Shown: piece after piece, positions 1-64,000 of the stretch
How the letters are laid out: each line of letters begins with the position of its first letter
Numbering within the stretch: the stretch's first letter is position 1
DNA from: a virus
IMG/VR virus record: IMGVR_UViG_3300032249_000542
Coordinates: 64,001 to 128,000 of that record
Strand: one strand, 5' to 3'
Length of the DNA: 64,000 nucleotides
Translations under genes and position numbers: made by a program
The notes under the pieces: model-generated
The model's input: the letters and a program-made list of their open reading frames with translations, nothing else
Told to the model about the DNA's origin: nothing
The model's database searches: none

Positions 1-1548
1 GTAAATACTTCATCTAGTAATGTAACTAATACCTATAGTATTTTATCGGATGTTCTTATTGCTAATTTATCTAGTATTATGATTGGTGCAGCTGATTATG
101 CAATCGCTGGAAAATCAATAAGTAATACCTCAAAGATTATTACTTTGATGAATCCAAGAACAATTACAGTTGGTTCGATTGCAAACTGTCTAGTTGTTAC
201 TGCAAACTCTGTTGCGACAGCTGTTCCTATTGTTCAAACTCAAGGTGCGACATACACCACAGGAACAGTAATTCATTCTATTACTGGATTCAGGTCAATA
301 GGCGGTTATATAATTAATGGTTCCGGAGAAAACTATCGAGTTGGCGATGAAGTTATTTTTGGATCAAATCCAGTATTAACTGATGGTGTTGGTGCAGCTG
401 CAAGGGTTAGTGCTACAGATACATCTGGTAGAATATTAAAATTAGATATCGAACCAACTAGATTAACTGGTACTGCAAACGTAACTGCAAATAGTCACAT
501 TGTAACTGGAACAGGAACAAGTTTTGACACAGAAATAACAGTTGGTGATAGAATTATTGTAAATGGTGAATCAAGATTTGTTAATGCAATAACTAGTGCA
601 ACTTCTATCAATTGTAACTTAGTGTTTACATATACGACTGCTGGGATAGATGCAGCAATTGGTAAGTATTGGATATACCCAACTGGTGGAACAAACTATA
701 CACAAAATAGTTTTCCATCGATTACGATACGTTCAAGAATCGGTACAGGTGCAAATATAGCTATAGATTCGTGCATGGGTGACGGTGAGAATCTAACTGC
801 AACTGGTTCTAAATTACCAGGAGCTATTGTTAAGATTAAAATTGTTGACGGTGGTAGAGGATATAAGTATATTCCGTTCATTAACTTAACAGAATCTGGT
901 GATGGACTAGCAAGTGCAGAAGCAGAGATTGAAAGTTCGTTTGTAACCTTTGAAGGTAAGTGGACAACTTCTGATTCCATCATTTCTTCAACAGAAAGAA
1001 AAATTCAAGGTAAAGATTATTATGTAGACTATTCTTACATAACATCGTCAAAAGTTGAATTTAGAAAATACAAACAGATTTTAAAAGATTTACTACATCC
1101 TGCAGGTCTAATCAACTATGCAAGATATCGCATAGATAAAGAAGCGAATGTAACAAACTTAGGTGTTACAACTATCAGTCCTAATAAAGTAATTTCTGGT
1201 AAAGTTAATATTTCACAAGGGGGAATATATATTACTGGAGTGAATACTAAATTTGTTGATGGATATAATAAAGGTTATATTGGTATAGGTGATGGAATTG
1301 ATGTCAACGGCAGAATATATGTTGTTGAATCTATTATTAGTAACACAAACGTACAGGTATCACAAGTAACAACAACTCCACCTTTAGGAGTTATTTCTGC
1401 ACCAGTTCCGTTCAACGTAACGGCAAATCTAGAACCATTTATGATTCTTGGTGGAGTAACAAATGTTGCACCTGGAACTGCTGAAATAATATTAGAAAAT
1501 GGGGATATGTTAGTAACAGAAGATGGAAATATTATCACAACGGAATAA
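1..1548 (+). CDS. gp7: Baseplate wedge initiator gp7-like protein, C-terminal part (5' truncated by window)
   Basis: Frame is open from base 1, so the track start at 79 is internal. Motif GKWTTSDSIISS..KIQ..DYYVDYSY....F..YK..LK.LLHPAG is typical of gp7-like proteins of aquatic T4-like phages. Lies upstream of gp8. Confidence 0.75.
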   Translation, partial: VNTSSSNVTNTYSILSDVLIANLSSIMIGAADYAIAGKSISNTSKIITLMNPRTITVGSIANCLVVTANSVATAVPIVQTQGATYTTGTVIHSITGFRSIGGYIINGSGENYRVGDEVIFGSNPVLTDGVGAAARVSATDTSGRILKLDIEPTRLTGTANVTANSHIVTGTGTSFDTEITVGDRIIVNGESRFVNAITSATSINCNLVFTYTTAGIDAAIGKYWIYPTGGTNYTQNSFPSITIRSRIGTGANIAIDSCMGDGENLTATGSKLPGAIVKIKIVDGGRGYKYIPFINLTESGDGLASAEAEIESSFVTFEGKWTTSDSIISSTERKIQGKDYYVDYSYITSSKVEFRKYKQILKDLLHPAGLINYARYRIDKEANVTNLGVTTISPNKVISGKVNISQGGIYITGVNTKFVDGYNKGYIGIGDGIDVNGRIYVVESIISNTNVQVSQVTTTPPLGVISAPVPFNVTANLEPFMILGGVTNVAPGTAEIILENGDMLVTEDGNIITTE

Positions 1549-1551
1549 CAA

Positions 1552-2820
1552 ATGGCAAATACAAAAATTACAGAACTGGTAATAGCATCGTCACTAGATT
1601 CTAATACACAAAATACTTTGTTTCTAATTGTAGACAGACAAAGTGGAACTCCAACAACTAAACAAGTTGAAATGAGTATATTAGATACGGTGTTTGATTA
1701 CACTACCTCAAAAGCAAACTCCGCAGCACTATATGCTAACGGTGCTTTTGTTCAATCAAACTCTGCGTATGGATCACAGAATACAACTGGCATATATGCT
1801 AATGCTGCGTTCCTACATGCGAATAATGCATACGGTTCTCAGAATACAACTGGTGTTTATGCCAATGCAGCATTCCTAAAAGCGAACACTCCATCGGATG
1901 TTGCGAACTCTGCGGCACTATATGCTAATGGTGCATTCGTACAAGCAAATGCTGCTTTTATTGCCACAAACACTTCTTCTGCCGGAAGTTATGCAAACTC
2001 AGCATTTTTAAAAGCTAATTCCGTATATGAATTGGCAAATCTCAATTACTTGCAAGCTGCCACTAGATTAAATGTATCATATACTGCTGCCGATGCTTAT
2101 TTGTTCGACCAATATGTTGGAAACAATCCAACTATCCGTGTATCTCCAGGTACAACTATTGCGTTTGATTTGAATTATGTTGGATCAAATTCTTTCATGA
2201 TTCGTCAATCTATTGGTGGAACTAATGTATCAACTAATTTAATTCACGTTTCACCTACTGGTGTTATATCACTTAATGATGAAGCGCAAGGTAAAAACTC
2301 AGGTATATTGTTCTTTAAAGTTCCAGTTGATATTGTCAACACAGATTATGCATATCAGAATTCCAATAATCCAGGAACCATGCGTGGAATAATTCGTATT
2401 GAGCAACATATTGGTGTTGTGCAAAATATTGCAAACGCAGGATACGTTCAAGCTAATACTCCTTCGCATGTTGCGAACTCTGCGGCACTTTATGCTAACG
2501 GTGCGTTTGCTCAAGCGAATGCTGCTTTCTTAACTGCAAACACTCCGCCTGCTATTGCAAACTCTGCTGCGTTATATGCTAATGGTGCGTTTGTACAATC
2601 GAATGCTGCTTTCCTAACTGCAAATACTCCTTCACATGTTGCGAACTCTGCTTCAACATATGCTAACGGTGCGTTCTTATCGGCGAATTCTGCATACAGT
2701 TATAGTTCAAATAATACTACAGCAAAGTGGGCCGCAACTGCTCCAACAACTGTTCAGGCAGCAATTGATAGACTTGCAAATGCAGTATATACACTAAGAA
2801 GTAATTCGCCAATACCTTAA
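1552..2820 (+). CDS. Fibre-like virion protein: KITEL N-terminus, ANxA[YF]xx heptads, central cupredoxin-like domain
   Basis: 422 aa. N-terminal MANTKITEL..LFLIVD..TTKQ; two heptad blocks flank NPTIRVSPGTTIAFDL...LFFKVP...YAYQ...MRGII. Confidence 0.6.
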   Translation: MANTKITELVIASSLDSNTQNTLFLIVDRQSGTPTTKQVEMSILDTVFDYTTSKANSAALYANGAFVQSNSAYGSQNTTGIYANAAFLHANNAYGSQNTTGVYANAAFLKANTPSDVANSAALYANGAFVQANAAFIATNTSSAGSYANSAFLKANSVYELANLNYLQAATRLNVSYTAADAYLFDQYVGNNPTIRVSPGTTIAFDLNYVGSNSFMIRQSIGGTNVSTNLIHVSPTGVISLNDEAQGKNSGILFFKVPVDIVNTDYAYQNSNNPGTMRGIIRIEQHIGVVQNIANAGYVQANTPSHVANSAALYANGAFAQANAAFLTANTPPAIANSAALYANGAFVQSNAAFLTANTPSHVANSASTYANGAFLSANSAYSYSSNNTTAKWAATAPTTVQAAIDRLANAVYTLRSNSPIP

Positions 2821-2827
2821 AATGACA

Positions 2828-2835
2828 GATAAATA
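2828..2835 (+). promoter_or_regulatory. T4-type late promoter (GATAAATA) for gp8
   Basis: Intergenic 7/8 match to TATAAATA, 6 nt before the ATG at 2842. Confidence 0.7.
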
Positions 2836-2841
2836 ATTCCT

Positions 2842-4419
2842 ATGGCAAATACAGTAACGACAATTAAAACTAGGTTTAGTACCTCGGAACAGTTCAAGGA
2901 AAGTTTCTCTGAAGCTAATCCTACTGTTTCTTATGTTTTTATCGGAAATCATCTAGCATATACAGATGAAAATACACCCACAGATATTTCAGACACCGTT
3001 CAAGATGAAAAGGTTGTTTGGAATAATATGATTGGTGGTAAAAAGATTACAGGAAATGACGTTGAACATGTTGCTCCTCGTGTCAACTGGACGGCAAATA
3101 CAAAGTATCGTCAATTCGATGATCGCATTGATGCTTTAACATTATTATCTGCAAACACTACACAAAATCTAAAACCAATGTATGTGATTACAACTGGTCG
3201 TAGTGTGTATAAATGTTTGTCAAATAACACTTCAGCAAATTCTACGATAGAACCTACCGGTGATTATGCAACATCCAATGGTGTTATTGATACGGCAGAT
3301 GGTTATCGTTGGAAGTACATGTTCAATATTAAACCAGGGAATAAGTTTTTAACGCTAGATTGGATTCCTTGCCCAACAAGTAATGCACAATTAGATTACA
3401 CTTCCAGTAGGTTGGGAGTTGTTGATGGTGAATTAACGACCATTGTTGTTACTAACGGTGGAACAAATTACAATCACGCAAACGTCAATGTAGTATCATT
3501 TATTTCTGGAACAAATAGACTTACAATTTCTAATACAACGGTTGTATTGAATCAGTTTAATATTCCTACACTTGCAAACCTCACTAACATGTCAGTTACT
3601 GGTCCAGGTATTCGCCCAGGAACATACATCTCCGACATCAATGTTGCATCTGGTATTGTAACTCTTTCAACCAATACTAATAGTACAGGGGGAAATACAA
3701 ATCCTCTATCATTGACAAGTCGTGTTGCAATTATCGGAGACGGAACAAAAGCAGAAGCATCTGTTTTCATCAACAATACAGGTAATGTTGCAAACATCAA
3801 ATTAACAACAGTAGGTATAAACTATTCTTTTGCAAATGCAACTGTCTATGGTTCTGGAACTGGTGCAATAACTAGAGTTATTTTATCACCGAAGTATGGA
3901 CATGGATATAATCCAGCAAAAGAGTTGGGTGCTAAAAATATTATGGTTGCAGTTCGTGTGGGCGAAATTGATTCTACAGAAGGTGGAAAAATAACCGCAA
4001 ACACTAACTTCAGACAGTATGGAATCCTAAGGGATCCGCATAAATATGGTGAAACCTCAATTGTATCATCGGCAAATGCTAACTCTGCGATATCGCAAAC
4101 TACCGATTTGAATGTTGTTCCTGGGTCATTATATCAAGCAAATGAATTTGTTTATCAAGGAACTATTTCAAGTCCATCTGCATACGGATATGTGGTAGAT
4201 CAAACCGAATCTGTTATTAAGTTGACAGGAGTTCGTGGAGTAATGGCAACAGGATTGAATTTGCTTGGAGCAAATTCTGCAATTCAACGAACCGTTGTTT
4301 CAATTAAAAATCCAGATTTTCAATCATTCTCTGGTGACATTTTACATGTTGAAAACGTAACTGCGATTGATCGAGAAGAAGGTCAAGCAGAAGATATAAA
4401 ATTTGTTCTTAAATTCTAA
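2842..4419 (+). CDS. gp8: Baseplate wedge subunit gp8
   Basis: Motifs W.NMIGGKKI, PRVNW, VYKCLSN, DGYRWKYMF, FRQYGIL.DP, SGDILHVEN..I.R...Q.EDIK.VL.F. Confidence 0.9.
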   Translation: MANTVTTIKTRFSTSEQFKESFSEANPTVSYVFIGNHLAYTDENTPTDISDTVQDEKVVWNNMIGGKKITGNDVEHVAPRVNWTANTKYRQFDDRIDALTLLSANTTQNLKPMYVITTGRSVYKCLSNNTSANSTIEPTGDYATSNGVIDTADGYRWKYMFNIKPGNKFLTLDWIPCPTSNAQLDYTSSRLGVVDGELTTIVVTNGGTNYNHANVNVVSFISGTNRLTISNTTVVLNQFNIPTLANLTNMSVTGPGIRPGTYISDINVASGIVTLSTNTNSTGGNTNPLSLTSRVAIIGDGTKAEASVFINNTGNVANIKLTTVGINYSFANATVYGSGTGAITRVILSPKYGHGYNPAKELGAKNIMVAVRVGEIDSTEGGKITANTNFRQYGILRDPHKYGETSIVSSANANSAISQTTDLNVVPGSLYQANEFVYQGTISSPSAYGYVVDQTESVIKLTGVRGVMATGLNLLGANSAIQRTVVSIKNPDFQSFSGDILHVENVTAIDREEGQAEDIKFVLKF

Positions 4420-4429
4420 AGGTTAATTC

Positions 4430-7400
4430 ATGCCAATCAGCACTAATTTTAATGTAAATCCATACTACGATGACTATGATGAGGATAAGCAATTTCTCAG
4501 ATTACTATATAAACCCGGATATGCGGTTCAGGCTCGTGAATTAACCCAAGCACAAACACTACTTCAAAAACAAGTAGAAAGATTTGGTAACCACATATTC
4601 AAGAATGGTTCTATTGTAACTGGCGGTCAGGTATTCCTACAAAATGTATCTTATATGAATTTGGATAGCCAGTATGCAACTACCGATATTCTTGCTGCTG
4701 ATTTTGTTGATAAAATTATTCTAACAACAGATAATTCAAAACGTGGCCAAGTTATTAAAGTTTATGATGCAACAGCAAATACCCCACATACTTTATTAGT
4801 TAAACAAATATACGGTAACACATTTACTTCAGGCGATTCTATTAAGACACTTGAAACTGGTGGCGATGCGTTTGCGAATCGTGCAAACATTTCTACATTA
4901 GGTACTGGTACAGGACAAGTATTTTCAGTAAATGATGGTGTTTTCTACTACGAAGGTTTTTTTGTTAAGGTAGATCCACAAGCAATCGGAACATCAATAT
5001 ACAATAATAATACTGCAAACGTAAGAATAGGTTTTGAAGTTACCGAATCAATAGTCGAATCTGTTAATGATACGTCACTACTTGATCCAGCACAAGGTGC
5101 ATCTAATTTCCAAGCACCAGGTTCTGATCGTTTTAAAATTGAATTAAATCTAACAACAAGATCATTGGATAGTGTTGACTTAACAAAGTTTATTGAACTT
5201 GCACAAGTTAAAGAAGGTATATTACAAAAAGTAATTAGAAATGCTCTTTATGCTAATTTAGAAGATACTCTAGCAAGACGTACATATGATGAATCAGGTG
5301 ATTATGTTGTAAATCCGTTTTTATTGAGTATAGAAACAAATGCATCAAATACTGCTAACATGGATCTTGTTTTATCTGCTGGTAAAGCTTATGTTAAAGG
5401 TTATGAATATCAAACAATTTCGCCAATAACAATTACTGTTCCAAAACCAAGAGATACAATTAACGTAGATACAAAATTTATTTCTGCTGACTTTGGTTCA
5501 TATGTTTATACGTTTAATCATTTTGCATTATTGCCTTCTGATACTTTAGGCACAATTGATATTCATTGCGTACAAAACAATAGTATCTGGACTGCAAATA
5601 CAGCTGTATACTCAAATACCAAGATTGGTACAGCAAGAGTTAAATCTGTAGTTTTTGACACTACTGCTGGAAGTCAATCAGATGCAAGTACCTATGTTTA
5701 TAAAACATATTTGACAGATATTAATGTTGGTTCTATCGTTGCTTCCGTTGCAACCGGAGTTAATACATCTTGTTTTGCTTTAGGAAGCGCAACAGTAGGG
5801 TCAATGTCAAATATAGATAATGCATATGCTGGTGCAAAGATTCGTATTGTTTCTGGTCCAGGTGCTGGAGAAACACCAAAAACAATTACAACATATTCAG
5901 GTTCAACTAAAAATATAACAACCAATATTCCGTTTGCAGTTGCTCCTACTACTTCTAGTATATACTCTATTGATTTTGAAATTAAAGATGCGGAATCTTT
6001 TGTTGAGATTGGTGCAGACTCTACTAAATTCACATCAGCTGCAAATATTTACGGATTTTCTAAAGATCAAGCGTCAACGTATGAAAACGTGTTTGTTTCT
6101 GAAAAATCACAAGAACCGTTGTTGTTCAAGTTGGGTGAAGATTATGTAGTTGCTAATTCTATTGCAAATTTCTCTTATGAATATCAAAAGTTTTTATCTG
6201 GCGTAACAATAAGTGCAAGTACAGTTGACTTATCATCTTATTTGTCTGCGGGTGAAACATTAACCACAACATCTACTTCATCAATTTCATCCAAACAAAA
6301 AGATTTAATAGTTCAAGCAAAAACTACAAGTGGAATTTATGTTCCTAATCAAATTATTGCTGCAGCTAACTTATCTGTTTCTGGAACAACACTAACAATC
6401 AGTTCAGCGTATACTGGTACTGCTGACATGTTCGTTACTGTACGTTCAGATGCTACATCTAAAAATAAGAATTACGTTCGTGCTAATGTAGTTGTTCAAA
6501 ATTATGGTGCCGCAAATAATATTTTTGGTAACAGTTCAGTTTTCGTAATAAATGACCAAGGTCAAACTCAAATTCACAATACATCGCATATAAACAAACT
6601 CCCTGGTTTATCTCAGTCACTATATGTTTCTGATGTTGTGTCAATTAATGCAATCTTCGATTTCCAAGGTACAACTATTAGTCAAGCGAACATGGGTTCT
6701 GCTGCTAACGTCACAAGTCGTTATTTACTAGATACGGGTCAAAGAGATAGTTATTATGACCATGCATCTATTATACTAAAAGCAGGAGTAACTCCTCCTA
6801 CTGGCCCATTATTAATTAGATATAATCGTTATACCACATCTAATACTCCGGGTTACTATACAGTAGACTCATATCTACGTGGACACAATAGTGGTTATTC
6901 TGAAGTTGCATATGAAAATGTTCCAAGGTTCACTTCAATATCTTCTGAAAAAGAGAATTATTTACTAAGAGATCATTTGGATTTTCGTCCATGGAGACAG
7001 GATGCATCCGCAAATGATTTAACTTTAGCTAACACAAAAACATTTGGTACAACCACAAATGGATTAAAAATTCCATTAAATGGTTCCGATATTGTTACAT
7101 CGTTTAAAAACTATTTACCAAGAATTGATAAAGTTGTTTTAAATGTTGCTAGAGAATTCAGTATCATTAAAGGAGAATCTTCGGTTACTCCTTCGAGACC
7201 ACAAGACAAAGAAGATTCAATGACTCTGTATATTTTGAGTTATCCTCCTTTTGTTGATGATACAAAATTTATTTCTGTTAGACCAATTAAAAATCAAAGA
7301 TACACAATGAAAGATATTGGTAACTTTGAAAAAAGAATTGAGAATCTTGAATATTATACTTCATTATCGTTACTAGAATTCGACACAGCAACAAAACAAG

Positions 7401-10400
7401 ACTTTAGTATTCTTGATTCTGCAAACTTACCAAGATTTAAAAACGGATTCATCGTTGATGCTTTTAACGGAACTTCCGTATCGAATGTTTTAGATTTTGA
7501 TTTTAAAGCATCTATTGATAGACAACAAAAATTACTTCGTCCTACGTTTAATGTTACTTCAACACTATTGAACTATGCTCCATCTGATGGAGATAATACA
7601 AACATTAATCGTAACGGACCTATCTTTACAGTTGATTCTAATGAGATAACATACTTAGATCAACCACTTGCTTCAAGGTCAGTTAATATTAATCCGTTTA
7701 ATGTTATCAATTATCTTGGTAAAGTGCAACTTGATCCATCTTCAGATGTTTGGTATGATGAAACTCGTCTAGCAGATTTGGCTGTTGATATTTCAGGTGA
7801 CCGTGCTGCATGGCAACAATTAGTTGAGGGTGCTGCTCAAACTGAATGGGATTCTTGGAAAGATATCTGGACTTCAACTCAAACAAGAGATATTGAAAGA
7901 AGTGGTTGGCAGGTAACTGGTACATCTCAAAGTGGACGTGCTGTAACAGTTTCAGAACAACAAAGAGTTGATACATTAAGTGTATCAACAACACAACAAG
8001 GAAGAACTGGTGTAAAATCAACTGTCACACTTGATACACTTACGAAATCATTAGGTGATCGTGTCGTAGATGTTTCGATTATTCCTTACATGAGAGATGT
8101 AAATATTCTTATTGTTGGTGATGATTTCTATCCATCAACACAGTTATTTTCTTTCTTTGATGCACAAGATGTTAGTGGATATGTTGCTCGTGCGAACAAA
8201 ATTGTATTCAGAAATAACAATTTAAAATATCAAACACAAATAGGTAATCCAGAAGTTATAACATTTAAGAATAATGTTACAGGAACAACTAATGCTCAAG
8301 GTATTATTGTTAAAACTTCAAACAATGTTGGATTCTTTGTAAGTGCAGAAGCAACTTCTTCTTTAAATGTAACACCAACATCAGCAACATTAAGTGTCAT
8401 TGGACAATCAAGTACACAAAATAATGTTATTGAATATTTTGAACATTATACTGGTAATGCAGCTGCTGGAGGAGCTTCAACAATTACGTTGAATCTACTC
8501 GCTTCTGGTGCTTTAAATGCTACCAATGCAAACTTTACTGGTGAACCAATTAAGATTATATCAGGTAAGGGTGTTGGACAATCTGCAACAATTAGCGCAT
8601 ATGATCCTGCGACTAGAATTGCAACTATTACTCCTGCATGGACTACTGTTCCAGATGTGACTTCACGTTATACGGTCGGCCGTTTAACAACAACTGATAC
8701 TGGTTCTGTTGCAGGTATTTTCTTCTTACCAACTGGAACATTTAGAGTTGGTGAAAAATTATTCAGATTGATCGATGATAGTGCAGGTAACTTAGAGGCA
8801 TCTAAAACAAATGGGGATGCACGATTCTTTGCAGCAGGATTATTACAGACAAAACAAGAATCATCAATTACTGCAACTGTTCCTGCAGGTATTCAGCGTT
8901 CAGATGTGTCTGATACTCGAACTGTTCAGTCTACATCGTTTGGACAGAGGACAGAAAAAAGATCGTATGTGTATTATGTCGATCCTCTTGCACAAACATT
9001 CTTTGTTAATGGTGCATTATTTCCGAATGGATTATATATCAGTAAGATTCGTGTTTGCTTTAGAACAAAGGATCCTACTGTTCCAGTAACACTACAAATT
9101 AGACCTACCGTAAATGGATTCCCTCATAGTTCAGTTGTTTATCCGTTTGGTACTGTTACATTGACTCCAGATAAAGTTACTGTATCTGAAAAACCAAGTC
9201 TTGATGATGCAGCAAAATTTACTGACTTTGTGTTTGATGCTCCAATCTATTTGCTCCCAGGTGAACATTCATTTGTTCTACTTGCAAACTCAAATCAATA
9301 TGAAGTGTATTGTGCAGAAAAAGGTAAGACGAATCTTTTGGATAATAAACAAATTTCAGACCAACCATATGGTGGTTCATTATTCTTATCACAGAATGGA
9401 TCGACTTGGACACCAGAACAAAATCTTGACATGATGTTTAGGGTTAGTAGAAATGAATATTCTCAAACTCCATCGCAAGTTGTGTTTCATGCGAACATGT
9501 CGAACACCACATCAAATGTTGTGTATGATCTAATTCATTTGATGACTGGAGAAATGATTCTTCCAGGAACATCTGTAACATATAAATTTGCATCGGAAAG
9601 AGCTGCACCATATGGTGGAGCTGTTGGATACAAACCAATTATTCCTTTAGAAAATTATATTGTAAATGATGGTGAACGCCGTCGTGTATTGAATCCAACA
9701 ACTGGTAACACTACATTCAAAGTTATTGCTACACTCGCAACAAGTGATTCTGCAATATCACCATATGTTGATACAAATAGATTTAATTTATTAACAGTTG
9801 AAAATAGAATGAACAATCTACCATTGTCTAACGACCAAATCGTTATTGCAAATACTGGTAGTGGGATGACTAGTGGAATATACAGTATTGCATTATCAAA
9901 TACTGCCGGTGGTGGTGCAATCCTTCTTGCAAATGTTGTTGGAGGTTCTATTTCTAGAGCTTGGGTACAAGATGGTGGAAGTGCATATGTAGATTCCCCA
10001 TCAATTAACTTATTTGCTTCGTTAGCAACATCTGCTGGTGGATATACTGGTGGAATGTGTGTTGGATCAGGTGCAAATGGTGCTTCTATTATAATCAACG
10101 GAGAAACCTCTAAATCAGGTGGTCCTGCAACAGCACGATACATTATGCGTACCGTAACACTTGAAGATGGATTTGATTCCGGAGATATTCGTGTTTATCT
10201 AACTGCATATAAACCAGCAGGTAGTGACATTTACGTTTACTTCAAACCACAGTCTGTATCAGATATTGAAAAATTCTCTGATTTAAATTGGCAATTATTG
10301 ACACAGATTAATAATGGTAACTTTGTATCAACACAAGCAAATGACTTTAGAGAATTGGTATTTGCTCCTGGAATAAACGGTGTTGCAAACAACTCTATTC

Positions 10401-10537
10401 TGTATTCGTCTGGTACAACATCATTTACTAACTATAAATCTTTTGCAATTAAAATTGTCATGTCTGGTTCTGATACAGTAGACGTTCCATTAATAAGAGA
10501 CTTACGTGTTATTGCTTTACCGGAGGGTAACGTATAA
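4430..10537 (+). CDS. Large virion structural protein, VrlC/DUF4815 type
   Basis: 2035 aa. N-terminal FNVNPYYDDY..K.F.R.L.KPG.AVQARELTQ.Q, LARRTYDESGDY, RYTMKDIG..EKRIENLEYYTSL, DPLAQTF, C-terminal FAIKIV...P.IRDLRVIAL. Follows gp8 as in aquatic T4-like phages. Confidence 0.85.
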   Translation: MPISTNFNVNPYYDDYDEDKQFLRLLYKPGYAVQARELTQAQTLLQKQVERFGNHIFKNGSIVTGGQVFLQNVSYMNLDSQYATTDILAADFVDKIILTTDNSKRGQVIKVYDATANTPHTLLVKQIYGNTFTSGDSIKTLETGGDAFANRANISTLGTGTGQVFSVNDGVFYYEGFFVKVDPQAIGTSIYNNNTANVRIGFEVTESIVESVNDTSLLDPAQGASNFQAPGSDRFKIELNLTTRSLDSVDLTKFIELAQVKEGILQKVIRNALYANLEDTLARRTYDESGDYVVNPFLLSIETNASNTANMDLVLSAGKAYVKGYEYQTISPITITVPKPRDTINVDTKFISADFGSYVYTFNHFALLPSDTLGTIDIHCVQNNSIWTANTAVYSNTKIGTARVKSVVFDTTAGSQSDASTYVYKTYLTDINVGSIVASVATGVNTSCFALGSATVGSMSNIDNAYAGAKIRIVSGPGAGETPKTITTYSGSTKNITTNIPFAVAPTTSSIYSIDFEIKDAESFVEIGADSTKFTSAANIYGFSKDQASTYENVFVSEKSQEPLLFKLGEDYVVANSIANFSYEYQKFLSGVTISASTVDLSSYLSAGETLTTTSTSSISSKQKDLIVQAKTTSGIYVPNQIIAAANLSVSGTTLTISSAYTGTADMFVTVRSDATSKNKNYVRANVVVQNYGAANNIFGNSSVFVINDQGQTQIHNTSHINKLPGLSQSLYVSDVVSINAIFDFQGTTISQANMGSAANVTSRYLLDTGQRDSYYDHASIILKAGVTPPTGPLLIRYNRYTTSNTPGYYTVDSYLRGHNSGYSEVAYENVPRFTSISSEKENYLLRDHLDFRPWRQDASANDLTLANTKTFGTTTNGLKIPLNGSDIVTSFKNYLPRIDKVVLNVAREFSIIKGESSVTPSRPQDKEDSMTLYILSYPPFVDDTKFISVRPIKNQRYTMKDIGNFEKRIENLEYYTSLSLLEFDTATKQDFSILDSANLPRFKNGFIVDAFNGTSVSNVLDFDFKASIDRQQKLLRPTFNVTSTLLNYAPSDGDNTNINRNGPIFTVDSNEITYLDQPLASRSVNINPFNVINYLGKVQLDPSSDVWYDETRLADLAVDISGDRAAWQQLVEGAAQTEWDSWKDIWTSTQTRDIERSGWQVTGTSQSGRAVTVSEQQRVDTLSVSTTQQGRTGVKSTVTLDTLTKSLGDRVVDVSIIPYMRDVNILIVGDDFYPSTQLFSFFDAQDVSGYVARANKIVFRNNNLKYQTQIGNPEVITFKNNVTGTTNAQGIIVKTSNNVGFFVSAEATSSLNVTPTSATLSVIGQSSTQNNVIEYFEHYTGNAAAGGASTITLNLLASGALNATNANFTGEPIKIISGKGVGQSATISAYDPATRIATITPAWTTVPDVTSRYTVGRLTTTDTGSVAGIFFLPTGTFRVGEKLFRLIDDSAGNLEASKTNGDARFFAAGLLQTKQESSITATVPAGIQRSDVSDTRTVQSTSFGQRTEKRSYVYYVDPLAQTFFVNGALFPNGLYISKIRVCFRTKDPTVPVTLQIRPTVNGFPHSSVVYPFGTVTLTPDKVTVSEKPSLDDAAKFTDFVFDAPIYLLPGEHSFVLLANSNQYEVYCAEKGKTNLLDNKQISDQPYGGSLFLSQNGSTWTPEQNLDMMFRVSRNEYSQTPSQVVFHANMSNTTSNVVYDLIHLMTGEMILPGTSVTYKFASERAAPYGGAVGYKPIIPLENYIVNDGERRRVLNPTTGNTTFKVIATLATSDSAISPYVDTNRFNLLTVENRMNNLPLSNDQIVIANTGSGMTSGIYSIALSNTAGGGAILLANVVGGSISRAWVQDGGSAYVDSPSINLFASLATSAGGYTGGMCVGSGANGASIIINGETSKSGGPATARYIMRTVTLEDGFDSGDIRVYLTAYKPAGSDIYVYFKPQSVSDIEKFSDLNWQLLTQINNGNFVSTQANDFRELVFAPGINGVANNSILYSSGTTSFTNYKSFAIKIVMSGSDTVDVPLIRDLRVIALPEGNV

Positions 10538-10767
10538 TGGCACTAGTTAAAGTAGAAAATCATAATAACTTAGTCCGTGATACTTCTTCTGGTGCTGTTC
10601 TAAATACAGATAGAACCGGATTGCAAGAGTATTATCGTAGGCGTGAGATTGCAAAGAAAGAACTTCTGGAAAGAGAAGAAAATAAAATGCGTTTGCAAAA
10701 AATGGAACAAGAGATGCAAGAGATAAAAGAATTGTTAAAAGAAATTGCAATAATTAGGAAACAATAA
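10537..10767 (+). CDS. Small conserved coiled-coil protein
   Basis: 76 aa, KVE.H.NLVRD..SGA.LN followed by a charged helix. TAATG overlaps at both ends. Confidence 0.7.
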   Translation: MALVKVENHNNLVRDTSSGAVLNTDRTGLQEYYRRREIAKKELLEREENKMRLQKMEQEMQEIKELLKEIAIIRKQ

Positions 10768-11381
10768 TGGCATTAATAAACAATATTAATACGCAGAATA
10801 CCTTTGACCAATGGGTTACCACAACTCAGCAATTAGTTTCTACTGTAAATAATTTTACAGATGGTCCTGCGATTATTGCAAATACCAGTCTTGATATTTC
10901 AGGAACAGGTAGTAAATTAAATGTTCGTAATAGTGGTGCAATCAACACATTCTATGCGAATACTGCAAACATAGCAAACATTTCATTTTCTCAAAATGGA
11001 ATGACTATTCCCGGTAATGTTGCAACTTTAAATGTGACATCAAACATTGCAATTGGTGCTAATGCATCAATTTCAAACAATGTAAATATTGGTGGATCCG
11101 TTATCGTTTCTCAAAGCATGAATGTTGCAAGTAACATTACCGTAAATAACATTACTGTTTTTGGTAGAGTAAACGCAACTTTAGGAATAACTACATCAGG
11201 TAACACTACATTTGGTAATGTAATTGTTACTGGAACAAGTAATACAAAACATTTTGAGTATACTACTGCAAATGGACAGACTCTTGCAGTCACAGGAATT
11301 GCCACGATGAATCGTGCAGCAGGAAATGTGTTAAGTCAAATAGAAGAAATTTCAATAGCACTATCACTCGTTTTAGGATAA
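10767..11381 (+). CDS. Short fibre/connector-like virion protein
   Basis: 204 aa. N-terminal NTFDQW..TT.Q, N/T/I/V-rich beta repeats, C-terminal IALSLVLG. Confidence 0.6.
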   Translation: MALINNINTQNTFDQWVTTTQQLVSTVNNFTDGPAIIANTSLDISGTGSKLNVRNSGAINTFYANTANIANISFSQNGMTIPGNVATLNVTSNIAIGANASISNNVNIGGSVIVSQSMNVASNITVNNITVFGRVNATLGITTSGNTTFGNVIVTGTSNTKHFEYTTANGQTLAVTGIATMNRAAGNVLSQIEEISIALSLVLG

Positions 11382-11384
11382 GAA

Positions 11385-11717
11385 ATGGCAAATACGTACA
11401 GAAAGAAAATTGCTGGTGGTGTTGGTGTAACACTAACTGATGTTTATGTTGCAAATAGTGGAATTCAAGGTATTGCAATTGGTATGACTGTTGCAAACAT
11501 ATCTACCGCTCCTGTATCTGCAAACGTCAAAGTGTTTAGCGCAGCAACATCAAATTCAGCATTCGTTGTTAGAGAATCAACGATTGCAATCGGTGGTACA
11601 TTAGTTCCACTTGGTGGCGACCAAAAACTTATTTTAGAAGCAGGAGATAAGGTACAAGTGCAAATGTCAGCTGCAGGTTCTGGCGATGTAGTTATATCGG
11701 TTCTGGAGATTAGTTAA
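11385..11717 (+). CDS. Small beta-rich virion protein, paralogue of 21548-21886
   Basis: 110 aa. Shares VY.A......V.N, KL.LEAGD and S.LE terminus with 21548-21886. Confidence 0.65.
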   Translation: MANTYRKKIAGGVGVTLTDVYVANSGIQGIAIGMTVANISTAPVSANVKVFSAATSNSAFVVRESTIAIGGTLVPLGGDQKLILEAGDKVQVQMSAAGSGDVVISVLEIS

Positions 11718-13045
11718 TGTCATACCTAGGAAATACGCCAGACAAGAATATAATTTTTTATGTTCTTGGTATTGACAAATTTAATGGTACAGGAGCCTGT
11801 ACTACGTTTACCATGTCAAGAACATTGGCTCAGGATATTGATGCACAAGTTCTTGTTAATAATGTTCAACAAGCACCTATTGACGCATATTCTGTTTCCG
11901 GAAGTTCATTAGTATTTACAGAAGCACCATCTGTTGGTACTGAAAATATTCAAGTCATTTATCGTACTCAGAATGTTGTATCGTATAGTCAGTTATCAAC
12001 TTCAGAAATTCAAGGTGAAGCTGTTACTGCCGCAAAACTTGCAACTGGTTCTGTAACTGAAACTAAAATTGGAACAGGTGCTGTAACAGTTACTAAAATT
12101 GGTACTGGTGCTGTAACAAGTGTTAAACTTGGAGCTGGTGCTGTAGAAACTAGTAATATATTGGATGGTGCAGTAAACGCAGACAAAATTGCAACAAATG
12201 CTGTTACCGCAGATAAAATTATTGCGGGTGCTGTAACAAGCACTAAGATCGGTACAGGTGCAGTTGGGACAACACAATTAGCTACAGGTATAAGTGTAAC
12301 AATTACAGGCGGAACTATTTCAGGTATCACAGACCTTGGAGTTGCAGACGGTGGTACAGGAGCATCTGACCAAGCAACAGCAAGAACTAATTTGGGGTTA
12401 GGTTCAATATCAACGCAAGCAGCAAGTGCTGTTGCAATTACAGGTGGAACAGTTCAGGGAGTTTCAAGTTTAACTGGATTTACATCCAATCCAACTGGAA
12501 CAACTGGTCTTTTCTCATTAGGTACTACAGGAATTCTAAACATAACATCTGGTGCATATGCAACAACTGACGGAATGACATTTGGTACAGATGGTGCAGG
12601 TGCTAAGAAATTATTTGTTTCTGCTAGTTCTGATTCTGCTGCAGCATTTAGACGTAGAACAACTGACGGACAAGTAGTTACATTTACCAAAGATGTTACA
12701 ACTGTCGGTAGTGTATCTGTTACTGATACCGCAACCGCATATAATACAAGTTCAGATCGTAGACTGAAAGATTATATTCAACCATTCACAAACGGACTTG
12801 AGTATGTAAATCAGATGCGTCCTGTTCATTTTAGATGGATATCTAACAACAAACAAGGAATTGGATTTATTGCAGATGAACTACAAGAGGTAGTTCCACA
12901 AGCAGTTACAGGTCATGCTAATGGAGAAACATATCAAGGTGTTGATGCATCTTTTGTAGTTCCTTATCTGGTAAGTGCTGTACAAGAATTGCATGACCAA
13001 ATCTTAGAATTAAAAGCAGAAATTAACACTTTAAAGAATAGTTAA
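11717..13045 (+). CDS. Tail fibre with 10-aa repeats and C-terminal intramolecular chaperone (peptidase S74 type)
   Basis: MSYLGN N-terminus. GAVTxxKIxx repeats. TSSDRRLK...PV.F.W...GFIA.E.Q.V.P.AV...LV.AVQEL coiled-coil end. Confidence 0.85.
   Translation: MSYLGNTPDKNIIFYVLGIDKFNGTGACTTFTMSRTLAQDIDAQVLVNNVQQAPIDAYSVSGSSLVFTEAPSVGTENIQVIYRTQNVVSYSQLSTSEIQGEAVTAAKLATGSVTETKIGTGAVTVTKIGTGAVTSVKLGAGAVETSNILDGAVNADKIATNAVTADKIIAGAVTSTKIGTGAVGTTQLATGISVTITGGTISGITDLGVADGGTGASDQATARTNLGLGSISTQAASAVAITGGTVQGVSSLTGFTSNPTGTTGLFSLGTTGILNITSGAYATTDGMTFGTDGAGAKKLFVSASSDSAAAFRRRTTDGQVVTFTKDVTTVGSVSVTDTATAYNTSSDRRLKDYIQPFTNGLEYVNQMRPVHFRWISNNKQGIGFIADELQEVVPQAVTGHANGETYQGVDASFVVPYLVSAVQELHDQILELKAEINTLKNS
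12014..12289 (+). repeat. About 9 degenerate 30-bp coding repeats (GAVTxxK[IL]xx)
   Basis: Translation GEAVTAAKLA TGSVTETKIG TGAVTVTKIG TGAVTSVKLG AGAVETSNIL DGAVNADKIA TNAVTADKII AGAVTSTKIG TGAVGTTQLA. Confidence 0.9.
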
Positions 13046-13047
13046 CC

Positions 13048-13524
13048 ATGGCATACATCGGAAATACTGTAAGGTCAGTACCTTTTATTGTTGACACTTT
13101 CTCTGGAAATGCATCAGCAACTAATTTTACGTTGACAAGAGCTCCTGCAAGTACAACATCAATTGCTGTATTTGTGAATGGTGCTTATCAACAACCAACT
13201 GCTAACTATTCGTTGGACGTAACGACTATTTCGTTTACTGTTGCACCTCCAACAGCTACAAATAATATTCAAGTATTACATATTGGTGAAGGACAGATTG
13301 CATCACAAGTTCCATCAGATGCAACGGTAACAACACCAAAGATGGCAGCGAATGTTGCGGTGACCGCATTTACTGCGAATACATCTTTAAGAGTTCCAGT
13401 TTACACAAGTAATACTACAAGAAATTCTACGATTACAACTCCTCAAATAGGTATGGTAATAATTTCTGGAACACAGTTTCAAGGTTACGATGGAAGCGGG
13501 TGGGTAGTTCTAAATAATAATTAA
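13048..13524 (+). CDS. Short virion protein, N-terminal paralogue of 11717-13045
   Basis: MAYIGN start. Shares D.F.G......F...R, V.VN...Q.P...YS, F..AP....NIQV with the previous gene. Confidence 0.7.
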   Translation: MAYIGNTVRSVPFIVDTFSGNASATNFTLTRAPASTTSIAVFVNGAYQQPTANYSLDVTTISFTVAPPTATNNIQVLHIGEGQIASQVPSDATVTTPKMAANVAVTAFTANTSLRVPVYTSNTTRNSTITTPQIGMVIISGTQFQGYDGSGWVVLNNN

Positions 13525-13533
13525 GGAGTGTAC

Positions 13534-13881
13534 ATGTTTTATCAATATGGTGTTGACGTAGCAGTTAAAAAATTAAGACCTGGAGCAAAATTCTCTTTGT
13601 ACAATTTGGACATTACTGGATGGGAAGATCCTGAAGGTAGAGAACCACCAACACAAGAAGAAATCTTAGATCAAATTGAAAAAGATAAAATACTACATGA
13701 TTACTACATGTATCAGCAATTAAGATTTAGAGAATTTCCAGAAGGTTGGCAACAATTAGAAATGCTTTGGGATGATATAGATCAAGGCAGAATTCCTGGA
13801 AAAGACAGTTCAATCTGGTATCAGAAAATAAAAGAAATAAAAGAAAAGTATCCTAAACCAACAGAACCCTTAGAGACATAA
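13534..13881 (+). CDS. Small fibre-associated/assembly-type protein
   Basis: AAGGAG SD at about 13523-13528 favours ATG 13534 over the GTG at 13528. LRPGAKF...W.D....PPT.EEI and R..E.P...QL.MLW.D...W...IK.IK.KYPKP. Confidence 0.55.
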   Translation: MFYQYGVDVAVKKLRPGAKFSLYNLDITGWEDPEGREPPTQEEILDQIEKDKILHDYYMYQQLRFREFPEGWQQLEMLWDDIDQGRIPGKDSSIWYQKIKEIKEKYPKPTEPLET

Positions 13882-14613
13882 ATGCCATTATCAAGAATTA
13901 CGTCACAGTCAATACAAGACGAAACGATTATCCCAGCTGACATTCTAGATTTCTCAATTACCAGTAGTCAGTTGTCAAATACGGGAGTAACCGCGACCAC
14001 ATTTGGTGGAGGTACCTCTGGGACGGTTGTTGTTCCTGTTATTGCTACGGATATCGCTGGAAGAATAACCTCTGCGGCAAATCAAACTTTATCACTAACA
14101 TCTTTTGGTGTTGTTGATGTTACTGCATTAGCAAGTTCAGGTAAAGTAAATGTAGCATCCTTACAAAGTAATGCATCAATTTTTACTAGCACTTTAAATG
14201 TTACTGGAACTACTTCAATAGCACAAGCGAAAGAAAAAGTTACTGTCACAGGAACTGGTGCAGGTGGTACTATTAATTTTGATGCATTAACACAAGCAGT
14301 TGCATATTACAATTCAACATCAACTTCAAATTTTACTGTTAATATTCGTGGCAATTCTGGAACATCATTAAATACTGTTATGAATACTGGTGAATCATTA
14401 ACGATAGTTGTTGTTTCAACTCAAGGTGGTTCTTCTTTCTATCTAACTGGAATTACCGTTGATGGTACTGCAACAGGTGTTACCACTCGTTATGCAACTC
14501 AGGCACCATCATCTGGTGGTACTTCGGGTATTGACGCATATACAATAACCATTATTAAAACCGCTTCTGCAACTTTTACAGTTCTTGCAGCGCAAACTAA
14601 ATTCGTAGCTTAA
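13882..14613 (+). CDS. Virion fibre-type protein
   Basis: 243 aa, T/S/G-rich. TFGG...VPVI.TD..GRITSA.N module and C-terminal D.YT.TIIKT....FTVLA....F. Confidence 0.6.
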   Translation: MPLSRITSQSIQDETIIPADILDFSITSSQLSNTGVTATTFGGGTSGTVVVPVIATDIAGRITSAANQTLSLTSFGVVDVTALASSGKVNVASLQSNASIFTSTLNVTGTTSIAQAKEKVTVTGTGAGGTINFDALTQAVAYYNSTSTSNFTVNIRGNSGTSLNTVMNTGESLTIVVVSTQGGSSFYLTGITVDGTATGVTTRYATQAPSSGGTSGIDAYTITIIKTASATFTVLAAQTKFVA

Positions 14614-14619
14614 AAATAC

Positions 14620-17600
14620 ATGGCAACAATATCAACTTTCGCAGCATTTTCATCTAGAGGTTATGGAGCATTTACTTCAGGTAGATTAGTTCCTACAGGA
14701 GGTGACTTTGTTATTGACAATAATGGTGCAGGTAAACGTGTTCACGTATTCCTTGGTGGAGGAACTTTTACAGTACCAGCAGAAACACTACCCACAAATA
14801 GATTTGTTGATTTAGAAATTCTTGTTGTTGGTGGTGGTGGTCCTGCAGGATCATCTGATAGTGGAGGTGGCGGTGGTGGTGGAGGTGCTGTAATTTATGA
14901 TAGTGCATTTAGAATTCCTAAAGGACATTCACTTTCTGTTACAGTAGGTGGTGCGGGGCAAGTAAGTAAAGTAACAGGACTTCATGCTGCTCCTGGTGGT
15001 GGTACCGGTGGAACTTCTGATAGATATAGTAAAGGACAACCCGGTGGTTGTGGTGGTGGAGGATCGTGGCAAAACGCTGGTCCTAACGGAGGAGAGTATA
15101 CATTATCAAATCCTGGAGCAACTTGGGGAACATCTGGACCGGCCGCACCAGCGAATGTAACACCCGCATTTCCAACTCCTGCGATAGGACCAACATATGC
15201 TCCAGGTCTTACTGTTGACAGGACATTTAATGCAGGTTATCATAACAATCGTGGTAATGGTCAATACGGATGTTCATCTGCTACACCAGATTCATCAAAA
15301 GGAATTGCTGGATCAATAACTTCTCCAGCTCCAGGGACATCATATAGTCCAAAAGCATTCAGAATGCGTGGAGGAGGTGGTGCATCTTATGTTGGTGGAC
15401 TTGGAGGACAAGGAATACTAACAGATTTCCGCACCTTAGAAAATGGTACATATGAATTTATACTTGCTGGAGGACATGGTGATCTTCCAAACAATGGTGA
15501 CAGATCATGGAATTCCTTAAAACAAGTTGCTGGTGCTAAAGGATTAAGGGATTCTGGAGTTTATAATGGAACTTTTTATGATGCTGGTGATTCGTACATA
15601 TCATCACCATCACAAGTAAATTGGGAAACTGAATATGATAATCCAGTTCAAAGTTCTGTAGAAAATGCTCCTTCAGGTAGTGAAACGTATGGGTCGGGTG
15701 GAAGTAGAACTCATGAACAAGACGGAGGACGAGGTTTTCTTATTTTAAGATATCTTGATTCTGCGGTAACTAGTGCATCAGCAAATGTTTTTGGTGGAAA
15801 TATTTCAACTTCTGCAAACGGTCAGTACAGATATCATATCTGGTATGGTGATGAAACGAATGATGGTTCTTATAAAGGAACTAGTGCTAATTCACAAGGA
15901 TATATTGCGTTTAATGATGAAGGTAATTATAGAGCAAAGTATTTTAATAGTAATACTGAAGAAGCGTATTATACTGTAAAAGGTAAGGACGGACAACCAC
16001 GAGGTGCAAACACAACACCATTTTATTTCTATCAAGATGTTCCAGCATTTAGTGTGCAATATATGCTTGTGGGTGGCGGTGGTTCTATGGGGACAAGAGG
16101 AAACTCAGTTCATCCTGGAGGATTAAATTACTTAGTTGGAGGAGGGGGTTCTGGAGGAATTGCAATGGGATCCTTTACTACTCCATCTCAGGCACCTTCT
16201 TCATATAATATGCCAGAACTTCCATCATCATTAGCTAATAGTGCTAGTTTTGGTGACCAAATAACCGGTTCGTTTCAACATAGACTTGGGTATATTGAAG
16301 TACGTGCGAATAGTCTATTAACTACCAAATTATCAACAAGTAAATATCTTTCATCGTTAGATAATGATGTTAATGCATATCATAGACAGAGACAAGGAAC
16401 AATAAGAATTCGTGGAAGTGGTAACGAGTCAGCTAGATTGTTACAAAGATTACGCCGTGATACTATTGAAGGATATTTTGCGGATAATGGAAATAATGAT
16501 ACAGGTAAGCGTTACTTAGTTTACGCTTCAAATAATCCCGGAGATCCACAATCTGATGGATGGGGATCTTCTATTAATCTTAATGATGGTTATGAATCGT
16601 ATTTTTACACTAATTATACTAGAGTAAGAGCAGGACGTAAAGCACATATAATGCAAGATGGTAATGATAATAGTGGTCCAACAACTGATTACTCAGAAGG
16701 AAATCCTTCTTGGAACAATAACATAGAATTTGAGTTGGGAACTGGTTCTACCGCAGAAACATTTGTTGCAACACCAACAGGAACTCATCCACAGACTGGT
16801 GAGAGTTACTATAACGCACTAAGAATAACTAGAGCACTTCCAAGAATTTCTAGTGGTGGTGATGACCTTGGAACAAATCGTTATAGTCAATTTCATAGTG
16901 CAATATCAAACTTTAATAGTAGTTCTCCTGGGTGGGAAGTAAGAGATCCACCAATGCAGTCGGGATTGAATAATGTAGATAATCTTTATAATAGAAATTT
17001 TAATATGAATGTTGGTAGTGTTTTTGGTGGTGGAAGAACGCTACGTGGTTCATATGTTCTACAACAAGGTGAAAACACAGCAACTAGAAGATTTGAACAC
17101 ATTAACTGGGATGATGGAAACCACAATGTTTCTGTTGACGCTGGTTGGAAAATAGTTGATGTTAATGCTGGTACTGTCAACAGAATGACTTATACTACTG
17201 AATCCGAAGATACAGTTAGAACCCGTGTTGAAGTTTGGAGAAGGTCATTAAGAAAAATTTGGATAAGACATTTATTTGCGTTTGACACAAGTATCGGTAA
17301 TGGTGGTAAAGGTAATAAACAGCCATCAGCACGTAGACGTTCTGGTGGAACCACTAGTTTACATATGCAAAATGATGATAATCCATCTTATTCAGCTGGT
17401 GGAGGTGGTGCAGGAGGATGGCACACATATTCCAGCGAAGGAGAATCACCGGTTGATGCAGGTGGACCAGAAATAGCAACATCAGACAGAAGTCCTGGAA
17501 CTTATGCTGGAGCAGGTGTAGGAACCAGTCCAATGAATTGGGGAACATTAACTCCAGCAGGTTCTGGTGGTGGTGCTGCACATTCTATAAATGCTCTTAG

Positions 17601-18432
17601 TGAGAGTAGCAATCCAGTCCCTGGTGGTAGTGCTGGTCCTGGTGGAAGCACTTCAGAAACATTAGGAGCATATGCTTCTGGTGGTGGAGGAGGCGGTTCA
17701 ATTGCCGACAGAGATTCTACAGTTAAATTTGGAGGAGCTACAAGAGGTTTAATATTCTCTGGTGGACGAGACTCTAAAAGAAACGCAGGAAATAGTTCAA
17801 ATGGTCATGGTGGTCGTGGATGGTTTGGTAGCACAACCAACTGGCCAGGAACAGTCGGTGTACAAAATATTTCTGGAACAAACTATTATTATTATGTTGA
17901 TGTAAATCAATTTCCACACAATGCACAATTTGCTGCAGGTGGTGGAGGTGGTGCTAGCAATGCCGACGGTGGTGATGGATCTGGAACATCTGGTGGAACT
18001 GGTGGTAACGGAGCAGATGGTGTATCTTATTCATTAACTGGTTACGCTACAATTTATGGACATGGCGGTGGGGGAATGGGAAGATTTGTTAATGGAACTC
18101 CAGGAAGTGGACAACCAGCAGACCCATCAACACAAACTGTTCCTTCGGGAGCTCCTAGTGGTGCTCTATACTTACCTTATGGTGGTGGAGGTGGTTATTC
18201 TGCTGGCAGACAAGAAGGTGGAGGAGCAGGTGGTGGACCAACACAATATTATCCTGGAAGTGGACCTTGGCCAACTGCATATGATGTTTCATTTGGTACT
18301 GCACACATGGATTATATGCGTTATATTAATTCCAATGTCCCTGGTCCACAAAAAGGAGATTTTGGTACTGCATATTCTGGGAAACAAGGTGTAGTAATTA
18401 TTTCTTACGATAGAGCTCCTTACTTCAGTTAA
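14620..18432 (+). CDS. Large glycine-rich adhesin-like protein with two Gly-rich domains and long insertions
   Basis: 1270 aa. RVHVF..GGTF / EILVVGGGG...GFLILRY and RYHIW / QYMLVGGGG...GVVIISY frameworks. Confidence 0.65.
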   Translation: MATISTFAAFSSRGYGAFTSGRLVPTGGDFVIDNNGAGKRVHVFLGGGTFTVPAETLPTNRFVDLEILVVGGGGPAGSSDSGGGGGGGGAVIYDSAFRIPKGHSLSVTVGGAGQVSKVTGLHAAPGGGTGGTSDRYSKGQPGGCGGGGSWQNAGPNGGEYTLSNPGATWGTSGPAAPANVTPAFPTPAIGPTYAPGLTVDRTFNAGYHNNRGNGQYGCSSATPDSSKGIAGSITSPAPGTSYSPKAFRMRGGGGASYVGGLGGQGILTDFRTLENGTYEFILAGGHGDLPNNGDRSWNSLKQVAGAKGLRDSGVYNGTFYDAGDSYISSPSQVNWETEYDNPVQSSVENAPSGSETYGSGGSRTHEQDGGRGFLILRYLDSAVTSASANVFGGNISTSANGQYRYHIWYGDETNDGSYKGTSANSQGYIAFNDEGNYRAKYFNSNTEEAYYTVKGKDGQPRGANTTPFYFYQDVPAFSVQYMLVGGGGSMGTRGNSVHPGGLNYLVGGGGSGGIAMGSFTTPSQAPSSYNMPELPSSLANSASFGDQITGSFQHRLGYIEVRANSLLTTKLSTSKYLSSLDNDVNAYHRQRQGTIRIRGSGNESARLLQRLRRDTIEGYFADNGNNDTGKRYLVYASNNPGDPQSDGWGSSINLNDGYESYFYTNYTRVRAGRKAHIMQDGNDNSGPTTDYSEGNPSWNNNIEFELGTGSTAETFVATPTGTHPQTGESYYNALRITRALPRISSGGDDLGTNRYSQFHSAISNFNSSSPGWEVRDPPMQSGLNNVDNLYNRNFNMNVGSVFGGGRTLRGSYVLQQGENTATRRFEHINWDDGNHNVSVDAGWKIVDVNAGTVNRMTYTTESEDTVRTRVEVWRRSLRKIWIRHLFAFDTSIGNGGKGNKQPSARRRSGGTTSLHMQNDDNPSYSAGGGGAGGWHTYSSEGESPVDAGGPEIATSDRSPGTYAGAGVGTSPMNWGTLTPAGSGGGAAHSINALSESSNPVPGGSAGPGGSTSETLGAYASGGGGGGSIADRDSTVKFGGATRGLIFSGGRDSKRNAGNSSNGHGGRGWFGSTTNWPGTVGVQNISGTNYYYYVDVNQFPHNAQFAAGGGGGASNADGGDGSGTSGGTGGNGADGVSYSLTGYATIYGHGGGGMGRFVNGTPGSGQPADPSTQTVPSGAPSGALYLPYGGGGGYSAGRQEGGGAGGGPTQYYPGSGPWPTAYDVSFGTAHMDYMRYINSNVPGPQKGDFGTAYSGKQGVVIISYDRAPYFS

Positions 18433-18435
18433 TAC

Positions 18436-18482
18436 CTTTCTCCCGTTTCAGTTTGACTAAATAGACAATAATCGGGAGAAAG
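18436..18482 (+). promoter_or_regulatory. 10-bp inverted repeat covering the RBS of 18484, with a late promoter (ACTAAATA, 18456-18463) in the loop
   Basis: CTTTCTCCCG (18436-18445) is the exact reverse complement of CGGGAGAAAG (18473-18482), which contains GGAG. Confidence 0.75.
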
Positions 18483-18483
18483 T

Positions 18484-18816
18484 ATGGCAGACTTCGTTGA
18501 ACTCACATTAGAAAAAGGCGCTACGTTTAGTAGTACAATTACAGTTAAAGATGACCAAGGATTGGAACAAAATTTAACTGGATACATCGCACGTTCGCAA
18601 ATGCGTAAATCGTATTATGCGAATTCAAAACATGATTTTACTGTTACAGTTACAGCACCATCAATTGGATTAATTACCATGGGAATGACTGCTGCAAATA
18701 CTTCTAACATATCTCCTGGTCGTTACGTGTATGACGTTGAAATAGAAAATAACTCTGGTGATGTTACAAGAATATTTGAAGGAATCGTAACCGTTCTACC
18801 GAATGTTACCAGATAA
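18484..18816 (+). CDS. Small conserved virion/adaptor protein
   Basis: 110 aa. L..E.GATF, LTGY...SQMRKSY, G.I....TA..T....GRYVYDVE....V.RI.EG.V.V.P.VT, a pattern common in T4-like tail regions. Confidence 0.7.
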   Translation: MADFVELTLEKGATFSSTITVKDDQGLEQNLTGYIARSQMRKSYYANSKHDFTVTVTAPSIGLITMGMTAANTSNISPGRYVYDVEIENNSGDVTRIFEGIVTVLPNVTR

Positions 18817-19020
18817 ATGGCTAATTATACAGTACAGATAAAACCGAATAAAACTGCGGTTACTTCGGTTCAAATTGCAAAAACTCCAGCGATATATCTT
18901 TCACAGATTGCAGACGTTGACGCCGGTGATCCAGATAATGGAGAAGTCTTAGTGTACGATTCCGTAACGCAAAGATACGTCATTCAAGCAATACCAGTCA
19001 TTAGAGGAGGGACATTCTAA
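18817..19020 (+). CDS. Small fibre-associated protein
   Basis: 67 aa. L....DVD.....G.VLVYD....Y and terminal GGTF. Abuts the previous stop codon and overlaps the next start. Confidence 0.6.
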   Translation: MANYTVQIKPNKTAVTSVQIAKTPAIYLSQIADVDAGDPDNGEVLVYDSVTQRYVIQAIPVIRGGTF

Positions 19021-21545
19021 TGGCTCTTGGTAATACAACAATACAAATAAAATATTCTACAGCAAATGGTAGACCAGCATCTTTAAATGTTGGCGAACTT
19101 GCTTATTCGTTTGCATCAAATACATTATTCATTGGTACGTCATCAAGCACTACTCTCAATATTGGTGGTCATACGATTGCAAACGTAGTTGAGAATAGAA
19201 CTTCTTTAGCATTACCAAATACTTTAGTTTTTCGTGACCAGTTTGGTAATTTTACTGCAAACGGAATTAATGCTCCTATACTTGGAAACGCAAATACTGC
19301 CACTAGGTTTGAAGTCCCAAGATATATTAATATCTCTGGTGACGTAGGAAATACAAGTAATCTATATGATGGTAGTTCAAATGCAGACATCATTCTAAAA
19401 CTAGATGATACTGGAATTGCTGCTGGAACGTATGGTGGAAATCGTACAGTACCAGTTATTAAATACTACGCAAATGGTATATCATACTTTGCTGGAAACG
19501 TAGCCGTAGATACAACTTTATCATTTGCCGGAGATTTTGGTACTGCAAATTTAGAGACTCGTACTGATACTCTTACGTTTGGTGGTGGTGATGGTATCAT
19601 TACACATGCACATGATTCAAATAATGTTGTAGATATTTTTGTTGATGAAACCGTTGTTAAGACAGATAGAACAGACCAAATAATTCAAGGTAATATTGTT
19701 ATTACTGGTAACTTGAATGTTCAAGGTAACACGTTATACACTCAAACTGAAACAGTATTAATTGAAGATAATATCATCACACTTAATGCGGCGATTGGTC
19801 AGGCATCACTTCCGATTAGAGATGCTGGTATTGAAATTGACCGTGGGTCATTACCAAACTCTCAGATTATTTGGAATGAGACAGTTGATCGTTGGACATA
19901 TACGCATGATGGGTCTATATATTACAACATTGGTTCTGTACAAAATGCATTTGTAACATTTACTGCAAATGGAACACCAGTAACTCCACAAAGTAATAAT
20001 GACACATTAACTATTAACGGTCTAAGTGGTATTCTTATTACCGCTAATGATAGTTCAAATACTATCAACATTGGTTTAACAGAACTTGCACAAGGTAACT
20101 CAGGATCACAATTATATGTTGCACCAAATGGTGACGATTCATATGATGGTTATGCAATCTCACGTCCTAAGAGAACAGTTCGTGCTGCTGTAAATGCGGC
20201 ACGCCCTGGAACAAGAATATTCATTGCTTCAGGAATATATGAAGAAGTTACACCAATCATTGTTCCACAAAGAGTTGAAGTTTCTGGTGATGGTGAGCGT
20301 TCAACAATTATTAGACCGGTCGATCCAACAAAAGATATATTCTGGTTGAACAATAATTGTTTGATTACCAACATGGGGTTTGAGAATTACACAGCATCAG
20401 CATGTGCGTTTCCTGAACTTACAATTCGTTCCGCAACTGCACAGGGTGGAACTGCAAACACAATAACACTTGATTCCAGTTCTGATTCATTGACAAGTTA
20501 TTACAATGAAATGCAAATTGAAATTCTTTCTGGAACTGGTTCAGGACAAACCAAAACAATATCTGCATATGACGGTTCTACTAAAATTGCAACAGTAGAT
20601 TCTGCTTGGTCAGTTATTCCTAACAGCACTTCTGTATTTAAAGTTTCTATTCCTAGAAGGTCAACTCCTGCAGCAAATACTGCACGTTGGACAACCTTTA
20701 TTACTGCATCACCATACGTTTATGTTTGTTCATCAAGAACAACAACTGGTACCGGACTAAAAGTAGATGGTGCTCGTGCAACTGGTAATAAGAGTATGGT
20801 GTCTGCACAGTTCACTCAAGTTAATACTGGAGGAATTGGATTCCATGTATTGAATGATGGTTACGCACAGTTAGTTTCTATGTTTAGTATTTTTTGTGAT
20901 ACTGGATTCTTAGCAGAGAGTGGTGGTACTGCATCAATGGGTAACTGTAACGTCAACTTTGGTAATCGTGGATTAAAATCAAATGGTCGTGGTGCATTAA
21001 TAATGACTGGAACATTGAGCGCTAATGGTATTTTTAACGACTTTACACTCAATCTAAATAACATAACAGTTAATACAGATCCATACATGAGTGTTTCTGC
21101 AAACGTACCTTATGTTGGTTTGATTGGTTACGTTGATGGTGACGCATCGGATACATATTATTATGTTACATCATCTACTGTTCCATCTAGTGGAAATACA
21201 TTAACAACAATAAAAAATTCATTAGACAATACTTTTATTTCTGGAACAACAATTAGATTTTATCAACAGTCTCAGCTTCGTGCATCAGGTCAGACGTTTG
21301 AATTTGTTGGTGCTGGAACATCATTATCAACTGCACTACCGAGAAATGGCGGGATACCAAATAGTGAAGCACAAATTGTAAGATCAAATGGCGGTGCGGT
21401 ATTCTGTACTTCAACAAATGAAAGCGGAGATTTTCAAGTGTCTGATTTAATTATCGAACAAACTACTGGTACTATATCAGGTAGAACATTCAGTAAAAGT
21501 TTATATGCAGAACTGACTCCGTTTATTCTAGCATTGGAAGGCTAA
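19020..21545 (+). CDS. Tail fibre/spike with probable beta-helix (pectin lyase-like) domain
   Basis: N-terminal IQIK.S....P..L..GELAY attachment motif. YVA.NG.D..DG....P..T...A.....G..I.IA.G.Y.E beta-helix cap motif. C-terminal PFILALEG. Confidence 0.7.
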   Translation: MALGNTTIQIKYSTANGRPASLNVGELAYSFASNTLFIGTSSSTTLNIGGHTIANVVENRTSLALPNTLVFRDQFGNFTANGINAPILGNANTATRFEVPRYINISGDVGNTSNLYDGSSNADIILKLDDTGIAAGTYGGNRTVPVIKYYANGISYFAGNVAVDTTLSFAGDFGTANLETRTDTLTFGGGDGIITHAHDSNNVVDIFVDETVVKTDRTDQIIQGNIVITGNLNVQGNTLYTQTETVLIEDNIITLNAAIGQASLPIRDAGIEIDRGSLPNSQIIWNETVDRWTYTHDGSIYYNIGSVQNAFVTFTANGTPVTPQSNNDTLTINGLSGILITANDSSNTINIGLTELAQGNSGSQLYVAPNGDDSYDGYAISRPKRTVRAAVNAARPGTRIFIASGIYEEVTPIIVPQRVEVSGDGERSTIIRPVDPTKDIFWLNNNCLITNMGFENYTASACAFPELTIRSATAQGGTANTITLDSSSDSLTSYYNEMQIEILSGTGSGQTKTISAYDGSTKIATVDSAWSVIPNSTSVFKVSIPRRSTPAANTARWTTFITASPYVYVCSSRTTTGTGLKVDGARATGNKSMVSAQFTQVNTGGIGFHVLNDGYAQLVSMFSIFCDTGFLAESGGTASMGNCNVNFGNRGLKSNGRGALIMTGTLSANGIFNDFTLNLNNITVNTDPYMSVSANVPYVGLIGYVDGDASDTYYYVTSSTVPSSGNTLTTIKNSLDNTFISGTTIRFYQQSQLRASGQTFEFVGAGTSLSTALPRNGGIPNSEAQIVRSNGGAVFCTSTNESGDFQVSDLIIEQTTGTISGRTFSKSLYAELTPFILALEG

Positions 21546-21547
21546 AA

Positions 21548-21886
21548 ATGGCAAGTGCAATTCCATTAAATTCGTTTAAAACTATAATTTCAAATGTTAC
21601 TAATGCAGCGAATACTGTATATACAGCTCCTATCGGAGTTACAACAGTAGTTCTATTAGCACAAGTTTCTAATATTGATACTTCAACAGTTACCGTAACA
21701 GCATCGCATCGTCGTGGTGCGAATACAACACGCTTGATTGCAAACGTAAAGATTCCTATTCAAGATGCTGGAAGCTTGTTGACTGGCAAACTTGTTTTAG
21801 AAGCTGGAGATGGTTTCTCTATCCAAGCAGATAGAATAAATGCTGCTGAACTAACATTATCAATACTAGAAACTGCTAATGCGTAA
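21548..21886 (+). CDS. Small beta-rich virion protein, paralogue of 11385-11717
   Basis: 112 aa. VYTAP.G...VVL.AQV.N, GKLVLEAGD, LSILETAN. Confidence 0.65.
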   Translation: MASAIPLNSFKTIISNVTNAANTVYTAPIGVTTVVLLAQVSNIDTSTVTVTASHRRGANTTRLIANVKIPIQDAGSLLTGKLVLEAGDGFSIQADRINAAELTLSILETANA

Positions 21887-24800
21887 TAAACAGATACTAT
21901 TAAGTGGTAGAGCAGTAACGACGAATGCCGCAAATGTAGCGGCAGATCGTTACTCGTTTCTAAATCTTAGTGATGCAGAACCAAATCTTGGAGTAGCAAG
22001 TGCTAACGACTATGTTTTAGTCTACAATACACATGCAAATACTTCTGGTAATAGACTTTGGTCTAAGAGTCTTATTACATCATACGACCATGCTAACTCT
22101 GCATATAGTTCACAGAATACAACTGGAGTGTATTCCAATGCTGCATATGCACAAGCAAACTCTGCATCCCTGTATGCTAATGGTGCTTTCGTACAAGCGA
22201 ATGCTGCATACGGTTCACAAAATACTACAGGTACGTATGCAAATGCTGCTTTCTTAAAAGCAAACTCTGCATATGCATCTCAAAACGTAACTGGCACTTA
22301 TGCTAATGCTGCGTATGCACAGGCAAACTCAGCTTCCTTATATGCAAATGGTGCATTTGTTCAAGCTAATGCTGCATACGGAAGTCAGAACACAACCGGC
22401 ACTTATGCTAACGCTGCATACGCACAAGCCAATTCTGCATCGTTATATGCGAACGGTGCGTTCATTCAAGCAAACGCTGCATACGGTTCGCAAAACGTAA
22501 CAGGAACTTATGCGAACAATGCTTATGTACGTGCAAACAATTCGTTAAATGCAAACGTAGGTGGCACGGTTACAGGTAACGTAACTATTGTTGGTAACCT
22601 AGTTTCTAACACATTGACTACAACTGGTAGTGGTGGAAACATTACTGGTGCCAATGCGATATTCGCAAACTATGTTTTTGCCAATAACATTGATTTACAA
22701 TTACTGGCAAACGCTGCGTATGCACAAGCAAACTCTGCAAGTCTCTACGCAAATGGAGCATTTGTTCAGGCTAATGCTGCGTATGGTTCACAGAATACAA
22801 CAGGAACATATGCTAATGCATCATTCCTAAAAGCGAACTCTGCATATGAAAGTCAGAACACGACTGGTGTTTACGCTAATGCTGCATATGCACAAGCAAA
22901 CTCTGCAAGTCTTTATGCTAATGGTGCGTTTGTACAAGCGAACGCTGCATATAATTCTCAAAACACGACTGGAGTTTATGCAAACTCTGCTTTCTTACAA
23001 GCAAACTCTGCATACGCACAAGCGAACTCGGCATCCTTGTATGCCAACGGTGCGTTTATACAAGCAAATGCTGCATACAATAGTCAGAATGTAACTGGTA
23101 CATATGCGAACAATGCATATGACCAAGCAAATTCCGCAGCATCATATGCTAACTCTGCATTTGTAAAAGCGAATAGTGCATACGCAAGTCAGAACACAAC
23201 TGGTGTTTATGCAAACGCAGCATACGCACAAGCGAATAGCGCAAGTTTATATGCCAATGGTGCATTTGTTCAAGCGAATGCTGCATATGGTTCACAGAAT
23301 ACTACTGGTGTTTATGCGAACTCTGCATATGCATCTCAGAATGTAACTGGAACGTATGCTAATAATGCATACGTTCGTGCAAACAATTCTCTTAATGCAA
23401 ATGTAGGTGGTACTGTTACTGGTAGTGTTAATGTTACTGGAGACTTGGCTGTTTCTGGAAACCTTTATATTTTAGGTAATGTAACCACTATCGGAGCAGA
23501 CTCTTTATCAATTGAAGATCCAATAATATTGTTAGCCAATAATAATATTACGGATGTTGTTGATATAGGTTTTGTATCTCATTACAGTAATAATCCAGTA
23601 AGACATGCTGGATTAATTAGACATTATGTTGATAAAGAGTGGTATCTTTTTGATGGGTATATTCCTCATATTCAAGATACAAATTTATTAGATTTAAGTA
23701 ATACAAGTTTAGTTATTTCAACTTTGAATGCAAACTTATCTGCAAATCTAATAACACTAAGAGGTATAGAACTAGGTTACTATGCAAACGCAGCATTCTT
23801 GCAAGCCAATACTGCATATGCATCTCAAAACGTAACAGGAACATATGCTAACTCTGCATATACACAAGCTAACTCTGCAAGTCTTTATGCCAACGGTGCA
23901 TTCGTCCAAGCAAACGCTGCATACACATCTCAGAATGTAACTGGTACCTATGCGAACAATGCATACGATCAAGCAAACTCTGCAGCATCATATGCTAACT
24001 CTGCATTTGTAAAAGCAAACTCTGCGTATGCAAGTCAGAATGTAACTGGCACATATGCTAACAATGCATACCTACATGCAAACTCTGGTTTTATTCATGC
24101 GAATTCTGCGTTTGAAACGATAAACAATTTTTCAGTAGTTGCTAATACTACTAATACAACCGTAATTGCAGTAAACGATCATGCGAATGGTGCTTTCTTA
24201 AAAGCAAACTCTGCATATGCAAGTCAGAATGTAACTGGAACATATGCCAACGCTGCATATGCACAAGCGAACTCTGCGGCACTATATGCCAACGGTGCGT
24301 TCATACAAGCGAATGCTGCATTTGAAGTTGCAAATTCTGCTGCACAATCAACATATGCAAACGCAGCTTTCCTAAAAGCAAACTCCGCATACGATAGTCA
24401 GAATGTAACTGGCACATATGCAAACAATGCTTATGCACAAGCGAATAGTGCAAGTCTGTATGCGAACGGTGCGTTTATACAATCCAATGCTGCCTATACA
24501 TCTCAGAACGTAACTGGAACTTATGCAAACAACGCATATGCACAAGCGAACTCTGCTGCGACATATGCTAACGGCGCTTTCATTGTTGCAAATACACCAT
24601 CACATGTTGCGAACTCAGCTGCACTTTATGCTAACGGTGCATTCATACAAGCGAATGCTGTATTTAATGTTGCGAACTCTGCAGCACTTTATGCTAACGG
24701 TTCTTTCATACAATCAAACGCTGCATACAGTTCACAGAACACGACTGGTGTTTATGCTAATGCTGCGTATGCACAAGCGAACTCTGGTGCGTTATATGCC

Positions 24801-26747
24801 AACGGTTCTTTCGTACAATCAAACGCAGCATTTGATATTGCAAACTCGGCAGCTTTATATGCCAATGGTTCGTTTATACAAGCGAATGCATCATACAATT
24901 CACAGAATGTAACAGGTACATATGCTAATGCTGCATTCATTCATGCCAATGCTGCATTTAATGTTGCAAACAATTCTATTGATACGTATGTTCGTGCTCA
25001 TGCTAATGCATCATACAATACTGCAAACGCAGCTTTTGTTAGAGCAAATTCATCAGTATTCTCTATTACTGCAAACTCGTATGAGATTTATACGAACACA
25101 TCAACTGGAAACATACAGATTGGTCTTGCAAATGTAAACGCAAGTATCGGTACGTATGGTGGTGCTACTGCAATTCCAGTTATTAATGTTGATGGTTACG
25201 GTCGTGTACAGTCAGTTTCTAACACCACGATTACTGTTCCTCCTGGAACATATATTTTCCCGAACACCGGTCAACTTACAACAAATTCGAATTTTGGTAA
25301 TGTACTAATTGGGTTAGCTAATGTTAATTCAACTATAGGTACATTTGGTGGTGCTTCTGTTATTCCAATAATTCAAACTGACGGTTATGGTCGCATTACT
25401 AATATCGTTAATTCATCTATTAGTATACCATCCGGAACGAATATTGTCAATAGCAGTTTTATTACTGCCAACTCTCCAAATGGTACTGTTGCATTATCTC
25501 TGGCAAATTCTGGTGTAACTTCAGGAACGTATGGTGGTGGAGGTAATGTACCAGTAATTACGATAGATCAATATGGTCGTATAACGGTAGCTTCAAACAC
25601 AGTATCTTCAACAAATGCATTAAGTACGATTATCAGAAATTCGTACACAGCAACTGCTGCACAGACAGCATTTAACACAACTACTTCGTTTACTCCAGGG
25701 TATGCAGATGTTTATGTCAATGGATTAAAACTAAGTCCTGCTGATTATACCGCAAATCCAGTTGGCAGTATTAACATACTAAACCCAACATTAATAGATG
25801 GTGATGCAGTTGATATTCAAACCGCAACTACATTTATTGTTGATGCAAATACAAGATACGAAAAAACTACGTTTACTGCAACTGCTGGACAGACTGCATT
25901 TACGGTATCATACGTTGTAGGTAGTGTAAATGTATATCTAAATGGTTTACGTTTAAAAGAGACTGATGACTTTGTTGCAACCAATGGTTCAACTGTAACA
26001 TTAACTGTTGCTTGCGAACTAAATGATATAGTAGAGATTGAACGATCTGGTATGATGTATACCTATCTTGATAATCTTTATCTCTCAACAAGGTATGCTA
26101 ATACAGCAATATCAAATGGACAGACTACGTTTACTGTAACTGGTGGATACAAGGTTGGTTTTGTCGATGTCTACTTAAACGGTATTAAGTTAAACATTCC
26201 ATCTGACGTAGTTGCAAGTGATGGTTCGACTATTGTAATGCAATCATCAATTGTTGAGACTGGTGATAATATTGAAGTTGTTGGTATAGGTCCAGAGTTT
26301 ACACCTGCCAATGCGATATCAGTACGTGGTGGTACAATTTATGGATCGTTGATTGTTACAGAGAACGTAGTTGCAAATGCAGTTAATGTTGCAACCGTTT
26401 ACTTCAACGACGGAACAAAAATGATTACTGCTGCGTCTGGTTCAGGCACAGGAATAACATGGAAGATAATTAGTGCGAATACAACGGCAAATACAACAGA
26501 AGGTTTCCTTGTAGATACAACGACTGCGAATGTTTATATCACATTAAACTCATCACCTAGTCTTGGAAATACTGCTCGAATTGTAGATATGGCAGGAAAC
26601 TTTGCGATAAATAACTGTATCATCAAAGGAAATGGTAATAAGGTTATGGGAAGTACAGATGACTTTATCATTTCATCAAACAACGCTGGCATTGGTCTAG
26701 TGTACAGTAATGCAACTTACGGTTGGAGAATAATTGAGAATCCATAA
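21879..26747 (+). CDS. Very long fibre protein with extensive ANxA[YF]xx heptad arrays
   Basis: 1622 aa. Heptad arrays at about 22090-25050, three GT[YF]GG...PVI..D.YGR modules, three T.T..QT.F...VY.NG..L domains. Confidence 0.75.
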   Translation: MRNKQILLSGRAVTTNAANVAADRYSFLNLSDAEPNLGVASANDYVLVYNTHANTSGNRLWSKSLITSYDHANSAYSSQNTTGVYSNAAYAQANSASLYANGAFVQANAAYGSQNTTGTYANAAFLKANSAYASQNVTGTYANAAYAQANSASLYANGAFVQANAAYGSQNTTGTYANAAYAQANSASLYANGAFIQANAAYGSQNVTGTYANNAYVRANNSLNANVGGTVTGNVTIVGNLVSNTLTTTGSGGNITGANAIFANYVFANNIDLQLLANAAYAQANSASLYANGAFVQANAAYGSQNTTGTYANASFLKANSAYESQNTTGVYANAAYAQANSASLYANGAFVQANAAYNSQNTTGVYANSAFLQANSAYAQANSASLYANGAFIQANAAYNSQNVTGTYANNAYDQANSAASYANSAFVKANSAYASQNTTGVYANAAYAQANSASLYANGAFVQANAAYGSQNTTGVYANSAYASQNVTGTYANNAYVRANNSLNANVGGTVTGSVNVTGDLAVSGNLYILGNVTTIGADSLSIEDPIILLANNNITDVVDIGFVSHYSNNPVRHAGLIRHYVDKEWYLFDGYIPHIQDTNLLDLSNTSLVISTLNANLSANLITLRGIELGYYANAAFLQANTAYASQNVTGTYANSAYTQANSASLYANGAFVQANAAYTSQNVTGTYANNAYDQANSAASYANSAFVKANSAYASQNVTGTYANNAYLHANSGFIHANSAFETINNFSVVANTTNTTVIAVNDHANGAFLKANSAYASQNVTGTYANAAYAQANSAALYANGAFIQANAAFEVANSAAQSTYANAAFLKANSAYDSQNVTGTYANNAYAQANSASLYANGAFIQSNAAYTSQNVTGTYANNAYAQANSAATYANGAFIVANTPSHVANSAALYANGAFIQANAVFNVANSAALYANGSFIQSNAAYSSQNTTGVYANAAYAQANSGALYANGSFVQSNAAFDIANSAALYANGSFIQANASYNSQNVTGTYANAAFIHANAAFNVANNSIDTYVRAHANASYNTANAAFVRANSSVFSITANSYEIYTNTSTGNIQIGLANVNASIGTYGGATAIPVINVDGYGRVQSVSNTTITVPPGTYIFPNTGQLTTNSNFGNVLIGLANVNSTIGTFGGASVIPIIQTDGYGRITNIVNSSISIPSGTNIVNSSFITANSPNGTVALSLANSGVTSGTYGGGGNVPVITIDQYGRITVASNTVSSTNALSTIIRNSYTATAAQTAFNTTTSFTPGYADVYVNGLKLSPADYTANPVGSINILNPTLIDGDAVDIQTATTFIVDANTRYEKTTFTATAGQTAFTVSYVVGSVNVYLNGLRLKETDDFVATNGSTVTLTVACELNDIVEIERSGMMYTYLDNLYLSTRYANTAISNGQTTFTVTGGYKVGFVDVYLNGIKLNIPSDVVASDGSTIVMQSSIVETGDNIEVVGIGPEFTPANAISVRGGTIYGSLIVTENVVANAVNVATVYFNDGTKMITAASGSGTGITWKIISANTTANTTEGFLVDTTTANVYITLNSSPSLGNTARIVDMAGNFAINNCIIKGNGNKVMGSTDDFIISSNNAGIGLVYSNATYGWRIIENP
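22090..25050 (+). repeat. Degenerate 21-bp (heptad) coding repeat arrays with a frequent 35-aa higher-order unit
   Basis: ANAAYAQ ANSASLY ANGAFVQ ANAAYGS QNTTGTY recurs many times, interrupted by two non-heptad segments that both begin NNSLNANVGGTVTG. Confidence 0.9.
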
Positions 26748-29700
26748 TGGCTGATTTAAGAGACTATACAAAAAAGAACCCCATATTTGTTGGAACAGAT
26801 GGTATTAGATTACCAATTGGAACAGGCGCACAAAAAGGTGCGTCATCAAATGTTGCAGGTACTCTACGTTACAACACAGATATTAGTAGTATAGAATTTT
26901 TTACTCCATCGGGTTGGATTCCCCTTGGAGCTCCACCAGCTATAACTACAGTAACTCCTTCAACTTTTAATGGTACATCTGGATCAGAATTTACAATTAA
27001 CGGTTCAAACTTTAGTTCAGATGTTCAGGTGTATTTTGTTACATCAAATGGAACTAACATATTAGCATCAACTGTTACGTATATTGGTAATTCACAATTA
27101 AAAGCAACTACTCCTAGAAATATCACAGTACAAGAAGAACCGATTAGTGTTAAAGTAAATCAACCTTCGGGAATTTTTACAAAACCAGATTGTATTGATG
27201 CTGGTGGTCTACCGAGTTGGATTACTACAGCAGGAACATTAGGAAGTATATTTGGTGCAAATACAGTTAATGTATATGTGTCTGCAACGGACCCTGAAGG
27301 TTCATCAATATCATATCAAATAACATCAGGTTCATTGCCTGCAGGTTTAAGTTTAACTTCGGCAAATGGATTAGTTCAAGGTCTTGCAAGTTCAGTCTTA
27401 GCAAACACAACTTATAATTTTACAATTAAAGCAAACGACACGGCAACTAATAATACTGACAGAGCATTCAGTTATACTGTATTAAATCGTGCTCCTGTAA
27501 TCAATACTGCTGCAGGAAGTTTAGGAACAATCTATTCTGGAAATGCAGCTTCGGCAACAATTTCTGCATACGATCCAGACGGTGGAAGTATAACATTTGC
27601 TGTTGCTTCTGGATCATTACCAGCAAATAGTTCATTAGGAACTGCAAACGGAGTCATACAGGGAACTCCGATTCTTGTAACTACCAATACAACATATACA
27701 TTCTCAATTAGTACAACTGATGAAGGTAGTTTATCTGCATCAAATACCTACACATATACTGTATTAAATCGTCCTCCTTTGTGGAATACCAATCCGACAT
27801 TGACAACTATTAATGGTGCTGACCCTTACACACCAATTACAATTAACGCATACGATCCAGACGGAGCGAGTATAACATATTCTTTAACTTCTGGTGCTGT
27901 TCCAAGTGGATTAACATTTGTTACTGCAAATGCTACACTTACTGGAACACCTGATGAAGTTGAATCTAATACCACAAGTACATTTGTTGTTACTGCAACC
28001 GACGTTGGTTCAGATGCAAATGCAAGAACATTTAGTTTAACAGTTACACCAATTGTTGATGCTCAGTTTTCTAACACAGTTTTATTATTGCATGGTGATG
28101 GAAATACTTCAATTAGAGATGCCTCATCAGATAATCGCCCATTAACTGTTTTTGGAGATGTAAAGACAACTAACTTTAGTCCATTTTCAAATACTGCATA
28201 TGGTTCATATAGTGGAAATTTTGGTATGGCTGCAGGCAACTTGTACTATCCTGATAGTGATGCATATACATTAGGTAGTGCGGATTTTGCAATTGAATTC
28301 TGGTGGTATCCTACTAACATATCTTCAGAAACAGATATGTTTGGTCAATGGTCAAGTGGTGGTAATGATGAATCGTGGTTAATACATTGCCGTTCATCAA
28401 CCTTTGGACTGTCTTATGTAACGGATGGTTCATCTGACATTTATGTAGAAAGTGGAACTAAACCAACATTAGGTCGTTGGAATCATATTGTAGTATGTAG
28501 AAATAGTAATACCATTTCCATTTTTATAGATGGAGTGAGAACAGCTACTGGTTCTGAGTCAGGAGCGATTAGTAATTCTACTAGAGTGTGGTGCGTGGGT
28601 GGACGTGGAGGAAGTTCATATGGAAGAATAAATGGAATGATTTCTGATTTCCGTATCGTAAAAGGTAACGGACTCAGTCCATATAATGCAACTTCTTCTA
28701 CATTAACTGTTCCAACTGCACCGTTGCAAGATATTGCTGGAACAAGTTTTCATATCTTTAATAGAGCAAGAGGATTTACAGATACTATAACTGGGAATAT
28801 TCCTACGGTAGTTGATGCAGTATTATTAACAGCAAAAAGTCCATTTGGAAACACAGAAGCAGATACTACCACAGGATCAATGTATTTTGATGGTTCAGGA
28901 GATTATCTCAGTCTAGGAGCACCATACAATTTTGGTTCAAATAACTTTACTGTAGAAGGTTGGTTTTATTTAACCACAATATCTGGAACTCAATCACTTT
29001 GGGGATCATCTAATGGTGGTGGAGGACAATCTAAACTTCAAGTATATGTCTCAAGTGGAAATATTACTTTAGATTTTAATGGAAGTGCTGTTGTTGCAGC
29101 TACAGCAGCAACATATCTAGTTCCTGGCACATGGAATCATGTTGCGTATTGTAGAGGTGGAACCGGATCTAATCAAACCGCAGTTTTTATAAATGGTGTT
29201 CGTGCTGCGGTTGGTACATTAGGAAGTCAAACTGGAATTACCGATCATTTTAAAATTGGAAATAGTGAAGCTGGTGTAATTGCTGCGTCTTACATTTCTA
29301 ACTTTAGAATTGTTGATGGTACTGATGTTTATGGGTATACAAACACAACATATACTGTCCCAACAACTCCATTAACAAATATAACGAACACAAAATTATT
29401 AACTCTACAGAATCGTCAACCACACAACAATCACGGATTTATTGATAGTTCTAGAACTAAGAGTTTAATTACAAGAAACGGTAATCCTTCACAAGGTACG
29501 TTTACTCCGTTTAGTGCTGACTCTGGAAAATGGAGTGCATATTTTAATGGAAGTAGTGGAGTAAGATTTCCAGATAGTTCTGTTTTCTCAATGGGAACAA
29601 ATCCATTTACGATTGAAGCTTGGGTGTATGTAACAAAGACACAAGGAGCTGGATATTCTATTATTAGTCAATGGATAGACGGAAATGATAGTAACAGTTC

Positions 29701-31423
29701 ATGGATGATTGGATTTAATTGGGGTGGAGGATCAGGTGGTTCAAAATTTGAAGGAACTATTTCTATTGGTGGATCTGTTACTTCAGTAACAGACACGGTT
29801 GATTGTACACTTAACACTTGGAACCATGTAGTTCTTTCTCGTTCTGGTTCTCCAGGAACATTAGCATTATTCGTTAATGGAGTTCGTAAAGCTACAGCAA
29901 CTCCTACAGGTTCACTTATTGATGCTACTAATTCAGTTGGTATAGGTATTCGTGGTGGTACTAATGGTTATTACGCTGACGGAGTGTATATTTCCAATGC
30001 TCGTGTTGTTAATGGAACAGACGTATATGGAGCTACTAATACATCATTTACAGTTCCAACAACACCATTAACAGCAATTACAAACACTTCATTATTAACT
30101 TGTCAAGACAATCAATATAAAGACAATTCACCTAACGGATTAACTTCAACTACTGTAAGTATTCCACAAGTAAAAGCATTCTCACCATTTGCACCTAATA
30201 ACAAATATTCTACTGCAAATACTGGTGGTTCAATATACTTAGATGGTTCAGGTGACCATCTTTATGTTGGACATCCTATTGACTTTTACTTAGGTAATAA
30301 CTCAAGTGGTTATGATTTTTCATTCGAATGTTGGTATTACACTACAACTGCTGCTTTTCAAGGATTACTGTCTAAAAGAACAGGTGGGGTTGCATCGGGT
30401 TGGGAATTTGCAACTTCTGGAATGTATGGGGATTTAAACGGAACTTGGCGTGATTCAAATTCTATAGTTGGAGAAGGAGCAGGTACATATACTTCACAAA
30501 AATATGGACAATGGACACATATTTGTTACACTCGTTCAGGAACAAATGTTAGAATGTTTATTAATGGTAAATTAACATATGTTAAAACAGATATATCCGG
30601 TTACATACAACAACTAACCGATAAGTATTTAACCATAGGTGCTAACGGTGCAAATGGTGGAAATGAAAATTTATTTAATGGTTATATTTCTAGTATGAGA
30701 TTCTGCATTGAATCAATACCTACTGGTTACCAAACAGCTAGCACTACTGCAGGAACACAAATATTTACTCCACCGACTGCTCCGGTTACATTAACATCAC
30801 AAGGAGCTTTGGCAAATTCAGTTGTAATGCTAACAAATTTTAATAATGCAGCTATTGTAGATTCAACTGCAAAAACTATACTTGAAACCACTGGCGAAGC
30901 AAAAGTAAATAATTCCATTTATAAGTATGGAACAGGAGCATTGACATTTGATGGTACCGGAGATTCTTTGTTGTTTCATAATCCAATTGATTTTGCGTTT
31001 GGTATCGGAGATTTTACTGCTGAACTTTGGTTGTATCCAGTTTCGTGGGACTCAAACATGGTTGTGTTAATGGGTTATAGTTCTACTGGATTTGGAATAC
31101 AGAGATATGGTGGTGCTAGTAATCTAGGAATTATTATTAATGGATCATGGGTACTAACAGATGCTACCTTACCTTCCACTGGACAATGGACACATATTGC
31201 TGTTACAAGAACTAGCGGAACATTACGGTTTTTTGTTAATGGGGTAGTTTCAGGAAGCACTCCATCAAACACATCTGACATTAGTGGTGGAATGTACGGT
31301 GTTGCTGGATACTCCGGACAAACTTATTTTAATGGACACATGGAAGATATTCGTATTACCAAAGGTTCATCTCGTTACACAACAACCTTTACTCCTCCAA
31401 CTAGAGGATATCCAGACAAATAA
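26747..31423 (+). CDS. Multi-lectin virion protein: connector + IPT/TIG-like + 3 Ig-like repeats + 5 LamG/ConA-like domains
   Basis: LP.GT...G..RYNT connector. A[TY]DP[ED]G..I.[YF]....G..P three times. Five F..E.W.Y...W.H.....F.[ND]G...I...R units. Confidence 0.8.
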   Translation: MADLRDYTKKNPIFVGTDGIRLPIGTGAQKGASSNVAGTLRYNTDISSIEFFTPSGWIPLGAPPAITTVTPSTFNGTSGSEFTINGSNFSSDVQVYFVTSNGTNILASTVTYIGNSQLKATTPRNITVQEEPISVKVNQPSGIFTKPDCIDAGGLPSWITTAGTLGSIFGANTVNVYVSATDPEGSSISYQITSGSLPAGLSLTSANGLVQGLASSVLANTTYNFTIKANDTATNNTDRAFSYTVLNRAPVINTAAGSLGTIYSGNAASATISAYDPDGGSITFAVASGSLPANSSLGTANGVIQGTPILVTTNTTYTFSISTTDEGSLSASNTYTYTVLNRPPLWNTNPTLTTINGADPYTPITINAYDPDGASITYSLTSGAVPSGLTFVTANATLTGTPDEVESNTTSTFVVTATDVGSDANARTFSLTVTPIVDAQFSNTVLLLHGDGNTSIRDASSDNRPLTVFGDVKTTNFSPFSNTAYGSYSGNFGMAAGNLYYPDSDAYTLGSADFAIEFWWYPTNISSETDMFGQWSSGGNDESWLIHCRSSTFGLSYVTDGSSDIYVESGTKPTLGRWNHIVVCRNSNTISIFIDGVRTATGSESGAISNSTRVWCVGGRGGSSYGRINGMISDFRIVKGNGLSPYNATSSTLTVPTAPLQDIAGTSFHIFNRARGFTDTITGNIPTVVDAVLLTAKSPFGNTEADTTTGSMYFDGSGDYLSLGAPYNFGSNNFTVEGWFYLTTISGTQSLWGSSNGGGGQSKLQVYVSSGNITLDFNGSAVVAATAATYLVPGTWNHVAYCRGGTGSNQTAVFINGVRAAVGTLGSQTGITDHFKIGNSEAGVIAASYISNFRIVDGTDVYGYTNTTYTVPTTPLTNITNTKLLTLQNRQPHNNHGFIDSSRTKSLITRNGNPSQGTFTPFSADSGKWSAYFNGSSGVRFPDSSVFSMGTNPFTIEAWVYVTKTQGAGYSIISQWIDGNDSNSSWMIGFNWGGGSGGSKFEGTISIGGSVTSVTDTVDCTLNTWNHVVLSRSGSPGTLALFVNGVRKATATPTGSLIDATNSVGIGIRGGTNGYYADGVYISNARVVNGTDVYGATNTSFTVPTTPLTAITNTSLLTCQDNQYKDNSPNGLTSTTVSIPQVKAFSPFAPNNKYSTANTGGSIYLDGSGDHLYVGHPIDFYLGNNSSGYDFSFECWYYTTTAAFQGLLSKRTGGVASGWEFATSGMYGDLNGTWRDSNSIVGEGAGTYTSQKYGQWTHICYTRSGTNVRMFINGKLTYVKTDISGYIQQLTDKYLTIGANGANGGNENLFNGYISSMRFCIESIPTGYQTASTTAGTQIFTPPTAPVTLTSQGALANSVVMLTNFNNAAIVDSTAKTILETTGEAKVNNSIYKYGTGALTFDGTGDSLLFHNPIDFAFGIGDFTAELWLYPVSWDSNMVVLMGYSSTGFGIQRYGGASNLGIIINGSWVLTDATLPSTGQWTHIAVTRTSGTLRFFVNGVVSGSTPSNTSDISGGMYGVAGYSGQTYFNGHMEDIRITKGSSRYTTTFTPPTRGYPDK

Positions 31424-31426
31424 GAT

Positions 31427-33097
31427 ATGGCAACTACAAAATCATCTAATACGGTAGTAAATATTAAACAAGTACCTATTGCTTTTGCACAGGCTAATAC
31501 TGCATTTGCATCTGCAAACAATGTAGCTCCACAAATACAACCTGCGTTTAGTACAGCTAATTCAGCAGGACTTTATGCTAACGCATCTTTCTTACATGCT
31601 AACAATGCTTATGTACGTGCAAACAATTCTCTTAATGCAAACGTGGGTGGAACAGTTACTGGTAATGTTGTAGTCATTGGTAATGTGGTATCAGATGCAT
31701 TCCAAACATCTGGACCTGCTGGTGACATTACTGGTGCTAATGCAATATTCGCAAATTACATTTTTGCAAGTAACACAAATTTACACTTACTTGCAAACTC
31801 ATCATATGCACAAGCAAATGCTGCATTCAACGCTGCGAATAATGCATCAGATTCATGGGTACGTAATCAAGCAAATCTTGCTTTTGACAAAGCGAATACT
31901 TCATTATCAAACACTAATTTAAATGTTTTTGGAACACTCAGAATGTTAAATCAAAGTGGTGATGAAGGTGGTGAATTATTTTTAGATAAACCAGTATCAA
32001 ATACATCTTTAGCAGCTGGTGTAACAGTTGATATTTTTCAAAATAAATTAAGAATTTTCGAAACTGGTGGTAGTATTCGTGGTGCTTTTATTGACATAGC
32101 TAATACTACTGCTAACGGAGTTGGTAGTGAAATAGTAAAGTATGATGCAAATAATTCATCTACTGGATTCCTCTCACTACCTAATGGAACAACAGCACAA
32201 CGTCCCGCATCAACTGCTAACGGCGTTATGAGATACAACACTAGTAATAATGTAGTAGAAGTTTATATGCCTACTGCTGGATGGACAATTATTGCTTCTG
32301 ATAGTCTTATTGTAGATTATTTAATAGTCGGTGGAGGTGGTGCTGGTGGTTCTGGTCACGCAGGAGGTGGAGGTGCTGGTGGTTATATATCTGGTTCATC
32401 ATTAACAGTATATAAAGGTACATCTTATCCTGCTGTAGTTGGTGCTGGTGGAACAGGAGCTACTTATAACTCATCTGCTCCATCAGTCGGATCAAACACT
32501 TCTATTTTTGGATATACTGCGATACGTGGTGGATACGGTGGAGGACAAAATCAACCGGGTATTGCAAAGGATGGTACATCAGGTGGTTCAGGTGGTGGCG
32601 GTGGAAATACAACTAGTGGAGCTGGTGATGGTGGTGCAGGAACACCGGGACAAGGTTTCCCAGGTGGAATCGGTTCTGGTGGAAACTCATGGTCTGGTGC
32701 TGGTGGAGGTGGTGCAAGTGCAGCTGGATCAAACAATCCAAATTCTAGTACCGGTGGTGCTGGAGGAGCCGGAATTGAATGGATTAATAGTGTTGCTTAC
32801 GCTGGTGGTGGTGGCGGAGGTGGTGGAAGTCCAGCTGATGATACTGGTGGTGCTGGTGGATTTGGTGGAGGTGGTCCAGGAGTGGCGGGTGGATCACGAA
32901 CTGCAACATCAGGAACAACCAATCGTGGAGGTGGAGGTGGAGGATCAAGAGATGGTCCCGCAGGAAATGGTGGTTCTGGTGTAATAATTGTTCGTTACCC
33001 TGGAACAACAGAAAGAGCTTCTGGTGGAACAATAACAACATCAGGCGGATATACATATCATACGTTTACAGGTTCAGGAACTTTTTTACCAACATAA
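31427..33097 (+). CDS. Fibre with AN heptads, connector and Gly-rich C-terminal head
   Basis: LPNGTTAQRP...RYNT then YLIVGGGG...GSGVIIVRY...GG.....GGYTYHTFTGSGTF. Confidence 0.7.
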   Translation: MATTKSSNTVVNIKQVPIAFAQANTAFASANNVAPQIQPAFSTANSAGLYANASFLHANNAYVRANNSLNANVGGTVTGNVVVIGNVVSDAFQTSGPAGDITGANAIFANYIFASNTNLHLLANSSYAQANAAFNAANNASDSWVRNQANLAFDKANTSLSNTNLNVFGTLRMLNQSGDEGGELFLDKPVSNTSLAAGVTVDIFQNKLRIFETGGSIRGAFIDIANTTANGVGSEIVKYDANNSSTGFLSLPNGTTAQRPASTANGVMRYNTSNNVVEVYMPTAGWTIIASDSLIVDYLIVGGGGAGGSGHAGGGGAGGYISGSSLTVYKGTSYPAVVGAGGTGATYNSSAPSVGSNTSIFGYTAIRGGYGGGQNQPGIAKDGTSGGSGGGGGNTTSGAGDGGAGTPGQGFPGGIGSGGNSWSGAGGGGASAAGSNNPNSSTGGAGGAGIEWINSVAYAGGGGGGGGSPADDTGGAGGFGGGGPGVAGGSRTATSGTTNRGGGGGGSRDGPAGNGGSGVIIVRYPGTTERASGGTITTSGGYTYHTFTGSGTFLPT

Positions 33098-33103
33098 AAG
33101 AAT

Positions 33104-36100
33104 ATGTCAAAAGCTTACGATAACGCAAAAGAATTAGAGTACATTAGTTTCGACTCTACAAATAATAAAATAAATTTCAGTATTGGAATTTCTACAAACA
33201 ATGCTCCTGTTGCTGCAAGTGTCTATGATGCAAACACAACATCTAATGGTTCCTTTACATTACCTGCGGGTAATACTGCATCACGTCCTGCTTCAGCTGC
33301 AAACGGTGCAATTCGTTTTAATACAACGATTGGTGCAGGAGAAATGTATTTTGAAAAGAGTGGATGGTCGACTTTTGTAGGTGAACCATTAATTACTAGT
33401 GTAAGTCCTGAAACATTTAACGGAACATCTGGAACAGCATTTGAGATTATAGGTGTACGATTTGACCAAGACGCACAGATTTATTTTGTAGCAGCTAACG
33501 GAACATCTTATCTTGCTGGATCAACAGCATTCTATTCTCCAACACGTATTGTTGCAACTACTCCTAGAACTTTTACTGTTGCATATGAACCATTGAGTGT
33601 TAAGATTGTTCAAAACTCTGGAACATATACAAAAGAAAATGCAATTGATTGCGGTGGAGTTCCTTCTTGGATTACTACTGCTGGAAATTTAGGTACTATC
33701 TTTGGTGCAAATACAGTTAATGTATATGTGTCTGCAACGGATCCAGATGGTAATGCAATCAGTTATTCTATTACATCTGGTTCATTACCATCAGGTTTAA
33801 CATTAACAAGTGCTAATGGATTGATTCAAGGATTGAATCCAGGAGTAACAACAAATACAACATACAACTTTACAATTACTGCAACGGATGCTGTTAATAA
33901 TACAGACCGTGCATTTAATTATGTCATTTTAAATCGTCCACCAGTTTGGAATACTGCTGCAACTTTATCGGACATTACTGACGATAACGTATCTTCTTAT
34001 GTAGCAAATACAACTGTCAATGCATACGACCCAGATGGTGGTTCAATATCTTATACATTAGCTAGTGGTTCATTACCAGCAGGTATGACATTCGTTACCG
34101 CTAATGGTGCGTTAGTAGGTCCGGTTACTCCAGTTGATTCTAACACTACAAGCACATTTACTGTTACTGCAACTGACGTTGGAAGTTTAACAAACACTAG
34201 AACATTTAGTTTAACAGTACAATCACCATTACCAGATGATAATTTTGCCAATACCGTATTATTACTACGTACAAATTCGGACACAGTAATTAAAGAATCA
34301 TCGACAAACAATTTACCAATAACTGTCCTTGCTGATTCTAGAGCATCTAATTTTAATCCATATAATACTTCATGGTCGGGTTATTTTGACGGATCAAGTT
34401 CTATTAGAACTGTTGCAAATCCAAATTTAGCTATTGGTACTGGAGATGTGACTGTTGAATTTTGGATGAACACATTTGATAATAGTGATAATGGAATTTT
34501 TGGAACAACAAATGAAGCTGCATGGAATGATAATTCTTGGTCATTTATTTATAGTGATAGTCAAATATCTTTATATAACGGTAATGTTGGTGGTGTTTTT
34601 TGGAGTATAGCAACAGGAACTTTACATGATGGTAATTGGCACCATATAGCAATCGTCAGAAGCAGTGGAACGTGGCAAGTGTTTGTTAATGGAGTATCTA
34701 AAGGTACAACCACAACACAAGGATCTAGAAGTTTAGGTAACAATACGTGGCGTTTTGCTGTTGGTTGTATTGAGCCAAGTAATGCGGACCTTAAATTCAC
34801 AGGTTATATTTCAAACTTTAGACTTAATAATACAGCCCTATATTCCTCAAACTTTACACCAAGCACAACACCATTAACTGCAATTACTGGAACAACATTA
34901 CTTACTTGCCAGTCAAATCGTTTTGTTGACAATAAGACTTCACCAACATCATTTACTGCTGGTAGTTTTCCACAAATTGTTGGACTAAGTCCATTTGCAG
35001 AAACAGATACATCAAATGGATCAATGTACTTTGACGGTACCGGAGATTATTTAACCATTCCAAATAATACGGCTTTTAGCTATAATAGCACATTTTCAGC
35101 TGAGTTATGGTACTACTCAACACATACTAGTTGTACAGATGTAATTCCTTTTTCGGGAAATGGTAATTGGGACTTTATTATTCCAGCTGCGACAACTGTT
35201 GCCTTTAGATGGTTTGTTCCAGGTTATGGTGACACAAACGCACATACGATGATACCAAGTAGTTGGAATCACATTGCAGTAGCGGTAAGTGGAGGAAGAC
35301 TATCTTTTTACCTTAACGGTACTAGAATGTATACTAATGATGCTGTATCATTTTCTCTTGGCGGAAGTGATCCTTCAAGAATAGGTTATGGTAGTAACAG
35401 TATAATGAAAGGTTATATATCAAATGTTCGTGTTACTAGAGGATCAACACCATATGATCCAACACAAACAACTATTACTGTACCAACTTCACCATTAACT
35501 ACAGTTTCTGGAACTACATTTTTAACTTTACAGAATCGTAAAGGACACAATAATCATGCATTTATTGACGAATCAAAAAGTAAATCTTTAATTACTCGTT
35601 TTGGTAATACAACACAAGGTACATTTACTCCGTTTAGTCAGACAGGGTGGAGTAATTATTTTACTTCCGCTGGACTTTCAATACCTTATGCCGATGCTTT
35701 GCAATTACAAAACACAAACTGGACTATTGAGAGTTATTTTAATCTGTCTAGTGCGTCAGCAGAATTTTGTGTTATGGGTGCATCAAACGGTGGTGGTGGC
35801 GTACCTAAATATTTTATGGGTGGGAACTGGAATACTTCGTTTGGTTATACAGCAAATAGAGCGACATTTTTTACTTACACCTCCGGAGGTAGTAGATTTA
35901 TAGACGTTCCATTCACTTGGGAAATTGGTCGATGGTATCACATGGCGGCTGTTTATACTCATTCAAACACAACTATCACTCTTTACATAAATGGTGTAAG
36001 TGTTGGAAGTATGGTTTTCGGTATAGATAATTGCACAGGAAATATACTAATTGGAAGAAACGGTGAAAATGGTGGGGTTATAAATGGTTATATATCTAAT

Positions 36101-37537
36101 TTTAGATATATCGTAGGAACATCACTTTACACGACTAACTTCACTCCAAGCATTACACCACTAACAGCAATTACCAATACACAAATTCTTACGTGTCAGT
36201 CAAATAGGTTTATAGATAATAGCGCAAGTAATCGTACAGTATCCGTAGCTACTGGATCTCCATCAGTCCAAGCCTTCAGTCCATTTGCTCCAAACACAGC
36301 ATACTCTGTTGCGAACACAGGAGGATCATTTTATAATCAAGCTGCTGGTGATGGCTTAAAGTTTCTTACATCAAATCATTCTTTTGGTATTAATGGGGAC
36401 TTTACAATAGAGATGTGGTACTATCCAACAGGACAAACTGGAGATTATAATTTACTTTGGGCTCTTACAAATAGCACTTCGGATGACAATCCATCAATAG
36501 GATTCTTTTTTAATTCCTCTTATAATTTATTCTGGTTAAATAATGGTGGAGGAGGAAACGGATTTGATGCCGGAACTGGTATTAATATAGTTCCTTTTCA
36601 ATGGACTCATATTGTAATCTCACGTTCAGGAGCAAACACTCGTTGTTGGACTAATGGCAAATTAAGAATTAGTAATTGGGGTGTTAGTGCTATTAATACT
36701 AGTAAAAGATTTTTATATGTTGGAATGGATCGTACCGCTTCAGTCACAACTCCCGGGTATACTTCAGGGTTTAGATTTGTAAACGGAAACGCATTATATT
36801 CTGGAGCAAGTGATTTCACACCACCGTCTGCACCACCTACCGCAGTTGCAAATACTGTCGCATTAATAAATGGAACTAATGCTGGAATTTATGATGGTAC
36901 TGGTAAAATCAATTTTAGAACAGTTGGTGATGCAAGGGCAAATACATCAAACGCTAAATTTGGTTTATCAAGTTTTTCAGCTGGAACAACAGTCGATACT
37001 GGAAGTTATCTATCGACAAATGACATTTACCTTCCAGAATTTGGTACTGGAAATTTTACGGTAGAAGCGTGGGTTAGATTAGACACCACAACATTTGACC
37101 ATACTGCTATTGGCCCAATAGTTAGTTATGGTAATGGTGGAGGAAATGGTCCGTTAGGAACATATTCTGCTTGGCAACTTGATATTTTAAATGGTGGAGC
37201 TGGTTTAAAATTCTACAGATATGATGGATCTGAAACTATACAAACTTTTTCTGGAACAATTAATGCAAATAGATGGTATCATGTTGCTATATGTAGATCA
37301 GGAACATCATTAAGAGCATTTATTGATGGAACTCAAATTGGATCAACAGCTACATCTAGTACAAATTATTCTAGAGTTAATGGAACAAATAGAATTTTGG
37401 TTGGTGTACAATCTGGTGGTGGTGGAAATGCTCAGTATTATAGATTCCCAGGATTAATTCAAGAACTTCGTGTTACTAAATCAGCACGTTACACAACAAA
37501 CTTTACACCAGAAACTAAAGCATTTCCAAACAAATAA
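33104..37537 (+). CDS. Multi-lectin virion protein, paralogue of 26747-31423 (2 Ig-like repeats, 5 LamG-like domains)
   Basis: Collinear with 26747-31423 and shares linkers such as IFGANTVNVYVSATDP, LTLQNR..HNNH.FID.S and QGTFTPFS. Confidence 0.8.
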   Translation: MSKAYDNAKELEYISFDSTNNKINFSIGISTNNAPVAASVYDANTTSNGSFTLPAGNTASRPASAANGAIRFNTTIGAGEMYFEKSGWSTFVGEPLITSVSPETFNGTSGTAFEIIGVRFDQDAQIYFVAANGTSYLAGSTAFYSPTRIVATTPRTFTVAYEPLSVKIVQNSGTYTKENAIDCGGVPSWITTAGNLGTIFGANTVNVYVSATDPDGNAISYSITSGSLPSGLTLTSANGLIQGLNPGVTTNTTYNFTITATDAVNNTDRAFNYVILNRPPVWNTAATLSDITDDNVSSYVANTTVNAYDPDGGSISYTLASGSLPAGMTFVTANGALVGPVTPVDSNTTSTFTVTATDVGSLTNTRTFSLTVQSPLPDDNFANTVLLLRTNSDTVIKESSTNNLPITVLADSRASNFNPYNTSWSGYFDGSSSIRTVANPNLAIGTGDVTVEFWMNTFDNSDNGIFGTTNEAAWNDNSWSFIYSDSQISLYNGNVGGVFWSIATGTLHDGNWHHIAIVRSSGTWQVFVNGVSKGTTTTQGSRSLGNNTWRFAVGCIEPSNADLKFTGYISNFRLNNTALYSSNFTPSTTPLTAITGTTLLTCQSNRFVDNKTSPTSFTAGSFPQIVGLSPFAETDTSNGSMYFDGTGDYLTIPNNTAFSYNSTFSAELWYYSTHTSCTDVIPFSGNGNWDFIIPAATTVAFRWFVPGYGDTNAHTMIPSSWNHIAVAVSGGRLSFYLNGTRMYTNDAVSFSLGGSDPSRIGYGSNSIMKGYISNVRVTRGSTPYDPTQTTITVPTSPLTTVSGTTFLTLQNRKGHNNHAFIDESKSKSLITRFGNTTQGTFTPFSQTGWSNYFTSAGLSIPYADALQLQNTNWTIESYFNLSSASAEFCVMGASNGGGGVPKYFMGGNWNTSFGYTANRATFFTYTSGGSRFIDVPFTWEIGRWYHMAAVYTHSNTTITLYINGVSVGSMVFGIDNCTGNILIGRNGENGGVINGYISNFRYIVGTSLYTTNFTPSITPLTAITNTQILTCQSNRFIDNSASNRTVSVATGSPSVQAFSPFAPNTAYSVANTGGSFYNQAAGDGLKFLTSNHSFGINGDFTIEMWYYPTGQTGDYNLLWALTNSTSDDNPSIGFFFNSSYNLFWLNNGGGGNGFDAGTGINIVPFQWTHIVISRSGANTRCWTNGKLRISNWGVSAINTSKRFLYVGMDRTASVTTPGYTSGFRFVNGNALYSGASDFTPPSAPPTAVANTVALINGTNAGIYDGTGKINFRTVGDARANTSNAKFGLSSFSAGTTVDTGSYLSTNDIYLPEFGTGNFTVEAWVRLDTTTFDHTAIGPIVSYGNGGGNGPLGTYSAWQLDILNGGAGLKFYRYDGSETIQTFSGTINANRWYHVAICRSGTSLRAFIDGTQIGSTATSSTNYSRVNGTNRILVGVQSGGGGNAQYYRFPGLIQELRVTKSARYTTNFTPETKAFPNK

Positions 37538-37540
37538 ATA
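37533..37540 (+). promoter_or_regulatory. Late promoter (AATAAATA)
   Basis: Overlaps the upstream stop codon. Followed by AGGAG SD and ATG 37583. Confidence 0.6.
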
Positions 37541-37582
37541 GAGTATAAAACAACATTTATATCTTAATAGGAGAAAATAGTA

Positions 37583-37948
37583 ATGGCACATTTTGCAAAA
37601 CTTGGTATTGATAACATAGTGCTAGAAGTATTGGTTGTCAATAATGTAGATACGATGACTCCACAAGGAGAAGAAAGAGAAGAAGTTGGTGTAGAGTTTC
37701 TTAAAAAATTAACAGGTCATGAGGTCTGGAAAAAAACTTCATATAACGGAAACATTCGTAAGAACTATGCAGGTATAGGTTATACGTATGACACTTCCCG
37801 TGATGCATTCATTCCACCTAAACCATATCCTTCATGGACATTAAACGAAACTACTTGTCTATGGAACGCACCTGTTGCATATCCAACAGACGATAAACAT
37901 TATATTTGGAATGAAGAAACTACCAGTTGGGTAGAAACAACTTACTAA
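37583..37948 (+). CDS. Small conserved fibre-associated protein
   Basis: MAHFAKL...V..V.VV.N...W..TSYN...RKNYAGIGY.YD...DAFI.PKP..SW.LNE, a family often seen beside Gly-rich fibre genes. Confidence 0.7.
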   Translation: MAHFAKLGIDNIVLEVLVVNNVDTMTPQGEEREEVGVEFLKKLTGHEVWKKTSYNGNIRKNYAGIGYTYDTSRDAFIPPKPYPSWTLNETTCLWNAPVAYPTDDKHYIWNEETTSWVETTY

Positions 37949-37962
37949 TAAGTGTAAAATAA

Positions 37963-39327
37963 ATGGCATCTAAGGTCTATGACAATATAGTTGAATTAAG
38001 TAAAATTCAATATATTTCTGGTAATAATACTATAAACTTTATCGGTACTCCTATTAATAATGGAGCTGCTATTGTTGATGCAACCGCCGGTCTATATGCT
38101 AATGGTGCGTTTTTACAATCTAATTCATCATTTAGTACGGCAAACTCTGCGTCACTTTATGCCAACGGTTCTTTTGCACAAGCTAATGCTGCGTTTAATT
38201 CTGCAAACAATGTAGCACCACAAATACAACCTGCGTTTAGTACGGCAAATTCTGCGGCACTTTATGCTAATGCTGCATTTATAAAAGCAAACACACCATC
38301 GGATGTTGCAAACTCTGCGGCACTTTATGCTAACGGTGCTTTTGTAAAAGCAAATTCTGGAGCTCAGTATGATGCGAACTCAACATCAACTGGATATTTT
38401 TCAATGCCAATTGGAACAACAGCAGAACGTCCGGCTTCACCAATTGCAGGTTCAATCAGATACAATACTACATTAGGTAGAATAGAAGGATATACTGCCG
38501 GTGCCGGATGGCAAAATATTCTCTCAGATCAGTACACCATCCAATACTTAGTTGTTGCTGGTGGTGGTGCAGGTGGTGGAGGTAATAATGGTGAAGGTTC
38601 TGGTGGAGGTGGAGGTGCTGGAGGTTTAGTTCAGTCATCTTTAGTTGTTACTCCTGGAAATGAATATCCAATCGTTATTGGAGCCGGTGGTAGTAGTGGT
38701 CCAACTGGTGATGCTGGAAATGCTGGTGGAAACACAACTGCATTTTCTCAAACTGCTATTGGAGGTGGACGAGGATCACAGGGTCATGCTGCAGGTGGTC
38801 AGAATGCTACTAGTGGTGGATCAGGTGGTGGTGGTGGTGCTTTTGGTAATAGTTCTGGTGCTGGAACTCCTGGGCAAGGTAACCCTGGTGGTAATCCTGG
38901 AGCTCCTCCTGGTGGTTCAAGTGGAGGCGGCGGTGGTGGTGCAGGTGCTTCAGGTGGTGCTGGTTCAGGCGGTGGTGCAGGTGCTGGTGGTGTAGGACTT
39001 GAATGGCAATCACTTGGAACATTCTATGCTGGCGGCGGTGGTGGCGGAGGATGGAATGGAGGTCCTGGTGGAGCTGGCGGTAGCGGAGGTGGTGGTCAAG
39101 GTGGTGCTCCTAATGGTTCCGGACAAACTGGTGGTAGCCCAAACACCGGTGGAGGTGGTGGTGCTGGTGGAGAAAATCCAGCTAGCACTTCAGTAGGTGG
39201 TGCGGGTGGCTCAGGAATAGTCATCGTTCGTTATACGGGAACACAAAGAGGTAATGGTGGAACCATCAGTCAATCAGGTGGTTATACATATCATACGTTT
39301 ACAGGTTCAGGAACATTCACAGCTTAA
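37963..39327 (+). CDS. Fibre with AN heptads, connector and Gly-rich head
   Basis: MPIGTTAERP...RYNT, YLVVAGGG...GSGIVIVRY...GGYTYHTFTGSGTF. Confidence 0.7.
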   Translation: MASKVYDNIVELSKIQYISGNNTINFIGTPINNGAAIVDATAGLYANGAFLQSNSSFSTANSASLYANGSFAQANAAFNSANNVAPQIQPAFSTANSAALYANAAFIKANTPSDVANSAALYANGAFVKANSGAQYDANSTSTGYFSMPIGTTAERPASPIAGSIRYNTTLGRIEGYTAGAGWQNILSDQYTIQYLVVAGGGAGGGGNNGEGSGGGGGAGGLVQSSLVVTPGNEYPIVIGAGGSSGPTGDAGNAGGNTTAFSQTAIGGGRGSQGHAAGGQNATSGGSGGGGGAFGNSSGAGTPGQGNPGGNPGAPPGGSSGGGGGGAGASGGAGSGGGAGAGGVGLEWQSLGTFYAGGGGGGGWNGGPGGAGGSGGGGQGGAPNGSGQTGGSPNTGGGGGAGGENPASTSVGGAGGSGIVIVRYTGTQRGNGGTISQSGGYTYHTFTGSGTFTA

Positions 39328-39334
39328 CTAAATA
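39327..39334 (+). promoter_or_regulatory. Late promoter (ACTAAATA)
   Basis: Intergenic, 5 nt before ATG 39340. Confidence 0.55.
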
Positions 39335-39339
39335 ACTAA

Positions 39340-41706
39340 ATGGCTACAGCAGGAAATACAGTAAATAAAATACAGAGGTTTTCGTATACTAATGCGAACA
39401 ACACAACTGTCTATAACACCGACTTAACTGTTAAGGGAAATCTTACAGTCGTTGGAGCATCCGTATATGCACAAACTGAAGTTGTTCTAGTTAAAGACAA
39501 CATCATAACACTTAATGCGGCGATTGGACAATCCGATACACCACTATTCAATGCAGGTATTGAAGTTGATCGTGGCAATCAACCAAACGTATCGTTGATA
39601 TGGAGTGAATCTAATCAAGCATGGCAATTTACCAATAACGGTTCAACATATGAATCTCTTGGTGGAGGTTCATCTGGTGTTTATGCCAATAGTGCATTTT
39701 TACAAGCAAACGGTGCATACGCTCATGCTAATGCAGCATTTATATCTGCGAACAATGTAGCACCTCAAGTACAACCTGCGTTTGATAAAGCTAATGCTGC
39801 ATACGCTCATGCTAATGCAGCATTTATATCTGCGAACAATGTAGCACCTCAAGTACAACCTGCGTTTGATAAAGCTAATGCTGCATATGCGTTTGCAAAT
39901 ACAACTACTGCATGGGGTACACGACAAGCATTCAAAGCTACTGCTGGACAAACAGTATTTTCTCCAGGGTCTGGTTATCTCTCAGGATACATCGACGTTT
40001 ATTATAACGGTATTAAACTATACGACACAGAAGATTATACTGCAACAGATGGTATTAATGTCACTCTTGCAAATCCTGCTACAGTAAATTCTATTATTGA
40101 GATTGTTGGATTTGGTGCAAACGTACCTGTTGCAAATATCTACGTTTTGAATTCAATGGCAAGTATTGTGAATCGTCAAACATTCTATGCGAATAGTGGA
40201 CAAACAACATTCACAGTAACAGGCGGATATCGTGTTGGGTATATTGATGTATACTACAACGGTATTAAAGTCAATATTCCAGAAGATGTAACAGCAGGAA
40301 ATGGTACAACGATTAGTTTTGTTACTTTAACTCCAACAGTAAATTCTATTATTGAAGTTGTTGGGTTGACTCCTAATGTTGCACTTGCAAATGCTATACC
40401 AATTACAGGTGGTACAATTTCCGGAGGATTAAATCTTGCAGGTAATGTAAACCCAACAACTGATAACACTTATTATTTGGGTTCGTCAACAAATCGTTGG
40501 CATAGTTTATTTGTTGGTCCAGGGTCAATTGATATTGGTGGATTAAAGTTAAGTAATGTTGGAGGAGTTCTTTCTATATCTTCTCCAGGGTCAGCACCAA
40601 CTCCAATCGCAGGAGAAGATAATTGGGTTCGTGCTCAAGCTAATGCATCTTTTTTACAATCCAATTCTGCATTTACATCTACCAATGCATCTTTTTTACA
40701 AGCTAATTCTGCATTTATATCATCTAATGCTGCGTTTAATAAAGCAAACTCTGGAGTCCAATACAATGCAAACTCATCAACTACTGGTTCGTTAGCTGTA
40801 CCAATTGGAACAACTGCTGAACGTCCTGCAAATCCACAATCAGGAATGCTTCGATATAATACAACAACCGCATCATTAGAATCATACATGCCTACCGTTG
40901 GGTGGAAAACAGTTACTTCAGATTCATTTACGGTTGAGATTTTAATTGTTGGTGGTGGTGCTTCAGGTGGATATTCTGGTGGTAACGGATACGAAGCTGG
41001 AGGTGGTGGTGCTGGTGGTTTACTATATTACGGAGCAGAAACTCCATTTACAGGAGCAGCTTTAGTATTAAATCCCGGAACATCTTATACTGTTACCATT
41101 GGTGCAGGAGGAGCTGGAACTAATAGCACTACTGCTAATGGAAGTAATAGTGCATTCCACACATATACAGCTGAGGGTGGCGGTTCTGGTGGTAACAACA
41201 ATAATAGTGCAGTAGGATATCCTGGAGCTTCTGGTGGTGGAGGACTACAAGCTAATGCAGGAGGTGCGGGTAAATCCGGACAAGGATACCCTGGAGGAAA
41301 TGGAACAGGTTCAAAAGCAGGTGGCGGAGGTGGTGCTGGTGGCCCTGGAGGAAATGGTGACAATCCAAATGTAGGTGGTGGACATGCTGCAGTATATGGC
41401 ATTTCTGGTACAAACATTCAGTATGCTGGTGGTGGTTCTGGCGGTAATGCAGCAAATACTACTACTCAAGGTGGAGGAGGTGTTGCTGGACCATCGGGAA
41501 CAAACCATGCTACTATTGCTAATAGAGGTTCTGGTGGTGGAGGTTCAAATCCTGGAGGACCAACTGGTTCAGGCGGTACAGGAAGTTCTGGTGTAGTTAT
41601 TCTTCGTTATCTAGGAACACAAAAAGCTTCAGGTGGTACTATAACTTCAATTGGTGGTTATACTGTACACACATTCACAGGTTCAGGAACATTCTCGGTT
41701 ACGTAA
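39340..41706 (+). CDS. Mosaic fibre with AN heptads, connector and Gly-rich head
   Basis: N-terminal module shared with 19020 (DNIITLNAAIGQ...AGIE.DRG), two GQT.F...GYIDVYYNGIK domains shared with 21879, connector VPIGTTAERP, Gly-rich head. Confidence 0.7.
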   Translation: MATAGNTVNKIQRFSYTNANNTTVYNTDLTVKGNLTVVGASVYAQTEVVLVKDNIITLNAAIGQSDTPLFNAGIEVDRGNQPNVSLIWSESNQAWQFTNNGSTYESLGGGSSGVYANSAFLQANGAYAHANAAFISANNVAPQVQPAFDKANAAYAHANAAFISANNVAPQVQPAFDKANAAYAFANTTTAWGTRQAFKATAGQTVFSPGSGYLSGYIDVYYNGIKLYDTEDYTATDGINVTLANPATVNSIIEIVGFGANVPVANIYVLNSMASIVNRQTFYANSGQTTFTVTGGYRVGYIDVYYNGIKVNIPEDVTAGNGTTISFVTLTPTVNSIIEVVGLTPNVALANAIPITGGTISGGLNLAGNVNPTTDNTYYLGSSTNRWHSLFVGPGSIDIGGLKLSNVGGVLSISSPGSAPTPIAGEDNWVRAQANASFLQSNSAFTSTNASFLQANSAFISSNAAFNKANSGVQYNANSSTTGSLAVPIGTTAERPANPQSGMLRYNTTTASLESYMPTVGWKTVTSDSFTVEILIVGGGASGGYSGGNGYEAGGGGAGGLLYYGAETPFTGAALVLNPGTSYTVTIGAGGAGTNSTTANGSNSAFHTYTAEGGGSGGNNNNSAVGYPGASGGGGLQANAGGAGKSGQGYPGGNGTGSKAGGGGGAGGPGGNGDNPNVGGGHAAVYGISGTNIQYAGGGSGGNAANTTTQGGGGVAGPSGTNHATIANRGSGGGGSNPGGPTGSGGTGSSGVVILRYLGTQKASGGTITSIGGYTVHTFTGSGTFSVT
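39714..39887 (+). repeat. Perfect 84-bp tandem duplication (28 aa, four heptads)
   Basis: Copies start at 39714 and 39798 (tgcatacgctcatgctaatgcagc...gataaagctaatgc) and are identical by eye. Confidence 0.9.
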
Positions 41707-41711
41707 AAAAT

Positions 41712-42962
41712 ATGTCAAAAGCAGCTAATAACGCAACAGAACTAGATTACATAAACTATATTCCATCGAATAATAGTATAAACTTTACGGCTACAGTAAT
41801 TGGTAATGGTTCTCCTATTGCAGATGCAACGGCAGGAGATTATGCAAATTCATCATTCATAAAAGCGAATAGTGCATATACAAGTCAGAATACAACTGGA
41901 ACATATGCTAATGCTTCATACGCACAAGCAAACTCAGCGGCACTTTATGCTAACGGTGCGTTTATAAAAGCTAATTCTGCAGCACAATATGGTTCAAACA
42001 CTAGTACCACATCGGCACTTGCATTACCTTATGGAACAACTGCGGAACGTCCAGCAAGTCCTCAAGTTGGAATGCTCAGATACAACTCATCATTGAGTAG
42101 AGTAGAAGCATATCTTTCTGCAACTGGATGGGCAAGTGTTATTGCCGACACATATCAAATAGACTATTTGGTTGTTGGTGGTGGAGGTGGAGGAGGTTCT
42201 CGTCACGGAGGCGGTGGCGGTGCAGGTGGATTTAGAGCTGTTACAGGATTTCTTGTAACTGGAGGAACTGCATATCCCGTTACTGTTGGTGCAGGTGGTC
42301 CGGGAAATAGTGATGCTGGAACTGCAACTGTTGGTACAAGCGGTAGTGATTCTGTTTTCTCAACTGTAACATCACTTGGTGGAGGTGCAGGTGGAGGAAA
42401 CGCTGCTCCAGGTGGTTTGGTTGGTGGTTCAGGAGGTGGTGGTGGAGCAGGTAGTCCTGCTGGAGCTGCAACAGCAATAACTCCAGTTTTTGGAGAAACT
42501 ACAACTGTACAGGGTTATGCTGGTGGAAGTGGTGCAAGTCCGTTTAATCAAGATTATCTTGGTGGCGGTGGTGGTGGTGCAGGTGGAGTTGGACAAGTTG
42601 CCAATGGCGGAAAAGCAGGTGGTGCTGGTGCAACATCAGCAATAACTGGTTCAACTGTAACTTACGCTTGCGGTGGTGGTGGTGGTGCGTTCCAAGGACT
42701 GGGTGCTGGCGGTCCTGGTGGAGATGGTGGATCCAGTAACGTAAACGGCGGTAGAGGTCAAGGTAACAATGCAGGTAGTAACGGTACAGCATATACTGGA
42801 ACTGGTGGAGGCGGTGGTGGTTCTACGGGAGGATTCAATGGTGGATCAGGAGTAGTTATTATTCGTTACACAGGATCACAAAAAGGTTCAGGCGGTACTG
42901 TAACGTCATCGGGTGGTTATACGATACACACGTTTACAGGCACAGGAACATTCACAGCATAA
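41712..42962 (+). CDS. Fibre with AN heptads, connector and Gly-rich head
   Basis: N-terminus resembles 33104 and 37963 (SKA..N..EL.YI......N.INF). LPYGTTAERP. GSGVVIIRY...GGYTIHTFTGTGTF. Confidence 0.7.
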   Translation: MSKAANNATELDYINYIPSNNSINFTATVIGNGSPIADATAGDYANSSFIKANSAYTSQNTTGTYANASYAQANSAALYANGAFIKANSAAQYGSNTSTTSALALPYGTTAERPASPQVGMLRYNSSLSRVEAYLSATGWASVIADTYQIDYLVVGGGGGGGSRHGGGGGAGGFRAVTGFLVTGGTAYPVTVGAGGPGNSDAGTATVGTSGSDSVFSTVTSLGGGAGGGNAAPGGLVGGSGGGGGAGSPAGAATAITPVFGETTTVQGYAGGSGASPFNQDYLGGGGGGAGGVGQVANGGKAGGAGATSAITGSTVTYACGGGGGAFQGLGAGGPGGDGGSSNVNGGRGQGNNAGSNGTAYTGTGGGGGGSTGGFNGGSGVVIIRYTGSQKGSGGTVTSSGGYTIHTFTGTGTFTA

Positions 42963-42965
42963 ATA
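42958..42965 (+). promoter_or_regulatory. Late promoter (CATAAATA) for gp13
   Basis: Overlaps the upstream stop codon, 7 nt before ATG 42973. Confidence 0.65.
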
Positions 42966-42972
42966 GACGACT

Positions 42973-43926
42973 ATGGCAAAACCAAGCAACCGCACAGATT
43001 TTAAAGATTACTGTTTAAGAAAACTAGGTTTTCCAGTAATTCAAATTAACGTAGATGACGATCAAGTAGAAGATCGCATTGACGAAGCACTTCAATTCTG
43101 GAATGACTATCACTATGATGGTACAGAAAAGACTTACTTCAAACATCGTATTCAACAGGCAGACATTGACCGTGGATGGATTTACTGTCCAGATTCGGTT
43201 ACATTCGTAACTGGTGTTATCCCTTTTGATGAATCTAATTCGTCAATCAATATGTTTGACCTTCGTTATCAATTACGTCTGCATGACCTCTATGACTTCA
43301 CATCGGTATCGTATGTGTCATATGAAATTACAATGCAACACATTCGTACATTAAATCTATTATTTTCTGGTACTCCACAATTTAGATTTAATCGTCATCA
43401 AAATAGATTACACTTAGACATCGACTGGACAAGAGACTTACAAGTTGGTCAGTATGTTGTTATGGAATGTTATCGTAGAATGAGTGCTGATGTAACAACA
43501 TTAACTGGTACAGCAACCGCCAATACTACATCAAATTTTGTAATAGGTACAGGTACATATTTTGATAAAGAAATATTAGAAAAAGATTTTGTTACTATTG
43601 GTACAGAAACAAAACAAATTATTACAATTATTTCTCCAACACAAATGATAGTGGATAGTCCATATAGTTCTAACACAAGTGGACTAACAATTGTTAAAGA
43701 AGGCGATACCGATGTTTGGAATGACCGTTTTCTAAAAAGATATGCGACTGCATTAATCAAACGTCAATGGGGAAACAATCTTAAAAAGTTTGGTGGAATA
43801 CAAATGCCTGGTGGAGTTGTATTAAATGGTAAAGAAATATACGACGAAGCTGAAGAAGAAATAGAAAAGTTAGAGGAAGATTTAATTAGTACAAATGTGT
43901 TACCAGGTGACATGTTTGTAGGATAA
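42973..43926 (+). CDS. gp13: Neck protein gp13
   Basis: YCLRKLG.PVI.INV...Q..DRID.A.Q....YHYDG and W.D..LKRYATALIK.QWG.NL.KF.G..MPGGV.LNG. Confidence 0.95.
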   Translation: MAKPSNRTDFKDYCLRKLGFPVIQINVDDDQVEDRIDEALQFWNDYHYDGTEKTYFKHRIQQADIDRGWIYCPDSVTFVTGVIPFDESNSSINMFDLRYQLRLHDLYDFTSVSYVSYEITMQHIRTLNLLFSGTPQFRFNRHQNRLHLDIDWTRDLQVGQYVVMECYRRMSADVTTLTGTATANTTSNFVIGTGTYFDKEILEKDFVTIGTETKQIITIISPTQMIVDSPYSSNTSGLTIVKEGDTDVWNDRFLKRYATALIKRQWGNNLKKFGGIQMPGGVVLNGKEIYDEAEEEIEKLEEDLISTNVLPGDMFVG

Positions 43927-43932
43927 TGACGA

Positions 43933-44844
43933 ATGTCAACTAATTTTTATTTTAATAATTTTCCTAAAGATCACATAACCGAAGAACAACTTTTAGTTGA
44001 AGATTTGGTTATTGAGGCAATGCAAATCTATGGCATGGATGTTTTTTATCTTCCAAGAACTAGTCGTGATGTAGTAGATACAATCTATGGTGAGGACACA
44101 TTAAAACAATACATTAATGCCTACCCAATTGAAATGTATCTTGAGAATGTTACGGGTATGGAAGGTGAAGGAGACTTCATGTCCAAGTTTGGTCTTGAGA
44201 TTCGTGATGAGATGACCTTACTTGTTTCACGCCGCAGATTTAAATACTCAACAGGTGCATCTAATCTAATTCGTCCACGTGAAGGTGATTTAGTTTATGT
44301 ACCTTTATTACAAAACTTTTTTGAAATAACTTTTGTCGAACATGAAAACGATCAGGCAATGTTCTATACGTTAGGACGTGGTCGTGGTGGTAATGTTTAT
44401 GTGTATGCATTGAAGTTGAAACAGTTTGTATTCTCAGATGAAGTTGTTGATACTGGAGTTACAGAAGTTGATGAACAAGTGTTTGATTTGTATAGAAGAA
44501 CGAATGTTCCTTATGCTGAAACTGGTAATAATATTAGATACTTGTTAAATGAAATTGTTTATCAGGGAAGTAGTCTTGCAAATGCAAATGCACAGGGTAT
44601 AGTTCATTCAGTTAATACTACAGGTAACAATTATTTGGATCTTGTTCGTGTTCAAGGAAACTTTGCAAACGGAACTATTATAATTGGTGCGACAAGTAAT
44701 GCACGTTACTTAATGCTTGGAACTATAGACGACATGACACCATTTGATACACAAACAGAAGATTTGATTGATAACAATGCTATTGAGTTTGAATCAGATG
44801 ACATCATCGATTTTACTGAAGTTAATCCATTTGGTGAACCATAA
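43933..44844 (+). CDS. gp14: Neck protein gp14
   Basis: EQ.L..DL..E..Q.YG.DV.Y.PR, SKFGLEI.DE, RP.EGDLVY.P, DF.E.NPFG. Confidence 0.95.
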   Translation: MSTNFYFNNFPKDHITEEQLLVEDLVIEAMQIYGMDVFYLPRTSRDVVDTIYGEDTLKQYINAYPIEMYLENVTGMEGEGDFMSKFGLEIRDEMTLLVSRRRFKYSTGASNLIRPREGDLVYVPLLQNFFEITFVEHENDQAMFYTLGRGRGGNVYVYALKLKQFVFSDEVVDTGVTEVDEQVFDLYRRTNVPYAETGNNIRYLLNEIVYQGSSLANANAQGIVHSVNTTGNNYLDLVRVQGNFANGTIIIGATSNARYLMLGTIDDMTPFDTQTEDLIDNNAIEFESDDIIDFTEVNPFGEP

Positions 44845-45617
44845 TGTTAGGTAATGCACACTTTTACAATCGTACCATTCGCAAAATTGTTATTGCAATG
44901 GGTACAGTTCTAAACGACATTCAATTAGTAAGATATACTAAGGATGGACTGACGGCAAAAGAAAAGTTTAAAGTACCTTTGTCGTATGGTGCCAAAGAGA
45001 AGTACATTGTTCGTATTAATTCAGATCCAACATTAACTAAATCAGTTGCTGTTGTAGTACCACGTATTTCATTTGAACTTACTGGTATGAGTTACGATTC
45101 ATCACGCAAACAACAAACAACATTGATGAATTGTTCTACTGGCACTAATACAACTTCAAAGACACAATATTTGCCAGTACCATATGACTTTACGTTTGAC
45201 GCTGCAATCTATGTGCGTAATACCGAAGATGGTACACAAATATTAGAACAGATTCTTCCATTCTTTACACCAGACTTTACTGTAACAGCAAAGTTGGTAC
45301 CTAGTTTAAATCGTTCATATGACTTACCTATTATTCTAAATTCAGTTTCAAATGAAGTAGATTATGAAGGAGACTTTATGACTACTCGTTTAATTATTTG
45401 GAACTTGACATTTACAGTTAAAGGTTACATATTCCCAGGAGTAAAAGACTCCAAGATTATTCGTGGTGCAAATACACGTATTGTTGATCTTGCAAACACA
45501 TCACAAGTTTACGTGAAAATTAATTCACAACCTAATCCTGCAAACACCGCTCCTGGTACTCCGGATGATGAGTTTGGATTTGCTGAAATTATAACTGAGG
45601 CTCCGTATGCATCATGA
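44844..45617 (+). CDS. gp15: Tail sheath stabiliser/completion protein gp15
   Basis: FY...IRK.V...G...N, VPL.YG.KEK, PR.SFE, PVPY, QI.EQILPFF.P. Confidence 0.95.
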   Translation: MLGNAHFYNRTIRKIVIAMGTVLNDIQLVRYTKDGLTAKEKFKVPLSYGAKEKYIVRINSDPTLTKSVAVVVPRISFELTGMSYDSSRKQQTTLMNCSTGTNTTSKTQYLPVPYDFTFDAAIYVRNTEDGTQILEQILPFFTPDFTVTAKLVPSLNRSYDLPIILNSVSNEVDYEGDFMTTRLIIWNLTFTVKGYIFPGVKDSKIIRGANTRIVDLANTSQVYVKINSQPNPANTAPGTPDDEFGFAEIITEAPYAS

Positions 45618-46018
45618 AAAAACTAGACCAAAACTTATCTGATGTTTTTGACATTGAACCACTAGATTCGGTCCAAGTAAGTCAAGAAATTGTTGCAATA
45701 AATAATCCAGTAGTTACAGATGATGCAGACTTTGCCAGAACAAATATTAGGGAACTAATTAATACTGGTAACTTTGCATTGAATAATCTTTTAACTGTTG
45801 CAAAAGAATCAGAAGCACCTAGGGCATATGAAGTTGCGGCAACTTTAATTAAGAATCTCTCAGACCTGAATAAAGATTTGATGGAGATTCAAAAACGCAA
45901 ACAAGACTTGACAGGTGAGAGTACAAAGAATAAAAATATAAATGTAGACAAGGCAGTCTTTGTTGGTTCTACTACCGAATTAGTTAAATTTTTAAAAAAT
46001 AATAAACAGGAAACCTAA
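45614..46018 (+). CDS. gp16: Terminase small subunit gp16
   Basis: D..FAR.N...LI..G...A.ESE.PRAYEV...L.K and AVFVGST.EL. Confidence 0.93.
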   Translation: MKKLDQNLSDVFDIEPLDSVQVSQEIVAINNPVVTDDADFARTNIRELINTGNFALNNLLTVAKESEAPRAYEVAATLIKNLSDLNKDLMEIQKRKQDLTGESTKNKNINVDKAVFVGSTTELVKFLKNNKQET

Positions 46019-46455
46019 TGGAAACATTAATTCAACAATTACGTACTATCCTAGGTACAAATTTTGGTTTGTATTTTAAAGCACATTCATATCATTGGAA
46101 TGTTGAAGGACCACACTTTAGCGACTATCATGTATTTTTAGGAGCGTTATATAATGCAGTTTTCGCAAATACAGATTTGATTGCAGAAAAACTTCGTATG
46201 TTAGGTGTTTATGCACCTCCTTCATTGGCACGTATGTTAGAAAACTGTGATATAAGTACAGATGCAGTTACAATTCCAGATGCACGTATGATGTTTATGG
46301 AATTAAAAATAGACAACGACAGATTAATAACACATCTTCGTGCAGGTATTGCTGCAGCAGAAGGTGCAAACGAACCTGCGATTGGTAACTTTTTACAAGA
46401 CCTTTTGGATCAACATCAAAAACATGCATGGATGATTAGTAGTATTATAAAATAA
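46018..46455 (+). CDS. dps: Dps-family ferritin-like protein
   Basis: Y.K.H.YHWNV.G..F..YH..L...Y.......D.IAE..R.LG and C-terminal H.K..WM..S are Dps signatures including ferroxidase ligands. Confidence 0.9.
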   Translation: METLIQQLRTILGTNFGLYFKAHSYHWNVEGPHFSDYHVFLGALYNAVFANTDLIAEKLRMLGVYAPPSLARMLENCDISTDAVTIPDARMMFMELKIDNDRLITHLRAGIAAAEGANEPAIGNFLQDLLDQHQKHAWMISSIIK

Positions 46456-48086
46456 TGAATGACGGATATCTTGGTAATGAACGATTAAAACGTGTAGGGA
46501 TAGAGTTATCCTATACCGAAGAGCAAGTATCAGAAATTTTAAAATGTACTGAAGATCCAGTATACTTTATTAAGACCTATGTCAAAATTGTAAACGTAGA
46601 CCACGGACTTGTTCCATTTAATATGTGGAACTTTCAAGAGGACATGGTTCGTGACTTTCACAGCAATCGTTTCTGCATCGCAAAGATGCCACGACAAGTT
46701 GGTAAGACAACAACTACAGTCGGATATATGTTATGGTGTGTACTTTTTCAAGAAGAATATACAGTAGGTATCCTTGCAAACAAAGGACAACTTGCACAAG
46801 ATATTCTTGGAAAGATACAGAAGGCATATGAATATCTTCCTATCTGGTTGCAACAAGGTATCATTACTTGGAACAAACGATCACTAGAACTTGAAAATGG
46901 TTCTAAGATATTTGCGTATGCAACATCAGCTGCAGGTGTTCGTGGTGGTACGTACAACTTAATCTTTCTTGATGAGTTTGCATTCGTTCCACATAACATG
47001 GCAACTGAATTCTTTACATCAACATATCCTGTTATCTCGTCTGGTAAAACGTCTAAAGTAATTATTGTTTCTACTCCTAACGGATTGAATCTATTCTACA
47101 AGATGTGGAAAGATGCGACAGAAGGACGTTCAAACTATAAGACGCTTGAAGTCCATTGGTCACAAGTTCCAGGGAGAGACTTTTTATGGAAAGAAGAAAC
47201 GATACGGAACACTTCTGAAGAACAGTTCCGACAAGAATTTGAAACAGAGTTTATTGGTTCAACGGCAACTCTTATCTCTGGTTCTAAACTTAAAACTCTG
47301 GCTTATTCAAATCCAGTTGAAAGTCAAGAAGGTCTGGATATCTTTGTTAGACCACAACCTGGGCGAATGTATATTGCATGTGTTGATCCATCCGAAGGTG
47401 TGGAACAAGATTATTCAACGATTAACGTATTAGATGTAACGGAGTCACCCTATGTACAAGTTGCAAAGTATCGCAGCAACAAAATACCACTACTATTTCT
47501 TCCTACAATCATCTACTCCTTGGCGAAAAAGTATAATGAAGCGTTTGTATTAATTGAGACAAACAGTATTGGTAAACAAGTTGTAGATATTATGCATTAC
47601 GATTTGGAATATGAGAACATTTATAAAGTAGAACATCATCACATCAAAGGTCAAAGTATCTCTGGTGGATTTAAACGTGCCGCATCATTTGGTGTTCGTA
47701 CAACTAAATCAGTTAAAAAGATTGGTTGTGCCAACTTAAAGACACTAGTGGAAAACGATAAGTTGATTATTCATGACTTTGACACTATTGCGGAAATGAA
47801 TACTTTCTCTCGATATCTGGATACTTATCGAGCAGAAGAAGGAAATAATGATGACTTAGTTATGGGCCTAGTTTTATTTTCATGGTTGGCAGCACAAAGT
47901 TACTTCCGTGAATCAACGAACATAGATGTTAGAAAGATTATGTTAGAAGAAAATAACATGTTAGTAGATGAAGATTTGACACCTGTTGGCATCATAGACA
48001 ACGGTTTACAACCCGAAGAATATGACGATGGACAGGACAAATGGCGTTATGCTGAAAAATTGGGGTATCCAACATCAAGTTTATAA
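46455..48086 (+). CDS. gp17: Terminase large subunit gp17
   Basis: Walker A PRQVGKTT, Walker B IFLDEFAF, VSTPNG, F.QEF..EF, nuclease motifs D.S.G...DYS and DDLVM. Confidence 0.97.
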   Translation: MNDGYLGNERLKRVGIELSYTEEQVSEILKCTEDPVYFIKTYVKIVNVDHGLVPFNMWNFQEDMVRDFHSNRFCIAKMPRQVGKTTTTVGYMLWCVLFQEEYTVGILANKGQLAQDILGKIQKAYEYLPIWLQQGIITWNKRSLELENGSKIFAYATSAAGVRGGTYNLIFLDEFAFVPHNMATEFFTSTYPVISSGKTSKVIIVSTPNGLNLFYKMWKDATEGRSNYKTLEVHWSQVPGRDFLWKEETIRNTSEEQFRQEFETEFIGSTATLISGSKLKTLAYSNPVESQEGLDIFVRPQPGRMYIACVDPSEGVEQDYSTINVLDVTESPYVQVAKYRSNKIPLLFLPTIIYSLAKKYNEAFVLIETNSIGKQVVDIMHYDLEYENIYKVEHHHIKGQSISGGFKRAASFGVRTTKSVKKIGCANLKTLVENDKLIIHDFDTIAEMNTFSRYLDTYRAEEGNNDDLVMGLVLFSWLAAQSYFRESTNIDVRKIMLEENNMLVDEDLTPVGIIDNGLQPEEYDDGQDKWRYAEKLGYPTSSL

Positions 48087-48089
48087 AAC

Positions 48090-48097
48090 ACTAAATA
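48090..48097 (+). promoter_or_regulatory. Late promoter (ACTAAATA) for gp18
   Basis: Intergenic. Downstream AAGGAG SD precedes ATG 48143. Confidence 0.65.
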
Positions 48098-48142
48098 GAC
48101 GATAAAGAAAAAATTTGATCCCTCAACTAAAGGAGAAATCCA

Positions 48143-50059
48143 ATGGCATTTAGAAATCCGCAGTCTGTTCAACTTTCAGCCGGCGTAAGCGTATCAGAAG
48201 TTGATCTGACTACTGTTATACCGTCTACTAGTACCTCTATTGGTGCTTTTGCCGGTCCGTTTTCTTGGGGCCCAGTTAATGAAGTGATTACTATATCTGA
48301 TGAAACTCGTCTTGCTGATCGTTTCGGTACTCCAACGTCCAGCAACTATGAATACTGGTTCTCTGCAGCAAACTTTTTAGCATACTCGAACTCATTACGT
48401 GTTGTTCGTTCTGCAAATACAACATCAACACTCAACGCTAGTGCAAATGGCGCAGGTATACTTATTGAGAATGACACAGACTATGACTTAAATCATTCCA
48501 CAGCAAATACACAAAACGGTCCATTTACTGCAAAATACGCAGGAGAGATTGGAAATTCATTAAAGATTTCTATCTGTCCTACTGCTGCTGCGTTTTCATC
48601 TAATCTAACATCAACAACAGGAGTAACATGTAACGCTACTTCTGCTGGAGCAACAACGATTGGTGTTACTGGTTCAGCAACAGCTAATCTAATAGTGGGA
48701 ACTCTAATTTCTTTTGACGGTGGAACATCTTATGTTCGTGTTGCTAACCTAACTGCTAACTCAATTGGTATAGGTTCAGCAGTCGGAACAGGTGGTATTG
48801 TTGTAGGTGCTCCACTTCTACGTAAGTGGGAATATGCAGATAACTTTGGTATTGCTCCAGGAACATCTGACTATGCTACTTCAGTTGGTGGACTTAATGA
48901 CGAAATGCACGTTATTGTTATTGACGAAGATGGTAAGTTTACTGGTGCAGCAAATACGATTGTAGAAAAATGGGCATTTGTATCTAAGGCATCTGATGCT
49001 AAATCAGCTGATGGTTCATCAAACTACTATAAAAATGTTATCAACGATAAATCAAGATATGTTTGGTGGTCAGGACATCAACCAGGTGGTACTAATTGGG
49101 GTACTGCTGCTGCAGGTTTAACATTCACACAAATTAATACCAACTTTACAGCATCCCTATCTGCTGGTGCAGATGGCACAATCGGTAATGCAGATATTAT
49201 TGCAGGTTATAATAAGTTTGCAAATCCTGATTCAGTAGATATTGGTCTAGTTATTTCTGGCCCAGGTAATCAAACAACAGTTACAAGCATGATTTCTTTA
49301 GTAGAAAATCGAGGAGATGCTGTATTATTCATCTCTCCAAATAAAGCAAATGCTGTAGACAACGCAGGAGATGAGGTAACTGATATTGTTGCATATCGTG
49401 ACAATCTAGCTTCATCATCATATGTTGTTATGGACTCTGCATGGAAATATCAGTACGATAAGTATAATGACGTATATCGTTGGGTACCATTAAATGGTGA
49501 CATCGCAGGTCTATGTGCTCGTACAGATTTAGAACGTGATCCTTGGTATTCTCCAGGTGGTTTCTCACGTGGTCAGATCCGTAACAGTATCAAACTAGCA
49601 TGGAATCCAACACAAACAGAACGTGATGATTTATATATTAAAGGTATAAATCCAGTTGTTACTTTCCCAGGTGAAGGTACAGTTCTATTTGGCGATAAGA
49701 CTATGTTAAGTAAGCCTTCGGCGTTTGATCGTATCAATGTTCGTAGACTATTCATTACACTAGAAAAAACTATTGCCCGTGCTTCAAGATCGTCATTGTT
49801 TGAATTCAATGACCAGTTTACAAGAGCTCAATTTGTTTCTATCGTAGAACCATTCTTGCGTGATGTGCAAGGTCGTCGTGGTATTACAGACTTCCGTGTA
49901 GTTTGTGACGAAACAAATAACACCGCAGAAGTAATTGATCGTAACGAATTCCGTGGTGATATCTATATCAAACCGGCACGTTCAATTAACTTTATCCAAC
50001 TAAACTTTGTTGCGGTTCGTACAGGCGTAAGCTTTGAAGAAATCGTTGGCAGATTCTAA
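48143..50059 (+). CDS. gp18: Tail sheath protein gp18
   Basis: GV.V.E.DLT, F.WGP, PW.SP.G..RG, FDRINVRRLF, IKPARSINFI.LNFVA. Confidence 0.97.
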   Translation: MAFRNPQSVQLSAGVSVSEVDLTTVIPSTSTSIGAFAGPFSWGPVNEVITISDETRLADRFGTPTSSNYEYWFSAANFLAYSNSLRVVRSANTTSTLNASANGAGILIENDTDYDLNHSTANTQNGPFTAKYAGEIGNSLKISICPTAAAFSSNLTSTTGVTCNATSAGATTIGVTGSATANLIVGTLISFDGGTSYVRVANLTANSIGIGSAVGTGGIVVGAPLLRKWEYADNFGIAPGTSDYATSVGGLNDEMHVIVIDEDGKFTGAANTIVEKWAFVSKASDAKSADGSSNYYKNVINDKSRYVWWSGHQPGGTNWGTAAAGLTFTQINTNFTASLSAGADGTIGNADIIAGYNKFANPDSVDIGLVISGPGNQTTVTSMISLVENRGDAVLFISPNKANAVDNAGDEVTDIVAYRDNLASSSYVVMDSAWKYQYDKYNDVYRWVPLNGDIAGLCARTDLERDPWYSPGGFSRGQIRNSIKLAWNPTQTERDDLYIKGINPVVTFPGEGTVLFGDKTMLSKPSAFDRINVRRLFITLEKTIARASRSSLFEFNDQFTRAQFVSIVEPFLRDVQGRRGITDFRVVCDETNNTAEVIDRNEFRGDIYIKPARSINFIQLNFVAVRTGVSFEEIVGRF

Positions 50060-50065
50060 TAAATA
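50058..50065 (+). promoter_or_regulatory. Late promoter (AATAAATA) for gp19
   Basis: Overlaps the gp18 stop codon. CAGGAG SD follows. Confidence 0.6.
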
Positions 50066-50085
50066 AGAGAAACAGGAGAAACTAA

Positions 50086-50631
50086 ATGGCATTTTCAGTA
50101 AATGAATTCCGCTCTCAAATGCAAGGGGACGGAGCACGTCCTAATCTATTTGAAGTCGCTATGCCCTTCCCAACTTTTTCATTACCAGCGAACGCACAAA
50201 CTAAATTAACTTTTATGTGCAAGACGGCGCAGTTACCAGGTTCCACTATTGGTACTGTGCCTGTTCAATATTTTGGACGTGAATTAAAGTTTGCAGGTAA
50301 TAGAAGCTTTGCAGATTGGACAATTTCTATCATCAATGATGAAGATTTTGTTATTCGTAACGCATTCGAAAGATGGATGAATGGAATTAACAGTCACAAC
50401 TTAAACGTAAGAAACCCAGCAGCACTTTTGTTAAGTTCTTACACAGTTGATGCTGATGTTAAACAGTTTGGTAAACGTGGTAACGAATTAAAGAAATATA
50501 AATTCATCGGTGCTTTCCCAACAGATGTATCACCAATCGACGTTGATTGGGGTTCAAATGATGCAATTGAAGAATTTACAGTAACTCTATCATATCAATG
50601 GTGGGAATCCATTGAAGATGGCGTGGTCTAA
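50086..50631 (+). CDS. gp19: Tail tube protein gp19
   Basis: GARPNLFEV, CK.A.LPGS, GR..K.AG.R.F..W...I.ND, IEEF.VT..YQ.W. Confidence 0.96.
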   Translation: MAFSVNEFRSQMQGDGARPNLFEVAMPFPTFSLPANAQTKLTFMCKTAQLPGSTIGTVPVQYFGRELKFAGNRSFADWTISIINDEDFVIRNAFERWMNGINSHNLNVRNPAALLLSSYTVDADVKQFGKRGNELKKYKFIGAFPTDVSPIDVDWGSNDAIEEFTVTLSYQWWESIEDGVV

Positions 50632-50633
50632 AA

Positions 50634-50667
50634 GGGAGTAGGGGATTTTCCCCTATTCTCTCTTTTT
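50634..50667 (+). terminator. Intrinsic terminator between gp19 and gp20
   Basis: GGGAGTAGGGGA-ttt-TCCCCTATTCTC stem (two G-U pairs) followed by TCTTTTT. Confidence 0.75.
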
Positions 50668-50688
50668 ATAGAATGAGAGGTACCTAAA

Positions 50689-52305
50689 ATCGCAATCAAA
50701 CTTTTCGGATTCACCCTAGGTAAATCGGACATTGTTCAGGAACAACCACCTGAACAACCGTCGTTTACTCTACCTACTTCTGCGCTTGATGATGGTGCAG
50801 TCACAGTCACTTCCAATGCTTATTATGGAACATATGTTGATTTAGAAGGTTCTGTTCGTAATGAACTAGAACTCATTACACGTTATCGTGAAATGGCTAA
50901 TCATCCAGAATGTGAAATGGCAATTGATGAAATTGTTACAGAAGCAGTTTCATTTAATCCAACTGGAAGAATAATCAATATTGTCATGGACAATTTGAAA
51001 CAACCAGACACAATCAAGAAGAAAATTAGAGATGAGTTTGATAACGTCTTAACAATGTTAAACTTTAGTAATCTTGCTGATGATTTGTTTAAGCGTTGGT
51101 ATATTGACGGAAGAATCTATTACCATGTAGTTGTCAATGAAAAGGCACCTAAAGAAGGTATTCAAGAACTACGATATATTGATCCACGTAAGATTCGTAA
51201 AGTCAGAGAGATTGCAAAAGATCGTGATGCAAAGACTGGCACAATGATTATCAAATCTATTGCCGAATACTATGTGTATAATGATCGTGGTACATCAACA
51301 CAAACATACACCTCACAAGTAAATTCAGGTGTACGTATTGCACCAGAATCAGTTATCAATGTTAATTCTGGTTTAACAGACGCAAAGAATACGTTTGTTA
51401 TTTCTTATCTACATAAAGCAATTAAACCACTCAATCAACTTCGTATGGTTGAGGATGCAATCGTCATCTATCGTATTTCAAGAGCACCAGAACGCCGTGT
51501 ATTCTATATTGACGTAGGTAACTTACCTAAAGGTAAAGCAGAACAGTATCTACGTGACGTTATGGTTAAGTATCGTAACAAGATGGTTTATGATGCAAAC
51601 ACCGGTGAACTCCGTGATGATCGTAAACATATGTCAATGTTGGAAGATTTCTGGTTACCTCGTCGTGAAGGTGGTAAAGGTACAGAGATTACTACATTGC
51701 CTGCAGGACAAAACCTTGGTGAGTTAGAAGATGTAAAGTATTTCCAAAAGAAACTTTTACAATCACTTAACGTACCATATTCACGACTAGAACCACAACA
51801 AGGTGGAATGATTGGTCTAGGTCGTGTATCTGAAGTTACCCGTGATGAAATTAAGTTCACTAAGTTTATTCAAAGATTGCGTAACAAGTTCTGTCAAATA
51901 TTTGATAGAGCAATGGAGATGCAACTTGTACTAAAAGGTATTTGTACAAGAGAAGAATGGGCACAGTTTAAAGAGTTTATTCACTATGACTTTATCAAAG
52001 ATAATAATTATATCGAGATGCGTGATGCAGAAGTTCTCCGTGAAAGACTGAATCTTGCAATGCAGGTAGATCCATTTACTGGTAAATATTATTCACAGGA
52101 ATGGATTAAGAGAAATGTTCTACGTTTGACCGATGCTGAAATATCAGAGATGGACAAACAGATGCAAAAGGAACAAGCAGGACCTGTACTTGCACCTCCA
52201 CCTGAAACGCAGCCGGTTGATAATACACAAGATGATGCGTCTGCAACTACTGAGTCAGCTACTCCGCAACTTGATGCGGAAGTAGATAAATACTCACTCA
52301 AATAA
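50689..52305 (+). CDS. gp20: Portal protein gp20, probable non-canonical ATC start at 50689
   Basis: WY.DGR..YH, LRYIDPRK, YR..RAPERR.FYIDVGN.PK.KAEQY, MLEDFWLPRREGG.GTEI.TLP. The frame extends 68 codons upstream of the track start as (I)AIKLFGFTLG...LITRYREM and is bounded by TGA at 50674-50676. Confidence 0.93.
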   Translation: MAIKLFGFTLGKSDIVQEQPPEQPSFTLPTSALDDGAVTVTSNAYYGTYVDLEGSVRNELELITRYREMANHPECEMAIDEIVTEAVSFNPTGRIINIVMDNLKQPDTIKKKIRDEFDNVLTMLNFSNLADDLFKRWYIDGRIYYHVVVNEKAPKEGIQELRYIDPRKIRKVREIAKDRDAKTGTMIIKSIAEYYVYNDRGTSTQTYTSQVNSGVRIAPESVINVNSGLTDAKNTFVISYLHKAIKPLNQLRMVEDAIVIYRISRAPERRVFYIDVGNLPKGKAEQYLRDVMVKYRNKMVYDANTGELRDDRKHMSMLEDFWLPRREGGKGTEITTLPAGQNLGELEDVKYFQKKLLQSLNVPYSRLEPQQGGMIGLGRVSEVTRDEIKFTKFIQRLRNKFCQIFDRAMEMQLVLKGICTREEWAQFKEFIHYDFIKDNNYIEMRDAEVLRERLNLAMQVDPFTGKYYSQEWIKRNVLRLTDAEISEMDKQMQKEQAGPVLAPPPETQPVDNTQDDASATTESATPQLDAEVDKYSLK

Positions 52306-52308
52306 ATA
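52301..52308 (+). promoter_or_regulatory. Late promoter (AATAAATA) for prohead core genes
   Basis: Overlaps the gp20 stop codon. TAAGGAG SD follows. A second GATAAATA lies at 52285-52292. Confidence 0.6.
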
Positions 52309-52326
52309 CATGTTAAGGAGTCTTAA

Positions 52327-52518
52327 ATGGACATAAGAAATTTTATAGATTTAGTTGGTTCAAATCAAAATGCAGAAGCTAAAGATGCATTAGACGAAAT
52401 TCTATCAGGTAAAGCTTTTGAAGCACTAGAAGGTCGTAAACAAGAAATAGCTAGTTCCTTATATTCTAGTGAACAATCAGAAGTTTCTAATGAGGAACCT
52501 GAAACGGAAGAAGAATGA
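52327..52518 (+). CDS. gp67: Prohead core protein, gp67-like
   Basis: 63 aa directly after the portal. Helical I......N...A.......L...K.EIA then an acidic tail. Confidence 0.65.
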   Translation: MDIRNFIDLVGSNQNAEAKDALDEILSGKAFEALEGRKQEIASSLYSSEQSEVSNEEPETEEE

Positions 52519-53288
52519 AATCGTTATTAGAGTTTAAATCTATTACCGAAGAAGAAAAGGCAGACTACTCTAAGTTTGATGCCTTGATCCGTGCTGGACT
52601 TGCAAACAAAGCACAGGTTCAACGTATTCATAAAATCTTAGATAAGATGGGTGAAGAACGTCCAGTATTTAACAATGCTGATCGTGCCATCATGCAAAAC
52701 CTATTCACTAAAATGGTAGATTTAATCTCTAATAATAAACAGATTTTTACACAAGCACGCCGTGCTGTGCGTGAAGAAATAGAAGAAGGTGTAATTGCAA
52801 CATCCGATTACAAGATTGGTACAGATGGTCGTAAAGTAAAAGCACATCGTATTCAAGTTGGTAAACGTGATGAACCAGAAGATCAAAAGATTATGGAAGA
52901 ACCTTTGGCAATAAAGGATCCTCCTAATGTTCTTCTACTAAAAAGAATTACGACTAGACTGTTTCCTGACGGAACAAGAGTTGCATTATATTATAACAAA
53001 TTATTAGATAAGCATTTTACCATACCATATGGTCCTGGTATTAATGCACCATTGCAAGCTGAAGAATTACAAATGTCGGCATTTGATTCTTTACAGATGG
53101 TTCTTGCAAATGGAGAAGATACAGAAATTTCATTTGGTAATGAATACCGTATAGTAAGTTTAGTTGAGGCACAGTCGTTAATACGTCTATATCATAATTT
53201 AAGTGAAGAAAACAAACAACGAATGATTAATCAGTTAGATAATCCAGAGATGTTTGACAAATTTACCGATTATGCATTAAAACAATGA
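52515..53288 (+). CDS. Hypothetical head-associated protein
   Basis: 257 aa with ATGA overlaps at both ends and several [LIV]xE sites. Confidence 0.6.
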   Translation: MKSLLEFKSITEEEKADYSKFDALIRAGLANKAQVQRIHKILDKMGEERPVFNNADRAIMQNLFTKMVDLISNNKQIFTQARRAVREEIEEGVIATSDYKIGTDGRKVKAHRIQVGKRDEPEDQKIMEEPLAIKDPPNVLLLKRITTRLFPDGTRVALYYNKLLDKHFTIPYGPGINAPLQAEELQMSAFDSLQMVLANGEDTEISFGNEYRIVSLVEAQSLIRLYHNLSEENKQRMINQLDNPEMFDKFTDYALKQ

Positions 53289-53710
53289 ACCTTATAAATG
53301 CATTACTAAGTAATGATGTAATTAAATTTAAAGAACTGGTTTATGAGCAGTTAAGTATTATTGCTGCTCGTAAACTAGAAGAAGAAAAAAAAGAAATTGC
53401 TTCTGCTCAATTTGAAGTAGAGTTAGAAGAAGGAAACATTGTTACTTCTGGACGTGTTCAAAGAATACGCCGTCGTATTAGAAGAAATAAAAAAGGTAGA
53501 ATTACAGTACAACGTAATGTACGTAGGTCTGCTATTAAAGGTTATAGACTTTCTGGTGGTACCGTAAGACGCATTCCTGTTCAACAGAAAATGCACAAGG
53601 CCAGAATGTTAAAAAGGTATTGGAAAACTAAAGGTCGTTCAAAATTAAAACGTACCTTAATGAAAAGAAAAATGTCTTTGAATAGACGCAAATCAATGGG
53701 GATAAAATAA
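53285..53710 (+). CDS. gp68: Prohead core protein, gp68-like, very basic C-terminal half
   Basis: 141 aa. R/K-rich half ending KRKMSLNRRKSMGIK, like the T4 gp68 terminus. Lies before gp21. Confidence 0.55.
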   Translation: MNLINALLSNDVIKFKELVYEQLSIIAARKLEEEKKEIASAQFEVELEEGNIVTSGRVQRIRRRIRRNKKGRITVQRNVRRSAIKGYRLSGGTVRRIPVQQKMHKARMLKRYWKTKGRSKLKRTLMKRKMSLNRRKSMGIK

Positions 53711-53711
53711 A

Positions 53712-54074
53712 ATGCCATTAGAGATTACCAACTCGTTAAGAAATCATTCTATTGCAAGGGCTACTGGTCCAGGAACATATACGATTGCTCTTAACGATCT
53801 AAGAAAAAATACAACAACCGAAGTTGTTAATACGGCTGATATTAAAAGAATAGTTTGGTCAACAAATGCTAGCATTACTATTGTACGTAATAGTGTAGAA
53901 CTTGCATCTTTACATACTGCTGGTGAAATGCGTTTTGATGACTGGAATCACAGTCTTGCAAATAACAATGGTTCAAGCATTGTAATTACTATTGTAACTG
54001 GTGGAACAATTGTTTTAGAGTTATCTAAACAAGCATCGTTTAATGTGGATCCAGTAACAGGAGTAACACTATAA
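53712..54074 (+). CDS. Hypothetical beta-rich protein, probably structural
   Basis: 120 aa, tightly packed, TAATG overlap with gp21. Confidence 0.6.
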   Translation: MPLEITNSLRNHSIARATGPGTYTIALNDLRKNTTTEVVNTADIKRIVWSTNASITIVRNSVELASLHTAGEMRFDDWNHSLANNNGSSIVITIVTGGTIVLELSKQASFNVDPVTGVTL

Positions 54075-54724
54075 TGAAACTAATTACCGAACAAATTGAG
54101 AACGTAAAATATCTCACAGAAAAAACTGAAGATGGTAAAAAGAAGTTGTACATTGAAGGTACATTCTTAGTGGGTGATGCAGTTAATAAAAATAACCGCA
54201 TGTACAAGATGGACACCCTACGCAATGAAGTTAAAAGATATGACGAAGAATATATTAAGACCAATCGTGCATTAGGTGAACTTGGTCACCCAGATACTCC
54301 TTCTTTGAATCTAGAGAGAGTGTCACATAAAATTGTTTCTTTAGCAGAAGATGGTAACACATTCTATGGCAAAGCAATGATTCTAGACACACCATACGGT
54401 CAGATCGTCAAAAACTTTATTGACTCTGGTGTTAATCTAGGAGTATCATCCCGTGCTATGGGTTCTGTTACCATGACTAAAGAAGGATATAATCTGGTAC
54501 AAGATGATTTAAGGCTTGCAACTGCAGCCGATATTGTTGCAGATCCATCTGCTCCAGGCGCATTTATCAACGGCATTATGGAAAATAAAGAGTGGTTGTT
54601 TGTCGAGGGACGTTTTGTGGAAATGGATATTGATAACGCCAAAAGACAGATCAAACAGGCATCTAAACAACAAATAGAACATGTAGCTCTGAATCTATTT
54701 GAAAATTTTCTCAGAAAACTTTAA
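54074..54724 (+). CDS. gp21: Prohead protease gp21
   Basis: MKLITE, LYIEG.F, N.N.R.Y, ALGELGHP, GVSSR..GS, D.VADPSAP.AF. Confidence 0.96.
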   Translation: MKLITEQIENVKYLTEKTEDGKKKLYIEGTFLVGDAVNKNNRMYKMDTLRNEVKRYDEEYIKTNRALGELGHPDTPSLNLERVSHKIVSLAEDGNTFYGKAMILDTPYGQIVKNFIDSGVNLGVSSRAMGSVTMTKEGYNLVQDDLRLATAADIVADPSAPGAFINGIMENKEWLFVEGRFVEMDIDNAKRQIKQASKQQIEHVALNLFENFLRKL

Positions 54725-54727
54725 TTT

Positions 54728-54735
54728 TATAAATA
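54728..54735 (+). promoter_or_regulatory. Late promoter, exact TATAAATA, for gp22
   Basis: Exact T4 late consensus, intergenic. AAGGAG SD follows. Confidence 0.85.
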
Positions 54736-54760
54736 TTCAATCATAAAAGGAGATCCTTAA

Positions 54761-55828
54761 ATGGCAACCAACAAATTACTAGAAGCAGCTGCTGATATTC
54801 TTGCCGGAAGCAAGAAGTCTGCCCCAGCTATGCCGACAGCAAAACTTTCAGGTACAGAAATGGACTTGGGCGGACCAACACCACAAAATGGCAAACCAGA
54901 CGACGATTCGAATAAAATCGATTCGACTAAGGGTGCTAAGTCTGCAACTGCTCCAACAACAAAACCATCTGCTGCATCTTCGGATACTCAGAACCATCCA
55001 CAAGGTGGAACTAAGACAATGAAGGAAGATGACGAACAAGACGAAGAATTAATTGCTGAAAAAATGCATGACGAAGAAAAGAAAGAAATGATGAAGAAGA
55101 AAATGAAAGAGGACGTTAATGCTCTTTTCTCTGACGATTCTACCATTTCCGAAGAATTCAAATTTAAAGCAGCTACAATTTTTGAAGCACGTATTAATGA
55201 TCGTATTCAACAAATTGAAGAAGAAGTAGAAGTTAGATATGCTTCTATGTTCGAAGAAGCTGTAGAAGAAATCAAAAATGATTTGACGACTAAAGTAAAT
55301 GACTACCTAGAGTATGTTGTTGAACAATGGTTGGCAGATAACGAAATCGCAATTGAATCCGGTTTACGTTCAGAAATTACTGAAGAATTTATCGCAGGAC
55401 TACGTAATCTATTTGCAGAACATTACATCGATGTTCCAGAAGATAAAGTTGACCTAGTAGATGAACTAGCAGGACAAGTTGAACAACTGGAAGACAAACT
55501 TAACGAAGAAATGCAATATGGCATTGAGTTAAGAAAAGCTTTAATTGAATCAACTAAAAATGAAATCGTTCACAATGTGTGTGATGGTTTAACGGCAACT
55601 CAAGTTGAAAAGATCAGATCACTCGCAGAGAGTGTAGAATTCTCCACAGAGGAAGAATACACAGAGAAACTTGAAACAATCCGTGAAAACTATTTCCCAT
55701 CAGGAATTAGAAAAGCTGATGTAACACATTTGCAAGAACAATATGAAGATGCTGACAACGAAAAGAAAGTCATTCATGACCCTTACGTTGCAATGGTATC
55801 CCAAGCAATTTCAAAAACAAAAATTTAA
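54761..55828 (+). CDS. gp22: Prohead scaffold protein gp22
   Basis: SEEFK.KA.TIFEA, V.DYL.YVVE.W...N..AI..G.R.E..E.F..GL..LF.EHYID.P. Acidic coiled coil. Confidence 0.95.
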   Translation: MATNKLLEAAADILAGSKKSAPAMPTAKLSGTEMDLGGPTPQNGKPDDDSNKIDSTKGAKSATAPTTKPSAASSDTQNHPQGGTKTMKEDDEQDEELIAEKMHDEEKKEMMKKKMKEDVNALFSDDSTISEEFKFKAATIFEARINDRIQQIEEEVEVRYASMFEEAVEEIKNDLTTKVNDYLEYVVEQWLADNEIAIESGLRSEITEEFIAGLRNLFAEHYIDVPEDKVDLVDELAGQVEQLEDKLNEEMQYGIELRKALIESTKNEIVHNVCDGLTATQVEKIRSLAESVEFSTEEEYTEKLETIRENYFPSGIRKADVTHLQEQYEDADNEKKVIHDPYVAMVSQAISKTKI

Positions 55829-55831
55829 ATA
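55824..55831 (+). promoter_or_regulatory. Possible late promoter (TTTAAATA) for gp23
   Basis: Overlaps the gp22 stop codon. AAGGAG SD follows. Confidence 0.45.
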
Positions 55832-55846
55832 AACAAGGAGACTTAT

Positions 55847-57187
55847 ATGTATTTGTCAGAAGGCCTACAAACCAAATGGGAATCGGTGCTTAATCACCCA
55901 GAACTCCCAGCAATTAAAGATCCATACCGTAAAGCAGTTACGGCTTTGATTCTAGAAAACCAAGTTCAATCGATGCAAAAGGAAGGTCAAATCCTTACCG
56001 AAGCATCACCAACTAACTCTGCTGGTACAGGTGGTTTTGGTGGTGGCGCTACTGCAACAGGTCCTGTTGCTGGTTTCGACCCAATCATCATTTCTTTGGT
56101 TCGTCGTTCACTACCTAACCTAATCGCTTATGACGTTTGCGGCGTTCAGCCAATGACTGGTCCTACAGGATTAATTTTTGCAATGCGTACACGTTTTGGT
56201 ACACAATCAGGAGACGAAGCATTCTATAACGAAGCTAATACTCGTCACTCTGGTGCTGAATCCGCTGTTGCAACAACTTATGCACTACAAGCTGATACAG
56301 CTGCATCAGACAACGTATTCGCAAACACAATTCTTGCAGGTCCTTCAATGGCTACAGCATCTGCTGAAGCTCTTGGTACTTCAGGTGCAGTTGCATTTGA
56401 AGAAATGGCATTCTCAATCGAGAAAGTTACTGTAACTGCTAAGACCCGTGCTCTAAAAGCAGAATACTCAATGGAACTTGCACAAGACTTGAAAGCAGTT
56501 CATGGTCTAGACGCAGAAACAGAATTGGCTAACATCCTTTCTTCTGAAATTCTTGCTGAAATCAACCGTGAAGTTGTTCGTACAATTTACACAGTTGCAA
56601 AAACTGGCGCACAAATTGGTACAACTACTGCTGGTACATTCAATCTTGACACCGACTCAAACGGTCGTTGGATGGTTGAAAAGATCAAAGGTCTAGCATT
56701 CCAAATCGAACGTGAAGCTAACTTCATCGCTAAGACAACTCGTCGTGGAAAAGGTAACATGGTTATCTGTTCTTCAGACGTAGCTTCTGCTCTAGCAATG
56801 GCTGGTATTCTTGACTATCAATCAGCATTGCAAGGTCAAGTATCATTGACAGTTGATGATACTGGTAACACATATGCTGGTACATTGTTCGGTCGTATGA
56901 AAGTGTACATCGATCCATACTTCCCAACTGGCTCTTCAACCGAGTTCGCTGTTGTTGGTTACAAAGGTTCGAATGCTTATGACGCTGGTATCTTCTACTG
57001 CCCATACGTTCCTCTACAAATGGTTCGTGCAGTTGATACAGGTTCCTTCCAACCAAAAATTGGTTTCAAGACTCGTTACGGAATGGTTGCAAACCCATTC
57101 GCAGAGGGTACAACCCAAGGTTCAGGAAACTTGAATCGTCAATCGAACTTCTACTATCGTGCAATCAAGATCGCAAACTTGATGTAA
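55847..57187 (+). CDS. gp23: Major capsid protein gp23
   Basis: KW..VL, LENQ, LVRR..PNL.A.D.CGVQPM.GPTGLIFAMR, RALKAEYS.ELAQDLKA.HGLDAE.EL, FQPKIGFKTRYG. Confidence 0.98.
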   Translation: MYLSEGLQTKWESVLNHPELPAIKDPYRKAVTALILENQVQSMQKEGQILTEASPTNSAGTGGFGGGATATGPVAGFDPIIISLVRRSLPNLIAYDVCGVQPMTGPTGLIFAMRTRFGTQSGDEAFYNEANTRHSGAESAVATTYALQADTAASDNVFANTILAGPSMATASAEALGTSGAVAFEEMAFSIEKVTVTAKTRALKAEYSMELAQDLKAVHGLDAETELANILSSEILAEINREVVRTIYTVAKTGAQIGTTTAGTFNLDTDSNGRWMVEKIKGLAFQIEREANFIAKTTRRGKGNMVICSSDVASALAMAGILDYQSALQGQVSLTVDDTGNTYAGTLFGRMKVYIDPYFPTGSSTEFAVVGYKGSNAYDAGIFYCPYVPLQMVRAVDTGSFQPKIGFKTRYGMVANPFAEGTTQGSGNLNRQSNFYYRAIKIANLM

Positions 57188-57225
57188 TCAGTAGACAAAA
57201 CATAATAATAACTATAAGATGTTTT

Positions 57226-57253
57226 AGAGGGATCTTCGGATCCCTCTTTTTTT
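57226..57253 (+). terminator. Intrinsic terminator after gp23 with cUUCGg tetraloop
   Basis: AGAGGGATC-TTCG-GATCCCTCT followed by a T run. Confidence 0.95.
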
Positions 57254-57257
57254 CGCA

Positions 57258-57265
57258 CATAAATA
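57258..57265 (+). promoter_or_regulatory. Late promoter (CATAAATA) for gp3
   Basis: Immediately after the terminator and upstream of ATG 57302. Confidence 0.7.
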
Positions 57266-57301
57266 TATGCATCAGTTTCACTCAACCATAGAACATAACA
57301 T

Positions 57302-57829
57302 ATGAGTTCAAGTTTAATAGGCGGAGAAGGTACGTCATTCTTACATGGGAATAAGTTTCAATTAAACTTTGCCCGTGTACCATATCTTCAATATTTCTGT
57401 CAAGCAGTCAATCTCCCAGGGATATCTCTTGGTGAGATACAAAGGAACACCCCTTTTGTTGACATCTATTCTCCAGGTGAAAAGGCAATCTATGATATAT
57501 TGAATGTAACTTTTATTGTTGATGAGAATTTAAAGTCTTGGTGGGAAATACATGACTGGATTCGTGCAATGACATTCCCAACTACCTTTGAAGAATATAA
57601 AGGTTTAAACCAACTATCACCTCTTGCAGATAAAGACTTTCCGCAATTCTCTGACGCACATTTAAGTATTTTAACAACGGCAAACAATCCAAACTATCGT
57701 GTTAAGTTTGTGGATTGTTTCCCAATATCATTATCGTCTATAATGTTTTCCGCAATGGATACTCCAGACAATATCATTACTGCCGATGCATCATTCAGAT
57801 TTTCTTATTTTAATATTGACAAAATGTAA
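57302..57829 (+). CDS. gp3: Tail tube terminator/completion protein gp3
   Basis: FL..N.F......P...YFCQ.VNLPG, L.V.FIVDE.L..W.EI..W, F.D.FP.SLS...F, A.F.F..F. Confidence 0.88.
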   Translation: MSSSLIGGEGTSFLHGNKFQLNFARVPYLQYFCQAVNLPGISLGEIQRNTPFVDIYSPGEKAIYDILNVTFIVDENLKSWWEIHDWIRAMTFPTTFEEYKGLNQLSPLADKDFPQFSDAHLSILTTANNPNYRVKFVDCFPISLSSIMFSAMDTPDNIITADASFRFSYFNIDKM

Positions 57830-57844
57830 CAAATAGTATATACT
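57816..57844 (+). promoter_or_regulatory. Sigma70-type (early/middle) promoter for uvsY operon
   Basis: TTGACA (57816-57821), 17 bp spacer, TATACT (57839-57844). AGGAG SD follows. Confidence 0.85.
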
Positions 57845-57865
57845 CTCCACATAGGAGATTACTTT

Positions 57866-58300
57866 ATGAAACAACTTGATGAACTATTAGAAATGTGGCG
57901 CAAAGACTGTGACATTGATCGCACAGAACCAGGTAAAGCACTTCTAGACATACCCAAACTACACAGTAAATATTTGACTATTCTTTCCAAACATAGAATG
58001 TTAGGGAAGGATGCTGAGTTTCAACTTAACCGTTGGAAGAAAACTAAATGGGAATATTATACTGGTAAGTTAGATGATGATGACTTGAAGAAGTATGGTT
58101 GGGAACCATTTCCATATACTCTCAAATCTGATCTTAATACATACTTAGATGCAGATGAAGATATTGCAAAGTACAAAGCAAAAAAATTAATACATGATGA
58201 AGTTGTAGATGTCTGTACATTCATTCTTAAAGAGTTAAACTCTCGCACATATCAATTACGTGACTTTATAACATGGGAAAGATTTATTCAAGGTGTCTAA
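57866..58300 (+). CDS. uvsY: Recombination mediator UvsY
   Basis: W.KD..ID.......L..P.LH.KYL, K.EYY.G, LK.D...Y..AD. Lies between gp3 and uvsW. Confidence 0.92.
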   Translation: MKQLDELLEMWRKDCDIDRTEPGKALLDIPKLHSKYLTILSKHRMLGKDAEFQLNRWKKTKWEYYTGKLDDDDLKKYGWEPFPYTLKSDLNTYLDADEDIAKYKAKKLIHDEVVDVCTFILKELNSRTYQLRDFITWERFIQGV

Positions 58301-59756
58301 TATAATTCTCCACAAGCGTAACGAAGCATTCATACATTTTGAATGTGACCGTGGTACAGCACAAGAGTTAAGTGATTACTTTACTTTTTTTGTCCCAGGT
58401 TATCAGTTCATGCCTGCATTTAAAAATAGAATCTGGGATGGGAAGGTACGACTTGCAGACCTTCGTAACTTTACCATCTATCATGGACTAGTACCTTACA
58501 TTCAACAATTCTGTGAAGAAAGAGATTATGAATTAACAATTGATCCTAAAGTTAATTCTACAATAAATTACTCTGCGATAGAAGCAAAAGAATTTATTGA
58601 TACGTTAAATCTACCGTATGAAATTCGTGACTATCAATTAAAATCATTTATACAAGCAGTAAGAAACAAACGTATAATGATTCTCTCACCTACTGCATCT
58701 GGCAAATCACTTATCCTTTACATGATACTTCGGCATCTACAACACACAGATCATCAAAAAGGTTTGTTGATTGTACCAACCACATCGTTGGTAGAACAGA
58801 TGTATAAAGACTTTGAAGATTATGGATTTGATTCAGATCAATATTGTCACCGTCAATATTCTGGTAAAGAAAAACATTCAGATAAATTTTTAACGATTAC
58901 TACGTGGCAATCTATCTACAAGAATCCTAAAGAATATTTTGAACAGTTTGATTTTGTATTAGGTGATGAGGCACATCAATTTAAAGCAAAGTCATTAACC
59001 ACAATTATGTCTGGTCTAGAAAATGCATCGTATCGTATTGGATGTACAGGAACACTAGATGGAGCGCAGACACACAAGTTAGTATTAGAAGGATTGTTTG
59101 GTCCTGTATATAAATTTGTGACTACTGCGGAACTGATTGAACAAGGTCACCTAGCAGAATTTAAAATTAAATGTTTGATACTTGAATACCCAGAAGAAGT
59201 TAGGAAGATGGCAAAGGGTTGGGACTATCAATCTGAGATCGAATATATAGTTAAGAACCCGAAAAGAAATGAGTTTATTCGTAATCTAGCACTCTCACTT
59301 GAAGGTAACACTCTCATACTATTCCAGTTCGTTGAAAAACACGGAAAGGATTTGTATGCATCAATTAAAGAACACTCAAAAAATAGACAGGTGTTCTTTG
59401 TCTATGGCGGAACAGATGTTGAGATCCGTGAATCTGTACGCTCCATTACTGAAAAAGAAAACGATGCAATTATTGTCGCATCCTACGGCACTTTTAGTAC
59501 AGGTATCAACATTCGCAATCTTCATAATATTGTTTTTGCATCTCCTAGTAAGTCAAGAGTACGTAACTTACAATCTATTGGTAGAGGATTAAGAATAGGA
59601 GATAATAAAGAATCAGCAACTTTGTTTGATATTGCAGATGATTTTCGTATTGGTAAATATACCAACTACACCTTGCATCATTTCATAGAACGTGTTAAAA
59701 TATACGATGAAGAAAAGTTCAAATATAAGTTTTATAACATAGAGATAAAAAAATGA
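58293..59756 (+). CDS. uvsW: UvsW SF2 helicase (GTG start)
   Basis: WDGK.RL, RDYQ, SPTASGKS, DEAH, TGT, FSTGINI, QSIGRGLR. Confidence 0.96.
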   Translation: MSNIILHKRNEAFIHFECDRGTAQELSDYFTFFVPGYQFMPAFKNRIWDGKVRLADLRNFTIYHGLVPYIQQFCEERDYELTIDPKVNSTINYSAIEAKEFIDTLNLPYEIRDYQLKSFIQAVRNKRIMILSPTASGKSLILYMILRHLQHTDHQKGLLIVPTTSLVEQMYKDFEDYGFDSDQYCHRQYSGKEKHSDKFLTITTWQSIYKNPKEYFEQFDFVLGDEAHQFKAKSLTTIMSGLENASYRIGCTGTLDGAQTHKLVLEGLFGPVYKFVTTAELIEQGHLAEFKIKCLILEYPEEVRKMAKGWDYQSEIEYIVKNPKRNEFIRNLALSLEGNTLILFQFVEKHGKDLYASIKEHSKNRQVFFVYGGTDVEIRESVRSITEKENDAIIVASYGTFSTGINIRNLHNIVFASPSKSRVRNLQSIGRGLRIGDNKESATLFDIADDFRIGKYTNYTLHHFIERVKIYDEEKFKYKFYNIEIKK

Positions 59757-60166
59757 CTATTAAAATAATCCGTATGCAATCAGGTGAAGATATATTAGCT
59801 GATGTTCATCATGAACCGAATCATGTTAAGATAGACAATCCTATGCGTTTAGTATTTCGTAGATTACCTACTGGTCAAACGATGATGTTGTTAGCACCAT
59901 GGTTACCAAATGAATTAGTAGAAGAAGATTATGCAACTATATCTAATAGTGATATCCTAACTATATTTAATCCTAAGATGAAGTTAGTTGAATATTACAA
60001 TAAGATGGTAGAAATTCAGATGAAAAGAAAACAAGAGTTTGGAAAGGTAATCGATGAATACTTACAAGATGAAATGGATGATGTAGATAACCTTGAAGAA
60101 CCAGATGAATTAACAGCAGAGATATTAGAAGCATTGAATGATGTCACTAGAGATAAACTTCATTAA
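59753..60166 (+). CDS. Conserved hypothetical protein
   Basis: 137 aa. K...M.SGE.I.A...NP......PW N-terminus, acidic tail ending LH. Usual slot between uvsW and gene 55. Confidence 0.65.
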   Translation: MTIKIIRMQSGEDILADVHHEPNHVKIDNPMRLVFRRLPTGQTMMLLAPWLPNELVEEDYATISNSDILTIFNPKMKLVEYYNKMVEIQMKRKQEFGKVIDEYLQDEMDDVDNLEEPDELTAEILEALNDVTRDKLH

Positions 60167-60176
60167 TCACACAACC

Positions 60177-60204
60177 ATTATACAACAAATTTTAAAAAAG
60201 TCAA
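60177..60204 (-). promoter_or_regulatory. Antisense sigma70-type promoter upstream of gene 55
   Basis: Minus strand reads TTGACT (60204-60199), 16 bp spacer, TATAAT (60182-60177), inside the intergenic gap. Confidence 0.65.
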
Positions 60205-60224
60205 GTACAATCTAAGGCAATCAT

Positions 60225-60764
60225 ATGGCGAACGCAAAACATTATGTAAATAACACAGACTTCCTGAATGCTCTTATAGAGTATAAAGCTAAATGTGATG
60301 AGGCAAAGGCAAACAATAAACCAGATCCACAAATTCCGAATTACATTGGAGAATGTTTTCTAAAGATCGGTGAACACTTGTCTAGAAAACCAAACTTTAT
60401 ATCTTATTCTTTCCGAGATGAGATGATTGCCGACGGTATTGAAAATTGTTTAATGTATTTCAGAAACTTTGATCCTGATAAATCAAAGAATCCATTTGCA
60501 TACTTTACTCAGATTATTTACTATGCATTCTTGCGAAGGATTATGAAAGAGAAGAAACAGCTATATGTGAAGTATAAAGCAACAGAACAGTTTGGTATTC
60601 TGGATGAAGCAGAAATGTTTGAAGATGAGAACGGTAACTATAAACAGTTCGAGATGTATGAAAATATATCTGAATTCATTCAAACATTTGAGGAAAACAA
60701 GAAGAAGAAAAAGGCAAAAGTGATAAAAGGAGTTGACAACTTCATAGAAAATGATATAGAATAA
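60225..60764 (+). CDS. gp55: Late transcription sigma factor gp55
   Basis: HYVNN..F, YIG.C..KI...LS..PNF..Y...DEMI.DG.ENC..Y..NFD..KS.NPFAYFTQI.YYAF.RRI..EKKQ. Confidence 0.96.
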   Translation: MANAKHYVNNTDFLNALIEYKAKCDEAKANNKPDPQIPNYIGECFLKIGEHLSRKPNFISYSFRDEMIADGIENCLMYFRNFDPDKSKNPFAYFTQIIYYAFLRRIMKEKKQLYVKYKATEQFGILDEAEMFEDENGNYKQFEMYENISEFIQTFEENKKKKKAKVIKGVDNFIENDIE

Positions 60765-60768
60765 GATT

Positions 60769-61839
60769 ATGAAAATTGCGATTCTTGGTGACACGCATCA
60801 CGGTATGCGTGGTGACTCTTTAGACTTTCATAGATACTATGAGAAGTTTTATTCTGAAATATTCTTTCCATACCTCAAAGAGAATGGAATTGATACTGTA
60901 TTTCAATTAGGTGATTTATTTGACCGCAGGAAGTTTATTAACTTCAACTCTCTTTATTTGGTACGTAAGTATTTCTTTGAAGCACTTAGAGAACATAATA
61001 TACAGTTTCATACGTTACTTGGTAATCATGATGTTGCATTTAAAAATACACTAGAGGTAAACTCCTCTCAACTACTATTAAACGAATATGGTAACATTAC
61101 TGTATACGATTCTTTTACTACACTTAACTTTGACGGCATTGATGTTGATGTGGTACCTTGGATATGTGATGATAACCAAGTTGAAATCTTTGATAAAGTA
61201 AAAGAATCAAAATCACAAATTTGTTTCGGTCATTTTGAAATCGCAGGATTCGAAATGGATCGTGGTAATGTTTGTCATGAGGGTATTGACAAATCACAAT
61301 TATCCAAGTATGATGTAGTATTATCTGGTCACTTTCATCACAAATCAGATGATGGACATATCTTTTATGTTGGTACACCTGGAGAGATGACATGGTCCGA
61401 TTATAATGATCCTCGTGGATTCCATATCTTTGATACCTCTACAAGAGAATCTACATTCATTCAAAATCCATACAGTATGTTTTATAAAATAACATACGAT
61501 GATACCAAACAAGATTTTGAATATTGGAAACAACACGACTACACACAATACAAAGAAACCTATATAAAAGTAGTAGTATTAAACAAACAAAATCCATTTA
61601 TGTTTGACACCGTTATTGATAACTTATATAAATGTGGAGTGTCAGACCTTTCAATCGTTGAAGATTTTTCTGAAATAACTTTTGACCAAGATCAAGAAAT
61701 TATAGATCAAGCAGAAGATACTATGACTATTCTTTCTAAGTATATTGATGGGTTAACATTAAATGTTGAATCAGAAAAACTTAAAACACTAATGCGTGAA
61801 CTATATGTTGAAGCATTGAACTTGGAGAAAATAGAATGA
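60769..61839 (+). CDS. gp47: Recombination endonuclease subunit gp47 (Mre11-like)
   Basis: GDTH.G, LGDLFD.RK, GNHD, GHFE..GF, SGHFH metallophosphoesterase motifs. Confidence 0.95.
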   Translation: MKIAILGDTHHGMRGDSLDFHRYYEKFYSEIFFPYLKENGIDTVFQLGDLFDRRKFINFNSLYLVRKYFFEALREHNIQFHTLLGNHDVAFKNTLEVNSSQLLLNEYGNITVYDSFTTLNFDGIDVDVVPWICDDNQVEIFDKVKESKSQICFGHFEIAGFEMDRGNVCHEGIDKSQLSKYDVVLSGHFHHKSDDGHIFYVGTPGEMTWSDYNDPRGFHIFDTSTRESTFIQNPYSMFYKITYDDTKQDFEYWKQHDYTQYKETYIKVVVLNKQNPFMFDTVIDNLYKCGVSDLSIVEDFSEITFDQDQEIIDQAEDTMTILSKYIDGLTLNVESEKLKTLMRELYVEALNLEKIE

Positions 61840-62468
61840 GTAGATCGATTTATCTATTCCCTAAAGAAAGAATGGGAGTGACTTATCCTTATGTATTTTG
61901 GGATGGACTTTTTACTGATGAAGAACTTGATAGAGTAAAAGATTATTGTCGTGGTCTTGAATTGGCAACTGGAACTACAGTTGGAAAAGATGGAGAACAG
62001 GATGATAAAAATGAAGCAAGAAAATCTGATATCGCATGGGCTAACCCAGGTGACGATAACATGTGGATATTTGACAGACTTTCATGGGTAACTGAAAAAA
62101 TCAATGATAGATTCTATGAATTTAATCTGAATGGATTTTCTGTTTTTCAATACACAGTTTATGACGGTAAGAAAAAACAAAAGTATGATTATCACATGGA
62201 TACAATCCTAGGTACAGATAAACCGGTTGACATGGCAGAAACAAGAAAGTTGTCTATGTCATTGATACTTTCCGACCCTAAAGATTATGAGGGTGGAGAG
62301 TTTTATATTCAAAGTGGATCACCTGAACAAGAAAAATTATTAAAGATGGAACAACTTAAAGGTCGTGTACTAGCCTTCCCATCATTTATGATTCATGGTG
62401 TTGCACCAGTAACTAAAGGTAAAAGAGAATCTATAGTCGTATGGGTTGAAGGACCTAAGTTTAAATAA
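61836..62468 (+). CDS. 2OG-Fe(II) oxygenase (PKHD/prolyl-hydroxylase-like)
   Basis: Y.YHMD (HxD), RKLS....LSD...YEGG, FPSF..H.V.PVT.G.R.S.V.W. Confidence 0.9.
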   Translation: MSRSIYLFPKERMGVTYPYVFWDGLFTDEELDRVKDYCRGLELATGTTVGKDGEQDDKNEARKSDIAWANPGDDNMWIFDRLSWVTEKINDRFYEFNLNGFSVFQYTVYDGKKKQKYDYHMDTILGTDKPVDMAETRKLSMSLILSDPKDYEGGEFYIQSGSPEQEKLLKMEQLKGRVLAFPSFMIHGVAPVTKGKRESIVVWVEGPKFK

Positions 62469-64000
62469 TGATATTTTTCCGTAATGTACGTTGGAAGAAT
62501 CTTCTTTCAACGGGAAACTATTTCACAGAAATAAAGTTAGATAGTACATCCAATACTTTGATAGTTGGCAATAACGGATCAGGCAAATCAACAATGCTTG
62601 ATGCGTTATGCTTTGCATTGTTTGGTAAAGCATTTCGTAGTATCAATAAACCAAACCTTGTCAATTCTATCAACGGAAAAGATTGTGTGGTTGAAGTTGA
62701 GTTTGATGCTGCAAATAAATCATACAAAGTTGTTCGTGGTATTAAACCCAACGTATTCGAAATCTATCAAGATGGAATACTACTCAATCAAGATTCTGCC
62801 GCAAGAGACTATCAAGAATTTCTAGAGAAGTTCATTCTCAAACTAAACTATAAATCGTTTACACAAATTGTTATTCTTGGTTCTGCATCATTCACACCGT
62901 TCATGCAGTTGTCTGCATCTGACCGTCGTGCAATCATTGAGGATTTGTTAGATATTCAAATATTTTCTTCAATGAATGGTGTTGTTAAAGAAAGAATGTC
63001 TGGTAACAAAGATTTTATTCAATCAACAAAGAATGATCTTGAAGTTACAAAGAAAATCTACGATGTCAAGAAGAAACATCACGATGAACTTCAACAAGAT
63101 AAACAAGCAAAGGTAAACGAATATGAGAGTGAGATACAAAGTTGCAGAGAAACCATTGGCACCCTTTGTGGAGAAATTGACGACTTGGGGAGAACGCAAA
63201 GCACACTTGCCGAAGTCTGCTCGCAAATTCCTGAAAATGAAAAGAAGATTGCTTCGCTTAAAAAAATTGAATCCAAAATTGAAAGCAAGATATCCCAAGT
63301 GGGAACAGATAGAGAATTCTATGAACACAATGCTGATTGCCCAACGTGTAGGCAGGCCATTACCTTGGAGTCTAAGGAACGGCACATGGGCGATCTACTA
63401 TCAAAACAACAGGAACTTGATAGTGGTCTAACAGAACTTCAAGGAAAAATAACAGAGCATGAAACTCTGTTGGCATCTCTGCGTTCCGATGAACAGAAGC
63501 TTCATACTGTACGAATAGAACTTGCTACCAAACAAACTGGCAAAGCCGGACTAGAAGCATCAATTGTAAAATTAGAAAAGAAGATTACAGATTTACAAAA
63601 CACACAACACACACAAGACGGAAGCGAATTAAAAGAACTACAGGACACCTATGAATCTTTACAAGGTCAATTAAAAGAGTTGTTGGATGAGAAGTCTTAT
63701 TATGAAGCTGCCGCAATACTATTAAAAGATTCTGGTATTAAAACCAAAATCATCAAACAATATTTACCAATTATAAACAAGTTGGTAAACAAATACTTGG
63801 CATCATTGGATTTCTTTGTTAATTTTACGCTTGACGAATCGTTCAAGGAAGTGATAAAATCTAGACATAGAGATGATTTTAGTTACCACAATTTCTCGGA
63901 AGGTGAAAAACAACGTATCGATATGGCATTGATGTTGACATGGAGAGCGGTTGCTAAACTAAAGAACTCTGCAAATACTAACCTATTATTATTAGATGAA
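62468..64000 (+). CDS. gp46: Recombination ATPase subunit gp46 (Rad50-like), 3' truncated and absent from the ORF track
   Basis: ATG 62468 gives MIFFRNVRWKNLLSTGN. Walker A GNNGSGKS, CPTC zinc hook near 63340, FSEGE signature, and LLLLDE in frame at the window end. Confidence 0.96.
   Translation, partial: MIFFRNVRWKNLLSTGNYFTEIKLDSTSNTLIVGNNGSGKSTMLDALCFALFGKAFRSINKPNLVNSINGKDCVVEVEFDAANKSYKVVRGIKPNVFEIYQDGILLNQDSAARDYQEFLEKFILKLNYKSFTQIVILGSASFTPFMQLSASDRRAIIEDLLDIQIFSSMNGVVKERMSGNKDFIQSTKNDLEVTKKIYDVKKKHHDELQQDKQAKVNEYESEIQSCRETIGTLCGEIDDLGRTQSTLAEVCSQIPENEKKIASLKKIESKIESKISQVGTDREFYEHNADCPTCRQAITLESKERHMGDLLSKQQELDSGLTELQGKITEHETLLASLRSDEQKLHTVRIELATKQTGKAGLEASIVKLEKKITDLQNTQHTQDGSELKELQDTYESLQGQLKELLDEKSYYEAAAILLKDSGIKTKIIKQYLPIINKLVNKYLASLDFFVNFTLDESFKEVIKSRHRDDFSYHNFSEGEKQRIDMALMLTWRAVAKLKNSANTNLLLLDE

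Follow-up and report, generated by a model that had tools for sequence, protein, structure and literature searches.

The window analysed here, a stretch of 64,000 nucleotides (positions 64,001 to 128,000 of the IMG/VR virus record IMGVR_UViG_3300032249_000542), comes from a lake T4-like phage and holds a block of structural genes that includes a gp7-like baseplate wedge subunit, other baseplate, fibre, neck and sheath genes and the major capsid protein gp23 (Table 1). Six of the fibre genes contain arrays in which the dipeptide Ala-Asn (AN) recurs every seven residues, as the sequence-only reading of this DNA had reported.

Table 1. Features of the structural block, with counts of AN, of the reversed dipeptide NA and of the AN expected
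Feature	Position	Strand	Assignment and counts
gp7-like baseplate wedge subunit, C-terminal part of 876-aa protein	1..1548	+	PHROG 17744/2885; whole protein AN 8, NA 1, expected 4.0
422-aa fibre protein, two AN heptad arrays (residues 45-173, 284-389) either side of a beta domain	1552..2820	+	AN 26, NA 8
gp8 baseplate wedge protein, without repeats	2842..4419	+	PHROG 438, E 3e-80; Pfam Phage-Gp8; AN 14, NA 3, expected 3.5
VrlC-like/DUF4815 virion protein, 2035 aa	4430..10537	+	PHROG 358; Pfam DUF4815; AN 27, NA 8, expected 10.6; AN sites aperiodic
Structural protein, 204 aa	10767..11381	+	AN 6, NA 2, expected 3.0
Small fibre-associated protein, 110 aa	11385..11717	+	PHROG 1276; AN 4, NA 0, expected 0.6
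Peptidase_S74, fibre assembly protein	11717-13045		Pfam
Fibre assembly protein	18484-18816		PHROG 3304
Tail fibre protein, 841 aa	19020..21545	+	PHROG 17885; AN 12, NA 6, expected 5.7
112-aa paralogue of the 110-aa protein	21548..21886	+	PHROG 1276; AN 4, NA 3
1622-aa fibre with three long heptad arrays, probable stalks, at residues 62-230, 253-512 and 612-1067	21879..26747	+	AN 113, 97 in arrays
1558-aa adhesin: TIG, He_PIG, five Laminin_G_3	26747..31423	+	Pfam; AN-poor overall, 12 vs 8.0 expected; 8/12 AN in first 424 residues
556-aa fibre: N-terminal heptad arrays and C-terminal Gly_rich_2	31427..33097	+	Pfam PF21722; AN 18
1477-aa adhesin: He_PIG and Laminin_G_3	33104..37537	+	Pfam; AN-poor, 15 vs 10.4 expected
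454-aa fibre: heptad array (residues 36-141) and Gly_rich_2	37963..39327	+	12/12 AN in array
788-aa fibre: three heptad arrays and Gly_rich_2	39340..41706	+	AN 24
416-aa fibre: heptad array (residues 35-98) and Gly_rich_2	41712..42962	+	AN 8
Neck proteins gp14 and gp15	43933..45617	+	PHROG 460 and 227; gp14 AN 3, NA 5; gp15 AN 3, NA 1; numbers too small alone
Tail sheath gp18	48143..50059	+	PHROG 23; aligned with T4-type sheath chains of solved structure
Tail tube, portal, prohead protease, scaffold (interior/non-exposed control set)	50086..55828	+	PHROGs
Major capsid protein gp23	55847..57187	+	PHROG 138; AN 6, NA 1, expected 2.6

Across the 31 ORFs of the block (16,937 aa), AN occurs 339 times against 145.2 expected (2.33-fold, z 16), the largest deviation among all 400 dipeptides, while NA stands at expectation (154, 1.06-fold). 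Outside the block AN is likewise at expectation (134 against 125 in the remainder of the genome). The fibre repeats alone do not account for this: masking of the heptad arrays leaves 158 AN against 86.8 expected (1.8-fold, z about 8) and 87 NA, and many relatives without arrays near gp8 still stand at about twofold. Nor does a tendency of Ala and Asn to crowd into shared stretches: when the non-array sequence was shuffled inside blocks of 10-40 residues, AN still reached z scores of 7.6-8.2, with NA staying at about 0; a binomial test of AN against NA gave p = 7e-6. At the DNA level, GCNAAY is in excess in frame 0 only (339 against 89), with no excess in frames 1 and 2 or on the antisense strand. 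Because the excess is confined to the reading frame and all eight codon pairs contribute, the signal acts at the protein level, as first proposed, and neither a DNA motif nor codon-pair bias explains it. A GC-content effect was also ruled out, the AN-rich loci spanning GC 0.30-0.56 and the AN-poor loci 0.28-0.55.

The excess is directional and restricted to exterior proteins. Outside the heptads these carry 89 AN and 32 NA for 36 expected, against 7 AN and 4 NA for 8.5 expected in the interior or non-exposed set, a total that also takes in the terminase, gp13, gp16 and a second tube paralogue. The individual counts from which the sequence-only reading had started proved exact: gp8 has 35 Ala, 52 Asn, 14 AN and 3 NA (3.5 AN expected), the two proteins of about 110 aa have four AN each, and UvsW and gp47 have none. 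All 10 AN of the sheath fall at residues 76-402, with 3 NA and 4.0 AN expected over residues 1-403; the conserved inner C-terminal part (404-638) has none for 0.9 expected. The gp7-like protein has 8 AN against 1 NA (4.0 AN expected) and the VrlC-like protein 27 against 8; gp14 and gp15 offer numbers too small to be judged alone. The suggestion that SN and GN are weaker variants of AN was not upheld, as SN (1.10-fold) and GN (0.91-fold) show no enrichment and TN falls below expectation (0.70-fold).

Comparison with relatives showed that the excess is lineage-specific. The AN-rich trait is bimodal across 96 gp8 loci, 64 of which carry it, and its distribution over the gp8 tree shows strong clustering (9 trait changes against 27 in shuffles). 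It is absent from T4 and the cyanophages, with which the sequence-only reading had proposed a comparison, and from OC and BUCT608 (all 1.0-1.2-fold), so that it is not a general property of these folds or of all T4-like phages. Three phages in culture, DLP_6, Cr30 and RHph_I1_18, do have it, which opens the trait to direct bench testing. In the literature searched we found no description of a directional AN excess on exposed virion parts, and a dipeptide excess that is at once directional, lineage-specific and confined to such parts is unusual.

The heptad arrays hold 181 of the 339 AN pairs and follow the consensus A-N-[SA]-A-[FY]-[LVAI]-[QYK] (in short, A-N-x-A-[FY]-x-x), with the seven-residue spacing unbroken over many repeats and about 65 heptads in the longest array. 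Relative to the Asn, position -3 favours aliphatic and small residues (L 4.6-fold, V 2.0-fold, A 1.7-fold, I 1.4-fold), position +1 favours S (3.6-fold) and A (3.3-fold) with T at only 0.6-fold, and position +3 is dominated by F and Y (8-fold and 6-fold). No Pfam adhesin repeat family matched the arrays. AlphaFold2 (AF2) gave poor models of both proteins modelled (mean pLDDT 49 for gp8 and 42 for the 422-aa fibre); in the fibre, the arrays were predicted as helices at residues 52-74, 82-111, 120-138, 145-162 and 289-357 (pLDDT about 30), interrupted, at the same low confidence, at TPSD/GSQNTT linkers. The periodicity and these models suggest that the arrays are most likely adhesin-type coiled-coil stalks with layers of Asn, that is, long and nearly uncharged alpha-helical rods in which Asn would recur at one core position and the small Ala beside it would be part of the stalk packing. 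The aromatic residue at +3 makes a second register possible, with Asn at a and F/Y at d.

Natural adhesin stalks can have Asn at position d of as many as 37 heptads in a row, often with Thr next, which directly follows the Asn in about half of cases (PMC13580157). The present arrays resemble the stalks of trimeric autotransporter adhesins in their strict heptads, in an Asn held at a fixed position over dozens of heptads, in the aliphatic residue at -3, perhaps in the small polar residue after the Asn, and in belonging to a fibrous surface protein. They differ in that Ser or Ala rather than Thr mostly follows the Asn, F/Y recurs three positions beyond it, charged residues are nearly absent and Ala is very abundant.

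The remaining AN sites are scattered over exterior proteins rich in beta structure, namely gp8, the giant VrlC-like protein, the wedge proteins, the fibres and the outer sheath domains. When 2,750 such sites from 57 loci were pooled over the relatives, a weak context emerged, [TS]-A-N-[TV]-x-[IV]-x-F, with T enriched 2.17-fold at +1 (2.2-2.5-fold across sets), I 2.06-fold and V 1.69-fold at +3, and T 1.61-fold at -2; no context of this kind was found at the AN sites of AN-poor loci. The alternation would suit the start of a beta-strand: Ala, Thr/Val, Ile/Val and Phe would share one face, and the Thr at -2 and the Asn would lie on the other. Three gp8 sites (AN 213, 317 and 331) are placed at strand starts in the confident part of the AF2 model. 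In columns where the clade has AN, gp8 outgroups carry pairs such as TP/GK/GL and VG/VD/SD, and AN-poor orthologues have the turn formers G, D, P and S. Where the Asn is kept and the Ala lost, Ser is the main replacement (17%), then Gly or Thr, and the Asn of SN is conserved even better than that of AN. From this we infer that non-heptad AN is a strand-start or turn motif that builds Asn-rich outer surfaces in this lineage.

Individual sites turn over. Only about 6 of 45 gp8 AN columns are widely shared, subclades having gained AN at differing columns of one fold, and orthologues at 28-50% identity keep a 2-4-fold excess with most individual sites different, which argues that the excess is renewed and not merely retained. 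This looks like pressure for number, not place. Conservation of the AN residues is modestly higher than that of other Ala and Asn (Ala 0.45 against 0.36; Asn 0.59 against 0.51).

The reading that we favour, with a probability of about one half, is that the excess reflects a sequence habit of this lineage at the protein level, made up of two structural elements, the stalks and the strand starts. It also draws support from the finding that no gene family tracks the AN trait. Against it, a purely structural motif should keep fixed positions, so that the few shared gp8 columns count against a structural explanation, and the same folds in T4, the cyanophages, OC and BUCT608 manage without the excess. 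The exterior restriction and directionality would also be expected of a surface recognition motif. If only structure is involved, AN would provide a recognisable signature for Asn-layered stalks and Asn-rich surfaces in a very large uncultured group of lake phages.

An unlikely alternative is that AN outside the arrays, often as ANT, is an acceptor for virion modification, most plausibly by a cytoplasmic transferase of phage or host origin that glycosylates Asn or the Thr next to it and so would coat the tail and baseplate with glycan. The sequence-only reading had proposed AN as an acceptor motif for Asn modification; the computation neither supported nor refuted that proposal, and none of the outcomes that the reading had listed as refuting turned up. 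A directional, protein-level excess that separates exterior from interior proteins, is bimodal by lineage and keeps its number high while its positions change is consistent with an acceptor, as are the Thr enrichment at +1 and the glycosyltransferases of the genome. Half of the AN pairs, however, lie in probable coiled-coil cores, where the stalk Asn would be better read as a core residue than as an acceptor. Of the 2,750 AN sites, 25.9% stand in N-x-S/T, against 19.4% for Asn elsewhere (about 1.3-fold; 29% against 23% in the window alone), which is less than the enrichment of Ala (1.54-fold) and Phe (1.39-fold) at the same +2 position. Among these 2,750 sites T is not enriched at +3, where I, V and F are favoured, and D/E, expected at -2 of a PglB-type D/E-x-N-x-S/T sequon, is not enriched there, the preference being for T, S, Y, F and V.

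Virion glycosylation in mycobacteriophages is O-linked, on Ser/Thr-rich C-terminal tails; there too, phage-encoded transferases decorate capsid and tail proteins, but the modification is not placed on a dispersed dipeptide. Ala or Gly is said to precede the glycosylation sites of the chlorovirus PBCV-1, and we know of no identified chlorovirus Asn-transferase. In PBCV-1, cytoplasmic enzymes that the virus itself encodes N-glycosylate the capsid at the atypical sequons NTXT/NIPG (PMC9614988, PMC5408694). Chlorovirus sequons include NTGT, NTET and NTAT (PMC9614988), which the Thr at +1 recalls. The present phage resembles the chloroviruses in having its own GT-like and sugar-activation genes, in the enrichment of Asn-Thr on exterior proteins and in the lack of dependence on N-x-S/T. 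It differs in the absence of Thr enrichment at +3 and in its bacterial hosts. The HMW1C/NGT (GT41) enzymes, which act on N-x-S/T and which the sequence-only reading had invoked, offer a parallel in the cytoplasmic Asn modification of large surface adhesins; by contrast, a profile search of the complete genome for GT41 (PF13844), to which the controls responded, found none, and S/T at +2 is enriched weakly and not specifically.

The genome does encode a GT4, a GT2, a GT62/Anp1-like protein and a GT-like protein of 283 aa, together with a sugar-activation operon of kinase/HAD/nucleotidyltransferase/sugar-O-methyltransferase-like genes. Several GT-like genes and the operon lie outside the window, and one of these genes, or a host enzyme, could supply a transferase. 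Unlike what a chlorovirus-type system would lead one to expect, these genes do not co-vary with the AN trait across the 13 genomes profiled, and no glycosyltransferase family was found to co-occur with AN richness, a test that the sequence-only reading had proposed. No family of any kind occurs in five or more of the 7 AN-rich genomes while missing from each of the 5 AN-poor ones. Among 199 ORFs, only the one for the 283-aa protein matches all three large AN-rich contigs and none of four other large contigs (the intermediate G007 and three AN-poor ones), a distribution in favour of an acceptor; as a marker it fails, since neither G007 nor any phage in culture has it, not even the AN-rich Cr30, DLP_6 and RHph_I1_18. 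The GT62/Anp1-like gene is present in nine AN-rich or intermediate genomes but also in the AN-poor OC and in two small phages without the excess, and a 257-aa ORF at 52515-53288, considered as a further marker, has no match among cultured phages. The glycosyltransferases may instead serve hypermodification of the phage DNA. We regard as a shade more doubtful still the specific proposal that non-stalk A-N-(T) serves as acceptor for an undescribed virion glycosylation (or other Asn/Thr modification) coating the baseplate, fibres and sheath exterior, a system that would then be widespread in uncultured freshwater T4-like phages as well as Cr30, DLP_6 and RHph_I1_18 and be a counterpart of chlorovirus capsid N-glycosylation. 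If AN were such a mark, it would reveal a new phage protein-glycosylation system that would bear on host recognition, particle stability and phage immunogenicity.

Less probable again is inherited history, in which an ancestral baseplate and fibre module rich in AN was handed down in these lineages, its stalk and non-stalk genes now and then recombining, and its composition has yet to decay. Clustering of the trait on the gp8 tree and the modestly better conservation of the AN residues agree with this, as does the nature of the AN-poor parts of the block, which are widely shared adhesin domains (Laminin_G_3, He_PIG) probably acquired elsewhere. Simple persistence is nevertheless hard to square with divergent gp8 orthologues that keep the excess at mostly different sites, with its presence from GC 0.30 to 0.56 and with its confinement to the reading frame.

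That AN is recognised by an assembly factor peculiar to this lineage (a chaperone for fibre or baseplate), or is a contact with host surface polysaccharide made through T-x-N hydrogen-bonding faces, is highly improbable: the exterior bias, the placing of T at -2 and N at 0 on one strand face and the fibre assembly proteins of the block (PHROG 3304, Peptidase_S74) would suit it, but no chaperone family co-varies with the trait, and the enriched proteins include sheath and capsid, which follow different assembly routes. The AN excess of the capsid protein gp23 is itself mild, and is similar in AN-poor relatives too.

The source genome, of which the window spans bases 64,001-128,000, is complete (169,777 bp) and belongs to a freshwater, uncultured T4-like phage, in which PHROGs and Pfam place genes for baseplate wedge, fibre, neck, terminase and sheath proteins at window positions 1-50,059, all on the plus strand. 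Across a structural block of 31 ORFs (16,937 aa), with expectations taken from each protein's own composition, Ala-Asn (AN) occurs 339 times versus 145 expected (z = 16), the largest deviation among all 400 dipeptides; GG is second (z = 8) and the reverse pair, NA, is at expectation (154 versus 145). The remaining 184 ORFs of the genome hold 134 AN versus 125 expected. The observation is therefore confirmed, and is broader than the sequence-only reading knew. Its hand counts were all right: gp8 (35 Ala, 52 Asn) has 14 AN and 3 NA where 3.5 are expected, the sheath has 10 AN, every one within residues 76-402, two ~110-aa proteins have four apiece, and UvsW and gp47 have none. Its proposal that SN and GN are weaker variants failed, as neither is enriched (1.10x and 0.91x) and TN is depleted (0.70x). 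The excess survives masking of the heptad repeats: 158 AN remain versus 88-93 when residues are permuted inside 10-, 20- or 40-residue blocks, which preserves local composition (z 7.6-8.2), with NA (87) on the shuffle mean.

That the signal lies in the protein, despite varied codons, was borne out. GCNAAY occurs 339 times in the reading frame versus 89 expected from position-specific base frequencies, an excess that is absent in frames 1 and 2 and on the antisense strand and to which all eight AN codon pairs contribute. AAC encodes the Asn of AN in 44% of cases (148/339), versus 31% of all Asn codons in the block, and the rest of the genome has the same tendency.

Heptad arrays with the consensus A-N-[SA]-A-[FY]-[LVAI]-[QYK] were found in all six fibre genes thought to amplify the dipeptide (starting at 1552, 21879, 31427, 37963, 39340 and 41712); together with a few short runs in other proteins that the mask also caught, they hold 181 of the 339 pairs. 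The arrays match no Pfam family, and four of the array proteins end in a C-terminal Gly_rich_2 domain. AlphaFold models the 422-aa fibre with array helices that break at TPSD/GSQNTT linkers and flank a beta domain, at a pLDDT of only ~30; modelling a single chain of an oligomeric fibre can give such low values. In the arrays an aliphatic residue sits at -3 relative to Asn and a small one at +1, which is the layout of the Asn-at-d layers in trimeric autotransporter stalks, some of which keep Asn at d through dozens of consecutive heptads (PMC13580157). An aromatic residue (F/Y) also recurs three positions past Asn, permitting another register (Asn at a, aromatic at d). Probable Asn-layered coiled-coil stalks would account for about half of the AN excess. 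Asn would be a core residue in such a stalk, so no modification need be invoked for these pairs.

The other 158 pairs are spread over proteins that lack repeats. Exterior non-fibre proteins (wedge proteins, gp8, the VrlC-like giant, a 204-aa protein, an 841-aa fibre, sheath, capsid, gp14 and gp15) contain 89 AN and 32 NA versus 36 expected, and interior or non-exposed proteins (tube, tube paralogue, portal, protease, scaffold, both terminase subunits and gp13) contain 7 and 4 versus 8.5, in keeping with the proposed directional enrichment on the virion exterior. The sheath's AN are likewise confined to its first ~400 residues: past residue 403, where it aligns strongly to solved T4-type sheaths, there are none, and this C-terminal part forms the inner layer, according to published work on T4 gp18. 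Three structural proteins open with M-A-N-T (MANTVTT at 2842, MANTKIT at 1552 and MANTYRK at 11385), so the motif also occurs at the extreme N-terminus. Among the few AN-poor fibre proteins is a 442-aa fibre (1 AN, 2.2 expected) whose Peptidase_S74 domain is a predicted self-cleaving intramolecular chaperone. Two giant adhesins are AN-poor apart from stretches near their N-termini. Both combine Laminin_G_3 (ConA-like lectin) domains, about five apiece, with Ig-like He_PIG/TIG domains, and both are probably carbohydrate-binding receptor proteins, because they weakly match neurotoxin receptor-binding and trans-sialidase lectin folds.

Positions of features discussed in the text
Feature	Location	Domains or matches
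Peptidase_S74 tail fibre, 442 aa	window 11717-13045	C-terminal Peptidase_S74 (endosialidase chaperone)
Giant adhesin, 1558 aa	window 26747-31423	Laminin_G_3 + He_PIG/TIG
Giant adhesin, 1477 aa, paralogue of the 1558-aa one	window 33104-37537	Laminin_G_3 + He_PIG/TIG
257-aa ORF	window 52515-53288	
Second tail-tube paralogue	window 57302-57829	gp19-like, PHROG 45
GT62/Anp1-like glycosyltransferase	genome 136,100-136,891 (outside window)	Pfam PF03452, 31.5 bits; PHROG 1574
Tightly packed operon	genome 151,971-157,985 (~151.9-158 kb; outside window)	

IMG/VR supplied 97 gp8 loci for a survey of relatives, to which nine cultured phages contributed their structural regions. Of the 17 closest relatives, whose gp8 is 45-92% identical, 16 again have AN as the top dipeptide (2.1-2.8x), and masked ratios over all loci fell into two groups, with 64 of 96 gp8-tree rows at or above 1.6x, 25 below 1.3x and 7 between. 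Among cultured phages, DLP_6 (1.92x), Cr30 (1.82x), RHph_I1_18 (1.66x) and phiM12 (1.36x) are higher, and OC (1.08), BUCT608 (1.00), ACG-2014d (1.17), P-SSM2 (1.12) and T4 (1.00) lower. GC content was ruled out as a cause, since AN-rich loci span 0.30 to 0.56.

Outside the heptads, the 2,750 AN sites pooled from 57 AN-rich loci have a context of [TS] at -2 (T 1.61x), T/V/A at +1 (T 2.17x, V 1.63x), A/F/T/S at +2, I (2.06x) or V (1.69x) at +3, Y at +4 and F at +5. It is absent around Asn without a preceding Ala and around AN sites of AN-poor loci. Such alternation would fit the opening residues of a beta-strand, Ala facing the hydrophobic side and Thr(-2) and Asn the opposite one. The only confident part of a gp8 model (residues 196-348) agrees with this strand-start reading: AN 213, 317 and 331 are predicted to open strands, and AN 245 lies in a short helix. 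The other half of the excess is genuine: a lineage-specific motif, [TS]-A-N-[TV]-x-[IV], carried by exterior proteins and as yet unexplained. For the excess overall we favour a structural idiom without modification (probability about 0.5).

That AN is an acceptor for modification we consider unlikely. N-x-S/T occurs at 25.9% of pooled AN sites versus 19.4% of other Asn; at +2, Ala and Phe are more enriched than Ser or Thr, and T at +3 and D/E at -2 are not enriched. The enriched Thr immediately after Asn resembles the chlorovirus sites NTGT, NTET and NTAT (PMC9614988) and equally recalls adhesin stalks, whose core Asn is often followed by Thr (PMC13580157). The genome encodes a GT4 and a GT2, no GT41, and a GT62-like protein with homologues (40-57% identical) in T4-like phages DLP_6, Cr30, OC, phiM12/phiM7/phiN3 and RHph_I1_18; in small phages this gene sits among early and DNA-metabolism genes. 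A separate operon encodes a predicted nucleotidyltransferase-HAD fusion (Arch_glmU/HddC-like), an APH-like kinase, a TylF/NanM-like methyltransferase, a HAD-like protein and three proteins without assigned role, two of them in PHROG 13607/DUF7796. It resembles a pathway for making a methylated, activated sugar, which could be destined for DNA, the host envelope or the virion. Among its products is a 283-aa protein with a faint GT-domain match. Gene content was compared across seven large contigs from relatives, together with five genomes of cultured phages. Among the contigs, the 283-aa protein is the sole ORF of 199 present in all three AN-rich ones and none of the four others (one intermediate, three AN-poor); four further ORFs, including the GT62-like protein and an Hsp20, share this pattern except that they also occur in the intermediate contig. 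As trait markers both candidates were rejected: the 283-aa protein is missing from every cultured phage, AN-rich ones included, and the GT62-like gene turns up in OC, which is AN-poor, and in two small non-T4 phages whose virion proteins lack a directional excess. Co-occurrence of AN-rich phages with particular glycosyltransferase families was not found: over 13 genomes, no family occurs in five or more of the seven AN-rich ones while being missing from all five AN-poor ones. The virion may be modified by an enzyme of the host, or by a transferase whose divergence hides it from BLAST clustering.

AN labels are strongly clustered on the gp8 tree, where the entire clade with cultured cyanophages is low. 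In AN-poor phages gp8 has AN at expectation, with TP, GK, GL, VG, VD, SD and similar pairs at the columns where the clade has AN, so the excess belongs neither to the fold as such nor to T4-like phages as a whole. One result that would have counted against the sequence-only reading, an equal excess in all T4-like orthologues, was thus not observed. When 37 gp8 orthologues are compared pair by pair, Ala is conserved at 0.45 within AN versus 0.36 elsewhere and Asn at 0.59 versus 0.51, the Asn of SN being higher (0.68); where Asn is retained, Ser is the commonest substitute for Ala. Only about 6 of 45 AN columns are widely shared, and subclades bear AN at differing columns of one fold; new gains therefore replenish the excess, which is not simply a relic, and this is the weightiest objection to a reading from structure alone or history alone. 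Inherited history is still less probable than a modification acceptor, recognition of AN by an assembly factor or a polysaccharide is improbable, and the remaining probability falls to an explanation not considered here.

Two further genes lie beyond the sheath. The 257-aa ORF that separates the portal from the prohead genes matches nothing in PHROG, Pfam or cultured phages; it is kept in the three AN-rich contigs and the intermediate one and was not found in three AN-poor contigs. Directly past the major capsid gene lies the second tail-tube paralogue.
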